62,080 nucleotides of DNA from Spirochaetaceae bacterium (GTDB lineage: Bacteria > Spirochaetota > Spirochaetia > DSM-27196 > SLAA01). Both the position numbers and the translations under genes were made by a program. The stretch spans positions 1-62,080 of the forward strand of contig PUPD01000115.1 in assembly GCA_003552985.1 (NCBI GenBank), written 5' to 3'. The notes below the pieces were generated by a model that saw only the letters and a list, made by a program, of their open reading frames with translations, did not search any database and had not been told where the DNA came from. This document shows positions 1 through 62,080 of the stretch, piece by piece (within the stretch, counting starts at the first letter, position 1; each line of letters starts with the position of its first letter).

Positions 1-506
1 AGGCGATGTTCTGGTTCATGATGGGCTACACCTCGAAGCTCGCCGGCACCGAGACCGACGTAGTTGAGCCGCGGGCGGCGTTCAGCCGCTTTTTCGCCGA
101 GCCGTTCATGCCGCGCAACCCCTCCGACTACTCGGTGCTCCTCGGGGACAAGATGCGCGAGCACGGGTCGGCGGTATTCCTGATCAATACCGGATGGACC
201 GGAGGACCGTACGGCGTGGGCAAGCGCATCGACATCAATCTAACACGGGGGATGGTGCGCGCAGCGGTGGACGGCCGGCTCGACGATGTCGCCTGCCGCT
301 ACGACGAGGTGTTCAAGGTGCAGGTGCCGCTGCACTGTCCCGGCGTTCCCGAGGAATTGCTGGACCCGCGGCAGACCTGGGCCGATCAGGAGGGCTTCGA
401 CCGCGCGGCGCGCAGTCTGGCAGGTAAGTTCCGAGCGCATTTCGAGCGCGCCTTCGCCGGGAAAGTGGCCGAAGCGATCGCGGCCCAATGCCCACAGGGA
501 GACTGA
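1..506 (+). CDS. pckA: Phosphoenolpyruvate carboxykinase (ATP), C-terminal fragment; the 5' end lies outside the window
   Basis: The frame is open to the window edge. The translation (FLINTGWTGGPYGVGKRIDINLTRGMV...DPRQTW) matches the conserved C-terminal region of ATP-dependent PEPCK. Confidence 0.85.
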   Translation, partial: AMFWFMMGYTSKLAGTETDVVEPRAAFSRFFAEPFMPRNPSDYSVLLGDKMREHGSAVFLINTGWTGGPYGVGKRIDINLTRGMVRAAVDGRLDDVACRYDEVFKVQVPLHCPGVPEELLDPRQTWADQEGFDRAARSLAGKFRAHFERAFAGKVAEAIAAQCPQGD

Positions 507-512
507 ACCGGC

Positions 513-1514
513 GTGCGCATCACGGTGCTCGACGGGTACGCGCTGAACCCCGGCGACCTCAGCTGGGAGCCCCTGCAGGCGCTGGGTGAGCTGGAGGTAT
601 ATGACCGCTGCACGCCCGGCGAGGTGATTCCGCGGGCGCGCGAGGCCGACGCGCTGCTTGTGGACGCGGTAGAGGTCGGGGCAGCGACCTTTGCGGCACT
701 GCCGCAGCTACGCTATTTGGGGCTCTTCGCGACCGGCTATGACGGAATAGATCTCGAGGCCGCCCGCGCTCACGGGGTGACGGTCTGCAATGTGCCGGCC
801 TACGGCACCGCGTCGGTAGCGCAGGCGACGATAGCGCTGCTTCTTGCGTTGGCCAATCGGGCTTGCGAATACGATGCGATGGTGCGTGCCGGCGGCTGGC
901 GCGCCGGGGGGCCGTGCCACTATCTCTCCGCGCCCTTGCTCGAGCTCGAGGACAAGCTTCTCGGCGTGGTGGGCTTCGGCCGCATCGGGCGCGCAGTCGC
1001 CGCCCTGGGGCGCGCGTTCGGCATGCGGGTGCTTGCCTATTCCCGCCGGGTTGAGCGCGGTACAGTCGAGCGCGGTGCGGGGACGGGAGGCGAGCAGGAG
1101 AGCGACGGGGTTGAGCTGGTTGCGCTTGATGAGCTGTTTCGGCGGGCCGACGTCGTCAGCCTGCATCTTCCGTTGACTGCGGAGACCAGGCTCATGGTCG
1201 GCCGCGAGCGTCTGGAGCTCATGAAGCCGAGCGCGTTTCTGATCAACACCGCGCGGGGAGGGCTGGTGGATGACGCGGCGCTCGCGGCGGCGTTGCACGC
1301 CGGGCGGCCGGCTGGAGCCGGTTTGGATGTGATCGGCCCGCCGGAGCCGCCGGAACCGAGAAATCCACTACTGAGCGCGCCCAACTGCATCATTACCCCG
1401 CATATCGCCTGGGCGACACGCGAAGCGCGCTCGCGCTGTCTGGCCGAGGCGGCCGCGAATCTGGAAGCCTTCCTCAGCGGACGGGCGCGCAACGCGGTTG
1501 TGGCCCCGGCGTAG
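513..1514 (+). CDS. D-isomer-specific 2-hydroxyacid dehydrogenase (glycerate dehydrogenase / hydroxypyruvate reductase-like)
   Basis: GTG start 6 nt after the pckA stop. It has a GxGxxG-type NAD fold (GVVGFGRIGRAV) and the family C-terminal motif (ITPHIAWAT). Confidence 0.8.
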   Translation: MRITVLDGYALNPGDLSWEPLQALGELEVYDRCTPGEVIPRAREADALLVDAVEVGAATFAALPQLRYLGLFATGYDGIDLEAARAHGVTVCNVPAYGTASVAQATIALLLALANRACEYDAMVRAGGWRAGGPCHYLSAPLLELEDKLLGVVGFGRIGRAVAALGRAFGMRVLAYSRRVERGTVERGAGTGGEQESDGVELVALDELFRRADVVSLHLPLTAETRLMVGRERLELMKPSAFLINTARGGLVDDAALAAALHAGRPAGAGLDVIGPPEPPEPRNPLLSAPNCIITPHIAWATREARSRCLAEAAANLEAFLSGRARNAVVAPA

Positions 1515-1540
1515 CGACCGCCACAGGCTGCGCGGGCGCG

Positions 1541-4084
1541 TCAGCTCCAGCGGACCAGGCCGGGGAGGAAGTCGTGGACGAGGGCGTCGTGCCTAGGCAG
1601 CACTCGCACCGCGTACCCCTGGCGGCCGGCCATGCGGCATTGGGTTGAGACTGCGTATCGACGCTTGCCGTCGGCCCCGGCGCCGTTGAGCACCTGCATC
1701 TCCCGCCGGTCGGCGTTTTCGATCTTACCCTGCGAATCGATGCGACCGTGATACAGCTCAACTCGCACGTCCTCGGGTGAGACCTTGCCGAGATGAACGA
1801 CAGCCTCGACCTCGACCGCGTCTCCGACGTTCAGCTGACGCGAGTGATTGCTGATCAACTGTTCGACGCTAATCTCGCCCCAGTGGGCCTCCAAGTTGGC
1901 TATGCGCTTTGCAAGCTCCCGCGCGACTCTGTAGCTGTCGGCCTGAACGCGACGCGAGTTCTCCAGAGCCGGGATGTAGAAGCGCTCAGAATATTCGGTC
2001 AGCATGCGCGCCGATGAGAACCGCTCGCCGACCTGGCGCATCGACTCTTTCATCATCGCGATCCAGGCGCGCGGCAGCCCGTCGAGACCGCGGTCATAGT
2101 AGGTGGGAATGATCTCCTGTTCCAGCAGGTTGTACAACGCCTTGACCTCGATCTCGTCCTGCAGCTCCTCGTCTTCGTATTCTTCGCCGCTGCCGATGGC
2201 CCACCCGATCGATGGGTCGTACCCCTCGGCCCACCAGCCGTCGAGAACCGAACAGTTCAGCGCGCCGTTGATCGCGGCTTTCATCCCGCTGGTGCCGCTC
2301 GCCTCCAGGGGCCTTCGCGGCGTGTTGAGCCACAGATCGGCGCCGGAGACAAGGTATTGCGCAATGCTCATATCGTAGTTCTCGAGGAAGACGATACGGC
2401 TGCGAATCTCAGGCTGGCCGGCGAAGTGAACGATCTCTTTGATCAGGTTCTTGCCGGGGATGTCATGCGGGTGTGCCTTGCCGGCAAAGACGATCTGTAT
2501 CGGCCGGTCGTTGTCGCTCAAGAGCTTTATCAGACGCTCGGGGTCGCGGAACAGGAGCGACGCGCGCTTGTAGGTCGCAAACCGGCGCGCGAACGCAATC
2601 GTCAACGCCGCCGGCGACAGTACCTCCCGCGCCTGTACCAGCGTGGAGCCGGTGGCACCGCGTGCACGTAGTTGCTTTTCCAGACGGTCCCGCGAGAACT
2701 GTACCAGGCGAGATTTTCTGCGTTCGTGTATGCGCCACAGCTCCTCATCCGAGATACGGTCGATGCGCTCCCAGATTCCGAGGTCGGTGGGTTCGTCGTA
2801 GAAGCGGGGACCGAAATAGCGGTCGAGCAGGTCCACCATGTCGTGCGACAACCAGGTGCGGATATGAACGCCGTTGGTGACATGCGTGATCGGGACCTCG
2901 TTGAGCGGCAGCTCCTTCCAGATGCTGTGCCACATCTGGCGCGAGACGTGACCGTGGAGCTCGCTTACCGCGTTGTTGTAGCTCGACAGCCGCAGGGCCA
3001 ACACCGTCATGCAGAAGTGCTCACGCTGGTCTTCCGGATGCTCGCGGCCGAGGGCCATGAAATTCTCGAACGAGATATCGAGGCCGTGGACGATGCTTTG
3101 GAAGTACTTCTGCATCAGCTCGACCGAGAACCGTTCGTTGCCGGCGGGCACCGGGGTATGGGTCGTGAAGATATTGGTCGGCCAGACGGCCTGAATCGCT
3201 TCCTGCACGCTCAGCTTGTGGTGCAGGACGTGCTCGCGGATGCGCTCGATCGCCAGGAAGGCCGAATGGCCCTCGTTCATATGCGTAACCGCAGGGTTGA
3301 TGCCGACCGCGCGCAAGGCGCGGATCCCCCCGATTCCGAGCAGGATCTCCTGTCGTATGCGCGTCTCGCGGTTACCGCCGTACAGCGTTGCGGAGACGTG
3401 GCGGTATTCCTCGATGTTGTCGTCGATGTTGGTATCGAGCAGATAGAGCGCGTTGCGCCCGATCTCCACGCGCCAGATGCGCGCCACCACCTGAGCGTCC
3501 GCCATCTGCACCGTGATCTTGATGTCGTCACCGGCTTCGTCGGTACAACGGGTAACCGGCATGTTGTACCAGTCGTTCTCCGGATAGGATTCCTGCTGAA
3601 AGCCGTCGGCGTTGAGATACTGCTGGAAATAGCCCTGACGATACAACAGCCCCACACCGACGAGCGGCAGCCCAAGGTCCGATGAGGTGATGAGATGATC
3701 GCCCGAGAGCACCCCCAGACCGCCGGAGTATATGGGAAGGCTGACATCGAGTCCGTACTCCATCGAAAGATAGGCGATGGTGTCCTGCATGTCGCCGCGA
3801 TACCAGGTGTCGCCTTCCTTGTAGCGCCGAAACCGGTCGTATACCGCGTTGAGCGAGGCGACGTAGGAATCGTCGGCGGCACACTGCTCGAGAGTCTCCT
3901 GTGAGATCATGCTCAGGGTGCAGACCGGATTCTGTCCCGAGGCCGACCAGGCGTCATTATCCAGGCGGATGAAGAGATTCACCGCCTCGTAATTCCAACT
4001 GAACCAGAGGTTGTGAGCGAGCTCTTCAAGCGGTTTCAATACTTCGGGCAGTTGCGGCTTTGCCGTGTACGTCACAATGTTCAT
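1541..4084 (-). CDS. glgP: Alpha-glucan phosphorylase (GT35 family, DUF3417-type N-terminus)
   Basis: 847 aa. The N-terminus (LEELAHNLWFSWN) and the core (EASGTSGMKAAINGALN, the pyridoxal-phosphate lysine region) are typical of bacterial alpha-glucan phosphorylases. An AAGGAG RBS lies upstream. Confidence 0.85.
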   Translation of the reverse strand: MNIVTYTAKPQLPEVLKPLEELAHNLWFSWNYEAVNLFIRLDNDAWSASGQNPVCTLSMISQETLEQCAADDSYVASLNAVYDRFRRYKEGDTWYRGDMQDTIAYLSMEYGLDVSLPIYSGGLGVLSGDHLITSSDLGLPLVGVGLLYRQGYFQQYLNADGFQQESYPENDWYNMPVTRCTDEAGDDIKITVQMADAQVVARIWRVEIGRNALYLLDTNIDDNIEEYRHVSATLYGGNRETRIRQEILLGIGGIRALRAVGINPAVTHMNEGHSAFLAIERIREHVLHHKLSVQEAIQAVWPTNIFTTHTPVPAGNERFSVELMQKYFQSIVHGLDISFENFMALGREHPEDQREHFCMTVLALRLSSYNNAVSELHGHVSRQMWHSIWKELPLNEVPITHVTNGVHIRTWLSHDMVDLLDRYFGPRFYDEPTDLGIWERIDRISDEELWRIHERRKSRLVQFSRDRLEKQLRARGATGSTLVQAREVLSPAALTIAFARRFATYKRASLLFRDPERLIKLLSDNDRPIQIVFAGKAHPHDIPGKNLIKEIVHFAGQPEIRSRIVFLENYDMSIAQYLVSGADLWLNTPRRPLEASGTSGMKAAINGALNCSVLDGWWAEGYDPSIGWAIGSGEEYEDEELQDEIEVKALYNLLEQEIIPTYYDRGLDGLPRAWIAMMKESMRQVGERFSSARMLTEYSERFYIPALENSRRVQADSYRVARELAKRIANLEAHWGEISVEQLISNHSRQLNVGDAVEVEAVVHLGKVSPEDVRVELYHGRIDSQGKIENADRREMQVLNGAGADGKRRYAVSTQCRMAGRQGYAVRVLPRHDALVHDFLPGLVRWS

Positions 4085-4101
4085 AGCGTTCTTCCGCTCC
4101 T

Positions 4102-5445
4102 TTAGTCCTCGGCCGTCGGCTCCGGATACTCGTCGACGATCGTAATCACCGAACAGCGTTCGCCGGTGGTCGGCAGCGAGTTGATCTCGGAGGCCGCCTC
4201 AAGCACCGCGCGCTCACCGGTGGTGTGCAGAATGATCACAACCGGCACGTAGACCTCTTCACCGCCGTTGCTGTCGGCTACCTCATCCTGCAATACCGAC
4301 GCGATACTGATCCCGTAATGCTCGAGAATTGAGGTCATCGAGGCCAGCGCTCCCGGGCTGTCGCGGACCATTACGCGCAGGTAGTAGCGGTGCAACGTAT
4401 CGGCTACCGGATTATCGGCGACAACAGAGTTCTCGCCGAGCATGTACCCGAACTCGTCGAACACTCGCGGCAGCACGCCGGAAGCAATCGAGATAATATC
4501 GGCAACAACCGCCGAGGCGGTCGGCGAGCCGCCGGCGCCGCGGCCGTAATACATAGTGTGCCCGGTAACATGCCCGTAGACGCTGACGGCGTTGAACGGC
4601 CCGGAGACCCAGGCGAGCGGGTGGTTGCGCGAGATGAACGCCGGGCGCACGCGAACGGTGATGCCGCTGCGCTGCCGTTCAGCGATTGCGAGCAACTTGA
4701 TCAGGTAGCCGAGCTTCGCGGCGAAGCGAACGTCGTCGCGCTTGATTCCTTCGATGCCCTCTACCGGAATGAGATCAAACGGGATCGCCTCTCCGAACGC
4801 GAGCGAGGTCATGATTGCGATTTTGTGTGCGGAGTCCATCCCGGAGACGTCGAGGGTTGGATCGGCTTCGGCCAAACCGTCGGCCTGGGCTTCCTTGAGC
4901 GCTTGTTCGTAGCTTTCGCCCTTGCTGGTCATCTGCGTGAGGATGTAGTTGCAGGTGCCGTTTACGATGGCGTAGATTGCGTCGATGCGATTGGCGATGA
5001 GGCCGTCATAGAGCGCCCGCACGATCGGGATGCCACCGGCACAGCTCGCCTCAAATCCGATTGAAACCCCGGCGTTGCGCGCGCGGTCGAACAGCGCGGT
5101 GCCGTGCAGGGCAAGCAGAGCTTTGTTGGCGGTGACGACATGCTTTCCGGCGTCGATCGCGCGCTCGATCACCTCACGCGCGTCATCGATGCCCCCGATC
5201 AACTCGATCACGATCTGCACCTCGGGGTCGGACAGGGCCTTATCGAGTTCTGGTTCGAACAGGCTGGTGTCCAGCTCGAACTCCTTGGCTCGCTTATAGG
5301 TCTTGGAGACGATGTAGCGCAGCTCCAACGGTACGCGGCACTTTGCCTCTAGTAACGCCCGGTCGCGGGTGAGTAAGCGCGCCGTTGCGCTTCCAACCAC
5401 GCCGCACCCGACGAGGGCTACCGGTACTGACTTTGGTGTGTTCAT
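4102..5445 (-). CDS. hom: Homoserine dehydrogenase with a C-terminal ACT domain
   Basis: I place the start at the internal ATG (MNTPKSVPVALVGCGVVGSA, a Rossmann motif), which has an AGGA RBS. The longer ORF to 5526 adds a non-conserved leader. Confidence 0.85.
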   Translation of the reverse strand: MNTPKSVPVALVGCGVVGSATARLLTRDRALLEAKCRVPLELRYIVSKTYKRAKEFELDTSLFEPELDKALSDPEVQIVIELIGGIDDAREVIERAIDAGKHVVTANKALLALHGTALFDRARNAGVSIGFEASCAGGIPIVRALYDGLIANRIDAIYAIVNGTCNYILTQMTSKGESYEQALKEAQADGLAEADPTLDVSGMDSAHKIAIMTSLAFGEAIPFDLIPVEGIEGIKRDDVRFAAKLGYLIKLLAIAERQRSGITVRVRPAFISRNHPLAWVSGPFNAVSVYGHVTGHTMYYGRGAGGSPTASAVVADIISIASGVLPRVFDEFGYMLGENSVVADNPVADTLHRYYLRVMVRDSPGALASMTSILEHYGISIASVLQDEVADSNGGEEVYVPVVIILHTTGERAVLEAASEINSLPTTGERCSVITIVDEYPEPTAED

Positions 5446-5591
5446 CCTTGCTTTACTCCCGCGCGTATCGTAGTTGAGTGCCATACCCCTGTCAAGGTTG
5501 CGGGTTTGGGCGCAGAAGTTCCCCACAAGCGGCTCAGAGAGGCCTTCGATCGGTCAACCGCGCACATAAGCTTCGCGCCGGTTTTCAGTGG

Positions 5592-6578
5592 TTATCCGCG
5601 GAGGATCACCCAAAGGTACGCAAGATATCCGGCTACCAATACCGCACCTTCCGACCGAACGATTCTGCGCCCCCGCCCGAGGTATACAAACGCCAGCACC
5701 GCCAGCGACGCCCCGAGGTTGACACCGAGCTCGAACAGAACGGGTCCGGTATTCGCAATCGGCACGGCCATCACAGCTACCCCGAGAACCAGAACGATGT
5801 TCATAACGTTCGCGCCGATTACGTTGCCGACCGCCATATCGGTGTTACCGCGCCCCGCAGCCGCCAACGAGGTGGCCAGTTCCGGAAGTGACGTTCCGAT
5901 CGCGACGATGCTTAACGCAATCACACGCGTGCTCATCTCCAACTGCTCGGCGATTGCCACGGCCGACTCGACAATCATACGGCCTCCGATAGCGAGGAGC
6001 ACCGGTCCGAGCACCAGAAGCAGGACGGAAACTCTCGGACCTTGTACCCAGCGGGAAAGCGAAGCGACTTTAACAGCGTCATGTGACTGCTCAGCCCGGG
6101 TGGCACGCATGGTGTGGGCCACATAAAGACAAAACACGAGGCCGATTCCCAGAAGTATGGAACCATCGAGTCTCGAAAGCGAACCGGGTCTGCTTACCGG
6201 AGGTAGTCCCGTGTGAATCAACACGATCATTCCCACCGCGGCAAAGACCCCGAAGGGAAGCTCGAACCGCGTCGTACGAGGACTAATGACGAGCGGTCGC
6301 ACCAGGGCCGCGCAGCCGATAACCGCAAGCGTGTTGAATATATTGCTCCCGACCACGTTCCCAAGCACCAGTTCGCCGACCGAGGTGAACGCCGCCGAAA
6401 GGTTCACCGCCAACTCCGGCGCGGTGGTCCCCAACGAGACGAGTGTCATTCCGATTACGATCTCGGACACGCGAGCCCGCCGCGCCAACGCGACGGCTCC
6501 CTCTACGAGAGCTGCTGCCCCAGCGACGAGCAGCGCCACACCGAGCCCGAGGACTAGACTCTGAAACCAAAGCTGCAC
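5592..6578 (-). CDS. Ca2+/Na+ antiporter, CaCA (YrbG-like) family
   Basis: Polytopic membrane protein with two alpha-repeat motifs (GTTAPELAV and GTSLPELATS). Confidence 0.8.
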   Translation of the reverse strand: MQLWFQSLVLGLGVALLVAGAAALVEGAVALARRARVSEIVIGMTLVSLGTTAPELAVNLSAAFTSVGELVLGNVVGSNIFNTLAVIGCAALVRPLVISPRTTRFELPFGVFAAVGMIVLIHTGLPPVSRPGSLSRLDGSILLGIGLVFCLYVAHTMRATRAEQSHDAVKVASLSRWVQGPRVSVLLLVLGPVLLAIGGRMIVESAVAIAEQLEMSTRVIALSIVAIGTSLPELATSLAAAGRGNTDMAVGNVIGANVMNIVLVLGVAVMAVPIANTGPVLFELGVNLGASLAVLAFVYLGRGRRIVRSEGAVLVAGYLAYLWVILRG

Positions 6579-6614
6579 ACTGGTTCCTCGCTATCGTGAC
6601 CATTATCGGAACTA

Positions 6615-8249
6615 CTATCCGAAGGTCGATTTGCGACCTTCGAATCCGGTATGAATGTCCAGGAGTACCGTCTTTCCTTCCGCGTTCAACCGGCGCGCCC
6701 GCTCCAATGCGGGTGCGATCTCCGCCGGCTCGGTGATGCGAATTCCGGTCGCACCCAGTCCTTCGGCAATCTTGGCATAGTCTCCGGACATCAGGGTAGC
6801 TCCGAACCGATCGCGCGCCGCGGGGTATCCGTCCGGATACGTCGCCATAGCACCGTTGTTTATCACGATCGTTGTGATCGGTGCGCCGGCTCTAACCGAG
6901 GTCTCGATGTCCATCCCCGACATCCCGAATGCGCCGTCTCCCATGAAGTTGACGCAGAAACGTTCCGGCATCGCCATCTTCGCCCCGATCATCAGCGGAA
7001 TGCCGTATCCCAAATGCGTAGTCTTACCCCAGCCGATGTAGCTGTGTGGTACGGTTGCCGTATAGAACGGCAGCAGCATGTCCCGGGGAGCCCCGGCGTC
7101 GTGGGTAACTATGCTGGTATCGTGATCGAGAGTGCGCTCGAGTTCGGCAACGATCCGATATGTGTTGATCGGGACCTCGTCTGAGTCGAGCAAGGGTTGC
7201 CATTCGGCCAGCCAATCGCGTTTCAGCTTGGCTATCTCTTCAGGAATCGAGGAACTGGATTGATGGCACCCGCCTGCCTCCGAGAGCTCCCTGATTATCG
7301 CCTGCAGTGTGAGCTTGGCATCGCCGGGAAGACCGATGACTGCCCCATAGTCCTTGTTGATATCCTCAATGCTCTCTACGTTGTGAATGATCAACTTCCC
7401 GTCCGGTATCGGCTGCGCGTACGTGTTGCGGGTAAGACTCGAGCCGACCGCAAACACAACGTCGGCGTCCTGCAGCCAGGTACGCGCCTGTTGAGTTGTG
7501 GCCGCGCTTCCGGATCCGAGGGCTAACGGATGACGCTCGTCGAACGACGACTTGCCCGGCAACGTACAGTACACCGGTATGCCGGTAGTTTCAGCCAATT
7601 GGCGCAACTCGTCAGTTGCATCGGCCAGGAGGACGCCCATCCCCGACCATATCACGGGGCGCCGAGCGCTCAATAATGCCTTGACCGCACTCCGCACCGC
7701 GTCGTGCGACGGCACCTGCGGCATTCTAGCCGGCGAATGATAGGTGAGCTCACCGTGCGGCATCTCGGTTCGCCCAACATCAGACGGTATCTCGATGACG
7801 ACGGGGCCCGGTCTACCGTTGCGCAGCGCGTGAAACGCTCGGCGCATCACGTCACCGACCATGTCAGGCCGATAGATGATCTCCGTGTACTTCGCAACAG
7901 ACTGGTAGGTTCGAGCCGGTGAGAAATTCGGCCGCACCGAGTGCATCCAGAGACGCGGCCCTTCGGCGAAATAAAGGATCGGGATATTATCACTGAAAGC
8001 CTGAGCGATGCCTCCCATAGAGTTCTCGGCACCGGGGCCACCCTGGGTTACCGCCACACCGAATCGTCTTCTGTTGCTCAAGCGACTGTAACCGTCCGCT
8101 GCCATGACGGCGCCGCGCTCGTGGCGGAACATCACGGTTCTAATCCCCTCTTCGGCACACGCCTCGATCAGATCGTTAGATGGGAAACACGATATCCATT
8201 CTACGTTCTCCCGCCGCAGAATCTGTGCTACAGCCTGGTTTGTATCCAT
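6615..8249 (-). CDS. Thiamine-pyrophosphate-dependent enzyme (acetolactate synthase / IolD-like superfamily); specific activity unknown
   Basis: N-terminal TPP pyrimidine-binding region (GGPGAENSMGGIAQAF) and a C-terminal GDGAF...NNG TPP/Mg motif. The start is set at MDTNQ with a GGAG RBS. Confidence 0.75.
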   Translation of the reverse strand: MDTNQAVAQILRRENVEWISCFPSNDLIEACAEEGIRTVMFRHERGAVMAADGYSRLSNRRRFGVAVTQGGPGAENSMGGIAQAFSDNIPILYFAEGPRLWMHSVRPNFSPARTYQSVAKYTEIIYRPDMVGDVMRRAFHALRNGRPGPVVIEIPSDVGRTEMPHGELTYHSPARMPQVPSHDAVRSAVKALLSARRPVIWSGMGVLLADATDELRQLAETTGIPVYCTLPGKSSFDERHPLALGSGSAATTQQARTWLQDADVVFAVGSSLTRNTYAQPIPDGKLIIHNVESIEDINKDYGAVIGLPGDAKLTLQAIIRELSEAGGCHQSSSSIPEEIAKLKRDWLAEWQPLLDSDEVPINTYRIVAELERTLDHDTSIVTHDAGAPRDMLLPFYTATVPHSYIGWGKTTHLGYGIPLMIGAKMAMPERFCVNFMGDGAFGMSGMDIETSVRAGAPITTIVINNGAMATYPDGYPAARDRFGATLMSGDYAKIAEGLGATGIRITEPAEIAPALERARRLNAEGKTVLLDIHTGFEGRKSTFG

Positions 8250-8299
8250 CAGTACGCTCCTTTGCAAAATGGGGCACAACTGTGATTAGTTGAGTTTAG

Positions 8300-8328
8300 A
8301 CTGTACCGTAACATAAGTCATATGTCAA
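8300..8328 (-). promoter_or_regulatory. Putative sigma70-type promoter of the TPP-enzyme gene. The -35 TTGACA lies inside motif copy 1 and the -10 is TACAGT after a 17-nt spacer.
   Basis: The minus strand reads TTGACA-tatgacttatgttacgg-TACAGT, about 50 nt upstream of the start at 8249. Confidence 0.4.
8315..8328 (-). promoter_or_regulatory. Motif copy 1: TTGACATATGACTT (putative operator overlapping the -35)
   Basis: The plus strand reads aagtcatatgtcaa. The 17-mer cataagtcatatgtcaa at 8312-8328 is identical to 38758-38774. Confidence 0.55.
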
Positions 8329-8399
8329 TAAATCTAAGATTTCTATCGCTTCCGCACCTTGTCGTTGATGGAATCGTACGCAGAGTATAGTATCTTGGT

Positions 8400-8428
8400 T
8401 TGCAAAGTAGTGACATATGTTGTATAAT
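8400..8428 (+). promoter_or_regulatory. Putative sigma70 promoter of the 8459-16149 operon (TTGCAA-17 nt-TATAAT)
   Basis: -35 at 8400-8405 and a perfect -10 TATAAT at 8423-8428. Motif copy 2 fills the spacer. Confidence 0.5.
8410..8423 (+). promoter_or_regulatory. Motif copy 2: GTGACATATGTTGT (putative operator in the promoter spacer)
   Basis: It shares the TGACATATG core with the other copies and lies between the -35 and -10. Confidence 0.45.
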
Positions 8429-8458
8429 TGCTCCACTCTACCGTGGGAGGAGACAGGA

Positions 8459-9409
8459 GTGAGCGAATTACATGAGATCGCGCGCCCGGGACTCATGCTT
8501 TCACAGGTCTGGCCGCAGTCGCGGGAGTCGGAAGGTGAGACTTTGAGAGCAATGCAGACCGCAGTTGAAAGCGGACGATTCGCCGCATTTCAGACCGTCG
8601 AGATCCCGTTTCCCGCTGAACGCAGGGAGATGGCGCGTCTGTTGCAGGGAAACGACTTCCGTTACACCTACTGTCTCACACGCGTTCTGAACGAGAACGG
8701 CATTGACCTCTCGGCGATCGACAACACTCATCGACGCGAATCGTTGCGTGCAATTATTCCGCACCTAGATCACGCACGGGAAGCCGGCGCCGATTCGGTA
8801 AGCTTGATAAGCGGTTCTTGCCCCGGCAGCGAATCCGACCGTCGACACGCTCTGGTTGCTCTCGCGGACTCCATGCGCGAGCTGGTGAAGGCTGCGCTGG
8901 AGCCCCCCGCGTTGAACATTCTGCTCGAGCCACTTGATGTGGCGTCGCACAAGAACAGAGCTCTCGGGCACACCCGTGAAGCGGTCGCGATCTGCGCCGA
9001 GCTGGCCGACGACGACTTGCCATTGTTCATTTCACTTGATACAGCGCATATCATCCTCAACAACGAAGACCCCGTTGAAGCGTTACAGATGGCGTTGGAG
9101 TATACGGCGGATTTCCACTATTGCAACTGTGTCACCGATCGAGAACACCCGTTGTACGGGGACAATCACATACCATTCGGCCCGCCGGGCGTTCTGGATC
9201 TCGCCGAGATTTCGGCGATCATGAAACACCAATCAGCACTGACATATTTCGGCGCGAGAAGACGACCCGTCGTGATGTGCGAAGTCTTCAACAGCGAGGG
9301 GAACTCGTACGAGATGATGCATTATTGTATCGACACCATGGAATCGGCATGGCGCAGTGTGGTCTTGCATGACGAGCGGGACCGCGCTGCCGAAGAAACT
9401 AGATCATAA
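8459..9409 (+). CDS. Xylose-isomerase-like TIM-barrel protein (sugar phosphate isomerase/epimerase; IolE/IolI-like fold)
   Basis: A GTG start with a GGAGG RBS is preferred over the ATG at 8417. The length and pattern (LDTAHI..., HIPFG) are typical of the AP-endonuclease-2/xylose-isomerase-like TIM family. Confidence 0.6.
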   Translation: MSELHEIARPGLMLSQVWPQSRESEGETLRAMQTAVESGRFAAFQTVEIPFPAERREMARLLQGNDFRYTYCLTRVLNENGIDLSAIDNTHRRESLRAIIPHLDHAREAGADSVSLISGSCPGSESDRRHALVALADSMRELVKAALEPPALNILLEPLDVASHKNRALGHTREAVAICAELADDDLPLFISLDTAHIILNNEDPVEALQMALEYTADFHYCNCVTDREHPLYGDNHIPFGPPGVLDLAEISAIMKHQSALTYFGARRRPVVMCEVFNSEGNSYEMMHYCIDTMESAWRSVVLHDERDRAAEETRS

Positions 9410-9451
9410 TTGACGCTGTCAGGATCTGCATTAACGAAAGGAGGAGCAGCT

Positions 9452-10276
9452 GTGATACCGGCATGCGGGCGTATCCGAGAGCGGATTAAGCCAGGGATCA
9501 ACCCCCTAATTACTGATCAGTTGCAGCATCTTCAGTTCTCAACGCTCAGCCTCACCAGTGGTCAGGAAGTAACGCTGGATACCGGCGAAAGAGAGTTCGC
9601 CGCCGTTCTGATACACGGACAGTGTGAGATCGAGGTTGCGGGCGAAGGGCGCTACACGCTTGGCCCCAGGGAGAATCCGTTCGAACACGGTCCTTACGCA
9701 TACTTCGCAACACGTGAGAATCGGCTCGTCTTCCGAGGTTCTCAACCGTCATTGATCGGCATAGGAAGCGCTCCGGCGCAACAGGCGTACCCTAACAGCT
9801 ACGTCACGCCCGATATGGTCTCAACAGTTGAACGTGGAGCCGACAACTGGACGCGCACGGTACGAATGATATGCTGGTCGACCAACACCGCGGGCAACAT
9901 GTTGCTTGCCGGAGAGACTTGTACACCGTCGGGAAACTGGTCGACCATACCACCGCACCGGCATCAATTCGACATAGAGAACGAAGAGGCCCCCTATGAA
10001 GAAGTTTACTTTTTCCGGTTCTCACGACCACAAGGTTTCGGTCTGACATGGCAGTTCGACGACGACAACATGCTCGACCAGGCGTTCAGCCTACAACCGA
10101 ATGACGTGCTCTACATGGCCGGCGGATATCATCCGGTCGTTTGTGCGCCGGGAGGAACGCTCTACCATCTCTCACTGATGGCGGGGCCGAAGCGAATCTC
10201 GAAGGCACGGGTACACCAAGACTACCGGTTCTTGCTCGAGCAACAGCAATTGCCGAATCAGTATACCCCTCAGTGA
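9452..10276 (+). CDS. IolB/KduI-family isomerase (5-deoxy-glucuronate isomerase-like cupin)
   Basis: IPPHRHQ...EEVYFFRFSRPQGFG...GGYHPVVCAPGGTLYHLSLMAG matches the IolB signature. GTG start with a GGAGG RBS; the listed ORF starts at 9410. Confidence 0.7.
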   Translation: MIPACGRIRERIKPGINPLITDQLQHLQFSTLSLTSGQEVTLDTGEREFAAVLIHGQCEIEVAGEGRYTLGPRENPFEHGPYAYFATRENRLVFRGSQPSLIGIGSAPAQQAYPNSYVTPDMVSTVERGADNWTRTVRMICWSTNTAGNMLLAGETCTPSGNWSTIPPHRHQFDIENEEAPYEEVYFFRFSRPQGFGLTWQFDDDNMLDQAFSLQPNDVLYMAGGYHPVVCAPGGTLYHLSLMAGPKRISKARVHQDYRFLLEQQQLPNQYTPQ

Positions 10277-10292
10277 AACGAGAGGAGCACGC

Positions 10293-12167
10293 ATGCAGTC
10301 TCCCGGAGTCGAACACCATACAGGCCTAACTCTGCCGGCGGTGCACAGTCGCAGGCAAGCAAACATTGAGCTGCACCACGGCGACCTTCCAAAGGTTCAG
10401 GGCGTGCACAGCTACCAGGTAATGCGTGCCCAACGAAACAGCGACGGCGTCGAGAACTGGACTTACAACCATGCTCCAATGCTGGCTTACTGGAATGACC
10501 GGTTCTACCTCCAGTATCTGAGCAATCCCGTCGGCGAGCATATTCCGCCGGGTCGTACCTTGCTCACAGTCTCAACGGACGGTCGCACGTGGAAGCCGGC
10601 TCGGGTTCTCTTCGAGCCACATCACATCGCAGCCGGCGAGTATCCTGGGGTCGATCCGGAGCTTACAAAGAACGACACTCAGGCCGTGATGCATCAACGA
10701 ATGGGGTTTTACGTAGCTCCCAACGGCCGCTTGCTGACACTCGGATTCTATGGAATCTCTCCGCTTGCCGAGCTTCCGCCGTTCGACACACGCGGAATCG
10801 GCCGCGTTGTGAGGGAAATCTTTCCCGATGACACATGGGGGCCGGTGTACTTCATTCATCTCAACACGCAAGCCGGATGGAGTGAGCGCAACGTCTGGTT
10901 GCCCTGGTATCGTCAAAGCGACGATCTCGAGTTCATCCAAGCGTGCGAAGCTTTGCTCGACGACCAGCTTGCCGTGCAGCAATGGTTGGAGGAACACGGG
11001 CCGTCCGACGATCGGATTACGCTCAAAGGACTGTACAAAGCGTTGTCGTATTACAGCCTCCCGGACGGACGCACCGTCGGATTCTGGAAATGGTCGCGTG
11101 CCGGAGTAACTCTCGATCGAGGCGAGACATGGGACACAGTGGGCGAAGTGCCTTCGATTGAGACTGCCGGGGGCAAGATCTGGGGCCAGAGGAGTTCCGA
11201 CGGCCGCTATGTTCTGATCTATAACCCGACCATGAATAATCGTCACCGCTGGCCGCTCGCGCTGACCACCAGTGACGACGGGTTTCAGTTCAGAGACTTG
11301 GCAACTGTGTGCGGCGACGTTTCCCCGCGAAGGTACACTGGCAGTCACAAGGATTTCGGCCTCAACTACGTGCGAGGCATCGTCGAAGGCAACGGGAGTC
11401 CGCCGGACGGCGATGTCTGGGTCACATACTCAATGAACAAGGAAGACATCTGGATCACCAGGATTTCGGTCCCGATAACGACCGAGGCTGCAAGCCACAT
11501 TGATGACGACTTCACGGCCGAAGGACATGAGCAGCTGCTACGAAGATGGTCTATCTTCAGTCCGCGGTTGGCGCCGGTCACCGTGGAATCCGAATCACAG
11601 TCTTCGCCCGTGCATTATCTCTGTATCCGTGATGACGACCCTTACGACTACGCGATGGCGGAGCGAAGCTTTCCGGAATCTACCGCTGTGCGGGTGAGCA
11701 TCGAGCTGGCGGCGGGTAGTTCGAATGCGGGGCGCCTTTTTCTAGAGCTACACGATTCCTGCAGTCGCATTCCCGTCCGCGTTGTGTGGGATTCAGACGG
11801 AAAGGTAAAGATCGACCACTCGAGAGGACTGACGGCAGTGGCGCCGTACCATCGCGAACAGCCGGTGCGGATTACACTGGTCGCCGATGCCGGGCGGAAC
11901 TGCTTTCGACTGTCCATTGACGACCGTCTTACCGGCTCGGGACAGGTCTATAACGGAGAGGACTGGTCACAGCCGCGTTGGTATTTTATTGCTTCGGTTA
12001 AGACGCTGTCACGCGTAGTCCTGCGAACCAAGCCCTTGCATCGTACGCCTACTGTGGACACGCCGCTCGAGCCGCACCAAGATCTTCCGGAGCGCTCTGC
12101 GACGCCCGGACCGGCCGAATTTCGTGTCTTTCGGATCACCACAACCATTCCAACAGAGAAGGTATGA
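10293..12167 (+). CDS. Uncharacterised 624-aa cytoplasmic protein; possible sialidase/BNR-like beta-propeller with a C-terminal beta-sandwich
   Basis: GAGGAG RBS and no signal peptide. Asp-box-like segments are present (STDGRTW, SSDGRY, TSDDGFQF). The fold assignment is tentative. Confidence 0.4.
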   Translation: MQSPGVEHHTGLTLPAVHSRRQANIELHHGDLPKVQGVHSYQVMRAQRNSDGVENWTYNHAPMLAYWNDRFYLQYLSNPVGEHIPPGRTLLTVSTDGRTWKPARVLFEPHHIAAGEYPGVDPELTKNDTQAVMHQRMGFYVAPNGRLLTLGFYGISPLAELPPFDTRGIGRVVREIFPDDTWGPVYFIHLNTQAGWSERNVWLPWYRQSDDLEFIQACEALLDDQLAVQQWLEEHGPSDDRITLKGLYKALSYYSLPDGRTVGFWKWSRAGVTLDRGETWDTVGEVPSIETAGGKIWGQRSSDGRYVLIYNPTMNNRHRWPLALTTSDDGFQFRDLATVCGDVSPRRYTGSHKDFGLNYVRGIVEGNGSPPDGDVWVTYSMNKEDIWITRISVPITTEAASHIDDDFTAEGHEQLLRRWSIFSPRLAPVTVESESQSSPVHYLCIRDDDPYDYAMAERSFPESTAVRVSIELAAGSSNAGRLFLELHDSCSRIPVRVVWDSDGKVKIDHSRGLTAVAPYHREQPVRITLVADAGRNCFRLSIDDRLTGSGQVYNGEDWSQPRWYFIASVKTLSRVVLRTKPLHRTPTVDTPLEPHQDLPERSATPGPAEFRVFRITTTIPTEKV

Positions 12168-13120
12168 CTATGACGGGCTCCTCGCATCGGGACAAGCGAC
12201 CCGCCCATGAGAGCAATACAGCGGCCGGTATCGGCGGAGTCCTTCCGGCTGTAATCACTCCATTACGGCGGGACGACAGGCTCGACGAGCAGGCGTTCGA
12301 GCGACACCTCCGAAACCTGCTGGACGCCGGTGTTCACGGTTTGTTCATCGGGGGCACAGCCGGAGAGGGCCCGTACATCACGCCCGAGGAACGTGCAGAG
12401 CTCTGGCAAGTTGCGACTGCAACGGCAGGAGACGAGATCAGGCTGGTTGTCGCCTTTCTCCAACCTGATACGCGGTCGGTGCTTCGGGCGATGCAGCAGT
12501 TCGCACAAAGGCAGGGTCGTCGCCGGCCGGATTTCGTTTCTGCGATCACTCCCTTGTACTACCCGATGGATCAGACCGCGCTCATTGCCCATTTTGAGGC
12601 TATTGCCGAAGAAGCGCCGGCGCCTCTCATCATCTACAACATTCCGGGGAACACCCACAACCCGTTGACGCTGGACACGTTAATGCAGCTCGGGCGGCAT
12701 CCGCGCATCGCGGGAGTAAAGGAGAGCTCAGGCGATTTCGCCTTGTTCAGTCAGGGAGTGTTGAACTGCGATCGAGCGGAGTTTGCCTGGATACAAGGCA
12801 AAGACCTGCTTGACGGCCCCGCGCTTATGATCGGCGCTCCCGCATTGATTACAGGACTGGGGAATGTCTGGATCGAGCCTTATCTCGAGCTGTATCAGGC
12901 AGCGACCAAGCATGCATGGGACGAGGTCGATCGCTATCAAAGGCTGATAAATGGGTTATCACATGCGCTGCGTTCAGCGGGCGTCTCTCCGCTGTCAGCA
13001 ACCAAGTCGGCCGCTTGCAAGCGCCTAGGGATCGAGCCGGTTTTCCGTGTTCCAGGGCTGGAGCCGGAGCCGCAGCTCATCTCAACGATTTTTCGGCGGG
13101 TAAGCGAGCTCAGCGGGTGA
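12164..13120 (+). CDS. DHDPS / N-acetylneuraminate-lyase family class I aldolase
   Basis: The ATGA start overlaps the preceding stop. GVHGLFIGGTAGEGPYITPEER and the GVKESSG lysine motif are typical of the family. Confidence 0.75.
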   Translation: MTMTGSSHRDKRPAHESNTAAGIGGVLPAVITPLRRDDRLDEQAFERHLRNLLDAGVHGLFIGGTAGEGPYITPEERAELWQVATATAGDEIRLVVAFLQPDTRSVLRAMQQFAQRQGRRRPDFVSAITPLYYPMDQTALIAHFEAIAEEAPAPLIIYNIPGNTHNPLTLDTLMQLGRHPRIAGVKESSGDFALFSQGVLNCDRAEFAWIQGKDLLDGPALMIGAPALITGLGNVWIEPYLELYQAATKHAWDEVDRYQRLINGLSHALRSAGVSPLSATKSAACKRLGIEPVFRVPGLEPEPQLISTIFRRVSELSG

Positions 13121-13127
13121 TACTTCG

Positions 13128-14294
13128 ATGAAGGTAACCGCCGTGACGTCTGTCGGGCTTACCTCCGAGTATATCCGACCGCATACGCATGCGGACTACT
13201 CCGCCAACGGCATGAGAAACTGCGTCTGGACACGAATCGATACCGACGAAGGCGTTCACGGGTGGGGCGAAGCATACTGCGGTTGCTACGCCACAGAGGT
13301 GACGTTGGCGGCGATTAAGAGGCTTGCACGCAGTATCGTCGGGCGCGACCCTCGCAAGCCCGACACGGTACTGAGCGAGATGCGTTTCCGAAACCGTTAC
13401 TGGGCTATGCGCGGTATCGGAGCGCAGTGTACCAGCGCGATCGAAGCCGCCCTTTGGGATATCGCCGGCAAGGTAGCGGGTCAGCCGCTCTGGCGTCTGC
13501 TGGGCGACGGGGCACCGCGACCGGTGCTCCTGTACGCGAGCGCCGGAGAAAGCCATCTGTCTCCGGACGAGGTGTTTAACGAAGTACGCGAGTGCACCGC
13601 TTTGGGCTTTCACGCCTATAAGATTCGCTGCGGCGGCCGGCGCGATGCCTGTGAGCCCGATCTAGAAACCGACCGAAGGAGAGTTGAGGCCGCGCGCGCC
13701 GCGCTCGGCGAGTCCGGGAAGCTCTTCGTTGATATCGCGGTACCGCAGAAGACCTCGCAGTGGGATATTGCACGAGTCGAAGCGTTTTCCCGCGCCTTGT
13801 CGGACCTTGACGTGGGATTCCTGGAAGAGCCGGCAATGACGTACGATGTGATCGGCTATCGCCGTATCCGTGAGCTGGGGCTTATACCTCCTGCAGGTGG
13901 CGAATCATTCTCCTGCCCCGAGGAGTTTACACCGTTTCTGGAAGCGGGCGCTTACGGAGTGGCTCAACCGGACGCGGCGGTCTGCGGTGGGCCGGCGAGC
14001 TGCACCAAAGTTATTCAGCAAGCGGCCCGGCGGAGTGTTCCTGTCGCGATTCACGCCTGGTCAGCCGGAGTTGGGCTCGCCCAGAACATACATGCAGCGT
14101 GCAGCTGTGAGGGGGTTACGGTGATGGAGTGGCCGATGTCGCATCACCCACTCGCCGAACTGCCATTGCGGAATATGTGGGACTTTCGAGACGGGATGCT
14201 GCACCCGCCTGAAGCACCCGGCCTCGGGGTGAGCATAGATGACCAGTTGCTGAGCGCTTATCCTTTGCAACAGGACGAGGAGCGTGACTTTTGA
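13128..14294 (+). CDS. Enolase-superfamily enzyme (mandelate racemase / muconate lactonising family; acid-sugar dehydratase-like)
   Basis: N-terminal capping domain (DEGVHGWGEA), the AIEAALWDIAGK motif, and a barrel domain with metal ligands (VDIAV..., LEEP...). Confidence 0.8.
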   Translation: MKVTAVTSVGLTSEYIRPHTHADYSANGMRNCVWTRIDTDEGVHGWGEAYCGCYATEVTLAAIKRLARSIVGRDPRKPDTVLSEMRFRNRYWAMRGIGAQCTSAIEAALWDIAGKVAGQPLWRLLGDGAPRPVLLYASAGESHLSPDEVFNEVRECTALGFHAYKIRCGGRRDACEPDLETDRRRVEAARAALGESGKLFVDIAVPQKTSQWDIARVEAFSRALSDLDVGFLEEPAMTYDVIGYRRIRELGLIPPAGGESFSCPEEFTPFLEAGAYGVAQPDAAVCGGPASCTKVIQQAARRSVPVAIHAWSAGVGLAQNIHAACSCEGVTVMEWPMSHHPLAELPLRNMWDFRDGMLHPPEAPGLGVSIDDQLLSAYPLQQDEERDF

Positions 14295-15211
14295 CACTGT
14301 CACGGTTGCTTGTGACGCTTACCACTACCGATGAGGATCGTCGCTATCTGCGAGAGCGCCTTCCGGAGGTAGCGGTTCGATTTCTCGGGGCCGCGAAGCC
14401 GAGCCCGGACGACTTGAACTGGGCCGAGGCGGTGCTTGGGAATGTAAAACCCCCCGCGTGCTTGACCGAGTACCCCCGTATTCGCTGGCTCCATTCGCCG
14501 AACGTCGGTCTTGAAGCCTACGACAGCGTGCGCGCGCAGTGTCGCGACCTCGAGATAACGAACACGAAAGGCATAGTTGACGATGCGGTTGCTGAGCATG
14601 CATTGGCGCTGCTTCTCGCTATGACTCGCTCCGTTCCTGTGTTGCTTTCGGCGCAGGCACAGCACCGATGGGATCCGGCGGACTCAGAGGTCTTCCCGCG
14701 CACGACCATCGCCGGCAAGACCGCGCATGTCCTGGGATACGGAGCCATCGCTCGAAACCTCATCGGCAAGTTGGAGGCGTTCGGGATGCGGGTGTCGGTA
14801 TACCGGCGACGCGTCCATGGGAACGACGACCGTGTGAACCGATTTCTCGCTCTGTCGCAGCTCGAGCATACCATCGCGGAAGCCGACGTGGTGTTCGTAT
14901 TGCTGCCGGAGCTCAAGGAAACCGCAGGCCTGATCAACGGACGTATTTTGCAGGCAATGCGCGAAACCGCGTATCTCGTCAATGTCGGCCGCGGAAGCAC
15001 GATAGACGAACGCGCACTGACAACCGCCCTAGAGAGACGCAGCCTGCGCGGAGCAGCGTTGGATGTGTTCACCTCTGAGCCTTTACCGGGAGCGTCACCG
15101 CTCTGGCACCTCCCCAATGCGTTAATATCACCACACGTTGCGAGCCGGTTTGACCGGCTTGTTCGGCGACAGATCGAAAGCTTCGTAGAGCGTTGGAAGC
15201 AGCTGGAGTAA
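14291..15211 (+). CDS. D-isomer-specific 2-hydroxyacid dehydrogenase, NAD-binding
   Basis: The start overlaps the preceding stop. GYGAIARNL (Rossmann fold), GRGSTIDERAL and ISPHVAS are family motifs. Confidence 0.75.
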   Translation: MTLSRLLVTLTTTDEDRRYLRERLPEVAVRFLGAAKPSPDDLNWAEAVLGNVKPPACLTEYPRIRWLHSPNVGLEAYDSVRAQCRDLEITNTKGIVDDAVAEHALALLLAMTRSVPVLLSAQAQHRWDPADSEVFPRTTIAGKTAHVLGYGAIARNLIGKLEAFGMRVSVYRRRVHGNDDRVNRFLALSQLEHTIAEADVVFVLLPELKETAGLINGRILQAMRETAYLVNVGRGSTIDERALTTALERRSLRGAALDVFTSEPLPGASPLWHLPNALISPHVASRFDRLVRRQIESFVERWKQLE

Positions 15212-15225
15212 ACCGGAGCGTTAAG

Positions 15226-16149
15226 ATGAACCATGTTCGCGAAACCAACATACTGAAAGGCATTTGGCCGCCGATCCTACTCGAAACCGGTCCTGACGGC
15301 CGCGTGCGGCTTGATGCGGTCTCGGCTGCGGTCGAGTACTTCGCCGAAAAGGGTGTGCATGGTGTCTATACAGCTGACACCGCCAGCGAGTTTTACACCC
15401 TGGAATTCGACGAATGGGAAGCACTCGCTACCCACTTCCGGGCGGTAACCCTGGAGGCCAACCTCCCCGCCGGCATCGGGTGCACCTGGACGAATCAAGC
15501 CGGGATTGTACGGCGGATCGAGAGAGCACGCGCTCTCAAGTTCGACAACGTTCATCTTTCGCCGCCGTACTGGCTTCCGTTGAACCGGCCGGCCGAGGAG
15601 AAGTTTTGGTCGGCGGTGGCGCTTGTCGCCGGCGATCTCCCGATCGTTGTGTACGCCGGCAGCCGGGGGCAGTACGAGCTGACAGGCGAGGTGTTACAGC
15701 GAATTCGGCGTTCATGTCCGGCGATCGCGGCAACGAAGTCTCTCGGGTTCAATGCCGTAGCCATGAACAGTCTGTTTGTCCAAAGTCCCGACTGCTCTCA
15801 CTTCGTACACGATCAGGTGCTGTCGCTGTGGGGCGGATTGGGGGCGGCCGGTTCGTTCTCGAACCTCGCGTGCCTCTGCCCGGCCGCGATTCTGGAGCTG
15901 TACCATGCAGTGACCAACCGACGATGGGATGACGCCTTCGCGTTGCAGCGACGCATCAACGCCTTCTACCAACACGGTGCCGTGCCAATTCGAGAGGCAG
16001 GGTACATGCTTGACAAAGCCTTGGCCGCGCTCGGCGGCGTACCCGGAATCACCCGCGAGATGCGCGCTCCGTACTGCGCAGTTCCCGACGAGCTGTATCA
16101 CACGCTTTGCGATGCGGCCCGCCGGTACCTTCCGGAGTGCGGATTATAA
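15226..16149 (+). CDS. Divergent DHDPS/NAL-family protein
   Basis: The start is set at MNHVRE with a GGAG RBS. The family layout is kept (GVHGVY..., ATKSLG lysine region), but the usual GTTGE motif is replaced by DTASE. Confidence 0.6.
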   Translation: MNHVRETNILKGIWPPILLETGPDGRVRLDAVSAAVEYFAEKGVHGVYTADTASEFYTLEFDEWEALATHFRAVTLEANLPAGIGCTWTNQAGIVRRIERARALKFDNVHLSPPYWLPLNRPAEEKFWSAVALVAGDLPIVVYAGSRGQYELTGEVLQRIRRSCPAIAATKSLGFNAVAMNSLFVQSPDCSHFVHDQVLSLWGGLGAAGSFSNLACLCPAAILELYHAVTNRRWDDAFALQRRINAFYQHGAVPIREAGYMLDKALAALGGVPGITREMRAPYCAVPDELYHTLCDAARRYLPECGL

Positions 16150-16312
16150 GTAGGAAGCCGTCGAACCGGACGGTCACTCGCAGCATGACGCCTATCGTGG
16201 GTTCCATCGCTAACTCTCTTGCGACTTTAGTACAGATTCAGCCCCGCATTTTGTGCCGCCGGCCGCGTTCCCTCCTTTCTCGATCGAAAGCCTGCAGAGA
16301 GCAAAACTTTGC

Positions 16313-16342
16313 TTGACACGAGTTTCGATCAGGGCTCATAAT
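16313..16342 (+). promoter_or_regulatory. Putative sigma70 promoter of the SBP gene (TTGACA-18 nt-CATAAT)
   Basis: A perfect -35 at 16313-16318 and a -10 at 16337-16342. This implies a 5' leader of about 150 nt. Confidence 0.5.
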
Positions 16343-16353
16343 AGGTACGACAT

Positions 16354-16367
16354 ACGACATATGAACG
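16354..16367 (+). promoter_or_regulatory. Motif copy 3: ACGACATATGAACG (putative operator just downstream of the -10)
   Basis: It has the GACATATGA core and lies 12 nt after the putative -10. Confidence 0.45.
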
Positions 16368-16497
16368 ACCTTCGCGGTCGCGTATTGGGGTTGTAAGTTG
16401 TAGTTCGAGGAGGTGCCGATGACGTAATGCTGACCCTTGCTGGGCCGAATTGAAATCAAATGCCGGATACGGTAGGACAAATCAAGGAGGAGGGTTT

Positions 16498-18546
16498 ATG
16501 AAAAAAATCACACGGCTAACCATATGTGCGGTGGTCATCCTGCTCGCCGCGACGCTGGCATTCGCCCGGGGCGCGCCTGAGGAGCCTGAGCCGGAAGAGG
16601 CGCCTACAGTCCTCGATGACCCCGCCGCGTGGAGAGGATCAGGTGTTGTCACGCTGTACGCCGATATCGACGCGTACGTGCAACAGGGAGGTGAGGCGAT
16701 AACCGAGTTCTCGGAATCACCGATGCTGCAGGAGCTGGTTCAGCGAGGAGAGCTGCCACCTGTGGAAGAGCGCGTACCGGCCCAGCCGCTCGTGGTCGCC
16801 CCGACCGATAGGGTCGGGACATTCGGCGGCGAGTTTCAGGATCCGCACCTCGGTGAAGAAGATAACTGGGAAGATGCTTTTCGCGAAATGCCGCTCACCT
16901 TTGATGCCACGTTGCAGGAGGTTGTCCCCAACATAATCCGCGACTGGGAAGTGCAGGACGACGGGCACGTGATCGAATTCTATCTCCGCGAAGGAATGAA
17001 GTGGAGCGACGGTCATCCGTTCACCGCAGACGATTTCGTTTTCTACTCGGAAGACTACGCCTGGAACACGGATCTCAACCCCGCCGGTATCCGCGATATG
17101 CGTATTGCCGGAGAAATGGGATACTTCGAAAAGGTTGATGACTACACCTTCCGGGCCGTTTTCGAGCATATGCCGAATGCCAGTTTCGTAGAACGCCTGG
17201 CGTGGGGATGGCGGCCGTACTATCCCAAGCACTACCTCAGCCAGTTCCACTCGGAATACGTCTCGCGCTCCGAGATCGACCGGCTGGTGGACGAAGGCGG
17301 ATACGCATCCTGGGTCGACATGTTCGAGGCGAAGGCGGAGAAGATGGAGAACCCGGATCTTCCTGTGATTAACGCCTGGAAGCTCGAGTCCGGCCGTATC
17401 GACGATGCAGTACAGCGTTTTGTCCGTAACCCATACTACTGGAAGGTCGACGTGGCGGGCAACCAGCTGCCCTACGTAGACACCGGCGCGCGCTACAATA
17501 TCGGTGACAGCATTGAGGCAATGGTCCTCCGAGCGATGGCCGGCGAGGCGGACTTCCATGATGCTGAACAGCTCGGCGGCGTTGCAAACTACGCTGTTTT
17601 GAGGCAACACGAGCAGGACGGTGGCTATCGCATTCTGCCGATGGTCGAACGCGGAACGCAAGCGTATGGGGCGATTTTCTTTAACTTCTCGCACCAGAAT
17701 ACCGAGTTCCGTGACCTGTTCCTAGAGCGCGATTTCCGTTTGGCCCTTTCGACGGCGATGAACAATCCGGCGATGAACCGGCTGTTCATGGAAGGAACTT
17801 ACCACGAACGGCAGGGATACGCGCCTCCGGCGGGCTCTCCGTTCAACGGCGAGCGAGCAATCTTCGCGGAAGGAATGAACTACGACCTCGACGCGGCAAA
17901 CGAGCTTCTCGACGGTCTTGGTCTCGAATGGAATTCCGCCCGAACGCGCCGGGTCACCGACGGCGGGGAGGAACTGCGCTTCACATTCCTGGTACGCCCC
18001 CGGGATCCGAATTTTGTACCGATTGCGGAAATGATCAAAGAAGACTGGGCTGAGATCGGTGTCGATATTACGATTCGCCCGGTCGGCGGCGGAACTTGGG
18101 GAGAGCTCACGGAATCGCGCCAACACGATATCGCCATGGATCAGTGGGGGTTGGGAGGCGCTCGCTACCCCGATATCCCGGTGTTCCGCGATCTCGCGCC
18201 TCGCGACGACGGCTGGAAGGCCGAGCCGCAATGGGGCCTTTGGGCGATTACCGGTGGCGAGCTGGGAGTTGAACCGCCCGAACCGCATCGCAGTAACATG
18301 CTGCGTCTAATGGAGCTCCAGGCCGAAGGCTTGGCGGCACCAACCCGCGCGGATCGTCAAGCGGCCGAACGTGAGATGTTCGATTGGCATGCCGAGCACA
18401 TGTACTGGCTGACGGCGCTCAATCGACCTGCTGATCACGCGCAGTCTAACTGGTTCTACTTCCACAACCGCGTCCGGAACGTAACGGAACCACCTCCGCG
18501 TGAGAATTACTACGGCGTGCCGTCGCAGTGGTATCTCGATCGCTGA
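16498..18546 (+). CDS. ABC transporter substrate-binding protein, family 5 (Opp/Dpp/oligosaccharide type), exported
   Basis: AGGAGG RBS and an N-terminal signal/lipoprotein-like sequence (MKKITRLTICAVVILLAATLAFA). Its size of about 680 aa and its pattern are typical of family-5 SBPs. Confidence 0.8.
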   Translation: MKKITRLTICAVVILLAATLAFARGAPEEPEPEEAPTVLDDPAAWRGSGVVTLYADIDAYVQQGGEAITEFSESPMLQELVQRGELPPVEERVPAQPLVVAPTDRVGTFGGEFQDPHLGEEDNWEDAFREMPLTFDATLQEVVPNIIRDWEVQDDGHVIEFYLREGMKWSDGHPFTADDFVFYSEDYAWNTDLNPAGIRDMRIAGEMGYFEKVDDYTFRAVFEHMPNASFVERLAWGWRPYYPKHYLSQFHSEYVSRSEIDRLVDEGGYASWVDMFEAKAEKMENPDLPVINAWKLESGRIDDAVQRFVRNPYYWKVDVAGNQLPYVDTGARYNIGDSIEAMVLRAMAGEADFHDAEQLGGVANYAVLRQHEQDGGYRILPMVERGTQAYGAIFFNFSHQNTEFRDLFLERDFRLALSTAMNNPAMNRLFMEGTYHERQGYAPPAGSPFNGERAIFAEGMNYDLDAANELLDGLGLEWNSARTRRVTDGGEELRFTFLVRPRDPNFVPIAEMIKEDWAEIGVDITIRPVGGGTWGELTESRQHDIAMDQWGLGGARYPDIPVFRDLAPRDDGWKAEPQWGLWAITGGELGVEPPEPHRSNMLRLMELQAEGLAAPTRADRQAAEREMFDWHAEHMYWLTALNRPADHAQSNWFYFHNRVRNVTEPPPRENYYGVPSQWYLDR

Positions 18547-18630
18547 GCACGCTCCTGATCCTGAAGACACCGGCCCCGCCCGCTGCAGGTGGTGCTAGAG
18601 TTTCGGCCGGTGGCCACTAAAGTACAAGCG

Positions 18631-18665
18631 CCCCGATCCGCATAGTTTCGGATCGGGGTTTTTTT
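18631..18665 (+). terminator. Rho-independent terminator after the SBP gene
   Basis: A 10-bp perfect stem (ccccgatccg / cggatcgggg), an 8-nt loop, then a T7 run. Confidence 0.65.
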
Positions 18666-18760
18666 GTGTAGATTACTTATTCGCGCGACTGGTTTCGGGG
18701 GGCTAGCTGGTCTCCCGCAGGCAGGTTACACAGCCGGCTGGAAAAGTTCTGATTTATGTG

Positions 18761-20092
18761 TCATGCGAACCGCCAGGCAGCAGGGTAATCACGGTCGTAC
18801 TCAATCTCGGCGTAGTAAATGCCTGAGACCTCGCGCTCTTCATCATTTATAACAACACCGGTCTTGAATGGAGAGTTCAGCGACTTGGGTCGAACGCGAT
18901 GAGCGATGATCTGGCGGTTGCCGCCGCAATGGGGAAGCACCTTCGCCTGATCCACCACCGGCAAGCTCACATCTCGAATCGGGATTCCGCGTTCTACGCT
19001 GTCAAAAACGGTTCGGCAGTTTGAGGCACGAAAGCTTCCGCTAGTGTCTACATCCCACATGTATAACGGGTTGCGTTCGTGTGGATAAGGTGTCAAATGA
19101 GGCTCGTTTGAGAACACCCGCACTACTCCATCGGCACACCTGAAGGCTGTGATAGGCGCGGCGCTGATGGGATCAGTGTAGGTGGGCTCAGGAATCGAGC
19201 CGAACGGGTCGTCGAGACTCATCCAGGCAACCGGCCCGCCTTTAGGCGCGGCCATGCTCGACTTGACACGCGCCATGAATGTCCAACCGTCCGGCGAGCC
19301 GACTACGGCGGACTCGAATAAGCCGGCGACCGAAAGTGGTCCGCAATCGGTCCATTCGTAGAGCCCCGCCGCCGGGTTGAAGGTCATTCTGAAGGTCGCA
19401 ACTCGGCTCGTGCCGGCTATGTCTTCATAAGACGATGAGCCGATCCACTCGGTTGCCACTTCATTGAAAGGAACGGGCGGATTCATCGTCAATACCATCC
19501 GGCGCGTCTCTAAGTCGCAGAACGTGTATCCGTGCTCGTGGTACTTCTGCCGCAGCGCCATCGTCGGTTGAACGATTTCAAAGTCATCTTCGCTTTCGTT
19601 CAGGCGTACCTGGATCCACTCGGTGATCGAGACGTCCAGTAGCTTCTGTACCGATTTCTTGTAGTGCAGCATGAATCCCGTCTTTGGGTCGATCTCGCGG
19701 ATCTCACGATGCCACATGAAGACGAACAAACCGGCATGCGCCGGTACTTCACCGTCCATTAGCGCTCCGCTCGGGACGCCGAAGACCAGAGGATGCAAGT
19801 GTGCTCGGACGTACTTCTTCCCATCGTCGAACGGGGCCCAATCATTGATCGACTTGGCCAGACAGACCTCTCGAAGCAAAGGCCCGTCATAAGCCCCGTC
19901 GCGGATCTGACAGATAACCGAAACATTGTCGTCCGAGCCTCGCCATCCCCGCGTCGTATACAGCACCAGGAAGCGATTCGGGCTCGCCTGCATACCGTTA
20001 ATATGTCCCGGAAAGAGCCCTTCCGCCCGCGTCTCGCCTCCGAGGCTGCATTCGTGAATCAGTTTGCCCTTGTAACTCAAGTTCTTAATCAT
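18761..20092 (-). CDS. Uncharacterised 443-aa cytoplasmic protein; last gene of the transporter-sulfatase operon
   Basis: Long ORF in the same orientation, 47 nt downstream of the sulfatase. It has no signal peptide and no motif I can assign. Confidence 0.4.
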   Translation of the reverse strand: MIKNLSYKGKLIHECSLGGETRAEGLFPGHINGMQASPNRFLVLYTTRGWRGSDDNVSVICQIRDGAYDGPLLREVCLAKSINDWAPFDDGKKYVRAHLHPLVFGVPSGALMDGEVPAHAGLFVFMWHREIREIDPKTGFMLHYKKSVQKLLDVSITEWIQVRLNESEDDFEIVQPTMALRQKYHEHGYTFCDLETRRMVLTMNPPVPFNEVATEWIGSSSYEDIAGTSRVATFRMTFNPAAGLYEWTDCGPLSVAGLFESAVVGSPDGWTFMARVKSSMAAPKGGPVAWMSLDDPFGSIPEPTYTDPISAAPITAFRCADGVVRVFSNEPHLTPYPHERNPLYMWDVDTSGSFRASNCRTVFDSVERGIPIRDVSLPVVDQAKVLPHCGGNRQIIAHRVRPKSLNSPFKTGVVINDEEREVSGIYYAEIEYDRDYPAAWRFA

Positions 20093-20139
20093 TGTGTCTC
20101 CCTTCCTGCGATGCTCTATGTTGGAATGAAGGTGTAGTG

Positions 20140-21585
20140 CTAATATGGCCTCGTGGGACTAACTCCTGTATCGACAGTGGACATGAAAGCGTCGAAGCTG
20201 CGGCGAATCAGTGCGTCGCGTATTTCTCGGCACGCCGGATCATCCCACAAATCCACGAACTCACCCGGGTCGTCATTCATGTTGTAGAGCTCACCGATTC
20301 CGGAGGTGTGGTACTGCACGAGCTTCCACTGTCGGTCCCGATACATCGTGGCGCGACTATGGCTTTCGGGCCCGAGTGATGCGAGGTATTCGCAACGCAC
20401 AGCCTCTCTGTGCACTGCGCCGCCCGGTTCCGAGCCGTCCAGCAATGGTGCGAAGGATCGGCCCTGCATGCGTTCGGGGACCGCCAGTCCTGCGAGCTCC
20501 AGCAACGTAGGGGCCAGATCGGTCAGCTCCACCAGGGCATCGAGCTGCCGATTCTCCGCCACCCTTCCCGGCCAAGCGACGACGAGAGGCACCCTCACGA
20601 GGCTGTCGTAGAATCGACAACCCTTTTGAACCAAACCGTGGTCACCCAGCATTTCCCCGTGATCGCTCATGAACACGATCAATGTATTCTCAAACTGTCC
20701 GGTGTCTTCAAGCGATCTCAGAACCCGACCCACTTGCGCATCCACAAATTCTACCAGAGCGAAGTACGCAGCCTGAAGCTCACGCCCCCCGAACTCAGCT
20801 GGGTTACGCGGACTGGTCTGGAACTCCACACCATGCTTCTCCAGCCGGAGCTGATGTTGCAAATCCGACTCGCGGAACAGCGGCCCCGGGAGGTCGTCCG
20901 GCCTGTATCGCTTGAAATACTCATACGGTGGATTGAACGGTGGGTGCGGTTCGAAGATGTTCATGCACAGCAGCCACGGAGAACGCGCGCTGCGCACAAA
21001 CTGTTCGGCCCGTTCGGCGGCCCACGTGAGATGATGATGCTCGGGAGGAACGTTGTCTTGCTCGGCGGTGGGCACGATCGCTCGATCCTTGCGGGTGTCC
21101 CGCAGGCGCAACACCTCTGCCGGATCTAACCCCTTGTCGGCAAGCCACCGTGCGTACGCGTGGTCGCGCTGATCCCACAATGGTCGGGGTGAGTGACTCC
21201 AATCGAATACTCGAAAGCCGTCGTTCACCCGTGGCTCAGCCCGTTCCGAACAGCCTGCAATATGTAGCTTCCCGACTAACCCGCAGTCGTAACCGGCTTC
21301 GGCGAGCAAGCGGCTTACCAATGTGTCCTCCTCCCGGGAAGGGAAGAAGTCGTTGCCGTTCGTGGTTACGCCTACGGCGGAAGGATACCGACCGGTCATG
21401 AAGCTCGCTCGGCTTGGAGTGCAAATAGGATTCTGACAGTAGGCGTGCGAAAAAGCCGTGCCTTGTGCCACTAATCGGTCCAGGTTCGGAGTGCGCACAG
21501 CGGGATTACCCAGGGCCGCTACCGTGTCGAACCGCTGCTGATCGGTGCAAACCCAGAGTATGTTCGGTCTTTCGGTTGTGCTCAT
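20140..21585 (-). CDS. Sulfatase (arylsulfatase family, Cys-type), no signal peptide
   Basis: The start at MSTTERPNILWVCTDQQRFD has a GGAGG RBS; the longer ORF would overlap the upstream ATPase gene. The formylglycine motif is CTPSRASFMTGR. Confidence 0.85.
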   Translation of the reverse strand: MSTTERPNILWVCTDQQRFDTVAALGNPAVRTPNLDRLVAQGTAFSHAYCQNPICTPSRASFMTGRYPSAVGVTTNGNDFFPSREEDTLVSRLLAEAGYDCGLVGKLHIAGCSERAEPRVNDGFRVFDWSHSPRPLWDQRDHAYARWLADKGLDPAEVLRLRDTRKDRAIVPTAEQDNVPPEHHHLTWAAERAEQFVRSARSPWLLCMNIFEPHPPFNPPYEYFKRYRPDDLPGPLFRESDLQHQLRLEKHGVEFQTSPRNPAEFGGRELQAAYFALVEFVDAQVGRVLRSLEDTGQFENTLIVFMSDHGEMLGDHGLVQKGCRFYDSLVRVPLVVAWPGRVAENRQLDALVELTDLAPTLLELAGLAVPERMQGRSFAPLLDGSEPGGAVHREAVRCEYLASLGPESHSRATMYRDRQWKLVQYHTSGIGELYNMNDDPGEFVDLWDDPACREIRDALIRRSFDAFMSTVDTGVSPTRPY

Positions 21586-21616
21586 GGTGTTCCTCCGTGC
21601 TGGGTGCGACAAATGC

Positions 21617-22663
21617 CTATTGAATGCCCTGTAACGAGAGCTCATGCGCGAAATGGCAAGCCACAGAGCGAGGTTGTTCGGGAGTACCGAGATTCCGCAG
21701 CTCCGGTTCGGTGGTCCGGCAGATCTCGCGTGCGTACGGACATCGTGGATGGAAGTAGCACCCTGACGGTGGGTCGGCTGGATTGGCCACATCCCCGGCG
21801 AGTACAACGCGCTTCTTGGTGCGAGCTACACGGGGATCCGGCTCGGGCGCCGCGGCAATAAGCGCTTCGGTGTAGGGATGCAAGGGCTGGGTGAACAGCT
21901 GCTCGGTCTCAGCGAGCTCCACGATCTTGCCGACATACATAATTGCGATGCGGTCGCTTTGATACTTGACAACCGACAAGTTGTGCGCCACAAACAAATA
22001 GGTCAGCCCTTCGAGTTTGTGTTGAAGCTCCTTTAGGAGATTGAGAACCTGCGCCTGAACTGAAACGTCCAGTGCCGAGACCGGCTCGTCGGCGATTAGA
22101 AACCGTGGATTAGGAGCCAGCGCACGAGCAATCGCGATTCGTTGGCGCTGCCCTCCGCTAAACGCGTGGGGATACCGGTCCATCAGAGACGGATCGAGCC
22201 GCACCATGCGGAGCAGCTCGGCCACCCGATCCCGAGCCGCACCGGTTCCCTTGATCAGCTTGTTGATGATCAATGGTTCGGCAATAATCTGGAAAACGGT
22301 CATCCGCGGATTCAGCGAAGAATACGGATCCTGAAAAACCAACCGGATCTTGCGGCGTAACCGGCGTACCGCCTCTTTGCTGAGTGAGGTGATGTCCACC
22401 GGATTGCCGTTGTCTAGCGAGTAAAGAATCTTCCCGTCGGTCGGCTCAACGGCGCGAATCATGCAGCGCCCGGTCGTCGTCTTGCCGCAACCGCTTTCGC
22501 CGACCAGGGCCAGGGTTTCGCCTTCGTTGATCGTGAAGCTTACGTCGTCCACGGCCTTCACCGTCCCGACGGTCTTGCGCAGCAGTCCGCGCGTAGACTC
22601 GAAATACTTTCGCAATCCGCGGACCTCGACAATGGGTCGGGCCGTATGCTCATTGTCTTTCAT
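21617..22663 (-). CDS. ABC transporter ATP-binding protein (OppF/DppF-like)
   Basis: Walker A (GESGCGKTT), the signature (FSGGQRQR) and Walker B (LIADEP). The ATGA start overlaps the preceding stop. Confidence 0.85.
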
Positions 22664-23670
22664 GTCTGCGCGTCCTTGGGATACAGATGACATGCAACTC
22701 GATGACCCTCCTCGACCTCGACAACTTCCGGCATCTCAAGGTCACAGACTCCTGCCATACGGTGCGCGCATCGCGGATTGAACGGGCAACCGGTCAGCGG
22801 ATCATACGGACTCGGGACCGTGCCTTGGATTGGTTCGATAACCTCGCGTCCGCGGGTCAACTTCGGGATAGAGGCCAGCAAGCCGCGCGTATACGGATGA
22901 AGCGGATTGTGGAAGATCTGCTCGACGGTGCCGAACTCAACGCCCTTTCCCAAGTACATGATCAGTACGCGATCGGCAAGCTCCGCGATAACCCCGAGGT
23001 CGTGGGTGATCATGATCACTGCCATGCCGAGCTGCCCCTGCAACTCCTTGAGCAACTCCAAGACCTGGGCCTGGATTGTGACATCGACGGCGGTTGTCGG
23101 CTCGTCGGCAATTAACACTCGGGGCCCGCACGACAGCGCCATAGCGATCATCGCCCGCTGTCGCATGCCACCACTAAGATTAAAAGGGTACTCGTCGATC
23201 GTGCTCGCGGGGTTAGGCATACCCACCCGATGTAGCATATCAATAGCACGAGCCCGCGCCTCGCGTTTGCTCAAGCCGCGGTTGTGCAAGCGAATGCTCT
23301 CGATAATCTGATTCCCGATGGTATGTACTGGACTGAACGAGGTCATCGGTTCCTGAAAGATCATGGCGATTTCTTTGCCGCGGATGCGGCGGATTTCAGG
23401 CCCTTCCTCGTCCAGAGTCAACAAGTCGACCGCAGCGCCGTTGCGACTCAACAGCACCTCGCCGTCAACAGTTCGCCCGTGCTTTGGTAGGATGCGCAGA
23501 ATCGACTGAGCGGTCACGCTCTTCCCGCAACCGCTCTCGCCGGCGATGCCAAGCACTTCGCCCGGTTTGAGCTCGAAGTCAACACCGTCGATGGCCTTCA
23601 ATGTGCCTTCGCGCGAAAAGAAGTGCGTCTTTAGATTTCGCACCGTGAGTACGTTGCCGTTGTCTGTCAT
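22660..23670 (-). CDS. ABC transporter ATP-binding protein (OppD/DppD-like)
   Basis: [16 protein letters not shown] and LIADEPTTA, plus the C-terminal oligopeptide-type extension. Confidence 0.85.
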
Positions 23671-23704
23671 CGATTAACCGACCTCACCGCGTTTGGGACA
23701 TGCC

Positions 23705-24901
23705 TCATACATTCGAGTACGGATCCGCAGCATCTCTGAGTCCGTCTCCCACGAAGTTAAACGTCAGAATAGCCACAAACACAAACACACCTGGGATGAG
23801 CAACCAGGGGGCATTAGCCATTACCCGAACGTGCTGGGCGTCCTGCAGCAACACACCCCAACTGATCGCCGGGGGCTGCAAACCCAGGCCCAGGAAACTC
23901 AGTGCCGTCTCCCCCAGTATCATCGATGGGACCTCCAACGTCAGTCTTGCGATAACGTAGCTGTAAAACGACGGCAACATATAGCGCCAGATCAGACGCC
24001 AGTTAGACGCGCCGTCGAGCTCCGCCGCTTTGACGAAGTCCTCCGTTCTTAACGACAGGAACTTGCCGCGTACCACCCGAGCCACGCCGGTCCACCCGAT
24101 AATCGAGAGAATGAGCACCACGAAGAAGTACACCCGAAGCAACGGCCAATGGATCGGTAGCGCAACACTAAGCGCCATCCAGAGCGGGATCGTCGGTATC
24201 GCCTTGATCGCTTCGATGATACGCTGGATCACAACATCTACGGTCCCGCCGAAGTAACCCGAGATTCCACCCATGATTATTCCAATGACAAAACTAATCG
24301 CGATTCCAAGCAATCCAACGCTCAGCGAAATACGTGCACCGAATACAATACGCGAGAAAAGATCGCGTCCTCGCGTATCGTTACCCATGAGCGAAATCAC
24401 ACCGTCTTCGACTCCGAATAGACGCAGATCGCTCTCGAGGAACGCTATGTTCATCAGCCGATAGGTCGACCCGCGGACAAACAAGCGAATGAACAGCTTT
24501 TCGGACCGATCCTCTTCAAAGGTCACGGCCCAGGTGTCTTCGTCGAAATCACGAACAATCGGGTACACAAAAGGACGCGCATACCATCGCCCCTCCTCGG
24601 GACAGTACAAACGCGGGCGCTGCGGAGGAGCCGTGGCGAAGTCCTCGCGAAAAGCCCGTGGGTTGTACGGCGCGACGAACTCCGCGAATATCGCCATCAG
24701 GAACAGCATCGTCATCACGCCGAGCGCAAACATCGCCAGCTTATGCCGCGCAAACTTCCACCGGATCAACTGCCATTGCGACGCAAACTCGAGCTGTCCA
24801 CTTTTCTTTTCTATGAGCTTCTCCTGACGCTTGGTCCGCCGTCGTTCTGTTAGCGCATAGAAAGCATTGTCAAGCTTACGCCAAATCGACCTGAATGACA
24901 T
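23705..24901 (-). CDS. ABC transporter permease (OppC/DppC-like)
   Basis: Polytopic protein with an EAA-type loop (AAELDGASNWRLIWRYMLP). The start is set at MSFRSIWRK, downstream of the preceding stop. Confidence 0.8.
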   Translation of the reverse strand: MSFRSIWRKLDNAFYALTERRRTKRQEKLIEKKSGQLEFASQWQLIRWKFARHKLAMFALGVMTMLFLMAIFAEFVAPYNPRAFREDFATAPPQRPRLYCPEEGRWYARPFVYPIVRDFDEDTWAVTFEEDRSEKLFIRLFVRGSTYRLMNIAFLESDLRLFGVEDGVISLMGNDTRGRDLFSRIVFGARISLSVGLLGIAISFVIGIIMGGISGYFGGTVDVVIQRIIEAIKAIPTIPLWMALSVALPIHWPLLRVYFFVVLILSIIGWTGVARVVRGKFLSLRTEDFVKAAELDGASNWRLIWRYMLPSFYSYVIARLTLEVPSMILGETALSFLGLGLQPPAISWGVLLQDAQHVRVMANAPWLLIPGVFVFVAILTFNFVGDGLRDAADPYSNV

Positions 24902-24911
24902 GACAATCCCC

Positions 24912-25901
24912 CTACATCGATGAGAAGCGGATCCGAGGGTCGATCCAGCCGAGCAAGATGTCGGATACCAGCGTTCCAATCAGTGTCAGGAACGTGAGTA
25001 CAAAAACGATTCCGCCCGCGAGATACATGTCCTGCATCTGTAGCGACCGAAAGAAGACCGGCGCCAAGGTCGGAAGCCCGAGCACAAGCGAGACCAACAT
25101 CTCCCCCGTTACAAGACTGGGGAGTGTCCACCCAATCGTACTTACGACCGGATTCACCGCAATACGAAACGGGTACTTGTAGTTGACCCGCGCCTGCGGA
25201 AGTCCTTTGGCGCGCGCAACCATGACGTACGGTTTCTGAAGCTCATCAAGGAGGTTGGCCCGCATCACTCGAACGATCTTGGCGGTTCCTTCCGTACCCA
25301 CGATCAGAGCAGGAATCCAGATGTGCCGCGCCATGTCGAGGAGGCGGGACCAGCTCCAGGCGGCATCGACGTATTCGGTGGAGAACAACCCGATCATGAC
25401 ACTTCCGGTCGCGCTGAAAACCAACCAAAGTACGACCAGGGCGAATAGGAAGTTCGGAATTCCGAGTCCAATAAACGCGACAAACGTGAAGAAGTAGTCG
25501 GCGAGTGAATACTGTCGAACGGCGGATAGCATTCCAATCGGAATTGCCACGATATATACATACAAGAACGACACCAGCGAGATCAGGATGCTATTGGGGA
25601 TACGCCGTGCGATAACCGCCGTTACCGGCGCGTTCCAGTCGAAGGAAACGCCAAGATCACCGCGCAACATGTTTCGAACCCAGCGAAAGTACTGGACGTG
25701 GATAGGTTGATCTAGTCCGTAACGTGCCCGCATCGCCTCAAGAACCGCTCTATCGACATCCTGACCACGCTCCTCGAGACGTGCCGCATGCGCGCTTACG
25801 AAATCGCCCGGCGGAGCCTGAATCACGAAGAACGCGATGCTCGACACAATGATTAGTGTCGGGATCATCAACAATAGCCTTCGAACTATGAACTCACCCA
25901 T
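24912..25901 (-). CDS. ABC transporter permease (OppB/DppB-like)
   Basis: The N-terminus (FIVRRLLLMIPTLIIVSSIAFFVIQ) and the ARAKGL motif are typical of OppB-family permeases. Confidence 0.85.
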   Translation of the reverse strand: MGEFIVRRLLLMIPTLIIVSSIAFFVIQAPPGDFVSAHAARLEERGQDVDRAVLEAMRARYGLDQPIHVQYFRWVRNMLRGDLGVSFDWNAPVTAVIARRIPNSILISLVSFLYVYIVAIPIGMLSAVRQYSLADYFFTFVAFIGLGIPNFLFALVVLWLVFSATGSVMIGLFSTEYVDAAWSWSRLLDMARHIWIPALIVGTEGTAKIVRVMRANLLDELQKPYVMVARAKGLPQARVNYKYPFRIAVNPVVSTIGWTLPSLVTGEMLVSLVLGLPTLAPVFFRSLQMQDMYLAGGIVFVLTFLTLIGTLVSDILLGWIDPRIRFSSM

Positions 25902-25978
25902 ATCCCACCTCTCAGGCGATCACGGACGACTGTAATTGCCGTTGGCTCGGGCTCAACTCGGCACCATAATAACACGCT

Positions 25979-25992
25979 CCGACATATGACTC
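25979..25992 (+). promoter_or_regulatory. Motif copy 4: CCGACATATGACTC
   Basis: It has the GACATATGACT core and lies about 80 nt upstream of the permease operon start, in the probable 5' leader of the minus-strand transcript. Confidence 0.45.
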
Positions 25993-26077
25993 AAGCTTGA
26001 ATCATAACTGAGCAACGGCACCGCCGGCCGCAGGAACGAGCTTATCCGCACGCTCCCCACTCGTATTTCGGAGAAAT

Positions 26078-26106
26078 AGACTAACCCATGTTACGTCATA
26101 TGTCAA
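26078..26106 (-). promoter_or_regulatory. Putative promoter of the ABC importer-sulfatase operon. The -35 TTGACA lies inside motif copy 5; the -10 is a weak TAGTCT after 17 nt.
   Basis: The minus strand reads TTGACA-tatgacgtaacatgggt-TAGTCT. Confidence 0.35.
26093..26106 (-). promoter_or_regulatory. Motif copy 5: TTGACATATGACGT
   Basis: The plus strand reads acgtcatatgtcaa, one mismatch from copies 1 and 9. Confidence 0.55.
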
Positions 26107-26225
26107 CTCTTTCTCCCTCGGGGACCTACGTGCCCGGCCGCGACCAATTCGGAACGTGAGTTCTCGCATGGCGCTGCCGACCCGGGGCATCGTTTCGCCT
26201 TCGCCGGTCTGATTCGTGTCCCGTG

Positions 26226-26253
26226 TTGACATCGCAGGAATCGGTCGTATAAG
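26226..26253 (+). promoter_or_regulatory. Putative sigma70 promoter of the sulfatase gene at 26341 (TTGACA-16 nt-TATAAG)
   Basis: A perfect -35 at 26226-26231 and a -10 at 26248-26253. Confidence 0.45.
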
Positions 26254-26255
26254 TT

Positions 26256-26269
26256 ATGACATGGGTCAC
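26256..26269 (+). promoter_or_regulatory. Motif copy 6 (palindromic variant): ATGACATGGGTCAC
   Basis: It lies immediately after the putative -10. Over the shared 13-nt TGACATG-N-GTCAC core it differs by one base from the site upstream of the GntR gene (TGACATGTGTCAC). Confidence 0.45.
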
Positions 26270-26340
26270 TTTTTGCTTTGCTTTTCTCCGGCCGGGACTA
26301 CGTTCGATTCCGGTATCGATGCCTGCGTGCGGAGGGGACC

Positions 26341-27783
26341 ATGAACGTTGTCATGATTAACAGCGATCAACACAATCCGGAGTTCTCCGGCTGTTACGGG
26401 GGGGCAACCCGCACGCCTAATATCGACCGCCTAGCTCAGAAAGGTGTCCGTTTCGAGAACGCCTACTGCAACTATCCGCTCTGTGCCCCATCACGAGCGT
26501 CTACCTTCACAGGCAGATACGCGCACGAGATCGGAGCTTGGGACAACAGCTCGGCGTATGACGGCACTCTCCCGGATTGGGGCCACCACCTGCGTGATAA
26601 CGGTATTCACACGGCCCTCGTCGGCCGGTTGGATTTCACGGCCGGGGGTGATTACGGCTTTGAAACCGTAATAGAGCCGGTGTTTCGGCATGGCCTCGAC
26701 GTGACCGGGCTGTGTCGCGGCGACTACTTGGTGCGCCGAGAGAAAGTAGGGAAGAAGATGTGGAACGTCAAGACGCGAATCGCCGGGCAGACGCCCGAAC
26801 CGGACGTTGCCACCACCGACCATGCCATAGATTGGCTATTACATCGACGACCCAGTGAGCGGCCCTGGGTGCTGACGATCGGGTATTATCGACCTCATCC
26901 TCGCTGGCAACCACGACGCGAGCTCTTCGAGTATTACCGCGGTGTGCTGAAGCGACTGCCGGACAAGTACTACCAGCAGTTCGACCAGTTGAATCACGTC
27001 GAACAGGTGCAGAGTTTCTATACCTGCGGGTACACCCAGGGCGATGAACGGCTCCCGGACGTGCACGCGGCGTACCACGCAACGGTTGAAGAGCTCGACG
27101 AACAAGTTGGTCGCGTGCTGGATGCCCTGGATGAATGCGGAGCTCGAGAAAACACGGTGCTTATATACAGCTCCGATCACGGTGAGATGGCACGCGCACA
27201 CGGCGCGTGGGGCAAAGTATCGCTGTATGAGGATTCGATTCGAGTACCGCTGATCATCAGCGGACCGGGTGTCCCGCAGGGCTTAACTATACGCACGCCG
27301 GTATCGCTCATTGACCTGTACCCAACAATCAATGATCTTCTCGGTCTGGAAAGAGGGATCTTCGCCCGCGGCACCTCCCTCATGCGGGTAGCAGCCGATC
27401 GCGACCACGCGTACGATTCTGCCTTCGTATTTGCGGAGTCGCATCTTTATCCGCGCGTAAGCGGCTCGTTCGCTGTGCGCCGAGGTCGATGGAAGCTCAT
27501 TGAGTACGTCGATCATCCTCCAATGTTGTTCGATCTCGAGGAAGATCCGCAGGAGCTGAACAACCTCGTGTCCGACACCAATAGCGACGCTGTGAAAGAC
27601 AAGCTCTTGGAGCTGCGAGCATGCCTGTACTCGGTGTGCTCCGCCGAGGCGGTTGACCGGCGTGCGCGCTTCGAACAGCGACAGCGGATGCGCGAGCTCG
27701 AGAGATCAGGTCGAATGGAGGCAGAGTTGAGGAAACGCGGATTTGCGCTGGAAAACGACCAGCTTGTGTTCGTCGGCGAATAG
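26341..27783 (+). CDS. Sulfatase (Cys-type), no signal peptide
   Basis: GGAGG RBS. It starts MNVVMINSDQHN, and the formylglycine motif is CAPSRASTFTGR. Confidence 0.85.
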   Translation: MNVVMINSDQHNPEFSGCYGGATRTPNIDRLAQKGVRFENAYCNYPLCAPSRASTFTGRYAHEIGAWDNSSAYDGTLPDWGHHLRDNGIHTALVGRLDFTAGGDYGFETVIEPVFRHGLDVTGLCRGDYLVRREKVGKKMWNVKTRIAGQTPEPDVATTDHAIDWLLHRRPSERPWVLTIGYYRPHPRWQPRRELFEYYRGVLKRLPDKYYQQFDQLNHVEQVQSFYTCGYTQGDERLPDVHAAYHATVEELDEQVGRVLDALDECGARENTVLIYSSDHGEMARAHGAWGKVSLYEDSIRVPLIISGPGVPQGLTIRTPVSLIDLYPTINDLLGLERGIFARGTSLMRVAADRDHAYDSAFVFAESHLYPRVSGSFAVRRGRWKLIEYVDHPPMLFDLEEDPQELNNLVSDTNSDAVKDKLLELRACLYSVCSAEAVDRRARFEQRQRMRELERSGRMEAELRKRGFALENDQLVFVGE

Positions 27784-27803
27784 CTTCAGGCCCGTTACGA
27801 CGG

Positions 27804-28514
27804 CTAAGGAGGCGCATACAACTGAAGCTCCTGCAACCGCTTGATCACAAGATCGGGACGATCGGACCCGATGGCGTCGACACGGTACCCGGTCACCTGA
27901 TTTACGGTTTGCACGTCCACTATCTTACCCATCGCAACGACAGCGTGGCCGGCAGCATGCACCTCTTCCACCAGCCGCTGATCGAGGCGCGGATGCTTGA
28001 TATGATAGGTGTCCGCATGCGCTGACCGCAGCATCTGTACCGGATCCACCGGGTTGGTATCGGTCAACACACCCGTCGTGACTTCGGGCAACTGCTTCTT
28101 CGCTTCAAGAACTCGCCGGTGAAAGAACGAAGTGAAGCGCACACGAGTCGCCATCTGATGACGCCGCACCGTCTCGGGAGCGATCAACTCGGTCCCTTCG
28201 CCCTTAAGCTCGATCTGCAGCAGCAACCGCGAAGGGCGTAAGAACTCCAAGACCTCGTCCAGTGTAGGAATCCTTTCGCCGTCCCCGGCATCAAATCGGC
28301 GAAGCTCCGACAAAGCGAATGACGCCACCGGACCCGAGCCTTCGGTGGTGCGGTCTAGTGTCGAATCATGCATGAGGACGAGTTTCCGATCCTTGGTCAA
28401 CTGCAGATCCATCTCCACGGCATGGCAGCCGAGCTCGCGAGCGAGCGCAAACCCGGCAAGCGTGTTCTCAGGTGCAAGATCACGAGCTCCCCGGTGACCG
28501 ATAACTTGTATCAT
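27804..28514 (-). CDS. Glycerophosphodiester phosphodiesterase (GDPD family)
   Basis: The start is set at MIQVIGHRGA (HRG motif) with a GAGGTAGG RBS. EMDLQLTKD and the later family pattern are present. Confidence 0.8.
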   Translation of the reverse strand: MIQVIGHRGARDLAPENTLAGFALARELGCHAVEMDLQLTKDRKLVLMHDSTLDRTTEGSGPVASFALSELRRFDAGDGERIPTLDEVLEFLRPSRLLLQIELKGEGTELIAPETVRRHQMATRVRFTSFFHRRVLEAKKQLPEVTTGVLTDTNPVDPVQMLRSAHADTYHIKHPRLDQRLVEEVHAAGHAVVAMGKIVDVQTVNQVTGYRVDAIGSDRPDLVIKRLQELQLYAPP

Positions 28515-28583
28515 ATGTCCTACCTCTAACCTTGTCACGCATTATACCGTGGTAACCCACCCATGGCAACCACGCCATAACAA

Positions 28584-28596
28584 TGCCATATGTCAC
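28584..28596 (-). promoter_or_regulatory. Motif copy 7 (weaker): GTGACATATGGCA
   Basis: It has the TGACATATG core in the divergent region between the GDPD gene and the membrane-protein gene. Confidence 0.35.
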
Positions 28597-28775
28597 TTGT
28601 GCAAATGCCTTGATTCGAGATAGGATTACCTCCGTTGATCACACATTCCGAATCCCACTACGGCTAACTCAGAGCCGTCTGTCGTGGGCGAAATACTCGA
28701 GCAACGACGCGGATGGATGTGGCAGACGGCCGGGTGGACCGGTGTGCATCGAGGAAGCGAGCGAAAGGAATGGCC

Positions 28776-30218
28776 ATGCGCATACTCGAAGCTCTGCGGA
28801 CACGCGCATTGATTCGTACCGGCGTTCAAGCGAGCCCGGAGAACGATAAACCACGGCACTGTTCCGGCTTCGAGCCGCTGGCTTATTCGAAGCTTCTGAG
28901 CTTCTTTCTGCCGCTTGCCGCCACCCCTCTGATGGCGTATTCGACCCACAACATCATTCATGCTGCGCTTGCACGGCTGCCGGTGCCTCATCTGTCGTTG
29001 GCAGCATTTACGGTCGTCCGCGCCGCGAGCGACGCAATCAAAGCACCGGTGTTGGTTTCCGGCCAGATATCCGCTTCACTGGTCGACAGTCGGCGTAGTT
29101 ATGTGGTTAGCACCTCCTTCGTCTGGGCCTTGGCGGGTGGGTTCTTCGTCGTCTTGGCAGGCCTCGGCTATACGCATCTCGGAAGCCTCTTTCTGTACGA
29201 GGTGATCGGCCTGCGGGACCCGGCAGTCGTGGAGCTCGGACAGCGCGCGTTTCGGATTTTCGCCTTTCTGCCCTTGGTCGAAGTCCTCAGGCACAGCAAC
29301 CGTGGGTTACTAATCGCGCACCAACGCACCGGTATTGTCTCAACCGCAATGCTCATCCGCATGCTGATTCTCGCTGTTTTCGTGGTCTGGACGGTTTCCG
29401 GTCAGTTTATGGACGGTATCGACGTTGCCGCGTTCGCTTGGACAGGCGGGCTCGCGATCGAGGGCGTCATACTGCTCATCGCAGTTTGCGCAGCGTATAA
29501 GACGCCGATCCGGGCCGCGCAGACCATCCCTGCCCGCAACGACCGCGATCCCACGCTTCGGTATGTTATCGGCTTCTTTGTGCCGCTGGCGGTAATGATC
29601 ACAGTTCGGGAGGCAGTCCAGCCGCTTATTCAGGCCGGAATCGCACGAGGAGCGGGGGCGGCCGTACACCAGCTAGCTGTGTACGGTGTGGCGTGGAGTC
29701 TTGTGCTCAATATCGTCGCACCCCTTCGAATGCTGCACAACTGTGCGATTGTTTACGCCCCGAGTCGTGATCACTCCGCTTGGCCGCGAGTCTTGCGATT
29801 CTGCACCGCCACGGGGGCGGCGATGACGGCGACCCTTGTTCTCTTGGCAGTTACCCCAATCGGATATCAAGGCTTGCGATACGTCCTCGGTGTATCGCCG
29901 AGCATTGCGCGCGATGCGAATCTTGTGATTCTCGCGTTCGCACCGTTTCCGGTGTTCTGGGGGCGCCGGGAAGCATACTGGGGAGTTATGATGCGGCGCC
30001 ACCGCACCCGCGCGATCGCGGGCGGTAAGCTCATACATGTATTAGTTCTTCTGGTAACCATGGCACTCCTATTCGGAATCGACGATGTTCGGGTTGCAGT
30101 CCCACCGGCCGTGATCGGCGCAGCGGCATTCACCTTGGGGGAGGTCGCCGAAACGGTGTTCATCTGCCGGCTCACTGCGGCCCCGGACTCGATTCCCGGC
30201 CCGGTCCGGGCGCAATGA
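28776..30218 (+). CDS. Polytopic membrane protein, MOP/MATE-superfamily-like (about 12 predicted hydrophobic segments)
   Basis: Hydrophobicity pattern only; the start (28770 or 28776) was chosen by RBS spacing. The family assignment is tentative. Confidence 0.4.
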   Translation: MRILEALRTRALIRTGVQASPENDKPRHCSGFEPLAYSKLLSFFLPLAATPLMAYSTHNIIHAALARLPVPHLSLAAFTVVRAASDAIKAPVLVSGQISASLVDSRRSYVVSTSFVWALAGGFFVVLAGLGYTHLGSLFLYEVIGLRDPAVVELGQRAFRIFAFLPLVEVLRHSNRGLLIAHQRTGIVSTAMLIRMLILAVFVVWTVSGQFMDGIDVAAFAWTGGLAIEGVILLIAVCAAYKTPIRAAQTIPARNDRDPTLRYVIGFFVPLAVMITVREAVQPLIQAGIARGAGAAVHQLAVYGVAWSLVLNIVAPLRMLHNCAIVYAPSRDHSAWPRVLRFCTATGAAMTATLVLLAVTPIGYQGLRYVLGVSPSIARDANLVILAFAPFPVFWGRREAYWGVMMRRHRTRAIAGGKLIHVLVLLVTMALLFGIDDVRVAVPPAVIGAAAFTLGEVAETVFICRLTAAPDSIPGPVRAQ

Positions 30219-30265
30219 ATAGCCCCATGTGTGATTCAATGCCCTTTTGCCCCCGGAGCGAAGTA

Positions 30266-30279
30266 TTGACATGTGTCAC
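30266..30279 (+). promoter_or_regulatory. Motif copy 8 (palindromic variant): TTGACATGTGTCAC upstream of the GntR gene
   Basis: It contains the inverted repeat TGACA-TG-TGTCA, 46 nt upstream of the regulator's ATG. TTGACA can also serve as a -35. Confidence 0.5.
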
Positions 30280-30324
30280 GCATGTGTGGTTTAAGAAAGG
30301 AAAGCGGAGTAGAGGCAAAGCGAA

Positions 30325-31101
30325 ATGATTGAGTCGAGTGGGCGGACGAACAGTCAGCGAACGGTTCTCGGCCAAGTGCCGGTAAAGCGTGTGACCGAGA
30401 GCATTATCGAGCAGTTGGAAGACAGTATACTAAGCGGAGAGCTGAAAGTCGGCGAAAAGCTTCCGTCGGAACAGGAACTTGCCACGCAAGCCGGCGTCGG
30501 ACGACGGGCGATTCGAGAAGCCTTGAAGGCACTAGAGATGAAGGGGCTGATTTCGGTTCGCAAAGGCTCCGGAGCTTTCGTCATACGGAACGATTTTGAC
30601 AACTACATCGAAACATTGTCGCGCAATGTAAAAGCCTATCTCCATGTCAACCGAGCGAGTCTCGCTCATATTCTTCAATACCGCGAAATTCTCGGCGGAA
30701 GCGTTATCAGCATGCTGGCAGCACGTCCCGATGAGGGAACGATTGCGAGAATCGAGGCGACTTTGGACCAGCAGGAACGTGCTCTGGAGAAAAAGAGCCC
30801 TTCGCTGTACACAAAGGCTCACATAGACTACCACCTCGCCATTATAGACAGTCTAGAAAACCCCATTGTCTCGATGATGTACATCGAGATCATACGCCTA
30901 CTCGAGCCTTACATGAAACGTTCCGGCAGTGACCTGGGCATCATGCGGCAGTCAATCGCAGAGCATCGAGAGATCTTGGAAGCGATTAAGGCCAACGACA
31001 CACAGCGCGCGCATAAGGCGTTTCATGTCCACCTAGAGTCTAGTCTGGAGCACTTACGGGTTCTGGTCGACCAAGATAACGGATCCACCGCTCAGTCGTA
31101 A
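30325..31101 (+). CDS. GntR-family transcriptional regulator, FadR subfamily (FCD C-terminal domain)
   Basis: N-terminal winged HTH (KLPSEQELATQAGVGRRAIREALKALEMKGLI) and an all-helical C-terminal domain (AHIDYHLAI..., EHREILEAI). Confidence 0.85.
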   Translation: MIESSGRTNSQRTVLGQVPVKRVTESIIEQLEDSILSGELKVGEKLPSEQELATQAGVGRRAIREALKALEMKGLISVRKGSGAFVIRNDFDNYIETLSRNVKAYLHVNRASLAHILQYREILGGSVISMLAARPDEGTIARIEATLDQQERALEKKSPSLYTKAHIDYHLAIIDSLENPIVSMMYIEIIRLLEPYMKRSGSDLGIMRQSIAEHREILEAIKANDTQRAHKAFHVHLESSLEHLRVLVDQDNGSTAQS

Positions 31102-31217
31102 GACATCCCGAGCGGGCGGCCATCCCGAGCAAAACCTGACCGACAGGGCGCTTCGCGTGCTCCCGAACGATCCGCCGTCACGAATCAGGAACGTCGCTCT
31201 ATCAAGGTGAACTACGT

Positions 31218-33032
31218 TCACGGTGGTTGCTCGCCGAACTGTCGCCGAACCAAACTGGCGTACACTTTGTTTCGCCGGATGAGCTCTTCATGCGCTCCGG
31301 ACTCCACAATCCGTCCGTCTGAGACCACGAGAACTCGGTTGGCTTTACGCACGGTACTCAAGCGGTGGGCGATGATGACCGAGGTGCGATTGCGGAGCGC
31401 TTCTTCCATTGCGGACAGCACTAACCCCTCGGTCCGCGAGTCTATGTTCGAGGTGGCCTCATCCATGATCAATACACGCGGGTTGACCATGAGCGCTCGC
31501 GCAATGCATATCAACTGTCGCTGGCCATGCGAGAGGTTTACCGCTCCCTCTTGAACCGTCGTCCGGTAACCCTCCGGCAATGACGTTATGAACTCGTGCA
31601 GATGAACACGCTTAGCCATTGCTTCAACCGAGTCCAGTTCGGCACTGGGAACTCCGAATCGGATATTGTCCAGTATCGTTCCGGAGAAGAGAAAAGGCTC
31701 TTGCGGAACAACTGCCATATGCCGCCGCAGAGACGCTTGCGTAACGTGGCGAAGGTCGTGTCCGTCGAGCTTGACCGATCCGGCGGTGGGATCGTAGAAC
31801 CGCAGAATCAGGTTGGCGATTGAGGTCTTTCCAGCCCCGGTCGGTCCCACCAGAGCTACGGTGGTTTCAGGTTCGATTTCGAAAGTAAGGTCCTGCAGCA
31901 CCGGCTCGCCGGCACGGTACGACAACGAGACATTGAGGAACTCGATCCTTCCGTTCACGTCGGTCAAGACCCCCGCATCCACAGCATCGGGTATTCCCGG
32001 CTCAGTCTCGAGGAGATGAAATACCTGCTCACCCGCTGCCAGCGCCGACTGCATTGTCGAGTAGATTTGCGCCAGCTCGCGAATCGGTTGGAAGAACTGC
32101 GAAACATATGCAATAAACGCGACAAGAATGCCTATTGTTACCCCGCCGGCGATGACGTGCAATCCTCCGAACCATAGCACAATCGCAATTGCCGCAACAC
32201 CAAGGAACTCAACAGCCGGGAGAAAGAGAAACGAAACCGACATCGCCCGCACGTGCGAATCCAGGTTGGCGATGTTGGTTTGGTCGAACTCCTCGCGCTT
32301 GCGCTGTTCCTGAGTGAACGCCTGTATAGCCCGAATGCCGGAGATGTTTTCGGCGAGATCTCCCACCACCGAAGCTATGGTTTGACGCGTTCGGCGGTAG
32401 GCTATTCGGGCGTGACGCGAAAACACAAGCGTCACGACGACCATCACCGGGATAACCGCGAAGCTATAGAGTGCCAGTCGAACATCGAGGGACAGCATCA
32501 CGGCGATCGTTCCGGCGAGCAGCAATACATCGCCGAATACTGTCACCAAACCCTGCGTAAGCAACTCGTTGACTGCACCGACATCGTTGATTACTCGTGA
32601 CACGGTAATGCCAACCACAGTGGTGTCATGGTATCCGACGTGGAGTCGTTGCAAGTGACGAAACAGTCGGGACCGCATCTCGACCAGCACGCTCTGCGCT
32701 ACCCATCCGAGGACATAGCGTTGTCCGGCGGTTGCTGCGCATGCAAGACTGTAGACCACCGCAAGGAGTAGCGTGGTGTGGATAAGCCCCGAAATATCCC
32801 GCAGCATGATGTGCTCATCGATGGCAACTTTGATCAAGTACGGTGCGAGCAGATTCATGCCGGTCGCAACCACCATCAAAGCCATCGCGATGAACATCTT
32901 GGTACGGCTCGGTCTAAGAAGCCCCAGTAGGCGACGTGCTAACTGAAGACTGAAGACCCTGCCTTCTTCCGGACTTCCGAAGCTGCGTAGGGCACTTCTG
33001 GCGCCCAACTGCCCTGAGCTGGTACCTATCAT
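31218..33032 (-). CDS. ABC exporter, fused permease/ATPase (type I exporter half-transporter)
   Basis: Six-TM N-terminal domain, then GPTGAGKTS, LSHGQRQL and LIMDEATS. The start overlaps the preceding stop (ATGA). Confidence 0.85.
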   Translation of the reverse strand: MIGTSSGQLGARSALRSFGSPEEGRVFSLQLARRLLGLLRPSRTKMFIAMALMVVATGMNLLAPYLIKVAIDEHIMLRDISGLIHTTLLLAVVYSLACAATAGQRYVLGWVAQSVLVEMRSRLFRHLQRLHVGYHDTTVVGITVSRVINDVGAVNELLTQGLVTVFGDVLLLAGTIAVMLSLDVRLALYSFAVIPVMVVVTLVFSRHARIAYRRTRQTIASVVGDLAENISGIRAIQAFTQEQRKREEFDQTNIANLDSHVRAMSVSFLFLPAVEFLGVAAIAIVLWFGGLHVIAGGVTIGILVAFIAYVSQFFQPIRELAQIYSTMQSALAAGEQVFHLLETEPGIPDAVDAGVLTDVNGRIEFLNVSLSYRAGEPVLQDLTFEIEPETTVALVGPTGAGKTSIANLILRFYDPTAGSVKLDGHDLRHVTQASLRRHMAVVPQEPFLFSGTILDNIRFGVPSAELDSVEAMAKRVHLHEFITSLPEGYRTTVQEGAVNLSHGQRQLICIARALMVNPRVLIMDEATSNIDSRTEGLVLSAMEEALRNRTSVIIAHRLSTVRKANRVLVVSDGRIVESGAHEELIRRNKVYASLVRRQFGEQPP

Positions 33033-34840
33033 TGCAGCGCGTCCTTGGTCGTCACCGGCGATTGGCCGGACCCGAGCATCTGACGCTCATAGATCTCGCG
33101 GTAGAGGCTGCTGTCACGCAGTAGGTCATCATGCCGCCCATCGGCCGTGATGGAACCATTCTCCATAACGATAGCTCGTCCTGCCAACTCCAGCGTGCTC
33201 AACCGCTGGGCAATTATGAATGTCGTGCGCCCGGTCATCAAACGCCTGAGAGCCTGTTGAATTTGGTATTCGGTCTCGGCATCGACACTGGAAGTGGCGT
33301 CATCCAACAGTAGGATTGGCGGGTCTTTGAGCAATGCGCGCGCGATAACCACCCGCTGTCTCTGTCCCCCTGACAGTGTGCGCCCCATCTCCGCAACGCG
33401 TGTGTCGTATCCGTCCGGCATACTGACAATGAACTCGTGCGCTTGGGCGGCCTCGGCAGCTGCAGTTACTTCATCGTCGGTTGCCGACGGTTTCCCGAAA
33501 CTTATGTTCTCACGAATCGTGCCGGAGAATAAGGCGGTGTCCTGAAGTACGATTCCGATCTGATCACGCAGGGACTTCACGGTAACCTCCGTCGTGTCAA
33601 AGCCGTCGATCGTTATTCGCCCGGCGGCGGGATCGTAGAAACGGGGAATCAAGTTCAGAACGGTGGACTTACCCGAACCGGTACCCCCCAGCAACGCAAC
33701 TATCTCCCCGGCCCGCACCTTGAATGAAACATTGCGAACCGCCGGCCCCCGTCCTGCATACGCGAATGACACATTGTCGAAGACTACTTCCCCTGCAACC
33801 GCGGGGAGCTTCACTGCTCCGGGGCTGTCGGCCACCTCCGGCTTTGTGTCAAGAATTTCGAAGATTCGCTCTCCGGAGGAAATGGCCATACCGAGCTTTG
33901 GCGCCACCCGCCCCATCAACCGAACCGGTTGTATAAGCTGAGTAAGGTATACTGTAAATGCCACTAACTCACCGTAACTCAGCCGTTCGCCAATGATGAG
34001 CCAACCACCCACCCCGATTGTCGCCACGATTGCCATGTGAACGATATACAGCAAGAGCGGATCGTTCTTGGCTTGAAGCTTCACCATCTCGACCGACTGC
34101 TCGAACCACTTCGCGTTATCCCGTTCGAATCTCTCGGTCTCGTGGCTTTCCTGGACAAAGCCTTTTACGATACGAACGCCACGCAGATTCTGTTCCAACC
34201 GTGACGCCAAAACGGCGAGTTGGTTTTGAATGCGTAACGACATGGGGCGCACCGCATAACCATAGCGAAACGCGCGATACACCAAGCACGGCATCAGCAA
34301 AAACGCGCAAGCTGCGAGCAGCGGATTCATCGCTACCATAACTGCAAAGGTAGCTACAAGCAGAACAGCCCCGTCGATCAGGCGCATGCTTGCGCGTCCG
34401 GCGATGACCCGGATTCGTTCTACGTCCTGAATCGCCCTCCCCAACAGCTGTCCAGTTTCAGCCTTGTCATGAAACGAGAACGAGAGGTGCGTCAGGCGGT
34501 CGTGTATCTCTCGTCTCAACTCATACGCCACACCCTGCGCCGCTAACTCAGAGACTCGCCCTTGTATAAAGGTGAGTGCCCCCTTGAGAGCTGCCAGCCC
34601 GAGCAGCAACCCCACAAGCACCGCCAGCTGTCGCGCATCGTTGCGAGCAATACCACGATCTACGACGAGACGAATCACCTGGGGCATCCCGAGGGAGATT
34701 CCGTTAATGAGCGGAATCATGAGCGCCGCAATCGAGATAGACCAGATATACGGTTTCGCGTATGAGTAGCATCGTAAGAGCGTCAGCAATCCTGCAGGCA
34801 GCTGCACTCGTTTGATCCGGATCAATGCATTACCCTGCAC
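33029..34840 (-). CDS. ABC exporter, fused permease/ATPase (heterodimer partner)
   Basis: GGTGSGKST, LSGGQRQR and LLLDDATS. GTG start. Confidence 0.85.
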   Translation of the reverse strand: MQGNALIRIKRVQLPAGLLTLLRCYSYAKPYIWSISIAALMIPLINGISLGMPQVIRLVVDRGIARNDARQLAVLVGLLLGLAALKGALTFIQGRVSELAAQGVAYELRREIHDRLTHLSFSFHDKAETGQLLGRAIQDVERIRVIAGRASMRLIDGAVLLVATFAVMVAMNPLLAACAFLLMPCLVYRAFRYGYAVRPMSLRIQNQLAVLASRLEQNLRGVRIVKGFVQESHETERFERDNAKWFEQSVEMVKLQAKNDPLLLYIVHMAIVATIGVGGWLIIGERLSYGELVAFTVYLTQLIQPVRLMGRVAPKLGMAISSGERIFEILDTKPEVADSPGAVKLPAVAGEVVFDNVSFAYAGRGPAVRNVSFKVRAGEIVALLGGTGSGKSTVLNLIPRFYDPAAGRITIDGFDTTEVTVKSLRDQIGIVLQDTALFSGTIRENISFGKPSATDDEVTAAAEAAQAHEFIVSMPDGYDTRVAEMGRTLSGGQRQRVVIARALLKDPPILLLDDATSSVDAETEYQIQQALRRLMTGRTTFIIAQRLSTLELAGRAIVMENGSITADGRHDDLLRDSSLYREIYERQMLGSGQSPVTTKDALQ

Positions 34841-34901
34841 TTACCCATAGTGCGGGACGGAACTACGACGACTGGTGGTGATCCATCCGCTGCATATCCT
34901 G

Positions 34902-35702
34902 TCACACCGGCAGAGCATCTCGTAACGCTACCAGAAAGTCCCGCGACTCCATTGTCAGCTCGAGCGTCTTGTTCTCTATACAGAAGATTAGATCCCTTTT
35001 AGCCAGCCGATTGATAACCGGTCGCAGATCCAGCTCGCTCTGCGGAAGTGATACCGCACTATGCGACGTATTGGGCTTAAAACCGCTTACGTGGAGATGC
35101 CGAATGCGCGATTCGAATCGCTGAACAAAGCCTTCAACATCATGTCCGCCGATCGCACAATGCGCTAGATCGCATGTCAAACCCAGCTTTGGGTAGGCCT
35201 GCAACACACGTTCCACCTCTTCCTCGAAGCGGCAGAGCTTCGTTGTCGTGTCGTCCATATTCTCGACTGCCAGTTCTGTATTCATACCGTCGATCAGGGT
35301 GCTGTGGCGGCTGAATACGGTTCCCAGCGCTGTGATCATGTTGTCGTGCGCCTGCCGGCGGGAAATCTTCTTGCCTTCGTATCCCGGGTGAAACGTCAGC
35401 ATTCTAGCGCCCTTCTCGGCTGCGAGCGCAAGCTCGTCGGATAGCTGTTCCACCGCCGCGTGCCGTCGATAGCGATTGGCCGAACCGAGACTGAACTCGT
35501 GATGGTTCGAGTGCAATGAGACGCTGCGATAGTCAAGGCCCTCGAGAAGCTTCCGCCCTTCGGGATACTCCAGTATCCTCAGATGCAGCTCGATACCGTC
35601 GAATCCGGCTTCTCGAACACGTTGCTGCAACTGCTCGCCCGAACGGATCGACCCTGCCTCCAACTCCTTTCCAAAAGGACTAAGAGTTGTGAATATCTCC
35701 AT
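34902..35702 (-). CDS. Xylose-isomerase-like TIM-barrel protein, paralog A
   Basis: 266 aa and clearly homologous along its full length to 38901..39692 (for example FHPGYEGKKISRRQAH vs FHPGYQGKKVSRDQAH, and RHLHVSGFK vs RHVHVSGYK). Confidence 0.6.
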   Translation of the reverse strand: MEIFTTLSPFGKELEAGSIRSGEQLQQRVREAGFDGIELHLRILEYPEGRKLLEGLDYRSVSLHSNHHEFSLGSANRYRRHAAVEQLSDELALAAEKGARMLTFHPGYEGKKISRRQAHDNMITALGTVFSRHSTLIDGMNTELAVENMDDTTTKLCRFEEEVERVLQAYPKLGLTCDLAHCAIGGHDVEGFVQRFESRIRHLHVSGFKPNTSHSAVSLPQSELDLRPVINRLAKRDLIFCIENKTLELTMESRDFLVALRDALPV

Positions 35703-35714
35703 CCCAACCTCCCT

Positions 35715-37181
35715 TTACTCGAACGTTGCCGAATCTCCGGTTTCCAGTTGCCAGGATCGGATCTTCTCGCGCAGCTCGACGACCACACCTGCATGATTCG
35801 GATCCCAATAAAGGTTATTGTGCTCGAGAGGATCTTCATTCAGATTGTACAGCTCGTGCTCACCGGTCTGGGTCAACGATAGGCGCCAGCGGTCTTTCGT
35901 AATCACCGTACGCTCTTCGATTGGGTTGGGATAAAGACGCCGCAACGGTTCCTCCAACTCCGGAGTTAGGAGCCCGGAGTACTTCTTCTTACGGTACAGA
36001 TCCTGGGGATCTTCATGATACTCGATGAACACATCGGTGCCGTCGAAGCTCCGCTCGCCGCTGATCTCCGGATACCGTGTTTCGCCTTGGGTCTTACCCG
36101 CGAAGGGTAGCTGCAATGCCTCGAGGATCGTCGGGACCAGGTCCACGAGATTCACCGGACCGTCGAGTATGCGCTGATCCAACCCCAACCAGGGAACACG
36201 AAACATCAGCGGCACTCGAGCGCTCTGTTGAAACATCAAGCCCTTGCCTAGCAGCTTCTTATCGCCCATCATGTCGCCGTGGTCGCTGGTGAAGACAACC
36301 AGAGTATTCTGATCGAGGCCGTGACGAGCCAGCGAGCTTAAGATTTCGCCAACATATTTATCAATGAGAGTTACGCAACCGCGATACCGGGCAATCTGTT
36401 TGCGCCACGCCCATTCGTCTTCGAGCGGGAAGTGCCTGCCGCGCGTGCGAGCGTAATGCGCCTTAAAGCGATACTTGATCGGTGCGTTATCGTCGAACTC
36501 GAAATCAAAGTCCGATGGGAGCTCGATTTCCGCCGGGTCATAGAGGTCATCGTATACGCTCCTGTACGGCGGATGCGGCTCTAGGAAGTTGAGATACAAC
36601 GCAAAGGGACGGTCTCTGTTCTCGCGAAAGAAGCGATCGGTCTCTCCGGCAAGGAACGCGGGCTTGCTACAACGCTCCGGAACTCGGGTGGTGAAGTCGC
36701 GGGTAAAAAACCGAAACTCACCATCCTCGCCGTCAGGCATAAACCCTTGATCCATGAGGAAGTGGTGATACGAGCAGTTGACTTCGGGAATAGAGAGGTC
36801 GTCGCGGATACGACGATAGTAGTAGTCCTCGATACTCACCCATTCATCGAAACCGTGTTGCGCCTGTGTCTCATTGCCGAGATGCCATTTTCCCATATAT
36901 CCGCAGTGGAAACCCTCGAGGTATTCCGGGATACATCGGACCTGACGGTCGAGAATCTGATTGTTCTTGACCAACCCGTGCGTATGCGGATAGAGGCCGG
37001 TTAGAATTGTCGCTCGCGAAGGGGTACAGACCGGCTGTGCGGCATAGGCCTCTCGAAACACGACGCTTTCTTCTGCCAGGGCATCGAGATTGGGTGTGTG
37101 CACACTGCTATTTCCGTTGATCGACAGCGTGTCATAGCGTTGCTGGTCGGTGAAGATAAATACGACGTTGCGGTGCTCCAT
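35715..37181 (-). CDS. Sulfatase (Cys-type), no signal peptide
   Basis: The start at MEHRNVVFIFTDQQRYD has a GGGAGA RBS, and the upstream gene ends at 37214. The formylglycine motif is CTPSRATILTGL. Confidence 0.85.
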   Translation of the reverse strand: MEHRNVVFIFTDQQRYDTLSINGNSSVHTPNLDALAEESVVFREAYAAQPVCTPSRATILTGLYPHTHGLVKNNQILDRQVRCIPEYLEGFHCGYMGKWHLGNETQAQHGFDEWVSIEDYYYRRIRDDLSIPEVNCSYHHFLMDQGFMPDGEDGEFRFFTRDFTTRVPERCSKPAFLAGETDRFFRENRDRPFALYLNFLEPHPPYRSVYDDLYDPAEIELPSDFDFEFDDNAPIKYRFKAHYARTRGRHFPLEDEWAWRKQIARYRGCVTLIDKYVGEILSSLARHGLDQNTLVVFTSDHGDMMGDKKLLGKGLMFQQSARVPLMFRVPWLGLDQRILDGPVNLVDLVPTILEALQLPFAGKTQGETRYPEISGERSFDGTDVFIEYHEDPQDLYRKKKYSGLLTPELEEPLRRLYPNPIEERTVITKDRWRLSLTQTGEHELYNLNEDPLEHNNLYWDPNHAGVVVELREKIRSWQLETGDSATFE

Positions 37182-37213
37182 CACTTCTCCCTTCATTAGC
37201 CAAGCCGAAGCTC

Positions 37214-38644
37214 TTATTCTGCGGTAAGATGGTATGCAGTCGGGCCGTTGAGAACCGCCAGTTTCCCATCTCTCACAAAGCCTTCCGGACGTCCGTTTAG
37301 TACCGAAATGAGACGAGCACGCCACTCCGCCAGCTCGTCACGCGACGCAGTCAGCGCGAGATTGCACAGCTCTTCGGGATCCTGTTTCAAATCGAAGAAC
37401 TGCTCTTCATCCCGGCCGGGAAACCAAACGTATTTTCTGCGTCCGTCGGTTAGGTACTGCACTCCGCTGTTGAGCGTTCGCACATCGGCGCATTCACCAT
37501 GAACGAAATCGCGGCGCAACGGCTCTCCGTTCAACAACGGGACGAGATCTCGGCCGTCCAGGTGTTGCGGTATTGCGATACCCGCTGCCGCAAGGCAAGT
37601 CGGCATGACATCCGACAGCTGAACCGGTGCCTCACAAACCTCGCCTGTACGCCCCCCCCAACTATCCGGCGGCCGGATGATGAACGGTATGTTCACCGCT
37701 CCTTGCCAAGGGCAATGCTTGCGGAACCACTGGTGGTCGCCGAGCATCTCGCCATGGTCCGACACAAACACGATCAATGTCTCCTGCGGCCGGGGCAGAG
37801 CCATAAGTATGCGATTGATCTGGTCATCTATATGATTGATGCTGCCGTAGTAGGCTGCCTCCAGCTGGCGCTGCATCGGAGGTTCGAGGTAAATCCTCGT
37901 AGGATCTCGGTGGTTGCCTCGCGTCGGCTGCTCAAATACCCGCGCCCAGTCGCCCACGGGACGCGGCGGCAGAGGTACGTCTAGGTAGCGCTCGTAGTAG
38001 AGCGAGGGCGGAGTACATGGAGGGTGGGGATGCAGATAGCTGACCTTCAAGAAGAATGGAACTGTCGGATCTCGTCGATCAAGAAACTCGATCGCACGGT
38101 CGGTAACCCAGTTGCTGAAATGCAGCCGCTCGTCCGCATGCCATGGACGGGCGATCGGGGTATTCGAGCTGAGTCCGTGGGCCCCCGAGAAACCCGGAAG
38201 GTGCATGCCCTCGGAGACGAGAAACCGCTGATAGTCATTGACGATCGGCCGTCCGCGGCTCGTTTTGATTACCGGTTTGGCATCGTCGGCCCAGTCAGTG
38301 CTCATGAAACCGTGCAGTTTTCTGAGTGGAGTGAGATGCAGCTTACCGCAAAGATGGGTTTGATATCCGTTGTGGCTCAGCAACTCAGGCAATGTGGGCC
38401 CGGGCAATGGCACCTCAGGTATGTGGTTCATCACAACACCGTGATTCGCCGGAAATCGACCGGTCATGAGCGAGCGACGGGCGGGAACGCAGACCGGACA
38501 CTCGGAAAACGCATTCGAGAAGCGTACACCGGCGGCGGCCAACCAGTCGAGATGTGGAGTCTGTACGACAGGGTGACCGGCGCACGAGAGGCAATCCCCC
38601 CTGTGCTGGTCCGTCATCAGGAGCAATATGTCCGGACGCTTCAT
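37214..38644 (-). CDS. Sulfatase (Cys-type), no signal peptide
   Basis: It starts MKRPDILLLMTDQHRGD. The motif is CVPARRSLMTGR, which fits C-x-P-x-R. Confidence 0.85.
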   Translation of the reverse strand: MKRPDILLLMTDQHRGDCLSCAGHPVVQTPHLDWLAAAGVRFSNAFSECPVCVPARRSLMTGRFPANHGVVMNHIPEVPLPGPTLPELLSHNGYQTHLCGKLHLTPLRKLHGFMSTDWADDAKPVIKTSRGRPIVNDYQRFLVSEGMHLPGFSGAHGLSSNTPIARPWHADERLHFSNWVTDRAIEFLDRRDPTVPFFLKVSYLHPHPPCTPPSLYYERYLDVPLPPRPVGDWARVFEQPTRGNHRDPTRIYLEPPMQRQLEAAYYGSINHIDDQINRILMALPRPQETLIVFVSDHGEMLGDHQWFRKHCPWQGAVNIPFIIRPPDSWGGRTGEVCEAPVQLSDVMPTCLAAAGIAIPQHLDGRDLVPLLNGEPLRRDFVHGECADVRTLNSGVQYLTDGRRKYVWFPGRDEEQFFDLKQDPEELCNLALTASRDELAEWRARLISVLNGRPEGFVRDGKLAVLNGPTAYHLTAE

Positions 38645-38745
38645 CTTTACTCCTTATGGATCGACGCCTGCCAGATCGTACATCGCGAGCGGTGAATGAT
38701 CCGCGATACCAGCAGAAATGACGCCACCGCTGCCAGCGTCACCTC

Positions 38746-38774
38746 ATGCTATAGCATCATAAGTCATATGTCAA
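38746..38774 (-). promoter_or_regulatory. Putative promoter of the sulfatase-sulfatase-TIM-ABC exporter operon. The -35 TTGACA lies in motif copy 9; the -10 is TAGCAT after 17 nt.
   Basis: The minus strand reads TTGACA-tatgacttatgatgcta-TAGCAT, about 100 nt upstream of the start at 38644. Confidence 0.4.
38761..38774 (-). promoter_or_regulatory. Motif copy 9: TTGACATATGACTT
   Basis: The plus strand reads aagtcatatgtcaa, identical to copy 1. Confidence 0.55.
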
Positions 38775-38814
38775 CGGCCCGCCTCCGGTCCCCGGGCGCC
38801 CTCGGACCAATGTC

Positions 38815-38828
38815 TTGACATATGACCT
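38815..38828 (+). promoter_or_regulatory. Motif copy 10: TTGACATATGACCT (the -35 of the 38901 operon; a TACCGT -10 candidate follows after 17 nt)
   Basis: It is inverted relative to copy 9, with a 40-bp gap, in the divergent intergenic region. Confidence 0.55.
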
Positions 38829-38900
38829 ATCTTGAGCTACCGTTAGTCCTGTAGGCACGGAGCTCGCGGCTCGGTCAGCACCAAGCCGGAAAGGTAGTAA

Positions 38901-39692
38901 ATGTACATCTATACCACGCTCGGACCGTTTAAAGATGAGATTTCCCAGGGGAGCATAAGCTCGGGACGGGTGCTTGAGGAACGAGTTCACGAGGCAGGGT
39001 ACGACGGTATCGAGCTCAGTCTGAGCCTGCTCCATCACCCCGATGGCCGTAGGCTTTTCGAAGAAATCGAGTTTGACAACGTCACATTTCACTCGGACCA
39101 TAACGAGTTCAGTCTCGGTTCTCAAAATCCCTACCGGCGTCGCGCTGCGGTTGACCAACTGCGTGACGAGACGGCCCTATCTATTGAAAACAGTGTTTCG
39201 ATCCTCACCTTCCACCCCGGATATCAGGGCAAGAAGGTGTCGCGCGACCAAGCTCACGCGAACGTAATTGCCGCCCTCGAGGAAGTAATGAATACCCATG
39301 CCGAGGCACTCGCTGACGGGAACACGGTGTTGTCGCTGGAAAACATGGGCGCGAGCGACGACAAGCTCTGTCGTACCGTTGACGAGCTGGAACAGGTGCT
39401 CGCGGCCCTTCCCCAACTCGGGTTAACCATCGATATCGCTCATTGTGCCTATAACCAACTTGATATCGATGAGTTCCTCGACCGACTGGGCTCACGCGTG
39501 CGCCATGTGCATGTCAGCGGATACAAAAATGGCCATCCCCACAAGAAAGTCTCGCTTCCTGAAAGCGAGCTGGAGATGAGTCCGTTCATCCGGCGCTTGA
39601 AGAGCGACGACATGATATTCTGCATAGAAAGTAGTACGCTCGAGGTGGCGGACGAAACCCGGGCCGTTCTCGAGTCAGTTCGCGACACCTAA
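38901..39692 (+). CDS. Xylose-isomerase-like TIM-barrel protein, paralog B
   Basis: 263 aa, a full-length paralog of 34902..35702. Confidence 0.6.
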   Translation: MYIYTTLGPFKDEISQGSISSGRVLEERVHEAGYDGIELSLSLLHHPDGRRLFEEIEFDNVTFHSDHNEFSLGSQNPYRRRAAVDQLRDETALSIENSVSILTFHPGYQGKKVSRDQAHANVIAALEEVMNTHAEALADGNTVLSLENMGASDDKLCRTVDELEQVLAALPQLGLTIDIAHCAYNQLDIDEFLDRLGSRVRHVHVSGYKNGHPHKKVSLPESELEMSPFIRRLKSDDMIFCIESSTLEVADETRAVLESVRDT

Positions 39693-39804
39693 GACCGTCG
39701 CGAGGTTCGGGGAGGGCCGACGCTGAACGCATTCGCCGGCAGATTTGCCGGCCGGCCGGGAATCGTCCGAACGGCCAGTCATCTCGGGAGCAAAGGAACG
39801 CAAG

Positions 39805-41067
39805 ATGAAACCGCATCGCGACAAAGGGATCGATTCGACAGCAACGATCTCCGAGAGAGTTCCGCTCAACCTGAAGATAACCGACCTCCGCACCATTGTC
39901 GTAGACCGTGCCCCGGACGAGAACTTCGTGTTCGTCAAACTCTTCACCGACCAAGGCATCGTCGGACTGGGAGAAGGAACTCTCACGGCTAGAGCGCGGA
40001 CAGTGGCAGCCGCAATTGAGGAGCACAGGCAGTACCTCATTGGCAAAAACCCGGTCGAAATCGAACGCCATTGGCAGACGCTGTTCCGAGGAGCCCGGGC
40101 GACACGTGGTGGTGCGGTAATGATGTCGGCGTTGAGTGCCGTGGAGATTGCCTTGTGGGATATTCTCGGTCAAGCGCTTGGCCAACCGGTCTACCAGCTC
40201 CTCGGCGGCAAGGCTCGGGACACAGTTAGATGCTACCCGCACACAACCTCGGGCAATCGAATCATGCATTATCACATGACACAGAAGGAACGTGCGCAAT
40301 CGCCGCCGAAATCGCTGACCGAACGGTTTCTCGAGCGGCAAGCCGAAGGCTGGACGGCGGTGAAGGCCGGATTCGTCACTGCCGATGAGAACAACGTCAT
40401 TGAGCCGATGCGCGCAGTGCGGCTCGGAATCGAGCGCCTCGCAGAGGTTCGTGAGGCGGTTGGACCGGATTTTGAGATCTGTGTCGACCTGCACGGAAGG
40501 TGCACGACCGCGATGGCAATCGAGTTCTGCAAGCTTGCGGAACCGTATCGGCCCTTCTTTGTCGAGGAGCCGACGCAAGTGGAAGATCTGGGCGAGCTCG
40601 CCTTGCTGAGATCACTCACCACGGTACCGCTCGCCACCGGCGAGCGCATTAACTCTCGCCTGCAGTTTGGTGAGATATGCTCCCGGCACCTCGTTAATTA
40701 CGTGCAGCCTGACGTAGTTCGTTGCGGCGGCATAAGCGAGATGAAGAAGATCGCGGCATTGGCTGAAGTCTTCCGAATCGAGCTGATGCCGCACAATCCA
40801 AACAGCCTTGTCTGTACCCTGGCCTCGTTGCACGTCTGCATGTGCACACCGAATGCAACGTTGCTTGAGATCGGTAGCGGTCTCTCGCCCTTCTGGGAGG
40901 ATCTTTTCTGCGGGCAGGCAATTCAATTCGAAAGTGGATTCGCGCGTCCCCCGGAACTACCCGGCCTGGGAGTGGAGCTGGATGAGAAGGTCGCTGCGAA
41001 GTATCCGTACCAACCGAAAATCCGGCACCCTCACCGACAGGCCGACGGTTCAGTCTCCGACAGCTAG
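39805..41067 (+). CDS. Enolase-superfamily dehydratase, D-mannonate/D-galactonate dehydratase (ManD)-like subgroup
   Basis: The start at MKPHRD has an AAGGA RBS. KITDLRTIVVD..FVFVKLFTDQGIVGLGEGT, AVEIALWDILGQALGQPVYQLLGGK and EEPT motifs are present. Confidence 0.8.
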   Translation: MKPHRDKGIDSTATISERVPLNLKITDLRTIVVDRAPDENFVFVKLFTDQGIVGLGEGTLTARARTVAAAIEEHRQYLIGKNPVEIERHWQTLFRGARATRGGAVMMSALSAVEIALWDILGQALGQPVYQLLGGKARDTVRCYPHTTSGNRIMHYHMTQKERAQSPPKSLTERFLERQAEGWTAVKAGFVTADENNVIEPMRAVRLGIERLAEVREAVGPDFEICVDLHGRCTTAMAIEFCKLAEPYRPFFVEEPTQVEDLGELALLRSLTTVPLATGERINSRLQFGEICSRHLVNYVQPDVVRCGGISEMKKIAALAEVFRIELMPHNPNSLVCTLASLHVCMCTPNATLLEIGSGLSPFWEDLFCGQAIQFESGFARPPELPGLGVELDEKVAAKYPYQPKIRHPHRQADGSVSDS

Positions 41068-41398
41068 GTGCAAGCTCGGGACAAGAACCATGCTGCAAGT
41101 ATCACAGGAGGCGCTTGCATACTGACCGGGAACGCGATTTCCTGGAGGTTGTGAAATAGCGTGAACACGCTTTCCGATCTCAATGCTCGGTACAAGAACG
41201 CCGAGAGTACCCCACCGACCGATGCGTCCCAAATACCCCCGCTGTGATGTGCGTGTTTTAGCAGGCGTACGTCCCGCACCATCGAGTGGGCCGTCGATCA
41301 CCTCTTGGCGCATCTCCCAGCCGCTCGTGAGGAGCTTCTCGTTGGGGCTTGGTTGACACAATCGGGCCGGGCGCATACAAGGGAGCTAAGGGAGAGTG

Positions 41399-42154
41399 AT
41401 GCGTTATCGTACTGTGTTGATCGATGCCGACGATACCGTTCTGGACTACCGCCGGGCCGAACGGGCGGCGCTCGAGGGAGCGCTCTGCGACGAGGGGCTT
41501 CCGTTTGACCCTGAACGCGACCTCGCCCTGTACTCGAAGATCAACCGGGGCTTGTGGCGTGAGCTGGAGCGTGGCGCCCTCGACCCGGCCGAGCTGGGTG
41601 AGCGCCGCTTTGCGGCGTTCTGCGAGCGAAACGGCTACCGCGCCGATCCGGCGGCGCTGAGCGGGAGCTATCTGGACCATCTTTCGCAAACGGGATTTCT
41701 TATTCCCGGAGCGCTTGAGCTGCTCGAGCAGCTGTACCGGCGCGTGCGTCTGGTACTGATCACGAATGGCTTTGCGCGGGTGCAGCGGGCGCGCGTCCGC
41801 AAGGCGGGCATTGAACCGTACTTCGCGATGCTGGCGATCTCAGAGGAAATCGGCGTGCAGAAGCCGGAGTCGGGAATCTTCGAGCATGTGTTCGCGAAGC
41901 TCTCGGATCATGACCGGGAGGATCCTTATCCGGCGGTCATCGTCGGCGACAGTCTGAGTTCCGACATTGCCGGCGGGAACGCCTTCGGGATCGATACCTG
42001 CTGGTTCAACCAGGGCGGGCGCCGGGAGCGCGGAGAGACCCCGGTCGGCTGCGAGATTCACGCGCTCGCGGAGCTGGTGCCGATCGTAGCCGGCGATGGT
42101 GAGCGGGTGGGTGAACGCGACGCCGAGGGCGGGAGCGACCTGGATGGCGGGTGA
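41399..42154 (+). CDS. HAD-superfamily hydrolase (YjjG-like nucleotidase subfamily)
   Basis: DxDxT motif (LIDADDTVLDY), ITNG, and GDSLSSDIAGG (motif IV). Confidence 0.75.
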   Translation: MRYRTVLIDADDTVLDYRRAERAALEGALCDEGLPFDPERDLALYSKINRGLWRELERGALDPAELGERRFAAFCERNGYRADPAALSGSYLDHLSQTGFLIPGALELLEQLYRRVRLVLITNGFARVQRARVRKAGIEPYFAMLAISEEIGVQKPESGIFEHVFAKLSDHDREDPYPAVIVGDSLSSDIAGGNAFGIDTCWFNQGGRRERGETPVGCEIHALAELVPIVAGDGERVGERDAEGGSDLDGG

Positions 42155-43043
42155 GCTTACGAGTGCCGCGGTGGCGATGTTGCTCGAGTCTCCGCGCACC
42201 TTCGACCTGTTTTCGCGCGAGCTCGAACAGGACGAGGCGCTGCTTCGTCGCGGCCTGCACCCCCCGCTTCTGGTATGGTGGGAGCACGCCGAACGGCCTG
42301 CCGTGGTCTGGGGCTGGCAGCTGTTACAGAGGCTCGCCGCTCTGGATATCGTCGCGGTGCCGGTGAGCTTGGTGAACGACGACGCCGCGGAGGCGCTTGA
42401 GCTTGCGATCCGGGCCGAGGGCCGGCCGGGCCGGTTCGGGTGGGACGAGCTGTCTGCGGTAGCCGCGTGCATGCGGGAGCTCGGGCTGGAGGACAATGAC
42501 CCGAAGCTCAGCGCGCTCCTGTTTGGACGGCCCGCCAGCGTCCTTCGCGAGGTGCGGCGCTATGAGGAGCTGCCGCCGCCCCTGCAGCGGCTGGTCGCCT
42601 CCGGAGCTGTGGACCTCAAGAGCGCCGAGCGCGCGACCGGAGTGCCGGAAGCGGTTCTGGAACGCTTCGGTGCCGGTGCCGAGCAGCTTTCGTTTTCGCG
42701 GCGGCGCGAAATGCTCGCGATGCTGTATGAGTTCTGTGTGGTGGGGCGGCGCGAGACTGAGGCGGTGCTCGCGCTGCTTGACGAGGTTTTCGCCGCGCCG
42801 GACCCGCTATCGGCGCTGCGTGCGCACCGTTATCCGCGGCTGCGTGAGCTTGAGCGGCAGTTCGAAGCCTTTTGCGAGTGTTACGCCTCGGGAAGCGGCG
42901 TGGAGTTGAGCGCGCCGGCGAAGTTCGAAGGGAGCGCGTTTGGGGTGCAGTTTCAGTTTGAATCTGCACCCCAACTGGCGAGACGGATACGCTGTCTGCA
43001 GGCGATAGAGCGCAATTGTGATGAGCTGTTTCGACTATTATAG
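42144..43043 (+). CDS. Hypothetical protein with a degenerate ParB/Srx-like N-terminal region
   Basis: The ATG with a GGGAG RBS overlaps the HAD gene stop. The pattern PLLVWWEHAERPAVVWGWQLLQRLAALDIVAVPVSLV resembles a ParB N-terminal fold, but the conserved arginine pair is absent. Tentative. Confidence 0.3.
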   Translation: MAGELTSAAVAMLLESPRTFDLFSRELEQDEALLRRGLHPPLLVWWEHAERPAVVWGWQLLQRLAALDIVAVPVSLVNDDAAEALELAIRAEGRPGRFGWDELSAVAACMRELGLEDNDPKLSALLFGRPASVLREVRRYEELPPPLQRLVASGAVDLKSAERATGVPEAVLERFGAGAEQLSFSRRREMLAMLYEFCVVGRRETEAVLALLDEVFAAPDPLSALRAHRYPRLRELERQFEAFCECYASGSGVELSAPAKFEGSAFGVQFQFESAPQLARRIRCLQAIERNCDELFRLL

Positions 43044-44097
43044 AGAACGATTCCAACGCTTTTACGCCGAGCAGGCTGTAGCCGAGCATCCGGTGGTGGC
43101 CCGAGTGGCCGAGCGCCTTGCGGTCGAAGGCCCGGTCATTGTGGAAGGCCGTGAAGAGGTGCCGGCCGCCGATCGCAACGAGGGCACGCTGGTGGCCGCT
43201 GCCGCACGCGGACGGGTAGTTAACCGGTGTCCGGGGAGTCACGGACACATCTGCTGCAACTACCTCACGATTGACCTCTATGCCGGCTGTACGCTCGGCT
43301 GCAGCTACTGCATCATGCAGAGCTACCGGAACTACGCTCCCATGGTAGTCCACGTTGACACCGCGCCGATCATCTCCGCGGTTCAAGCTGTTGCCGCCGC
43401 AAACCCGGGACGCCGTATCCGCGTGGGAACGGGACAGATCGGGGACTCGCTGCAGCTGGACCCGTTGTTCGAGCTCTCGCGCGAGCTGGTCGAAGCGTTT
43501 GCCGATGAGCCTGCCGTGGAGCTCGAGCTCAAGACCAAGACCGATTTCGTCGATCATCTGCTAGGCATCCCAAACGTGGGGCGCGCGATTATCGCGTTCT
43601 CGCTCAACCCTCCGCAGATTGCGGCGAGCGAGGAGCCCGATACCGCCGGGCTGGAGGCACGCCTGGCGGCGGCGGCGCGCTCGATAGAGGCCGGCTACCG
43701 GGTAGCCTTTCATTTCGATCCGATCATCCGGGTCGGGGCATGGCGCGAATGGTACGGTGCGGTAGTAGACCGGCTGAGGCGCGTGCCTGCCGAACGCGTC
43801 GCGTGGGTGAGCCTCGGTACGGTGCGCTTCACGTCCGCGCTGCGCGAGACGATCCCGCCGCGTGCGTATATGTTCGATGAGTTCATCGTTTCGCGTGACG
43901 GCAAGATGCGGTATCTGCAGCGCGAGCGCGTGGAGCTGTACCGTTACCTGCGGGCACGGTTGGAGGAGGCGCTCGGCCCCGTGCCGGTATACCTGTGTAT
44001 GGAAAGCCCTGCGGTATGGCGGCGGGTGTTTTCCGACAGCCGCTCGGCCCCGGCCGGGTCGCTGCTGGCGCCGCTCGCGCTTCCCGCCGGTTTGTAG
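43018..44097 (+). CDS. Radical SAM protein, spore-photoproduct-lyase (SPL)-like family
   Basis: CxxxCxxC cluster (CTLGCSYC) preceded by NYLTIDLYAG. The size and the downstream pattern (GTGQIGDS..., AFSLNP) are like SplB-family proteins. It overlaps the preceding gene by 26 nt. Confidence 0.65.
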   Translation: MMSCFDYYRERFQRFYAEQAVAEHPVVARVAERLAVEGPVIVEGREEVPAADRNEGTLVAAAARGRVVNRCPGSHGHICCNYLTIDLYAGCTLGCSYCIMQSYRNYAPMVVHVDTAPIISAVQAVAAANPGRRIRVGTGQIGDSLQLDPLFELSRELVEAFADEPAVELELKTKTDFVDHLLGIPNVGRAIIAFSLNPPQIAASEEPDTAGLEARLAAAARSIEAGYRVAFHFDPIIRVGAWREWYGAVVDRLRRVPAERVAWVSLGTVRFTSALRETIPPRAYMFDEFIVSRDGKMRYLQRERVELYRYLRARLEEALGPVPVYLCMESPAVWRRVFSDSRSAPAGSLLAPLALPAGL

Positions 44098-44121
44098 CGG
44101 TGCGGTAAGAAGGAGCGTTCC

Positions 44122-45417
44122 ATGGATCGTGACTACCGAAAGGCCCGTCGATCACCCGAAGCCGGCGGCCGCGCCGAAGCCGGCGGCCGCGCCGGCACAC
44201 CCAAACGCGCGGGGACAAGCGGCTCGGGGGCACGCGGCCGATCGCCTGAAACACTCGGCTGTCCCGGTGGCGCGCGCGCGACACTACGGTTGGCCGGCGC
44301 GCTTCTGGTCGCTTTGGTGTTCGGCGCCGCGATCCCGCTGCCGGCCGAGAGCTCTCCCGGCAGCCCCGACGGGCGTTATGCCGTTGCGCGCATCGAGGCT
44401 ATGGAAGGCAGGCCGGTTATTGTCCGCAGGGCCGAGCGCGAGTGGCCTGAGCTGATGGCTACTCCCTATCTCGAGACCTACGACTACCTGCGCACCGATC
44501 AGGGCGCGACTTTGCGCGCGACACTGTCGGGCGACGGGCGAGAGCGTACGACGCTGACGATCCTTCCGGACAGCGCTCTGTACCTGCGGCGCCACTCTCC
44601 GACGCCCGGGCGGCAGGTCGTGCTTATCGAGATGATCGCGGGTTCAGTGAGGGTTGAGGTCGAGCCGGGCTCCGCGCCTGGGTTGCCCGGCTCCGATCCG
44701 AGCGGCTCGGGCGAGTGGCGCGCGCCCCTGCTGCTGCGTTACCGGGACCTCAGCGTCGAGCCCGCCCCAGGGGAAGTTACAGCGCTGCAGGCACCGGACG
44801 GTTCGGTCCTGGTGTGGGCCGCCGCGGGCCGTGCGCTGGTTGAACACCGTGACGGGCGGTCGCGACTTGCCGAGAATGGACGTGCAGTCGAGTACCGGCC
44901 GGGGCGGTCACTTCGTACGCGCAGGCTCGCTGATCTCGGCGGACCGGAAGGTTGGTTCGCTGCTCGCGAGGAAGAGCTCCTTGAAGATGTCGCGAGCCTT
45001 TTCGACCGGGAGCGACGCCGCTATCTCGATGCCCACCGCGAGTTCCACGCGAGCTATCGCCGGCTGCTCGAGCGCCGCGCCGTGTGGTACGAATGGATGC
45101 GCGCCGACAGGGTCGGTCGTCCTGTCGAGCTCGGCGAAGGGGCGGAGCTTGCGGAGATTCGTGAGCTCCTCGAGGAGCTAACCCCCGCTCAGCAGGAGCT
45201 CGAGCACAGCCTGTACCGGATTGCCGGGTTGGCCGAGTACCTGGTGTTCCCCGAGCAGCTGGTGCTTGGCCGGGATCAGGACGAGCACGAAGGTGATTCA
45301 TCCGCGGCTCGCTTTGTACGTGCGACGGCCGGCGAGCGACCGTACCTCCGGGAACGCTTCCACACAATCAGGTACCTTATGCGTCTGACGGCGGAGCCGA
45401 CCGGGGACGAGTCGTAA
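44122..45417 (+). CDS. Secreted/anchored hypothetical protein with a FecR-like domain and a helical C-terminal half
   Basis: AAGGAG RBS. It has a basic Gly/Ala-rich N-terminus, then a hydrophobic segment (LAGALLVALVFGAAIPL), then a FecR-like pattern (VARIEAMEGRPVIVRR...DYLRTDQGATLRATL). Confidence 0.4.
   Translation: MDRDYRKARRSPEAGGRAEAGGRAGTPKRAGTSGSGARGRSPETLGCPGGARATLRLAGALLVALVFGAAIPLPAESSPGSPDGRYAVARIEAMEGRPVIVRRAEREWPELMATPYLETYDYLRTDQGATLRATLSGDGRERTTLTILPDSALYLRRHSPTPGRQVVLIEMIAGSVRVEVEPGSAPGLPGSDPSGSGEWRAPLLLRYRDLSVEPAPGEVTALQAPDGSVLVWAAAGRALVEHRDGRSRLAENGRAVEYRPGRSLRTRRLADLGGPEGWFAAREEELLEDVASLFDRERRRYLDAHREFHASYRRLLERRAVWYEWMRADRVGRPVELGEGAELAEIRELLEELTPAQQELEHSLYRIAGLAEYLVFPEQLVLGRDQDEHEGDSSAARFVRATAGERPYLRERFHTIRYLMRLTAEPTGDES
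44156..44191 (+). repeat. Perfect 18-bp tandem duplication (ccgaagccggcggccgcg x2) inside the 5' end of the FecR-like gene
   Basis: Read directly from the sequence. It encodes PEAGGRAEAGGRA. Confidence 0.9.
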
Positions 45418-45420
45418 TGC

Positions 45421-45917
45421 TTAGACGAGCGCCACTTTACCTTCACTGGGCTTGGGCTTCTTGATCTGTTTGAGGCATTCCTTCTCTTCGCGCTCGACGT
45501 CGGTGATCAGCGCGCCGGTGATGCGCTTAAGCAGTACCCGTGCGGTGGTCGGGAAGAACAGAATCTTCCGGCCGGCGGTGCCGCGCACATCCGAGGACTC
45601 GATCTCGATGTTCTCCGTTTCGAGATAGTTCATCGCAAACGCGATGTTACTGCGCGGTATCGTGGCCTCACCGTCGGGACTGGTGCGCAGGACGCGGGCG
45701 CCGCCGAAGACCCGGCGCGCAGGTTCTGTTTGCGTGCCCCGAGCTTGAGCATCGCGTTGATGACCAGCTGCATCGCATACATGCCGTAGCACCCTGAGTT
45801 ACTCATGATTGAGCCGGAGGAGTTATCGCCGGCGAGTGAAGCATAGTACTCGCCGTGATGAATGACAACGATCTTACGCTGAAACTTGTTGCTATAGTGC
45901 TGATACACGGGATTCAC
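45421..45917 (-). pseudogene. cheD: cheD (chemoreceptor glutamine deamidase), split by a frameshift and apparently lacking the catalytic Cys/His segment
   Basis: ORF 45630..45917 carries GEYYAS and GCYGMYAMQLVINAMLKLGARKQNLRA. ORF 45421..45792, in another frame, carries VFGGARVL...NIAFAMNYLETENIEIESSDVRGTAGRKILFFP. The two frames meet at about 45707-45724. Confidence 0.6.
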
Positions 45918-45988
45918 GCCTCAGGCCGGGTAGGACCATGTCTTTGTCTTGAGAATCCGTCTGCTAAGCATCGGACCGTAACTCTACC

Positions 45989-47875
45989 TCAGAACAAGGT
46001 AACCTCACCGGAGGCGACGTCATCTTCCACTTCGAACTCGACAAGCTCTCCTGCAGCGATCTTGTGGGTGAAGAAAGTAAGCCTTTCGATTATGGCCTGC
46101 AAGCGCTCGTTCCCAATCTGCCAGCTATCCACCTCGTGTTTTCGCAACAGCGGCTCCATCTGCGCAGTCGCCCGCTCGCGGATCTCGCTGGTTTTGGCCT
46201 TGATGCGCCGCAGCTCCGCGAGCAGCGTATCGAGGTTCTGCAGGTCTTCGGCCGCTTCATCGATCAGCGTCAGAAAGCGACCGGTGAACACCGAGAATCC
46301 GCCAATCGCCTCGAGTAACTCATTCTGAACCTGATAGAGCTCGGAGTACCCCTGCTTGATTGCGGAGTGAAACTCGCGTGCAAGCCGATGCTCGGTGTCG
46401 GCGCCGGTCTGATGCTCGCGAAGCAGCTCGCTCGTTTCGCTGATGAAGCGCTTCGTTGCCTGCAGAGAGCGATCGACATCGCGCTCGATCTTCCTGGTGA
46501 GGCTGTTCATCCGGCCGACCGTATCGGACATCTGCTGGAGAACCTGCTGCTTTGCGACCTCTATGCGCGAGGCAACATCGATACTGCGAAACCGGGTGAT
46601 GATTCGGGTAAAGGTCTCGAAATCGTTCTCGAGCAACCCAACCTCCCGGAGCAAACGCTGTGATTCGCTCGCGACCTGTTCCTTCATCTTGAGCGAAGCC
46701 GACAGGTCGGCAAGCAACTCCTCTATCAGGTTCGAGGAGCGCTCATACAGCTCGTGAAGATCCACGCTTTCCGGCCCCACCGGGTGATTCTCAGACGGTG
46801 GTAACGCTGCGCCGGCGCTGCTTTCACCTTCAGGGATATTCAGCAACACCCGGCGCTCGCGCTCGGCGGTTTCAATCAACTCGCGGCAAACGCCGATCTG
46901 GTCCCGGAACACCGCCACACTGCCTTCGAGCTTGGCAGCGGCGTCGTCGAGCAGCTCACCGCACAGCGGCGGCAGTAGCTGGAGGAAGCGCAGCTCGTCG
47001 AGAAGGTTGATCTCATCGGTCTCGTCGCTGTCTTGCGAGATCTCGTGCAGCGAGATGATGACGTGGTCGATCGACTGTTTGATCACGTGGTGTAGCTGCA
47101 CTTCTTCCATGATGCGATTCAACGGCTGGGTGACCTGGCCAGCCTGTTCGTGGACGCGGCGCACGGTCTCGACGACATGCGTCACGCCGTCACGGAGCTC
47201 GCCGAAGCTGCTCTCGAGGCGCTCACGCAGATGACCGGACAGGCGCTGCTGAAAATCAGACGCCTGCTGCAGGGAGCTGCGAAATCGCTCGAAGGTGTCC
47301 TGAAGCGCCGCTCCACGGCGTGTGATCTCTTCGGTCAGGCGGATTGTGCTTTCGGATATTCGCTTGAGCTCCTCCGTGATGTAGGAGAACGCGCGCCCGG
47401 CGCTCCCGGACTTCAGCGCGACCGTCATCGCATTAAGCGAAACCAGCTCCATCTCAATTGAGTCGTCTTTGATCTCGGCGATGTCGTTGTCCAGCGCGGT
47501 GAGATGTTCCAGCTGTGATCTGAGGCGGTCGAGCAGCTGTTCATCGGCACCGTGCAGGCTCTCGAACGAGGCGATTGTTGTGGTGATGCGTTGCTGGGTG
47601 CGGCTGACGGTATCGGCCAACGACGCGCGGCTCCGAGCGCTCATCCCGTCCCGTCCGGATGCTCGGTTCGCCTCTAAGCTCGCGAGCGTGCCGCGTGAGC
47701 GCGCAAGGCTGCTCTGCATCTCCCGCAGAAGCTCGGGAAAGCGACGCCCCAGTCGAAGGTAAGCCGTTTCACTGCGCGCCACGACGTCTCTGAGCGCCGT
47801 TATGAGCTCATCACGCAGCGTGGCGTCGGTGTTATTCATACCGTTCAGTGTAGGTGATCCTCCTGCGGGTAGCAA
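45989..47875 (-). CDS. Cytoplasmic methyl-accepting-chemotaxis-protein-like coiled-coil protein with a degenerate signalling hairpin
   Basis: No hydrophobic segments. LVSLNAMTVALKSGSAGRAFSYITEELKRIS aligns with the MCP tip consensus [31 protein letters not shown]. The start is uncertain (TTG at 47875 or ATG at 47839). Confidence 0.55.
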   Translation of the reverse strand: MLPAGGSPTLNGMNNTDATLRDELITALRDVVARSETAYLRLGRRFPELLREMQSSLARSRGTLASLEANRASGRDGMSARSRASLADTVSRTQQRITTTIASFESLHGADEQLLDRLRSQLEHLTALDNDIAEIKDDSIEMELVSLNAMTVALKSGSAGRAFSYITEELKRISESTIRLTEEITRRGAALQDTFERFRSSLQQASDFQQRLSGHLRERLESSFGELRDGVTHVVETVRRVHEQAGQVTQPLNRIMEEVQLHHVIKQSIDHVIISLHEISQDSDETDEINLLDELRFLQLLPPLCGELLDDAAAKLEGSVAVFRDQIGVCRELIETAERERRVLLNIPEGESSAGAALPPSENHPVGPESVDLHELYERSSNLIEELLADLSASLKMKEQVASESQRLLREVGLLENDFETFTRIITRFRSIDVASRIEVAKQQVLQQMSDTVGRMNSLTRKIERDVDRSLQATKRFISETSELLREHQTGADTEHRLAREFHSAIKQGYSELYQVQNELLEAIGGFSVFTGRFLTLIDEAAEDLQNLDTLLAELRRIKAKTSEIRERATAQMEPLLRKHEVDSWQIGNERLQAIIERLTFFTHKIAAGELVEFEVEDDVASGEVTLF

Positions 47876-47902
47876 GGCGTGACGGTGCCTCCCTGCAGCA
47901 AA

Positions 47903-47929
47903 GAGGCCGGACCTCAGTGGTCCGGCCTC
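47903..47929 (-). terminator. Possible terminator hairpin after the sugar-ABC ATPase gene
   Basis: An 11-bp perfect stem (gaggccggacc / ggtccggcctc) with a 5-nt loop. The minus strand follows it with only TTT. Confidence 0.4.
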
Positions 47930-47964
47930 AGCGTTTACCGTAGGAGGTGACGAAACTGCTTCGT

Positions 47965-49080
47965 CTATTGCTTAATTCCCGCCTCTACCGAGAGCGCTTT
48001 CTCAGTCTCGATATCGAACAATACCGTCTTCTCGAGCGGCAGCAGGAGCTTAACTTGATCGCCGACATGGATTGTCGTATCCGGCGATAGGCGTGCGATG
48101 ATCTGGTGGCTGCCGGTGTTGACGTAGATGTGGATCTCCGCACCAAGCGGCTCCACGACGTCGACCGTGCCTACGATGTAGGTTCCTTCCGCGGCGTTCA
48201 TGTCGTACTTCATGTCCTCGGGCCGGATTCCGAGAACCATCTGGCGCCCGACATACGGCTTGGCAATCTCGGCTTGCGCGCCGGTGACAACGCGCTTGAA
48301 GTTACCTTCGTCGGCGACAACTTTGTTACCTTCCTCGGTGATGGATACGGTCATGAAGTTCATCGGCGGCGACCCGATGAAGCCGGCTACGAAGCGGTTG
48401 ATCGGCTTGTTGTACAGCTCAAGCGGCGCACCAATCTGTTGGATCAGGCCGTCCTTCATCACCACGATCTTGTCACCCATCGTCATGGCTTCCACCTGGT
48501 CGTGCGTAACGTATATCAGGGTAGCCTGCAGTCGGTGATGCAACGAGGCGATCTCGGCGCGCATCTGTACGCGCAGCTTGGCGTCGAGGTTCGAAAGCGG
48601 CTCATCGAAGAGGAACACCTTAGGGTGTCGTACGATCGCGCGACCGACCGCCACGCGCTGGCGCTGCCCGCCGGAAAGTGCTTTCGGCTTGCGGTCAAGG
48701 AGCTGCTGAATGTCGAGAATGCGAGCGGCTTCATCGACCCGCTTCTTGATCTCTTCCTTCTGGAACTTGCGGATCTTGAGACCGAACGCCATGTTGTCGT
48801 ACACCGTCATGTGCGGGTACAACGCGTAGTTCTGGAACACCATCGCGATATCGCGATCCTTCGGCGGCACGTCGTTTACGAGCTTGCCGTCGATGTACAG
48901 CTCACCGCTGGTGATGTCCTCAAGCCCCGCTACCATGCGGAGCGTGGTGCTCTTCCCACACCCGGACGGGCCGACGAGAACGACGAACTCCTTGTCCTGG
49001 ATGGTGAAGTCAGCTTCCTGGACTGCGGTCACATTGCCTTCATAGACCTTGGTGACCTTCTTCAATTCTACTGTTGCCAT
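47965..49080 (-). CDS. Sugar-type ABC transporter ATP-binding protein (MsmX/UgpC/MalK-like)
   Basis: GPSGCGKST, LSGGQRQRVAVGRA and FLFDEPLSNLD, plus a C-terminal TOBE-like regulatory domain. Confidence 0.85.
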   Translation of the reverse strand: MATVELKKVTKVYEGNVTAVQEADFTIQDKEFVVLVGPSGCGKSTTLRMVAGLEDITSGELYIDGKLVNDVPPKDRDIAMVFQNYALYPHMTVYDNMAFGLKIRKFQKEEIKKRVDEAARILDIQQLLDRKPKALSGGQRQRVAVGRAIVRHPKVFLFDEPLSNLDAKLRVQMRAEIASLHHRLQATLIYVTHDQVEAMTMGDKIVVMKDGLIQQIGAPLELYNKPINRFVAGFIGSPPMNFMTVSITEEGNKVVADEGNFKRVVTGAQAEIAKPYVGRQMVLGIRPEDMKYDMNAAEGTYIVGTVDVVEPLGAEIHIYVNTGSHQIIARLSPDTTIHVGDQVKLLLPLEKTVLFDIETEKALSVEAGIKQ

Positions 49081-49208
49081 GCGGACCTCCGTAGAGAGTT
49101 ATCTTATAGTAGTCCCATACTACGGTACATTCCCGTGCGTGTCAATCTTCCGCCCTTACGAATAAATAACTATTATGGAGTAAAACGAGATCGATTCGGA
49201 GCGGCGTT

Positions 49209-50456
49209 TCAATCGCCGCGGCGCATGAGCCAGGTACGCAGCCGCTGCTCGAGTGATTGCTCGGTGCTCCCCTGTGTCAGCCGGCGTTTGAGCCACGGCT
49301 CGATCTCGTCTCTACGCAGCCGCTGCCAGTATTCCGGATGGGCATTCGGAAAACGCAGGAAGCGGTTGGGAGGCACACGCCCCAACAGCTCGGGGTAGTA
49401 GCGCGGAAACAGTTCCTCGTTCACCGCGGTCACTGCCGAGAAGCCGCCGAGGATGCCGAACGACTGAATGCGCTTGCGCTGCAGGTCCTGAAGCAGCAGT
49501 TCCTGCGTCTCACGGCGGTAGAGCCACTCCAGGAAGCTCTCGGCGCCGTCACGGTTTTGCGCCGTCCGGCTTATCGCCGTCGAGACCGGCCCGTCCAGCA
49601 CCCGTATCATACGGTCGTCAGCCAACCAGCGATAATCGAGCGCCTCGCGTTGCGCTTCGCGCTTCGAGAAGAAATCGCTCGCGGAGCGGTACGCGAATCT
49701 GATCCGCTCGCGCATCAGGAGCTGATAATCCGGATCGTACAGGTAGCGGTCGGTAAACCGGGCCACCTCGTCGTTGCCTTCGTTGTGCTCGGCTTCCCAC
49801 TCCTCGAGATACTCCAGTGTCTTACTTAGGGCAGTCTCGCTCCAGTCCGGCATTTCGCGGTCGGCTTCCCGAAAGCCTACACCGCGCGCCTGCGCCAAGG
49901 TATACAGAAATGCAGCGTTCCATTGGGGGGAGAAGCCCATCCGGGTGAATCTGCCGTCGGAACGTTGATTGAAGGCCGAACCGAGCTCACGCAGCTCGGC
50001 GGTATCGATCGCGTAGGTCCCGAGCTCGAGGTCCGCGTCACGGTTGAACATGATCACGGGGAGGTCGAACGACAGCGGCAGGAAGCGCTGACTGCCGTCG
50101 AACCGCCCGAGCGCAAGCAGGTCCGGATAGAACGCCTCCTCGTCTACGCGCCCTGTGGACAATAGGCGATCGAGCGGACGCATGAGCTCAGCCGTGTCCC
50201 GATTAGCAAGATAACGCGAAATGAGGAGATCGGGCTGATCTTCGGCGCGACGCAAGCGCTCAGCCGGCCGCTCGTGGTACTGGAGCTCGGCTCGGTACGA
50301 GCTCTGGGCGGAGTTGAACAACTCGATGTAGGCTGCGACTTCGGGAATATCCGACCATACAACGACGCGGTTGGCCGATTCATCGGCACACCCGGCTACC
50401 GCTACAACCAGCGCAGCGGCACCCAGCACCATCCCAGGGACTCGAGCAATGCGCAT
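49209..50456 (-). CDS. Lipoprotein, extracellular solute-binding-protein-like
   Basis: The start is set at MRIARVPGMVLGAAALVVAVAGC (lipobox). The periplasmic-binding-protein resemblance is tentative. Confidence 0.45.
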   Translation of the reverse strand: MRIARVPGMVLGAAALVVAVAGCADESANRVVVWSDIPEVAAYIELFNSAQSSYRAELQYHERPAERLRRAEDQPDLLISRYLANRDTAELMRPLDRLLSTGRVDEEAFYPDLLALGRFDGSQRFLPLSFDLPVIMFNRDADLELGTYAIDTAELRELGSAFNQRSDGRFTRMGFSPQWNAAFLYTLAQARGVGFREADREMPDWSETALSKTLEYLEEWEAEHNEGNDEVARFTDRYLYDPDYQLLMRERIRFAYRSASDFFSKREAQREALDYRWLADDRMIRVLDGPVSTAISRTAQNRDGAESFLEWLYRRETQELLLQDLQRKRIQSFGILGGFSAVTAVNEELFPRYYPELLGRVPPNRFLRFPNAHPEYWQRLRRDEIEPWLKRRLTQGSTEQSLEQRLRTWLMRRGD

Positions 50457-50530
50457 ATTGGCGCCATCGTACGGACAGAGCGCATCGCTGTCAACGCGGG
50501 TCATTCCGCCGCCGGCTCCGGCCCCCAAAG

Positions 50531-51463
50531 TCAGCGTCGAAACTGCAGCTCGCGCCCCTTGCGCGCCGCTTCCTCGACAGCCGCAAGGGCTGCGTTTGCC
50601 AAGTCCTGCGGCGACTGCATGCGTCGCTCATAGGCTGCCACGCCGCAGCGTAGCTCAGCATTGCAGCGGTCGAGGCAATGTTGCAGCTCGCGATCGTGGC
50701 GCAGCCGCTCTATCAGCCGCTGCACCGGGACTTCGGCCAGTGCGACGTTTGTGCGGGCAAGCAGGACCCAAACGGTGTCACGCGCGTAACGCCCGCAGCG
50801 GTCCGAGCGCCTCAAATACGGGTCGATCGCACGCTGCAACGCTTCGGCGATGGAATCGAGGTCGGTGGAGCCGGCTTTCGATTCCGGGAACGCCCGTATC
50901 ATGATCAACGCCACCGGATCGCCATAGCGGACCGCTCCGTCCCAGTAGATGTGTATCTGGTCGCTAAACTCAGGGCCGGCGATCTCTTTGACCCAATCGA
51001 CAGCGCTCAGATTCACAAGGAGGGCGAAGAAGACCGCGCGGTACGCCCAACCGTACGCGGCGGTCAAGACAATCAGAACGGTTAGCGGCATCAGCGGGGA
51101 CACCTCGGCCAACGCCGAAGCCTCCAGATACGAGGGAGCCGACGGATAGAGCGCGGCGAGTCCAAGCAAGAATGCCAGAAACACCGCCGGGAAGAACCCC
51201 GCGATCGGCAGGTTGGGACGCTGGCTCTGCATTCGGAGCTCGAGACGCAGCAGGACGCCCCCGAAACTCGCCGCAGCCGCAAGCAGCAGGAGTTGCGTCA
51301 CAAGAGCGAGACTATTGGCCTGTCCGCCGTAACGAAGGGTGAGAATTGCCCCGGCTGCAAGCACAGTGGCCGCGGCGATGATCGCCCCCGTCTTGAGAAT
51401 AACCGAGGTTTGGGTGGCCATCAGCAGCGCTTTACGTTCCCGCTGATCAATAGGCCTGGGCAT
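50531..51463 (-). CDS. Membrane protein with a C-terminal degenerate GGDEF-like domain
   Basis: About five hydrophobic segments, then the GGDEF-domain layout (RRSDRCGRY-ARDTV-WVLLARTN...AALAAVEEAARKGR), with the GGDEF motif replaced by ARDTV. Confidence 0.45.
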   Translation of the reverse strand: MPRPIDQRERKALLMATQTSVILKTGAIIAAATVLAAGAILTLRYGGQANSLALVTQLLLLAAAASFGGVLLRLELRMQSQRPNLPIAGFFPAVFLAFLLGLAALYPSAPSYLEASALAEVSPLMPLTVLIVLTAAYGWAYRAVFFALLVNLSAVDWVKEIAGPEFSDQIHIYWDGAVRYGDPVALIMIRAFPESKAGSTDLDSIAEALQRAIDPYLRRSDRCGRYARDTVWVLLARTNVALAEVPVQRLIERLRHDRELQHCLDRCNAELRCGVAAYERRMQSPQDLANAALAAVEEAARKGRELQFRR

Positions 51464-51665
51464 CGAGACTCCCCGGAAGCTCGACTCGCACGTCGATACG
51501 TGCGAGAATCGGTACGGCTACCGTGACCATGTGTCCGAGTCTACCCCGCAAGCGGGAGGGACGCAAGCACCGCGCGACACCGGCGGGGAAAACGGCGATT
51601 AACCGCGTCGGTAACCGGGGCCAAAGAATAACCAATCCATAATTCTGTACAGGGGAGACATCAGC

Positions 51666-52547
51666 ATGCAGAACATCGGCTGGATCGGAACGGGAATCAT
51701 GGGAAAGAGTATGTGTCGTCATCTGATTGACGCCGGATACTCGGCATCAGTTTACACGCGTACCAAAGACAAAGCGGAAGAGTTGATCGCAGCGGGGGCG
51801 AGGTGGTGTGAGTCACCCAAGGGCGTAGCGGAGCGCAGCGACTGCATCTTCACGATTGTGGGGTACCCCAAGGATGTGCGCGAGGTGATCCTTGGCGACG
51901 ACGGCGTGCTCGCCGGATCCCGCCCGGGCAGCATCATTGTGGATATGACGACCTCGGAACCGGCGTTAGCGGAGGAGATCGCAGCCGCCGCGGCTCAGAA
52001 AGGGGTCGCGGCGCTCGATGCGCCGGTCTCGGGCGGCGATCTGGGAGCACGCAACGGCACCCTCGCTATCATGTGCGGCGGTGACTCCGAAACCTACGAG
52101 AAGGTGTTGCCGTTGCTGCAGTGCATGGGCGAGCGGATCTCGCTTCTCGGGGGAGCTGGGCGTGGTCAACACACCAAGATGTGCAATCAGATCCTGGTTG
52201 CCTCCGGCATCGTCGGAATGGTAGAAGCATTGCTGTACGCGCAAAAGGCCGGGCTCGATGCCGAACAGGTCATTGAGATCGTCGGCAGTGGTGCAGCCGC
52301 CTCGTGGGCTATCAACAACCTCGGCCCGCGCATCGCCCGCGGCGATTACGATCCCGGCTTCATGATCCGCCATTTTCTCAAAGATATGGGAATAGCGCTG
52401 GAGGAAGCCAAGCGCTTGAAGCTCTCGTTGCCGGGCCTCGCGCTCACGCAGGAGCTCTACACGGCTGCCGCCGCGCAGGGTCTCGAAGATCTCGGCACCC
52501 ACGGGCTGTACAAGATCCTCGCCGAGCTCAACGGGATGCGGGCCTGA
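51666..52547 (+). CDS. NAD(P)-dependent oxidoreductase, 3-hydroxyisobutyrate / 2-hydroxy-3-oxopropionate reductase family
   Basis: IGWIGTGIMGKSM Rossmann motif and the family pattern (DAPVSGG, GxGQxxKxxNQ). Confidence 0.8.
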   Translation: MQNIGWIGTGIMGKSMCRHLIDAGYSASVYTRTKDKAEELIAAGARWCESPKGVAERSDCIFTIVGYPKDVREVILGDDGVLAGSRPGSIIVDMTTSEPALAEEIAAAAAQKGVAALDAPVSGGDLGARNGTLAIMCGGDSETYEKVLPLLQCMGERISLLGGAGRGQHTKMCNQILVASGIVGMVEALLYAQKAGLDAEQVIEIVGSGAAASWAINNLGPRIARGDYDPGFMIRHFLKDMGIALEEAKRLKLSLPGLALTQELYTAAAAQGLEDLGTHGLYKILAELNGMRA

Positions 52548-52657
52548 CTGGAGCTTCGCGCTGACCGGGGCGCGGGCGAACGCGGCCGCTCTGTGCGGTG
52601 CTGTGCCGCGGGGGGTAGCGTGCCGGGGCGGAGGTGGGCCCGTGCGGTGGAGTGCCG

Positions 52658-53812
52658 TTACACGAGCGCTTCCAGCTCGCGATCAAACAGCGGGGCGAGT
52701 ACCCGGCAGTCAAATCGCGCAAAGGCGTGTTGCAGGGAAGCCGTAAGTGCGCGGCGTTCGGCGGTCGGCCGGCTGAGATGCCGCCTCAGCAACTCGTAGA
52801 GGTGCCTCTCGTCCTGATAGAGACACTCGCGGTGAAACTCGTCCGGGACGAGCTCGGGGTATGACAGTCGGTGGGGCAACACCGGCAGGCATCCGCACAG
52901 TACCGCCTCGCACACCGCTATTCCGAAGTTCTCCTGCTCCGCAGTACTGACCACGATCTCGCCGCGTTCCAGCCAGGTCTGATACTCATCGCGCGATTCA
53001 ACGTAGCCGTAATGCCGGACACGATCACCGAGCTCGGACACGGCGCGATCCATGCGACGGCGCATAGAGGTAGACCGTTCGCCTAGCAGAACTACCTCGA
53101 ACGGCAGCTGCGCGGATGCGAGTCGGTTGAGTGTGCGGAAAAAGACTCCGGGAGCCTTATCGTATTCCAGTCGGTGATTCCAGACGATGGGCGGCACCTG
53201 CTGCGAACCGTGGTTGGAACCGTGGCTGGGGACGGACGCCGAGCTCATCACGACCGGCCGCGGAGGGCGCGGTAGATTGGCGCCCGGGTAGTGAACCCCG
53301 GCGGCGGTAGCGGCCTCGTCAGCCGCTGCGAGCCGCACTGCCGCGCCGTGATCCGAAGAGTTACGGTACTCCGACAGGACGGCGTGCGCCGCCGAGACAA
53401 AGGCCGCACGGTGGGTATTGGAGTTGAACAGCGTGCGGTCGGCGGCGGCGACGTTCTTGATCTCCTGCAGGAAGAGCTCGCGCGGCGGCAGCCGATGACG
53501 GGTCGGCGGATAGGTGAGCTGACTCTCGTGCATGTACAGGAGCACCGGTGGCACCGGTCCGCGCTCGGCGAAGAGTGCGCGCAGCTCCGTGAGGTCGATG
53601 AGGTCGCTGACGATAAGCCCGTCGTACGAGCATGCGGCATCGACACGCTCGATCAGCTCCCACGCCGCGGTCTGCATGCGTTGGCGCCACTGCCGGGCGG
53701 GCAAGGTGAGCAACGTAATCTCATGCGCCGATCGGGAGACAACCGAATCGGCGAACGCGCGGTGCGAACCGCCGTAGAAGGATTCCAGGAAGAGAAAGCG
53801 AAGCCGCTTCAC
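52658..53812 (-). CDS. DUF3524 + GT1-type glycosyltransferase, homolog of eukaryotic GTDC1 (tRNA-queuosine alpha-mannosyltransferase family)
   Basis: ESFYGGSHRAF, TLPARQWRQRMQ, DLTELRAL, LLYMHESQLTYP and LFNSNTH parallel the human GTDC1 N-terminal domain as I recall it. The GTG start overlaps the preceding stop. Confidence 0.65.
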   Translation of the reverse strand: MKRLRFLFLESFYGGSHRAFADSVVSRSAHEITLLTLPARQWRQRMQTAAWELIERVDAACSYDGLIVSDLIDLTELRALFAERGPVPPVLLYMHESQLTYPPTRHRLPPRELFLQEIKNVAAADRTLFNSNTHRAAFVSAAHAVLSEYRNSSDHGAAVRLAAADEAATAAGVHYPGANLPRPPRPVVMSSASVPSHGSNHGSQQVPPIVWNHRLEYDKAPGVFFRTLNRLASAQLPFEVVLLGERSTSMRRRMDRAVSELGDRVRHYGYVESRDEYQTWLERGEIVVSTAEQENFGIAVCEAVLCGCLPVLPHRLSYPELVPDEFHRECLYQDERHLYELLRRHLSRPTAERRALTASLQHAFARFDCRVLAPLFDRELEALV

Positions 53813-54921
53813 GGCCTGCGCTCCGGAGGCAAGACCGGCATGTCGTCCAGGAAATGTGTGATAGCCTCGAAAACCTGGCGGCGCAACGGCTCCGGCTCGT
53901 TGAAGAGGTTGTGCCGGGCTCCTTCGACGGTAACGGCGTGATGAATCGGGAAACGCTCCTTCAGATACGCGCGGTTGTAGTCGTTATCGACGACGGTGTC
54001 GTTCTCGGCGAAGACCATCAGAAGCGGGACCCGGCGGGGCCGATATCCGCGGCTACGTTCTTCCCAGGCCAGGTAGGTCACGGCCCAGCTCAACGGCACG
54101 CGGTACACTCCTAACGGGTCGTGTTTCTCGCTGAACTCGATAAACTCGGGGTCGGAGCTCGCCGCTTCGAGGCGGCGCCCGACGGTTTCAAAGAGCGGAG
54201 CGCCGATGCGAATCCCTGCCTGCGCAAGCGGCCAGAGCCAGATGCGCACCAGCGGGGCGGCAAATATGAGCGCGTCATAGCTGCCGCCGCAGTGTTCAAG
54301 ATGCTCGATTAGGGCCGCAGCTCCGGTGCTGTGGCCCACGCCGACGAGTGGGAGCTCCTCGCTGCCGAGGTGTGCGGAATCCCGTTCGCGCAGCACCGTG
54401 TCCAATGCCGGGAGCGCCTCGACGAGAACTCGGTCGAGTACGCGAGCGTAGTCACGGAATTCCTCTATCTCTCCACGCGGGCCGCTTGAGAGGCCATGCC
54501 CCGGAAGATCCGGAGCGACGATCGCATACCCCTCAGTAAGCAGCGCTCGCACCGCTTCACGATTGAGGCCGGCATGATCGAGATAGCCGTGCAACAGCAC
54601 CGCCACCCCATCAGGTACCGTTTCGGGGACGAAGAGCTGAACTGCGATCCGATGGTCTGCGGTCTGCACGGTTCCGATTCGCCACACAGCGTCTTCGAAC
54701 CATAACTCATAGTGCGTGCGGTATGCTTCCGCTACAGCGCGGGCCTGAGGATCAAGGTCTTCGGTCAGCGGGGGAAGCGTGTCTCGCAATATGCGCGCGG
54801 CTGTCTCGTCAAATGGGTGTGCAGCCGCACCCGGCACCGCAGTCGCACAGGAGGCGAGCGCGAGCGCGAGGGTTGTCAGAGCGCGCGTACCGGCTCGTAC
54901 ACGATCGGAGTCGCTCATCAC
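53809..54921 (-). CDS. Exported alpha/beta-fold hydrolase (lysophospholipase/monoacylglycerol-lipase-like)
   Basis: Signal peptide (ALTTLALALASCATA), the HG oxyanion motif (LLHGYLDH) and the nucleophile elbow (GHSTG). The start overlaps the mvk stop. Confidence 0.7.
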   Translation of the reverse strand: MMSDSDRVRAGTRALTTLALALASCATAVPGAAAHPFDETAARILRDTLPPLTEDLDPQARAVAEAYRTHYELWFEDAVWRIGTVQTADHRIAVQLFVPETVPDGVAVLLHGYLDHAGLNREAVRALLTEGYAIVAPDLPGHGLSSGPRGEIEEFRDYARVLDRVLVEALPALDTVLRERDSAHLGSEELPLVGVGHSTGAAALIEHLEHCGGSYDALIFAAPLVRIWLWPLAQAGIRIGAPLFETVGRRLEAASSDPEFIEFSEKHDPLGVYRVPLSWAVTYLAWEERSRGYRPRRVPLLMVFAENDTVVDNDYNRAYLKERFPIHHAVTVEGARHNLFNEPEPLRRQVFEAITHFLDDMPVLPPERRP

Positions 54922-56132
54922 CTATCTCTCTCCGCCGGCGAGCGAGCCGGCGACGACGGAGTGTCGTTGGTGACCGCGTAAACGCCAGCGTGGCTGCTGC
55001 CGGCCGCGTTGATCTCGGCGGTGTCGAGCACGAGTAGCGGAGGGTCGGGCAAGGTCGCGCCGGGCGATGCTTCGCGAAGAAGTGCGCGGATCGCGGCGCA
55101 CGCACCCTTGGCGGCCGGGAGATTGGGAAACAACAGGAAGAACGCGCCGCCTCCGCCGGCGCCGCTGAGCTTACCGCCGGTGGCACCGTTGACCCGCCCG
55201 CATTCCAGCACGCGGTCGAGCAGTACCGTACTGAGTCCCCATCCGGCAAGCATCTCGTGCGCGCGATCGGCGTATCCGCCGAGCTCGGCGATTGTGGCGG
55301 CGCGAGTGGGCCGACCGGTGCCGGCGGTCAATGTCTCGGCAACTGCAGCGCTAAGCGTTCCGAGCCCTGCGAGCGCACCCTGCGGCTCTAGTTCTGCAGC
55401 CTCGATGCGGGCCTTCAGGCCGGCGATCAACGTGCGGGTCGAGCCTTCGCGCCGCACGGCCCCGGCTAGCAGGGCTCCCTCAGGCAGGATGATCGGCGTC
55501 TGACGGGGCAGATCGCCCTGCCCGAACTGAAACGCATGCGCGCCGCCGAGGGTCGCGAGCCCGGTATCAACGCCGGAGGGGGTGCCATGGAACTCGCGCT
55601 CCAGCTCATTTGCAACTCGCCAGCGGCGGAGCGAGGGAGCTTCCGGGAGGGCCGCCGCGGCGAGCGCGGCGCAGAGCGCAGCAGATGAGCCGAGGCCCAT
55701 ACCGCGGGGTACGCTCGAGCTGATTGACAGGGTTCCGCCGGCCGGCCCGTCGCCCTGCCGGCGGCGTGTGCCCTGCCGCTCCGCCGGCTCACGGGGCTGC
55801 AGCAGCTTGCGAGCGGCTCGGTTCCCGGACGACATTTCCTCATCGCTGAGCGTCCGGAACAGGCGCTTGAGCACCGCCTCGACTGCGGGACGATCCTCCT
55901 CGTCGATCGTGGTGCAGTCAATCTCCAGCTGTTTCCAGTCTTGCTGATTCTCGGTCCCTGGGAACACCGTCGTTGCGGTGCTGCCGGCCGGGAGGCGAAC
56001 CGTGACCGTAGTATAAAGCGGCAATGCCGTTCCGACGGCCGGGTACCCGTAGACCGCTGCGTGTTCACCGAACAACAGCAGTTTGCCCGAGGCCCGACCT
56101 ACGGCGTGCCGGGATGATGCGAACTGTCCCAC
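54918..56132 (-). CDS. mvk: Mevalonate kinase (GHMP family)
   Basis: GTG start with a strong GGAGGGAG RBS. GKLLLFGEHAAVYG is motif I and PRGMGLGSSAALCAAL is motif II. Confidence 0.8.
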   Translation of the reverse strand: MGQFASSRHAVGRASGKLLLFGEHAAVYGYPAVGTALPLYTTVTVRLPAGSTATTVFPGTENQQDWKQLEIDCTTIDEEDRPAVEAVLKRLFRTLSDEEMSSGNRAARKLLQPREPAERQGTRRRQGDGPAGGTLSISSSVPRGMGLGSSAALCAALAAAALPEAPSLRRWRVANELEREFHGTPSGVDTGLATLGGAHAFQFGQGDLPRQTPIILPEGALLAGAVRREGSTRTLIAGLKARIEAAELEPQGALAGLGTLSAAVAETLTAGTGRPTRAATIAELGGYADRAHEMLAGWGLSTVLLDRVLECGRVNGATGGKLSGAGGGGAFFLLFPNLPAAKGACAAIRALLREASPGATLPDPPLLVLDTAEINAAGSSHAGVYAVTNDTPSSPARSPAERDR

Positions 56133-57244
56133 GATACTCCCTCCGAGGCTATGCGCAACGGTTGTATCGTATCATGAGCCAGCGGTTCGAGCGCAAGCTC
56201 AGCAGGAGTATCGCTTCGGGGTACGCAGAGAGCGAGCTCGTTTCCGGCGCCGATCGCCTTACAGAGAACGGCGCTTCCGGATTCGGCCGACGCGCGGCCG
56301 GGAGGCAACTCTGTCTTGCCGGGTGCGGGGTCTCCTACGCCGGTCGCCGGTCCGCCGATGGTACGCTCGGCTTCGGCGCAGAGGGCCGGGGGCAGCGCGG
56401 CCGAAACCCCGATACGCTCGCCGAGCGCAATGCCGAGCTCGGCAAGTCGTTCCAGTATCGGCAACGCCTTCTCGCGGGAGTCGGCGGCAGCGAGCTCGCT
56501 CACCAGCGTGTTCGAGCGTTCAAGAAAGGTGCGGGCCTCGTGCGACGCGGTGTGTTTCCAACGTTTGAAGCTGCGCGCCGCGCCCGCGGTGCGGACGGCG
56601 TGGTTCGCCTTCGCCACGAGCGCCCCGCGCAGCCAACGCAGATCCAGCGGTGTCAGTGAAGGGCTCGGTCCCCCACGGAACAGTCCGCCTCCGCCTGCGG
56701 TGGAGACCAGGACGTCATAGCCGCTGCCGTGGCCGTGCTGAAACTCACGATGAATCGGCCCCGCATGTTCATGCAGTATCCGGCGAGCCTCGGCCGGGGC
56801 CAGGCCGCCGGCGTGCAGCAGCGCGGCGGTACATACGACGGTGGCCGCGGCGCTGGAGCCGAGACCCCGTTTGCTGCCGTCGTTGTGGAAGAACGCGCTG
56901 GAGTCGAGCGTGATCTCGGCATTCAGCGGGCGTTCCATGAGCTGATAGCGCTCGAGGTAGGCGACGCATGTGGCCGGAAGCCTGGTCTCGTCCGTCACCG
57001 GTTGACCGGGAACAAACACGTGCTCGGCGTCGCCCCCCATCCGGCAGCGCACGGCGTCCCAGCGGGCGGGCCGCACCTCCGCCACCGTCCGCGGGTGGGT
57101 GGCCACTGCGATCCCGAGCCCCCCGGGCTCGAGCACGGCGTACTCTCCGCACACCAGCAGATTGCCGGGAGCGCTGATCCGCGCCACACGTTCGCCGTCG
57201 TGCACCCGAGCGGAGCTTCCGTCCGCCTGCGTGCCGCTACTCAT
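56099..57244 (-). CDS. mvaK2: Phosphomevalonate kinase (GHMP family, ERG8 type)
   Basis: The start is set at MSSGTQ, an ATGA overlap with the mvaD stop. APGNLLVCGEYAVLEPG and GLGSSAAATV are present. The listed 600-aa ORF is an upstream extension through mvaD. Confidence 0.75.
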   Translation of the reverse strand: MSSGTQADGSSARVHDGERVARISAPGNLLVCGEYAVLEPGGLGIAVATHPRTVAEVRPARWDAVRCRMGGDAEHVFVPGQPVTDETRLPATCVAYLERYQLMERPLNAEITLDSSAFFHNDGSKRGLGSSAAATVVCTAALLHAGGLAPAEARRILHEHAGPIHREFQHGHGSGYDVLVSTAGGGGLFRGGPSPSLTPLDLRWLRGALVAKANHAVRTAGAARSFKRWKHTASHEARTFLERSNTLVSELAAADSREKALPILERLAELGIALGERIGVSAALPPALCAEAERTIGGPATGVGDPAPGKTELPPGRASAESGSAVLCKAIGAGNELALCVPRSDTPAELALEPLAHDTIQPLRIASEGVSWDSSHHPGTP

Positions 57245-58272
57245 CGGCTGGTGTCTCCTCTGTGGAGCTCGGCATCGGGACCGGGGCCGCAGACGGCGAA
57301 CACTTCGGCGATCTCGGACAGCTCCTCGCGCACCCGGTCGACATGCTCGGCCGTCGTCAAAACCTTCACCTGCGGGCCCGCATCCATCGTCTCGAACGCG
57401 GGCACGGCGGCACGGCGCAGCCGTTCGCAGGCGTGAATCGCTTCCACGCTGGCGGGTAACCAGTACAGAACCGGCGGCTCGGCGGTGAACATCGTCGCGA
57501 ACATGCGCAGGTAACTCAGCCGTGCAACCCTCCCGAGACGCTCGAGATCGCGCTCGGTAAGCGCACGCACCGCCTCTTCGGCGAGGGCACGGTTGTCCTG
57601 TTCCCAAGCCTCGAAGTAAGGCGATGTCTTGCGGGTGCGCTCCATCGCCTCGCGGGAGGAGACGCCTTTGGCTTGGCTCGAGATCTTCACAACGATCACG
57701 CGGAGCTCGGGCCAATGAGAAGCCGGGTAGAGCTGTTCGGCCGAGCGCGCCCCCCGGCTCCAGCGCGTAAACCCGCCGAACACCGCGCGTGCCGCTGAAC
57801 CAGACCCCACCCGCGCCATGGCCGAAAGCTCGTCTCTCGGGAGCGGCAGCGGCAGCGGCAGGGGCGAACCTAGGGCGAACCGTGCCGGTGACGCGTTGCA
57901 TGCGGCGGCGCTGCAGGCAAGCGCCAGGGCTGCGAAGCCGGAGGATGAGCTTGCCAGCCCGGCCGCGGTGGGGAAGTTGTTTTGGCTCTTCACCGCGAAC
58001 GCCACATGAGTTGCGCAGCGTTGTCTGACGGCATCGAAGAAGGGTGTGAATCGCGCTGGGTCGACCGCGTGCCCGTCGATCACGATCTCGTCCGGCCGGT
58101 TTGGTACGGCGCTCACGACGACACGGCTGGTGAGGTGGTCGAGCGTCATCGCGATGCTTGTGGTAGCGGGGAGGTTCGTGTCTCCGGGTAGTTTCCCCCA
58201 GTACTTAACCAAGGCCAGACTGGGGTGGGCGGTCGCAGTGTAGACCTGACCGGCGTTCTTAAGCGGGCTCAT
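57241..58272 (-). CDS. mvaD: Diphosphomevalonate decarboxylase
   Basis: AHPSLALVKYWGK and GLASSSSGFAAL motifs. Confidence 0.85.
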   Translation of the reverse strand: MSPLKNAGQVYTATAHPSLALVKYWGKLPGDTNLPATTSIAMTLDHLTSRVVVSAVPNRPDEIVIDGHAVDPARFTPFFDAVRQRCATHVAFAVKSQNNFPTAAGLASSSSGFAALALACSAAACNASPARFALGSPLPLPLPLPRDELSAMARVGSGSAARAVFGGFTRWSRGARSAEQLYPASHWPELRVIVVKISSQAKGVSSREAMERTRKTSPYFEAWEQDNRALAEEAVRALTERDLERLGRVARLSYLRMFATMFTAEPPVLYWLPASVEAIHACERLRRAAVPAFETMDAGPQVKVLTTAEHVDRVREELSEIAEVFAVCGPGPDAELHRGDTSR

Positions 58273-59594
58273 CGGTGTGCTCGTAGGTGTTGCGCACGTA
58301 GGTCCGACAGTATGCGCTCGGCAGCTTGAAGGTTGAAGCTGCCGCCGGCAACGAGACGCTCGGCTACAGTGTCGATCTCCGCCCCGCGCGCCCCGGCTTT
58401 GTAAGCGAGCCGGTTTGCGTGCAGGCGCATGTGGCCGGTCTGTATGCCTTCCGATACGAGGGCAAGGAGCGCGGCGAAGTTCTGTGCCAGGCCGAGCGCC
58501 GCGGCAATTCCGGCCAGCCGAACGGCCTCGGGGTCGCCGAGCAGCCGGAGCATACTGCGAGCCACCGGGTGGAAGCTCGAGGCGCCGCCGACGGTGCCGA
58601 ATGCAGCAGGGAGCGCGAGCTCGGCGCTGAGCTCGTCATTCTCGATGCGGTAGGTAGTCAGCGCCCGGTAGCGGCCTTCGCGCGTTGCGTAAGCGTGCGC
58701 AGCGGCCTCGATTGCGCGCGTGTCGTTGGCGGTGGCGAGCGCGAGCGCGCTGATCCCGTTCATGATCCCCTTGTTATGGGTGACCGCGCGTTCCGGATCG
58801 GCGGACGCGATTGCGTTGGCCAGGACGATGCGGTCGGCCAGCTCGCGACCTGCCAGTGTCCCGCGGCGCAGCTGGGACAGCGGCAACCGAAACGTGGCCG
58901 CAGCGGTTCGCTCGCGGGCGGCATTGGTTATGATCGCCATCACGGTGGAGCCGCCGGAGGCCTTGGCAAGAATCGGCGCGGCACGCTCGGCGGCGCTGTT
59001 GACCACGTTGGCTCCCATCGCATCGCGTACGTCGATCACGAGCTCGACGCAGACGACTTCGCCGCGCGCCGGCAACTCTCCGTCGCAGCGGCGCACCCGC
59101 AGCTTCCGAAAACCACCGCCGCGCGCCTGCATCGACGCTAGCAGGGGCGCGAGGGCGCTCGCGACATCGTCCTCAGCAGCTTCGAGTGCGGCTATCCGCT
59201 CGGCGGCGACGCCCTCGAGAAAGACTTGTGCGCTCATCAATGGTTCGCTTGCCCAGGTCGTGAAGCCGCCTCCCCGCGCGACGATTGAGGCCGCAAACCC
59301 GGCGGCGGCGATCACCGACGGCTCCTCAGTCGCCATCGGGATGTCGTAGGAAACCCCGTCGATCAGAAACCCACCGGCTATCCCGAGGGGAACCGGCATG
59401 AAGCCGACCGCGCTCTCCACCATCACATCGGCTAAATCGAGCATCTCGCCTGCTCCGCTGAGAGCGCTGCGCTCCTCTTCATCGAGCTTGAGAGTCTCCG
59501 CCAACGCGCTGTTGCGCTCTCGTACTGATTGCTTTCGGAAGGCTCGGGGAAGCCGCGACACGGTTACGCTCCGCCGAATTCGCCCGTGTCCCAC
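58269..59594 (-). CDS. mvaA: Hydroxymethylglutaryl-CoA reductase, class II
   Basis: PVPLGIAGGFLIDGVSYDIPMATEEPSVIAA, DAMGANVVN and the C-terminal HMRLHA pattern of class II HMGR. The exact start is uncertain; as listed it overlaps fni by 31 nt. Confidence 0.85.
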   Translation of the reverse strand: MGHGRIRRSVTVSRLPRAFRKQSVRERNSALAETLKLDEEERSALSGAGEMLDLADVMVESAVGFMPVPLGIAGGFLIDGVSYDIPMATEEPSVIAAAGFAASIVARGGGFTTWASEPLMSAQVFLEGVAAERIAALEAAEDDVASALAPLLASMQARGGGFRKLRVRRCDGELPARGEVVCVELVIDVRDAMGANVVNSAAERAAPILAKASGGSTVMAIITNAARERTAAATFRLPLSQLRRGTLAGRELADRIVLANAIASADPERAVTHNKGIMNGISALALATANDTRAIEAAAHAYATREGRYRALTTYRIENDELSAELALPAAFGTVGGASSFHPVARSMLRLLGDPEAVRLAGIAAALGLAQNFAALLALVSEGIQTGHMRLHANRLAYKAGARGAEIDTVAERLVAGGSFNLQAAERILSDLRAQHLRAHR

Positions 59595-60733
59595 TCGAGC
59601 GCGGTGAGCAGGGCGTATACCGCCTCTTGAAACGCAGCTGAGCGCTGCAGGCGAACGCTGCGCAACTCGGCCAACGACCGCGAGCCGGTAAGCATCATGA
59701 CGGTGCGGAGCACCTTCTCGTAGCGTGCGATCAGCTCAATCGCCTTCTCGGCGCCACCTTCGTCGATCGCTCGGATCAGCGGAAGCGCGTACCCGCCCGC
59801 ATGCGCCCCAAGGGCCAGGGACTTCGCCAGATCGAGCCCGGTGCGCAGACCGCCGGAGGCAAGAATGCGCCCCTCGGCCTGGGGAAGCCGCCCGACCGCC
59901 GCCAGAAGCACGCCGGTGCGGTAGCCCCAGTCGGCAAACTCCTCGGCGGCGGCACGTTCCTCAGCCTCGGCGCGGTAGGCTTCCACCTGCACCCAGTTGG
60001 TTCCACCGCTGCCGGCGAGGTCGAGATACGTCGCCCCGGCATCCAGCAGGCTGCGGACCAGGCGCGGGTCCACTCCGAAGCCGGTTTCCTTAATGATGAC
60101 CGGGATAGGACAGTGGCTCACAAAGCGCAGGATCGCCCCGAGCACGCCGCGGAAGTCACGATCCCCGTCGCTCTGAAACAGCTCCTGGCCGGGATTGAGA
60201 TGCACTGCTATCCCTTCGACCTCCAGCCGTCTGAGTACCTCGAAGATCTCGGCGTGATTCATGTCCCGGAGCTGCACGCTGCCGATATTGGCGAACACCG
60301 GTACGTCGGGGGCAATCTTCTTCAGCGCGAAGTGATCGAACACCTCGGGTTTGCGGAACAGTATGCGGATAGAGCCCATCCCTACCGGCACACCGGCAGC
60401 CTGCGCCGCGCGCGCGAGCTCCTTGTTGGCGCGGTAGCCGGCCTCGGAGCCGCCGGTCATCGAGGAGATAAACAGCGGCAGCCGGACCGGGCGTCCGAGG
60501 AACGTGGTGCTTGTGTCTATCTCGTGGTCGGCGATCTCCGGCAGTGCCCGGTGCAGGAACGAGACGCCCTCAAGGCCGGTGCTCCCGGTCTCCACCCGGT
60601 ACCGGTCACGGTGGAGACAGATCTCGAGATGCTGAGTCTTGCGCGTGCCGAGCCCCCCTGCCTCATGGTCCGTAAGTGGTTGGTTGCCAGGCGGGGAACT
60701 GTCCTCGATTCCTCTATTTGAAGCTGTATTCAC
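59564..60733 (-). CDS. fni: Isopentenyl-diphosphate delta-isomerase, type 2 (FMN-dependent)
   Basis: RKTQHLEICL, SSMTGG, GSGGTNW and ASGGLRTG motifs. Confidence 0.85.
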   Translation of the reverse strand: MNTASNRGIEDSSPPGNQPLTDHEAGGLGTRKTQHLEICLHRDRYRVETGSTGLEGVSFLHRALPEIADHEIDTSTTFLGRPVRLPLFISSMTGGSEAGYRANKELARAAQAAGVPVGMGSIRILFRKPEVFDHFALKKIAPDVPVFANIGSVQLRDMNHAEIFEVLRRLEVEGIAVHLNPGQELFQSDGDRDFRGVLGAILRFVSHCPIPVIIKETGFGVDPRLVRSLLDAGATYLDLAGSGGTNWVQVEAYRAEAEERAAAEEFADWGYRTGVLLAAVGRLPQAEGRILASGGLRTGLDLAKSLALGAHAGGYALPLIRAIDEGGAEKAIELIARYEKVLRTVMMLTGSRSLAELRSVRLQRSAAFQEAVYALLTALEWDTGEFGGA

Positions 60734-61994
60734 GATAGCCGTCGTCCCGAATGCCGGCCAGGTAAAACGAACCGCTGGGAATCCCGGTTACCTCTTCGGC
60801 GATCATTCGATTATATGCTTCCGGCTCCGCCGGTGCTTCGATCCAGCGCTCGTACGTATCGAACGAAACCTCGCAGTTTCCCTCCCGGACTATATCGAGA
60901 TCCCAACCGGCGATGATCCCGGGCGCTTGATCGGCCACGCGGCCCCGCATCACCGACATTGTGTTGCCGGACCCGTAGGAAGCGAGCAGAATACGTTTGC
61001 CGACGATGTCGTCGCCGAGGGTGTCATAGCGGTCCTTGAGGTAGTAGGCAAGCGAGAGGTAGGCCGCGCCGGAATAGATGTTTCCGATCCGCGCTGCAGG
61101 CTCGGTTGCGGCCTGAAACCCGCGCGCGCTCAGAAATGCCTCGATCTTCTCCGGCGGCAGGTGCAGGTGCTCACTCAGCAGGCGGTGGATCGCGATCCAC
61201 GCCATTCTCTGGAACGGGATGTGGAGCACGAACATATCGGTGTTCTCGAGCGCCTCGCGCGGCTCTTCACCGGTACGTTGACAATGGTCGCGAAACGCGG
61301 CGTCGAGCGATTCATGATAACACTGGACCGAGTATCCGCCCTTGACCTTGGCGGTCACCGAGCCGAGGGGTCGGAAAAAGTCGTCGACGTCACGCGAGCA
61401 GTAGCCCTGGGTGGATATATCCAGCTCGACCAGGCGCGGGTTGGTTTCGACCAGTATCGCGACCGAACCGGCTCCCTGCGTGATCTCGGCGGTGGTGGCG
61501 GTTTCGTAACGGGCGATGTCGGAGCAGATAACCATTCCGGTCTCGTCGGTTCGGCCCGCCGCCTGCAGCAACGCGCCGACGCTCATCATCGAGATTGTCC
61601 CGCCGGCGCAGGCGTGCTGCACCTGGAAGGTGGAGATGGAGTCCGGCACCGGATGGCCGGCGTTTTGCAACATCCCCTCGACGTAGGCCGCCACCGGCTT
61701 GGAGAGATCCACACTGGTTTCAGTGCCGACCGCGATGTACCTGAGTTTCGAGAGATCAAGCCGCGGGTTTTGTCTGAGGAGCCGATCACCGGCCTGCGCC
61801 GCAAGGGTAGCGTTGTCCTCCCAAGGATATGGGTAACGCATCGACTTCTGGCCCGTGGATTCGACGGCACGGCGCAGGCGGCGCTCCATTTTTGCATCGC
61901 CGTTCACACGGTAGCCCACGAGTGTCTCGAGGTCCATGCACGGCTGCGGGATATAGACCGCTAAATCTCCGATTCCCACTGCGGAGGTTGTCAT
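60714..61994 (-). CDS. mvaS: Hydroxymethylglutaryl-CoA synthase
   Basis: N-terminus VGIGDLAVYIP, and the catalytic Cys region (VQHACAGGT) of the thiolase-fold HMGS family. Confidence 0.85.
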   Translation of the reverse strand: MTTSAVGIGDLAVYIPQPCMDLETLVGYRVNGDAKMERRLRRAVESTGQKSMRYPYPWEDNATLAAQAGDRLLRQNPRLDLSKLRYIAVGTETSVDLSKPVAAYVEGMLQNAGHPVPDSISTFQVQHACAGGTISMMSVGALLQAAGRTDETGMVICSDIARYETATTAEITQGAGSVAILVETNPRLVELDISTQGYCSRDVDDFFRPLGSVTAKVKGGYSVQCYHESLDAAFRDHCQRTGEEPREALENTDMFVLHIPFQRMAWIAIHRLLSEHLHLPPEKIEAFLSARGFQAATEPAARIGNIYSGAAYLSLAYYLKDRYDTLGDDIVGKRILLASYGSGNTMSVMRGRVADQAPGIIAGWDLDIVREGNCEVSFDTYERWIEAPAEPEAYNRMIAEEVTGIPSGSFYLAGIRDDGYREYSFK

Positions 61995-62018
61995 ATGAGC
62001 GCCTGCCTTAAAGTTAAT

Positions 62019-62048
62019 ATTTTATCAAGTGAGTGTAGCACGATGCAA
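62019..62048 (-). promoter_or_regulatory. Putative sigma70 promoter of the mevalonate operon (TTGCAT-18 nt-TAAAAT)
   Basis: It lies in the only AT-rich stretch upstream of mvaS. The hexamers were read on the minus strand. Confidence 0.35.
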
Positions 62049-62080
62049 TTCCGCATGTAAACGACGCACGCTTAATATAT

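Follow-up and report, generated by a model that had tools for sequence, protein, structure and literature searches.

A recurrent motif in a spirochaete sulfatase island as the probable operator of the island's own FadR-subfamily regulator

The motif that recurs in the promoter regions of a sulfatase island is very probably the operator of the island's own regulator, a FadR-subfamily GntR protein encoded at 30325-31101, as judged from sequence comparison. The switch is of an ordinary kind, yet this one was previously undescribed. The window, i.e. the whole stretch of DNA analysed (62,080 nucleotides), contains nine exact matches to GACATATG compared with an expected 0.98 ± 1.0, and at least nine matches were found in 0 of 100 dinucleotide shuffles of the window. 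TTGACATATGAC has four exact occurrences. Intergenic DNA accounts for 3371 bp (5.4%) of the window, in which ∼0.07 motif matches would be expected, and an unbiased count of intergenic words returned the motif words as the top over-represented 8-mers and 10-mers. The copies are confined to the 8.3-38.8 kb island and are non-coding (that at 28512-28519 is ambiguous), and the ∼31 kb of the window beyond the island contains no motif match. All eight copies listed in an earlier sequence-only reading were recovered with their positions and strands. Candidate sites, the regulator and the putative regulon are listed below (a slash marks the dyad; PWM, position weight matrix).

8312..8329, minus strand: candidate operator TTGACATATGACTTATG (exact match and PWM), overlapping the -35 of promoter 8328-8300, TTGACA-17-TACAGT (promoter scan)
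8409..8424, plus strand: candidate operator AGTGACAT/ATGTTGTA (top PWM score in the window, 20.0)
16346..16368, plus strand: two overlapping operator matches TACGACATACGACATATGAACGA (PWM 12.7 and 10.8)
25978..25993, plus strand: candidate operator CCGACATATGACTC (exact match and PWM)
26092..26107, minus strand: candidate operator TTGACATATGACGT (exact match and PWM)
26255..26270, plus strand: palindromic variant TATGACAT/GGGTCACT (PWM 11.3)
28507..28522, minus strand: possible extra site TAGGACATATGATACA (PWM 14.6; status ambiguous)
28582..28597, minus strand: candidate operator GTGACATATGGCA (PWM 17.5)
30265..30280, plus strand: candidate autoregulatory operator variant ATTGACAT/GTGTCACG (PWM 13.6)
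30325..31101, plus strand: regulator gene, 258 aa (PF00392, 5.5e-21; PF07729, 1.2e-24)
38758..38775, minus strand: candidate operator TTGACATATGACTTATG (exact match, PWM and promoter geometry)
38814..38829, plus strand: candidate operator TTGACATATGACCT (exact match and PWM)
5592..41067, no strand assigned: putative regulon of about ten transcription units (membership from upstream sites only)

The predicted promoter at 8328-8300 would transcribe the genes for a TPP enzyme and a Na/Ca exchanger on the minus strand (8279 to 5592), and its candidate operator has a secondary match at 8307-8322, which corresponds to a 7 bp shift. The site at 8409..8424 falls within the spacer of the promoter (TTGCAA-17-TATAAT, 8400-8428) of an eight-gene operon (8458-16149). 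The copy at 8410-8423 apparently overlaps the start of an open reading frame (ATG 8417), but the ribosome-binding site GGGAGGAG and the N-terminus of the orthologue indicate that the true start is the GTG at ∼8458, which places the copy in the promoter spacer, in agreement with the earlier reading. The pair of matches at 16346..16368 directly follows the -10 of promoter 16313-16342 (TTGACA-18-CATAAT, 11 of 12 matches) and precedes an SBP_bac_5 gene (16450-18546); SBP genes in loci L001 and L003 likewise have sites. The Opp-type ABC/sulfatase operon (25901-18761) has two: 25978..25993 overlaps the -35 and spacer of its minus-strand promoter 25994-25966 (TTGAGT-17-TATTAT), and 26092..26107 coincides with the -35 of another minus-strand candidate further upstream (TTGACA-17-TAGTCT), which scores below the promoter-scan threshold. 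The variant at 26255..26270 is located at or just past the predicted start site of a promoter with TTGACA at 26226, ahead of a sulfatase gene (26278-27783). Between the GDPD gene and the divergently oriented gene for a membrane protein (28713-30218) there is a single site, 28582..28597, which immediately precedes the -35 of the predicted GDPD promoter (TTGCCA-17-TATAAT at 28569-28541, 11 of 12 matches). A ninth exact core (28512-28519), absent from the earlier list, coincides with the ribosome-binding site and ATG of the GDPD gene; with this start codon, read from the sequence, the product would begin MIQVIGHRG.

The TTGACA in 30265..30280 is a -35 candidate of the regulator's own promoter, and L001 (1110) and L003 (5213) likewise have a CAT/GTG or CAT/GAG variant ahead of the regulator gene. 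The site at 38758..38775 lies at the -35 of promoter 38774-38746 of an operon (38644-31218) containing two sulfatases, a TIM-barrel gene and two ABC exporters, and 38814..38829 lies at the -35 candidate of the TIM-barrel/enolase-superfamily operon (38901-41067), the orthologous promoters of which have sites in L001 (1034) and L005 (7670). The arrangement TTGACA-17-TAnnnT that had been noticed by eye in four cases is indeed present at 8328(-), 26106(-), 38774(-) and 38815(+), and two of the four pass a stricter promoter scan. The promoter scan called six promoter-like sites that lie over or next to a motif copy; the total of such matches is not above shuffle expectation, and the promoters are consensus matches only.

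The regulator consists of a GntR winged-helix (wHTH) and an FCD domain, which places it in the FadR subfamily (Pfam), and is the sole DNA-binding protein found in the island, as previously proposed. Its wHTH is almost invariant across 15 orthologues. The nearest solved structure is that of Escherichia coli NanR (E = 1.2e-20), and R120, H166, H170, H214 and H236, which are unchanged in all orthologues, align with the Neu5Ac-carboxylate and Zn ligands Arg128, Asp172, His176, His222 and His244 of NanR. By Pfam and NCBIfam, the putative regulon comprises five sulfatases, an Opp-type ABC importer with SBP, IolB/KduI, TIM-barrel and BT_1020-like β-propeller genes, two DHDPS-family, two enolase-superfamily and one 2-hydroxyacid-dehydrogenase genes, a TPP enzyme, GDPD, two ABC exporters and a membrane protein. 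The source organism is an uncultured soda-lake spirochaete.

Regulator orthologues (39-83% identity) were found in 13 other non-redundant metagenomic loci with varied gene content and 38 to 63% G+C. All 13 carry the motif, almost always in intergenic DNA and in most cases ahead of the regulator gene or of the operon that contains it. The proposal of the sequence-only reading, a single regulon under the local GntR/FadR protein, is supported by this association only. Motifs in these loci also precede sulfatases, Opp-type ABC transporters, TIM-barrel/KduI/BT_1020-like, DHDPS and enolase-superfamily genes. Among 31 distinct exact-core sites, one (L010 7741) is coding and one (window 28514) lies on a start codon. 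In L014, L092 and L093, which differ in neighbouring genes and G+C (38-62%), a perfect palindrome is found directly upstream of the regulator gene. Evidence on genome-wide specificity comes from the 31 kb flanks in the window and from control loci, namely 153 loci of distant FadR paralogues (1.97 Mb). Orthologue loci contain 0.15 motif copies per kb and the controls 0.0056 per kb, i.e. ∼27-fold fewer. A PWM trained on the distant orthologues only gave 0.226 matches per kb in the close group, which had no part in the training, compared with 0.032 per kb in the controls, and its ten top matches in the window are the window's sites, all of them intergenic.

These distributions bear on two other origins of the motif. 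A factor encoded elsewhere, such as a global carbon-catabolite regulator, might bind it while the GntR protein recognizes something else; the motif does not match the canonical FadR-subfamily consensus and a divergent LacI-family gene adjoins the sites in L093. We regard this as very unlikely, given that the 14 motif-bearing loci differ in taxon and share the regulator orthologue as their sole common gene, that the sites so often lie directly upstream of that gene or its operon and that the motif is rare around the 153 other FadR-family genes. It is more improbable still that the word is simply an extended -35 (TTGACAtatgac), a dispersed repeat or a mobile element. The TTGACA of four copies does supply -35 candidates, but 8412, 16356, 25981 and 26257 lie in a spacer, after a -10 or opposite to the promoter orientation, a PWM scan found no copies in the remaining intergenic DNA of the window, and the conserved part in distant orthologues is the palindrome ATGACATATGTCAT without TTGACA. 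The 17-mer CATAAGTCATATGTCAA is, as first reported, identical at 8312-8328 and 38758-38774; its flanks diverge at once on either side, indicating that this is not a duplicated segment, likeness between copies in general stops within 17 bp, and an Rfam scan of the window gave no matches.

The form of the site differs between lineages. Distant orthologues have a perfect palindrome, TA-TGACAT/ATGTCA-TA, whereas the window and its close relatives have only the asymmetric TGACATA-TGACnTA. When decamers of the type G[AT]CATATG[AT]C are counted, the close group contains GACATATGAC nine times and GACATATGTC never, the distant group contains the perfect palindrome six times and the asymmetric form never, and another palindrome occurs in none and one, respectively; the nine asymmetric sites are drawn from only four related genomes. 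The earlier description of a direct repeat rather than a classical GntR palindrome stands for the close lineage but is incomplete overall, in that the asymmetric operator appears to derive from the palindrome. It is possible, although we think it doubtful, that the functional operator in the window lineage is a true direct repeat instead of a degenerate palindrome, a refinement of the operator model and not a replacement for it: one wHTH of the dimer would occupy the consensus unit TGACATA, and TGACnTA, 7 bp on, would be bound by a differently posed second wHTH or a cooperatively recruited second dimer. Besides the decamer counts, this would fit the A at +4 in sites away from a -35 (16356, 25981 and L001 2764), the TA that follows the second unit at 13 of the 15 sites (PWM scan), the 7 bp-shifted secondary matches at 8307 and 16346, the tandem sites 15 bp apart in L014 and L093 and the N-termini of close-group regulators, which are ∼10 residues longer than distant ones; NanR, the nearest characterized relative, binds direct repeats asymmetrically and cooperatively via an N-terminal extension. 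However, the outer flanks in both groups are dyad-symmetric about CAT/ATG (A at -11/-10, T at +11/+12), the wHTH is nearly the same in both, the site alignment shows a third box only weakly and inconsistently, and the palindrome is itself close to a 7 bp direct repeat (TGACATA/TGTCATA), so that shifted matches are partly automatic. Counting against the operator model, the preference for an asymmetric site is not readily accounted for by a symmetric homodimer.

On the operator model, the regulator, presumably a dimer, would bind a ∼16-22 bp site centred on CAT/ATG; we infer binding, repression, oligomeric state and effector alike. A regulator bound on a -35 hexamer, spacer or start site would exclude or stall RNA polymerase at these σ70-type promoters, and would thereby repress some ten transcription units in an island for the catabolism of sulfated glycans and sugar acids, among them its own gene through the weaker CAT/GTG variant. 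A carboxylated sugar intermediate in the Zn-containing FCD-domain pocket may release it. The ancestral operator would be the palindrome TA-TGACAT/ATGTCA-TA, from which the form preferred in the Spirochaetaceae lineage became TGACATA-TGACnTA, with one perfect half-site often fused to the -35 TTGACA. That the regulator is instead an activator, or dual, at some promoters seems unlikely, since most sites overlap a -35, spacer or start site and characterized FadR-subfamily sugar-acid regulators such as NanR are substrate-released repressors. DgoR, UxuR/ExuR and LldR are likewise repressors released by substrate. In favour of activation, the TTGACA sites are in several cases followed by a weak -10 candidate (TAGTCT, TACCGT, GTTTAA), as is typical of activator-dependent promoters, and the centre of 28582-28597 lies ∼20 bp ahead of the -35 in the best candidate promoter for GDPD, a position compatible with activation as well as with repression.

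The closest known system is NanR (PDB entries 6on4, 6wfq and 6wg7), a FadR-subfamily GntR repressor of the sialic acid regulon of E. coli, which shares the wHTH and FCD architecture and the aligned Zn and carboxylate-binding residues, is the best match among both solved structures and NCBIfam models, and controls acidic-sugar catabolism including a DHDPS-family lyase. Like the site in the window, its operator is a non-palindromic repeat; NanR binds its own asymmetrically. Orthology to NanR was rejected (144 bits; the family cutoff is 260). NanR occupies (GGTATA)3, a repeat with 8-9 bp periods, as three dimers, whereas the operator proposed here is TGACATA-TGACnTA with a 7 bp period and, unlike NanR's, derives from a perfect palindrome of relatives; NanR also has a longer N-terminal extension and targets nanATEK rather than sulfatases, Opp-type ABC and KduI/IolB genes.

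Some palindromic sites of the GntR family have been described as accompanied, at a distance of 7-12 nt, by an extra half-site box (Suvorova et al., 2015; PMC4494728). Extra half-site-like matches 7 bp off (8307/8314, 16346/16353, L014 9858/9865 and L093 7774/7781) and the tandem full sites resemble these, but in the present case the shifted box and the main site overlap, and the self-similarity of the motif partly predicts the box; independent support for it is weak. Canonical FadR-subfamily operators (FadR, PdhR, LldR, DgoR and UxuR/ExuR) are palindromes of TKGT-N2-3-ACMA boxes. In the distant orthologues, the operator shares with them its dyad symmetry, A/T-richness and length of ∼16 bp; promoter-overlapping sites, autoregulation and a local regulon are, as predicted here, further common features. 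The motif departs from the TKGT-N3-ACMA arrangement: the conserved dinucleotides are everted, with AC-N4-GT in GACATATGTC in place of GT-N3-AC, and in the window lineage the palindrome is broken, consistently and non-randomly.

The core word of the motif, GACATATG, occurs nine times in the 62 kb window, compared with 0.98 ± 1.0 expected, and nine or more matches were reached in 0/100 dinucleotide-preserving shuffles of the window. All of the observed matches are noncoding, with ∼0.07 expected in the 5.4% of the window that is intergenic. In an unbiased count of intergenic words the motif gives the commonest 8-mers and 10-mers, and no other intergenic 10-mer common to several regions of the window was convincing. 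The 12-mer TTGACATATGAC is present in four exact copies, and the 17-mer CATAAGTCATATGTCAA is identical at 8312–8328 and 38758–38774, as the sequence-only reading had noted; this pair was not left behind by a duplicated segment, because the flanks diverge at once on both sides. That reading was correct in every coordinate and strand, and its claim that all copies are intergenic holds, with one addition missing from its list: a ninth exact core (28512–28519) coincides with the ribosome-binding site and ATG of the GDPD gene and is ambiguous as an operator. The copy at 8410–8423 overlaps an apparent ORF start; the actual start is a GTG at ∼8458, as indicated by its ribosome-binding site (GGGAGGAG) and by the N-terminus of the orthologue in the metagenomic locus L003, which places this copy in the promoter spacer. 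The 10-mer TGTCACGCAT is common to 28533–28542, beside the −10 element of the GDPD promoter, and 30274–30283, in the operator region of the regulator itself; it may supply the GDPD start site with a further half-site (TGACA), or be chance.

The motif is absent from the ∼31 kb of the window that flank the island, which carry housekeeping genes (PEPCK, homoserine dehydrogenase, glucan phosphorylase, CheD and a mevalonate-pathway operon). The last of these, an apparent operon at 52658–61994 on the minus strand, is motif-free and encodes HMG-CoA synthase, an FMN-dependent dehydrogenase (type-2 IPP-isomerase-like), HMG-CoA reductase, two GHMP-kinase-family proteins and an α/β hydrolase, with a QTMAN_N-domain glycosyltransferase after the mevalonate-pathway genes. 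The word TTGTCATATGAG at 61988 was rejected as a site, as it is no more than the sequence surrounding the start codon of the HMG-CoA synthase gene and scores below the 40 best window matches to the position weight matrix (PWM) described below. The gene content of the island, read from Pfam and NCBIfam over ∼5.6–41 kb, includes five sulfatases and the following.

Gene content of the island other than the sulfatases
Opp-type ABC importer and a separate SBP_bac_5 gene
Operon of a TIM-barrel protein, a KduI/IolB-family isomerase, a BT_1020-like β-propeller with a sialidase-like CBM, two DHDPS-family proteins, an enolase-superfamily dehydratase and a 2-hydroxyacid dehydrogenase
TPP enzyme with a Na/Ca exchanger
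GDPD phosphodiesterase
28713–30218, membrane protein
30325–31101, plus strand, GntR/FCD regulator
Two fused ABC exporters
Second TIM-barrel and enolase-superfamily pair

The regulator is the sole DNA-binding protein of the island in this survey, as had been claimed. The genes form ∼10 transcription units, each with a copy of the motif upstream except 28713–30218, which shares the site at 28582–28597 with the divergent GDPD gene. Promoters were taken as matches to consensus patterns, the total number of which is not above the shuffle expectation; six lie on or beside the motif.

Promoter-like sites on or beside the motif
8328–8300, minus strand, TTGACA-17-TACAGT, motif is the −35 element
8400–8428, plus strand, TTGCAA-17-TATAAT, motif within the spacer
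16313–16342, plus strand, TTGACA-18-CATAAT, motif directly past the −10 element
25994–25966, minus strand, TTGAGT-17-TATTAT, motif on the −35 element and spacer
28569–28541, minus strand, TTGCCA-17-TATAAT, motif directly upstream of the −35 element
38774–38746, minus strand, TTGACA-17-TAGCAT, motif is the −35 element

Further TTGACA-17-TAnnnT arrangements are present at 26106 (minus) and 38815 (plus) and, together with those at 8328 and 38774 (both minus), bear out the proposal that TTGACA doubles as a −35 hexamer with TAnnnT 17 nt downstream. The proposed placements of the copies at 8410 (in the spacer) and 16354 (right after the −10 element) were likewise recovered, the former also through the corrected gene start. 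The promoter of the regulator itself reads TTGACA-17-GTTTAA, and the variant at 26255–26270 falls at the start site set by TTGACA at 26226. By these consensus scans, candidate operators overlap core promoter elements at 8328–8300, 8400–8428, 16313–16342, 25994–25966 and 38774–38746. An Rfam scan of the whole window returned no RNA family; the long leaders at 16150–16449 and 25902–26277 are therefore not known riboswitches. The only related metatranscriptome (X8) covers hardly any of the island; its few matches are ABC ATPase cross-matches and two short identical contigs, from which no transcription start sites could be read.

Regulator orthologues (39–83% identity) were found in uncultured material only, the best being from a Spirochaetaceae MAG (83%), followed by further Spirochaetaceae MAGs; the window sequence itself occurs in salt-lake and soda-lake metagenomes. 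We compared 13 non-redundant orthologue loci with 153 control loci, the neighbourhoods of distant FadR paralogues (1.97 Mb in total). Regulator-alignment scans contributed four true orthologue loci from genomes and three from metagenomes; the remainder were paralogues at 23–32% identity and served as negative controls. GACATATG occurs at 0.15 per kb across the orthologue loci, whether or not the window is counted, versus 0.0056 per kb in the controls and zero in the ∼31 kb of window flanks. Of 31 distinct exact-core sites, one is inside a gene (L010 7741), one is on a start codon (window 28514) and the remainder are intergenic, counting L001 2768, L007 12560 and L171 5979 as intergenic according to database gene calls (simple ORF calling had made them coding). 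From genome to genome the sites stand in front of a recurring set of gene families, namely the TIM-barrel/KduI/BT_1020 operons, DHDPS, TIM-barrel/enolase pairs, sulfatases, ABC permeases and SBP; orthologous islands keep the motif. A PWM trained only on the sites of the distant orthologues gave 0.226 matches per kb in the close group (regulators at least 68% identical to that of the window), which had no part in the training, versus 0.032 per kb in the controls. Its ten best matches in the window are the window's sites, all intergenic, and only four coding matches score 8 or above, as chance predicts. In L003, the 16-mer operator variant TATGACCTATGTTAAA is identical at 246–261 and 4520–4535, one copy being 53 nt upstream of an SBP gene, which parallels the identical 17-mer pair of the window.

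In most orthologue loci the regulator gene, or the operon that contains it, also has a site upstream (window 30265–30280; L001 1110; L003 5213; L008 9794; L014 9843 and 9858; L092 1872; L093 7759 and 7774; L171 5972). The most distant orthologues (L014, with 38% G+C, L092 and L093) have other neighbours (TctC, DUF1537-type kinase, PdxA and Fe-ADH) and perfect palindromes directly 5′ of the regulator gene. Two of these loci carry tandem operator pairs with centres exactly 15 bp apart (L014 9843–9873; L093 7759–7789, with 49% G+C), a spacing that points to two dimers as a conserved arrangement on the autoregulated promoter.

The regulator is the sole gene common to all motif-bearing loci and is on that ground much the likeliest protein to bind the motif, as the sequence-only reading had proposed; with this co-occurrence, the idea of a single GntR regulon appears to be largely right. 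Binding by a different, unlinked transcription factor would have to account for the co-occurrence of the motif with regulator orthologues and is unparsimonious. That the motif is a generic promoter element or repeat is very unlikely: although it can coincide with −35 hexamers, the positions and orientations of its copies are varied, it is absent from the other intergenic regions of the window and the distant loci have the palindrome without TTGACA. With sites 5′ of the regulator's own gene and over predicted promoter elements, a locally acting, autoregulated repressor–operator regulon is probably right in large part. A dimer of the regulator would sit on the operators and block RNA polymerase at ∼10 promoters, including its own, and would be released by an acidic sugar intermediate that arises once the substrate has been imported and desulfated. 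Some promoters, notably that of GDPD, may instead be activated.

As judged from its domains, the 258-residue regulator belongs to the FadR subfamily of the GntR superfamily, with an N-terminal GntR wHTH (PF00392, E = 5.5e-21, residues 25–86) and a C-terminal all-helical FCD effector and oligomerization domain (PF07729, E = 1.2e-24, residues 116–238), and it aligns over its full length with the structures of NanR, PdhR and 7c7e (a 229-residue putative DNA-binding regulator). E. coli NanR is its nearest match both among solved structures and among NCBIfam models. In HMMER alignments the NanR zinc ligands Asp172, His176, His222 and His244 correspond to His166, His170, His214 and His236, and Arg128, which binds the Neu5Ac carboxylate, corresponds to Arg120; all five residues are invariant across 15 aligned orthologues. 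From this alignment with the NanR pocket we infer a carboxylated sugar, bound along with a metal, as the effector; such a ligand would suit a regulon made up of sugar-acid enzymes. A NanR orthologue was rejected, the score being 144.3 bits versus the NCBIfam NF003011 cutoff of 260, and no GGTATA-type word, as in the NanR direct-repeat operator (GGTATA)3/TGGTATAW, is among the 15 commonest intergenic 8-mers or the ten commonest 10-mers, where the recurrent word is GACATATG(A/T)C. The regulator differs from NanR in operator sequence, periodicity, family score and target genes, and was therefore filed as a FadR-subfamily member.

FadR-subfamily operators are normally TKGT-N2-3-ACMA palindromes, a pattern that is typical of members and not required of them; NanR (direct repeats) and BioR, both accepted in the subfamily, are listed exceptions. 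In the present motif the conserved dinucleotides are everted (AC-N4-GT in TGACAT·ATGTCA) and it does not therefore fit this rule; in the window lineage it is also asymmetric. An asymmetric operator has a precedent in NanR, the nearest characterized relative, which binds (GGTATA)3 as three dimers, each posed asymmetrically with one wHTH on the consensus repeat, with cooperativity arising from a 32-residue N-terminal extension. A full-text literature search for GACATATGTC, judged by titles, returned no described GntR operator; the titles were mostly eukaryotic or viral, with one on a mycobacteriophage repressor. The regulator group and its motif are new, an uncharacterized orthologous group whose motif departs from the GT-N-AC rule of the FadR subfamily, and the type of system is very familiar.

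The notable feature is a lineage-specific loss of operator symmetry (TGACATATGACTTA versus TGACATATGTCATA, asymmetric and palindromic, respectively). The consensus of the distant orthologues is the 16 bp palindrome TA-TGACAT·ATGTCA-TA, whereas the right half in the close group is consistently ATGAC-n-TA; in both groups the outer flanks keep dyad symmetry around one shared centre (A at −11/−10, G/C at −9, G/C at +10 and T at +11/+12). Among decamers of the form G[AT]CATATG[AT]C, the close group has nine GACATATGAC, zero GACATATGTC and zero GTCATATGAC, versus zero, six and one, respectively, in the distant group (9/0 versus 0/6, Fisher's exact p = 2e-4, calculated by hand); for A versus T at position +4, p = 3.4e-5. 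The A at +4 is also present where the site is not a −35 element (16356, 25981 and L001 2764), and sites have turned over at orthologous promoters (window 8412 in the spacer versus L003 11370 at −35). It therefore seems that the protein prefers the asymmetric form, and that neither a promoter constraint nor simple inheritance accounts for it. The proposed TGAC-ATA-TGAC direct repeat is right for the window lineage, but is derived from the palindrome seen in distant orthologues. The palindrome is itself nearly a 7 bp direct repeat (TGACATA/TGTCATA), which partly explains the secondary matches shifted by 7 bp (8307, 16346 and 38753). Autoregulatory sites of the close group have a distinct CAT·GTG or CAT·GAG variant (three genomes), plausibly a weaker operator. 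GntR palindromes with additional half-site boxes 7–12 nt away have been described (PMC4494728); on inspection of the close group, the expected box for a consistent third half-site (h-N-h-h′) was barely above chance and is not claimed.

The wHTH is almost invariant in the 15 aligned orthologues (Pro47, Glu49, Gly59, Arg60, Arg61, Arg64, Lys73, Gly74, Arg79, Gly81 and Gly83). The Pfam GntR domain begins after ∼24 residues, with residue 20 aligning with NanR residue 29, and close-group proteins are ∼10 residues longer at the N-terminus than distant ones. More doubtful is a switch, within this one orthologous group, from the 16 bp palindrome to an obligate 7 bp direct repeat in soda-lake Spirochaetaceae, implying a changed binding mode. 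If real, the new mode would be an asymmetric pose or a NanR-like cooperative multi-dimer assembly, possibly via the longer N-terminal arm, and would be a natural example of NanR-type repeat binders evolving from palindrome binders. The shift offers a small, clean case for the co-evolution of operator symmetry and binding mode, and the predicted regulon supplies an operator code for sulfatase and acid-sugar genes in uncultured soda-lake spirochaetes, for which experimental genetics are essentially nil.

Putative co-regulation ties several genes of unknown function to one pathway. A ∼443–457-residue protein without a Pfam or NCBIfam match (443 residues in the window, 18761–20092, minus strand; L001 4957–6291; L007 1963–3336) adjoins a sulfatase gene near Opp-type transporter genes in the window and two orthologous islands and is a candidate unknown pathway component. 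The BT_1020-like β-propeller gene (window 10293–12167, plus strand; L003 7546–9372; L005 11311–13185; L010 2038–3912), for which NCBIfam has no model, recurs in the regulon beside KduI/IolB and TIM-barrel genes. BT_1020 of Bacteroides thetaiotaomicron includes a hydrolase domain that acts on DHA, a 2-keto-3-deoxy acid sugar, which hints that an ulosonic-acid-type residue is perhaps released by the island enzymes. The two fused ABC exporter-type genes (ABC_membrane and ABC_tran; 31218–34840, minus strand) are in an operon with two sulfatases and a TIM-barrel gene, an unusual location for exporters as the operon is catabolic. Despite the five sulfatases, no sulfatase-maturing enzyme (FGE or anSME) is recognizable among the island Pfam matches (5592–41067); a nearby radical-SAM-like gene (43018–44097) matches spore-photoproduct lyase. 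A near-identity search of 24 kb of the island against a plasmid collection gave a single 69 bp chance-level match and thus no annotated relative there.

Distant loci link the regulator to DUF1537-type kinase (SBD_N/NBD_C), PdxA-family and Fe-ADH genes (L014 10821–14916, L093 8640–10858, L172 10411–13471 and L008 3683–6521), a set that is the signature of four-carbon acid-sugar (tetronate) catabolism. All of these genes are absent from the window, so that regulon content has shifted between lineages. Directly 3′ of the SBP gene, a strong intrinsic-terminator-like hairpin (18630–18659, plus strand; 11 pairs, eight of them G–C, followed by a T run) supports this gene as a monocistronic unit, which is probably highly expressed.

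Follow-up and report, generated by a model that had tools for sequence, protein, structure and literature searches.

Does the glycosyltransferase (GT) gene at the tail of a mevalonate operon in a spirochaete encode a bacterial counterpart of the eukaryotic tRNA-queuosine mannosyltransferase, and does its place behind isoprenoid genes reveal what it glycosylates? The window, the whole stretch of 62,080 nucleotides analysed here, comes from a Spirochaetaceae bacterium (contig PUPD01000115.1 of assembly GCA_003552985.1). Its initial annotation proposed a bacterial homologue of GTDC1 (QTMAN), with either queuosine (Q) or another nucleoside as acceptor, or else a polyprenyl phosphate or lipid as suggested by the neighbouring genes.

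Domain architecture, predicted fold and family

The gene for this QTMAN-family (DUF3524 + GT1) glycosyltransferase occupies positions 52658-53812 on the minus strand, begins with GTG and encodes a protein of 384 residues, as indicated by Pfam, AF2 and an N-terminus that matches the family. The N-terminal domain (residues 5-157; 53342-53800, minus strand) aligns with positions 1-153 of the 168 in the QTMAN_N profile (PF12038) with an E-value of 4.5e-40 and a score of 137.7 bits (cut-off 25), and the same stretch is matched in the genome search. The C-terminal GT1 (GT4-like) nucleotide-sugar domain (residues 212-349; 52766-53179, minus strand) is recognised by Glyco_trans_1_4 (PF13692, 1.1e-09) and Glycos_transf_1 (PF00534, 1.3e-08). 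By its profile score, the QTMAN_N match is far above chance. The gene is an intact and genuine relative of the animal queuosine mannosyltransferase, a kinship with the eukaryotic enzyme that is traced through the Pfam family model. The two Pfam matches bear out the DUF3524 + GT1 architecture proposed at the outset, and the six motifs quoted in its favour (ESFYGGSHRAF, TLPARQWRQRMQ, DLTELRAL, LLYMHESQLTYP, LFNSNTH and FGIAVCEAVLCGCLPVLP) are all present in the translation. The GC content of the gene is 0.64, compared with 0.59-0.70 in its surroundings, and its composition shows no sign of recent transfer.

Within the QTMAN_N domain, presumed to be the acceptor-binding half, the core motifs GGSH (14-17), W42, R45, HExQ (95-98) and FNS (129-131) are retained, while the invariant motifs of the C-domain comprise WNHR (211-214), D218-K219, QENFG (293-297) and E302. 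An alignment of 25 family sequences, the query included, contains 58 invariant columns, and the core motifs of both domains are also kept in a comparison with 65 further members, among which 113 columns reach at least 90% conservation. Deviations from the family are found at W215L, W44Q, R47Q and the 110-116 loop; helix 40-53 and residues 110-116 depart from the family consensus.

The AF2 model (pLDDT 88.4, pTM 0.87) displays two Rossmann-like domains in a GT-B arrangement, with a low-complexity linker insert at residues ~160-205, inside which pLDDT falls below 50 at residues 193-202. The best PDB folds for the model are retaining GT4/GT5 GT-B enzymes, namely GlgM, SPS, SenB, MshA, PimA and BshA. 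Foldseek matches include 6tvp, 6kih, 3fro, 8rz3, 2gej and 3c4q, the top ones having E-values of 3e-11 to 1e-8, a probability of 1.00 and TM scores of 0.58-0.70. As modelled, the window protein has a retaining GT-B (GT4-like) fold. A sequence search of the PDB with the window protein finds no solved QTMAN, its sole match being a weak GT1 hit (5i45, E 3.9e-4).

Relatives of the window protein are present in at least 592 species genomes. PF12038 is found in all of the best 120 of 930 relatives, and QTMAN_N in each of the nearest 30 ESM Atlas clusters (30/30). The nearest species-level relative, at locus L003, is 57% identical, followed by Desulfobacterales and other spirochaete members at 36-46%; among Spirochaetota genomes, PF12038 occurs in 9/301. 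Matches are found in 0/14 control genomes, and E. coli, which makes Q, is without the family. The Atlas clusters include some named as Actinomycetota, a group in which, as in Archaea, Q is patchy. The prokaryotic DUF3524 family is already catalogued and named in databases. Among the papers listed in our literature search on DUF3524 and glycosylated queuosines, none deals with the bacterial proteins, and those on glycosylated queuosines are eukaryote-centred, in agreement with the earlier remark that their role is undescribed. To our knowledge, queuosine glycosylation is treated in the literature as confined to animals, and we know of no report of glycosylated Q from bacteria.

The mevalonate operon and its conservation

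The GT closes a series of eight genes that all run on the minus strand. The series starts with HMG-CoA synthase (HMGS; 60714-61994, Pfam HMG_CoA_synt_N/C) and an FMN-dependent, type-2 IPP isomerase-like protein (59564-60733, FMN_dh 2.3e-18), which we take to be IDI2 from its operon position and prior knowledge. HMG-CoA reductase (HMGR; 58269-59594, PF00368, 4.8e-88), diphosphomevalonate decarboxylase (MDD; 57241-58272, MVD-like_N 5.7e-42 and MDD_C) and a phosphomevalonate kinase-like GHMP kinase (PMK; 56099-57301, GHMP_kinases_N) follow; the 600-aa ORF listed for the last of these, reaching 57901, is probably over-extended. Next come mevalonate kinase (MVK; 54918-56132), a GHMP kinase assigned from GHMP_kinases_N/C and operon position, and an alpha/beta hydrolase (Hydrolase_4; 53809-54921, PF12146, 2.7e-29) with an N-terminal lipobox-like signal, directly ahead of the GT.

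The hydrolase gene shares 4-nt overlaps with the GT start (GTGA) on one side and with the MVK stop on the other. The initial description, which put the GT at the end of the mevalonate operon with an overlap to its neighbour, is right as to its position, the last of eight, but its overlap partner is the hydrolase and no mevalonate enzyme. The hydrolase matches the NCBIfam BipL phospholipase model at 2.1e-53, yet scores 181.6 bits where the cut-off is 450, and besides the window only locus L003 has an orthologue at the same position. A promoter scan of 52300-55200 finds no promoter-like site, and the terminator-like matches in this interval lie inside coding sequence, in a number near the shuffled expectation. 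Convergent to the GT, a 3-hydroxyisobutyrate-dehydrogenase-like gene (NAD_binding_2 and NAD_binding_11) is situated on the plus strand at 51666-52547. This neighbour (cluster c8) recurs in L003, L009, L069, L077 and L044 as well as in the window locus; it is a conserved downstream neighbour in that spirochaete lineage and stands outside the unit of the GT.

Gene neighbourhoods were counted in 77 loci of 81 sources, four (L018, L021, L048 and L071) being dropped with no GT ORF called. Mevalonate genes lie upstream of the GT in 6 of the 77, all from one spirochaete lineage. The GT follows MVK in L009 and L069 also, and in L077 and L044 the two are separated by a class II aldolase gene on the opposite strand, joined by an SDR in L044. 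The GT and a mevalonate gene are 1.0 and 1.7 Mb apart in closed genomes from the same order, and in the genome of L045 the distance is 0.44 Mb. HMG-CoA reductase is over the cut-off in 18/32 carrier genomes and missing from 14/32. The family thus exhibits no general linkage to isoprenoid genes, and the position behind mevalonate genes is a lineage-specific inherited gene order. With the linkage seen in 6/77 loci, broken in two of those six, and HMGR missing from so many carriers, the idea that this placement informs on the acceptor is not supported. The initial annotation had named linkage to LPS or cell-wall loci as grounds for rejecting its reading; no such linkage is seen, and the neighbourhood of the GT is variable across loci. 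The mevalonate-linked clade forms long branches in the family tree and is altered in two family-conserved elements of the N-domain, a helix rich in basic and aromatic residues (40-53) and the stretch 110-116, so that its acceptor surface may differ.

Queuosine genes and RNA-modification partners

The genome of the window organism, a draft of 305 contigs that is 91.5% complete, contains TGT (6.0e-146) as its single TGT-family gene, QueA (3.3e-121), a Vut_1/YhhQ transporter and a ManC-like guanylyltransferase. QueC and QueF are not found in this genome, nor are QueG and QueH in the 91.5%-complete draft. The YhhQ-type transporter, TGT and QueA, with no QueC or QueF found, suggest that a queuosine precursor is obtained by salvage. 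Since TGT and QueA are present, Q or epoxyqueuosine (oQ) at tRNA position 34 is available in the host as a substrate for the GT. Host tRNA may carry oQ instead of Q, as QueG and QueH are not found; their absence is most simply an assembly gap. The host could make GDP-mannose by means of the ManC-like gene. The queuosine genes named in the initial annotation are thus found in part, tgt and queA being there and queG/queH not. A role of the GT in replacing or bypassing the missing epoxyqueuosine reductase was considered and rejected, because QueG is over the cut-off in 11/32 carriers, the four nearest relatives (G301-G304) among them.

All 32 carrier genomes tested have TGT, and QueA is present in 30/32. 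Inside Spirochaetota, co-occurrence with Q genes is uninformative because 298/301 genomes have QueA, and que genes adjoin the GT in 0/77 loci. GluQRS is over the cut-off in 0/32 carrier genomes, a count that covers carriers alone; in these, the bacterial enzyme known to modify the Q34 diol of tRNA-Asp therefore does not compete for it. Between the two acceptors suggested initially, queuosine emerges as the better supported; the support, from TGT and QueA in the carriers together with the archaeal and RNA-methylation findings below, is modest.

The QTMAN-family gene is also carried by two archaeal MAGs. In both, a bacterial-type TGT is encoded on contigs that are clearly archaeal. In one, queA-tgt is flanked by SRP54 and a GPN GTPase; in the other, tgt lies beside YhhQ, archaellin, proteasome and exosome genes. 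The contig of the archaeal locus L050 further encodes the archaeal primase PriL. TGT reads as two pieces in one MAG, and the other MAG is without QueA. Comparator archaea without the QTMAN gene have QueA in 0/4 and arcTGT-level matches only, a contrast of 2 carriers with 4 comparators for which the class and the phylum of G320 each gave 5 genomes. Two further associations involve RNA methylation. In 5 spirochaete loci, the gene directly downstream of the GT and in the same orientation encodes an orphan NOL1/NOP2/Sun m5C RNA methyltransferase, and a 719-aa protein, a single sequence from a 3164-base contig, has QTMAN_N and GT1 fused to a SpoU RNA 2'-O-methylase.

Proposed activity, alternatives and known enzymes

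We hypothesize, with a probability of roughly 0.5, that the window protein is a cytosolic tRNA queuosine-34 glycosyltransferase, the counterpart of the mannosyl-queuosine enzyme. As a soluble retaining GT-B enzyme, it would use a nucleotide sugar to attach a hexose to the cyclopentene-diol of Q or oQ, the base at position 34 of GUN-anticodon tRNA, a bacterial equivalent of mannosyl-queuosine formation in vertebrates. The C-terminal domain is predicted to bind the nucleotide sugar via the R214/K219 pair and the E294...E302 motif, and the QTMAN_N domain would bind the acceptor. GDP-mannose is the candidate donor by analogy with the vertebrate reaction. The position at the tail of the mevalonate operon would entail co-transcription with the mevalonate genes and no shared chemistry. 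On a wider scale, it is about an even bet that many bacteria, and a few archaea with acquired bacterial queuosine genes, glycosylate Q/oQ at tRNA position 34 via QTMAN-family enzymes, the window spirochaete doing so as a precursor salvager and from the mevalonate-operon tail.

The enzyme might instead glycosylate a soluble small molecule and not tRNA, either a salvaged 7-deazaguanine/queuine-type nucleobase or nucleoside, or a cytosolic alcohol of another kind, for instance a compatible solute or a precursor of a thiol, which we consider unlikely. The nearest folds are mostly small-molecule GT4 enzymes (sucrose-phosphate synthase, GlgM, TreT, MshA, BshA, SenB and a tetrahydrobiopterin glucosyltransferase), yet the fold matches are at most 17% identical and reflect the common GT-B scaffold, whereas the N-domain belongs to QTMAN_N in particular, which forms the acceptor half in an established tRNA enzyme. 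The net charge and pI of the window protein and its family give no RNA-binding signal, and the near-neutral pI (7.06; family median 6.6) does not suggest a nucleic-acid binder. Salvage of a queuosine precursor by the window organism, and the origin of many carriers in saline or marine sediments, judged by sequence-record titles, would also suit a small-molecule acceptor. The RNA methyltransferase neighbours and the SpoU fusion, in contrast, point to RNA, and the archaeal carriers possess the tRNA-insertion enzyme itself. Modification of a 7-deazaguanine base in DNA is very improbable: the single TGT-family gene in the genome means that no DpdA-type paralogue is found, and tblastn against 50,697 phage records returns 5 records with weak, C-domain-only matches (26-29% identity, 32% coverage). 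The one inspected, from a Xanthomonas jumbo phage, is a glycosyltransferase that gives no Pfam match at E 0.001 and has GlmS and a PIG-L-type deacetylase as neighbours.

A lineage-specific recruitment to isoprenoid metabolism, with glycosylation of a polyprenyl phosphate, a carotenoid or another mevalonate-derived lipid, possibly together with the lipoprotein hydrolase, is improbable. Such a role would agree with the 4-nt overlaps, indicative of translational coupling to the hydrolase and MVK in the window and L003, with the GT following MVK in L009 and L069 and with the altered N-domain surface of the long-branched clade; the fold matches, moreover, include the lipid mannosyltransferase PimA. 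However, the linkage is confined to the six loci, two of them (L077 and L044) interrupted by opposite-strand genes, the genes lie 0.44 to 1.7 Mb apart in the related genomes described above, and 14 of the 32 carriers lack HMGR. No membrane segment is found in the window protein, its 19-residue Kyte-Doolittle maximum of 1.67 falling within the Rossmann core, and no amphipathic anchor is evident, though an amphipathic helix may still allow peripheral binding; all core family residues are retained. The hydrolase, present at that position only in the window and L003, probably works outside the cytoplasm, given the lipoprotein-type signal read from its sequence, and hence apart from the cytosolic GT.

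If the window enzyme and its relatives act on queuosine-34 of tRNA, a hypermodification so far considered specific to animals would trace back to prokaryotes, and a hexosyl modification would occur widely in sulfate reducers, spirochaetes, planctomycetes and other groups. Cultured carriers exist, among them Desulfosarcina alkanivorans PL12 and Desulfatibacillum alkenivorans DSM 16219, which makes glycosyl-queuosine directly testable by tRNA mass spectrometry. The window gene adds little beyond another example of the family, its distinctive mevalonate position being lineage-specific gene order; the archaeal carriers with bacterial-type TGT, the m5C methyltransferase partner and the SpoU fusion may be more useful.

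Among the closest known systems is the prokaryotic family named 'DUF3524 / tRNA-queuosine alpha-mannosyltransferase domain-containing protein' (NCBI and ESM Atlas names), of which the window protein is a full member, differing only in local gene order and in the linker insert at residues ~160-205. PimA, MshA, BshA, sucrose-phosphate synthase and SenB have the fold and the C-domain motifs in common with it, but identity does not exceed 17%; these enzymes act on lipids or small molecules and have N-domains other than QTMAN_N. GluQRS (YadB), an aminoacyl-tRNA-synthetase paralogue, adds glutamate to the Q34 diol of tRNA-Asp. It uses the same chemical handle on the same kind of tRNA as proposed for the window enzyme, but its fold and chemistry are unrelated and the analogy is functional only. 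Vertebrate QTMAN (GTDC1) is given as the tRNA-queuosine alpha-mannosyltransferase (Zhao et al. 2023, as cited in PMC11755703 and bioRxiv 10.64898/2026.06.28.735034), with human K296 named as its catalytic residue (bioRxiv 10.64898/2026.06.28.735034); the invariant K219 of the window protein may be the equivalent. The vertebrate enzyme has the same succession of QTMAN_N and a GT1-type C-domain, the predicted retaining GT-B fold of the window protein fits its alpha-glycosidic product, and a Q-inserting enzyme is likewise present in the host. The window protein differs from it in being bacterial and in belonging to a clade with a diverged helix 40-53.

Gene, domains and predicted fold

The glycosyltransferase (GT) ORF occupies positions 52658-53812 on the minus strand and encodes 384 residues from a GTG start; this codon and the TGA stop of the preceding gene share the sequence GTGA, and a GGAG lies 9 nt upstream. 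GC content around the gene displays no anomaly. Pfam assigns QTMAN_N (PF12038, formerly DUF3524) to residues 5-157 (E 4.5e-40) and matches two GT1-type models to residues 212-349, confirming the DUF3524 + GT1 homologue proposed in the initial annotation, whose window-side motifs are all present in the translation. No NCBIfam equivalog applies, the C-terminal domain giving only weak matches to various GT4 enzymes. From a 25-sequence alignment, AlphaFold2 gives a confident model (mean pLDDT 88.4, pTM 0.87), with pLDDT below 50 in the linker 193-202 only. When this model is compared with solved structures in Foldseek, the top matches are retaining GT4/GT5-type GT-B enzymes (GlgM, sucrose-phosphate synthase, glycogen synthase, SenB, HepE, MshA, TreT, PimA and BshA; probability 1.00, identity at most 17%); a sequence search of the PDB returned no QTMAN structure. 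GT is intact and genuinely belongs to the catalogued prokaryotic QTMAN/DUF3524 family.

The mevalonate gene string and its distribution

GT is the eighth and last of eight co-directional genes, following HMG-CoA synthase, an FMN-dependent type-2 IPP-isomerase-like protein, HMG-CoA reductase, diphosphomevalonate decarboxylase, a phosphomevalonate-kinase-like GHMP kinase, mevalonate kinase (MVK) and an alpha/beta hydrolase (Hydrolase_4; 53809-54921, minus strand). The hydrolase overlaps both MVK and GT by 4 nt and weakly resembles the leptospiral BipL phospholipase model, at a score far below the cut-off. Since its N-terminus bears a lipoprotein-type signal with a lipobox, the hydrolase is probably exported, and GT, whose sequence contains no transmembrane stretch, is predicted to be cytosolic. 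The next gene after GT is convergent and 3-hydroxyisobutyrate-dehydrogenase-like. The phosphomevalonate-kinase-like ORF (56099-57901, minus strand) is 600 residues as listed and shares about 660 nt with the decarboxylase gene; its extended N-terminal part is probably a frame called too long in GC-rich DNA, not real protein. A 310-residue protein (50531-51463, minus strand) that contains several hydrophobic segments and at its C-terminus weakly matches part of the GGDEF profile (3e-06) is also kept beside the GT locus in L003 and L077, two of the compared loci.

For the neighbourhood comparison, ORFs were called in 80 loci plus the window, four without a called GT ORF were dropped, and six neighbours on each side of GT were clustered in the remaining 77. 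Six loci, namely the window, L003, L009, L069, L077 and L044, are the only ones with mevalonate genes upstream of GT. In the family tree, these six fall within one starred group of 12 rows, mostly spirochaete sequences; its branches are long, and the tool warned of long-branch joins. The junctions vary. In the window and L003, and nowhere else, the hydrolase is wedged between MVK and GT, with overlaps; in L009 MVK directly precedes GT, and in L069 a 263-aa ORF of unknown kind intervenes. In L077 and L044, opposite-strand class II aldolase genes lie between MVK and GT, accompanied in L044 by an SDR, so GT cannot share the mevalonate transcript there. GT and HMG-CoA reductase are separated by about 1.0 and 1.7 Mb in two closed genomes of the same order and by 0.44 Mb in the closed genome of L045. 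Among the 32 tested genomes with a GT-family gene (carriers), HMG-CoA reductase exceeds the cut-off in just 18, being absent from the closed Desulfobacterales genomes. The mevalonate linkage is therefore the inherited gene order of one lineage, not a family trait, and its use as a clue to the acceptor, as initially proposed, is not supported.

The most widespread neighbour family, present in 19 of the 77 loci, comprises histidine kinases, whose positions are scattered. Four loci have a second GT4 gene downstream of GT, and the remaining neighbours are housekeeping genes. Across the 77 loci, the family genes do not sit within LPS or cell-wall clusters, the pattern named beforehand as counting against the initial proposal. 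A gene string in the jumbo Xanthomonas phage PhiXhv-15 (L087:4288-8374), unrelated to the GT finding, comprises GlmS, a PIG-L-type deacetylase, a glycosyltransferase with no Pfam match and a GFO/IDH/MocA-type oxidoreductase, and is probably an amino-sugar modification module.

Queuosine genes and the acceptor

The genome of the window encodes TGT (C15:63083-64159), QueA (C292:17935-18948) and a YhhQ/Vut_1 transporter (C181:16981-17466). The queuosine genes sought on the strength of the initial annotation are thus found in part: tgt and queA are present, and queG and queH, like QueC and QueF, were not found in this 91.5%-complete draft. This gene content suggests salvage of a precursor; either the pathway ends at epoxyqueuosine or the reductase gene falls in an assembly gap. 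QueG is present in the four nearest relatives. Among carriers, TGT occurs in 32 of 32 and QueA in 30, which is a necessary condition only. Within Spirochaetota there is no contrast to draw, because QueA is found in 298 of 301 genomes. GluQRS exceeds the cut-off in none of the 32 carriers, the nearest being a 365-aa frame in G318 (266.5 bits against 276.7).

RNA-modification genes accompany the family in places. In five spirochaete loci, the gene directly downstream of GT, read in the same direction, encodes an orphan NOL1/NOP2/Sun-type RNA m5C methyltransferase (L068:11104-11883, L072:11094-11903, L081:11125-11994, L039:1254-2015 and L082:5526-6350), these proteins measuring 259-289 aa and scoring below all NCBIfam equivalog cut-offs; a phosphohexomutase gene stands upstream on the opposite strand in six spirochaete loci. 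In P0122, a 719-aa relative retrieved from among longer proteins, QTMAN_N and GT1 (residues 11-330) are joined to a SpoU RNA 2'-O-methylase domain (560-700); this single sequence, on a 3164-base contig, may represent either a genuine fusion or an artefact of gene calling.

Glycosylation of queuosine-34 (or epoxyqueuosine-34) in tRNA is the most likely putative function of GT, at a probability of roughly 0.5. Compared with 65 family members outside its clade, the window protein retains the core residues of both the N-domain (E10, GGSH 14-17, W42, R45, Y93, HExQ 95-98, FNS 129-131) and the C-domain (WNHR 211-214, D218-K219, QENFG 293-297, E302). The mevalonate-linked clade is altered in the N-domain, at the basic-aromatic helix 40-53 (conserved elsewhere), residues 110-116 and the stretch 149-167. 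Given these altered stretches and the long branches, the acceptor surface in this clade may have changed or become relaxed. The main rival, an unlikely one, is a soluble small-molecule acceptor. The isoprenoid lipid suggested by the operon is a weak and far less probable reading, the operon being confined to one lineage; a small probability is kept for a lipid or other acceptor in that lineage because the acceptor surface could have changed.

Archaeal carriers and the wider family

Few archaea carry bacterial queuosine genes; a published survey counted 34 archaeal genomes with them (PMC8204110). Both GT-carrying archaeal MAGs (G320 and G319; loci L050 on G320:C23, L085 at G320:C17:2175-4183, L086 at G319:C29:6039-7940, and L027) have an arcTGT-level match and, in addition, a high-scoring bacterial-type TGT on plainly archaeal contigs. 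The contig of L050 carries the archaeal primase large subunit. In one MAG a queA-tgt pair lies beside KaiC, a GPN-loop GTPase and SRP54; in the other, tgt is divergent from a YhhQ/Vut_1 transporter near archaellin, proteasome alpha, SBDS and exosome genes. Four other genomes drawn from the same group lack GT and QueA and give arcTGT-level matches only, a small contrast of 2 against 4 genomes, with TGT in two pieces in G320 and QueA missing from one MAG. The pattern suggests an archaeal lineage with queuosine, perhaps glycosyl-queuosine.

A word-indexed search scoring 8000 candidates yields 930 GT relatives (E <= 1e-5), and a scan with one genome per species confirms at least 592 family loci. 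The matches listed are mainly from Desulfobacterales and Spirochaetota, with Planctomycetota, Chlorobiales, Victivallales and the two archaeal MAGs; Atlas clusters extend the family to Fidelibacterota, Bacteroidota, Actinomycetota and Pseudomonadota. Its occurrence in Spirochaetota is sporadic (9 of 301 genomes at least 90% complete). Among the papers listed in the literature search, work on glycosylated queuosine centres on eukaryotes, and none was found on prokaryotic QTMAN/DUF3524 proteins. The window GT is nothing new in kind; PF12038 is present in all of the best 120 of the 930 relatives, which, where named, are called 'DUF3524 domain-containing' or 'tRNA-queuosine alpha-mannosyltransferase domain-containing protein'.
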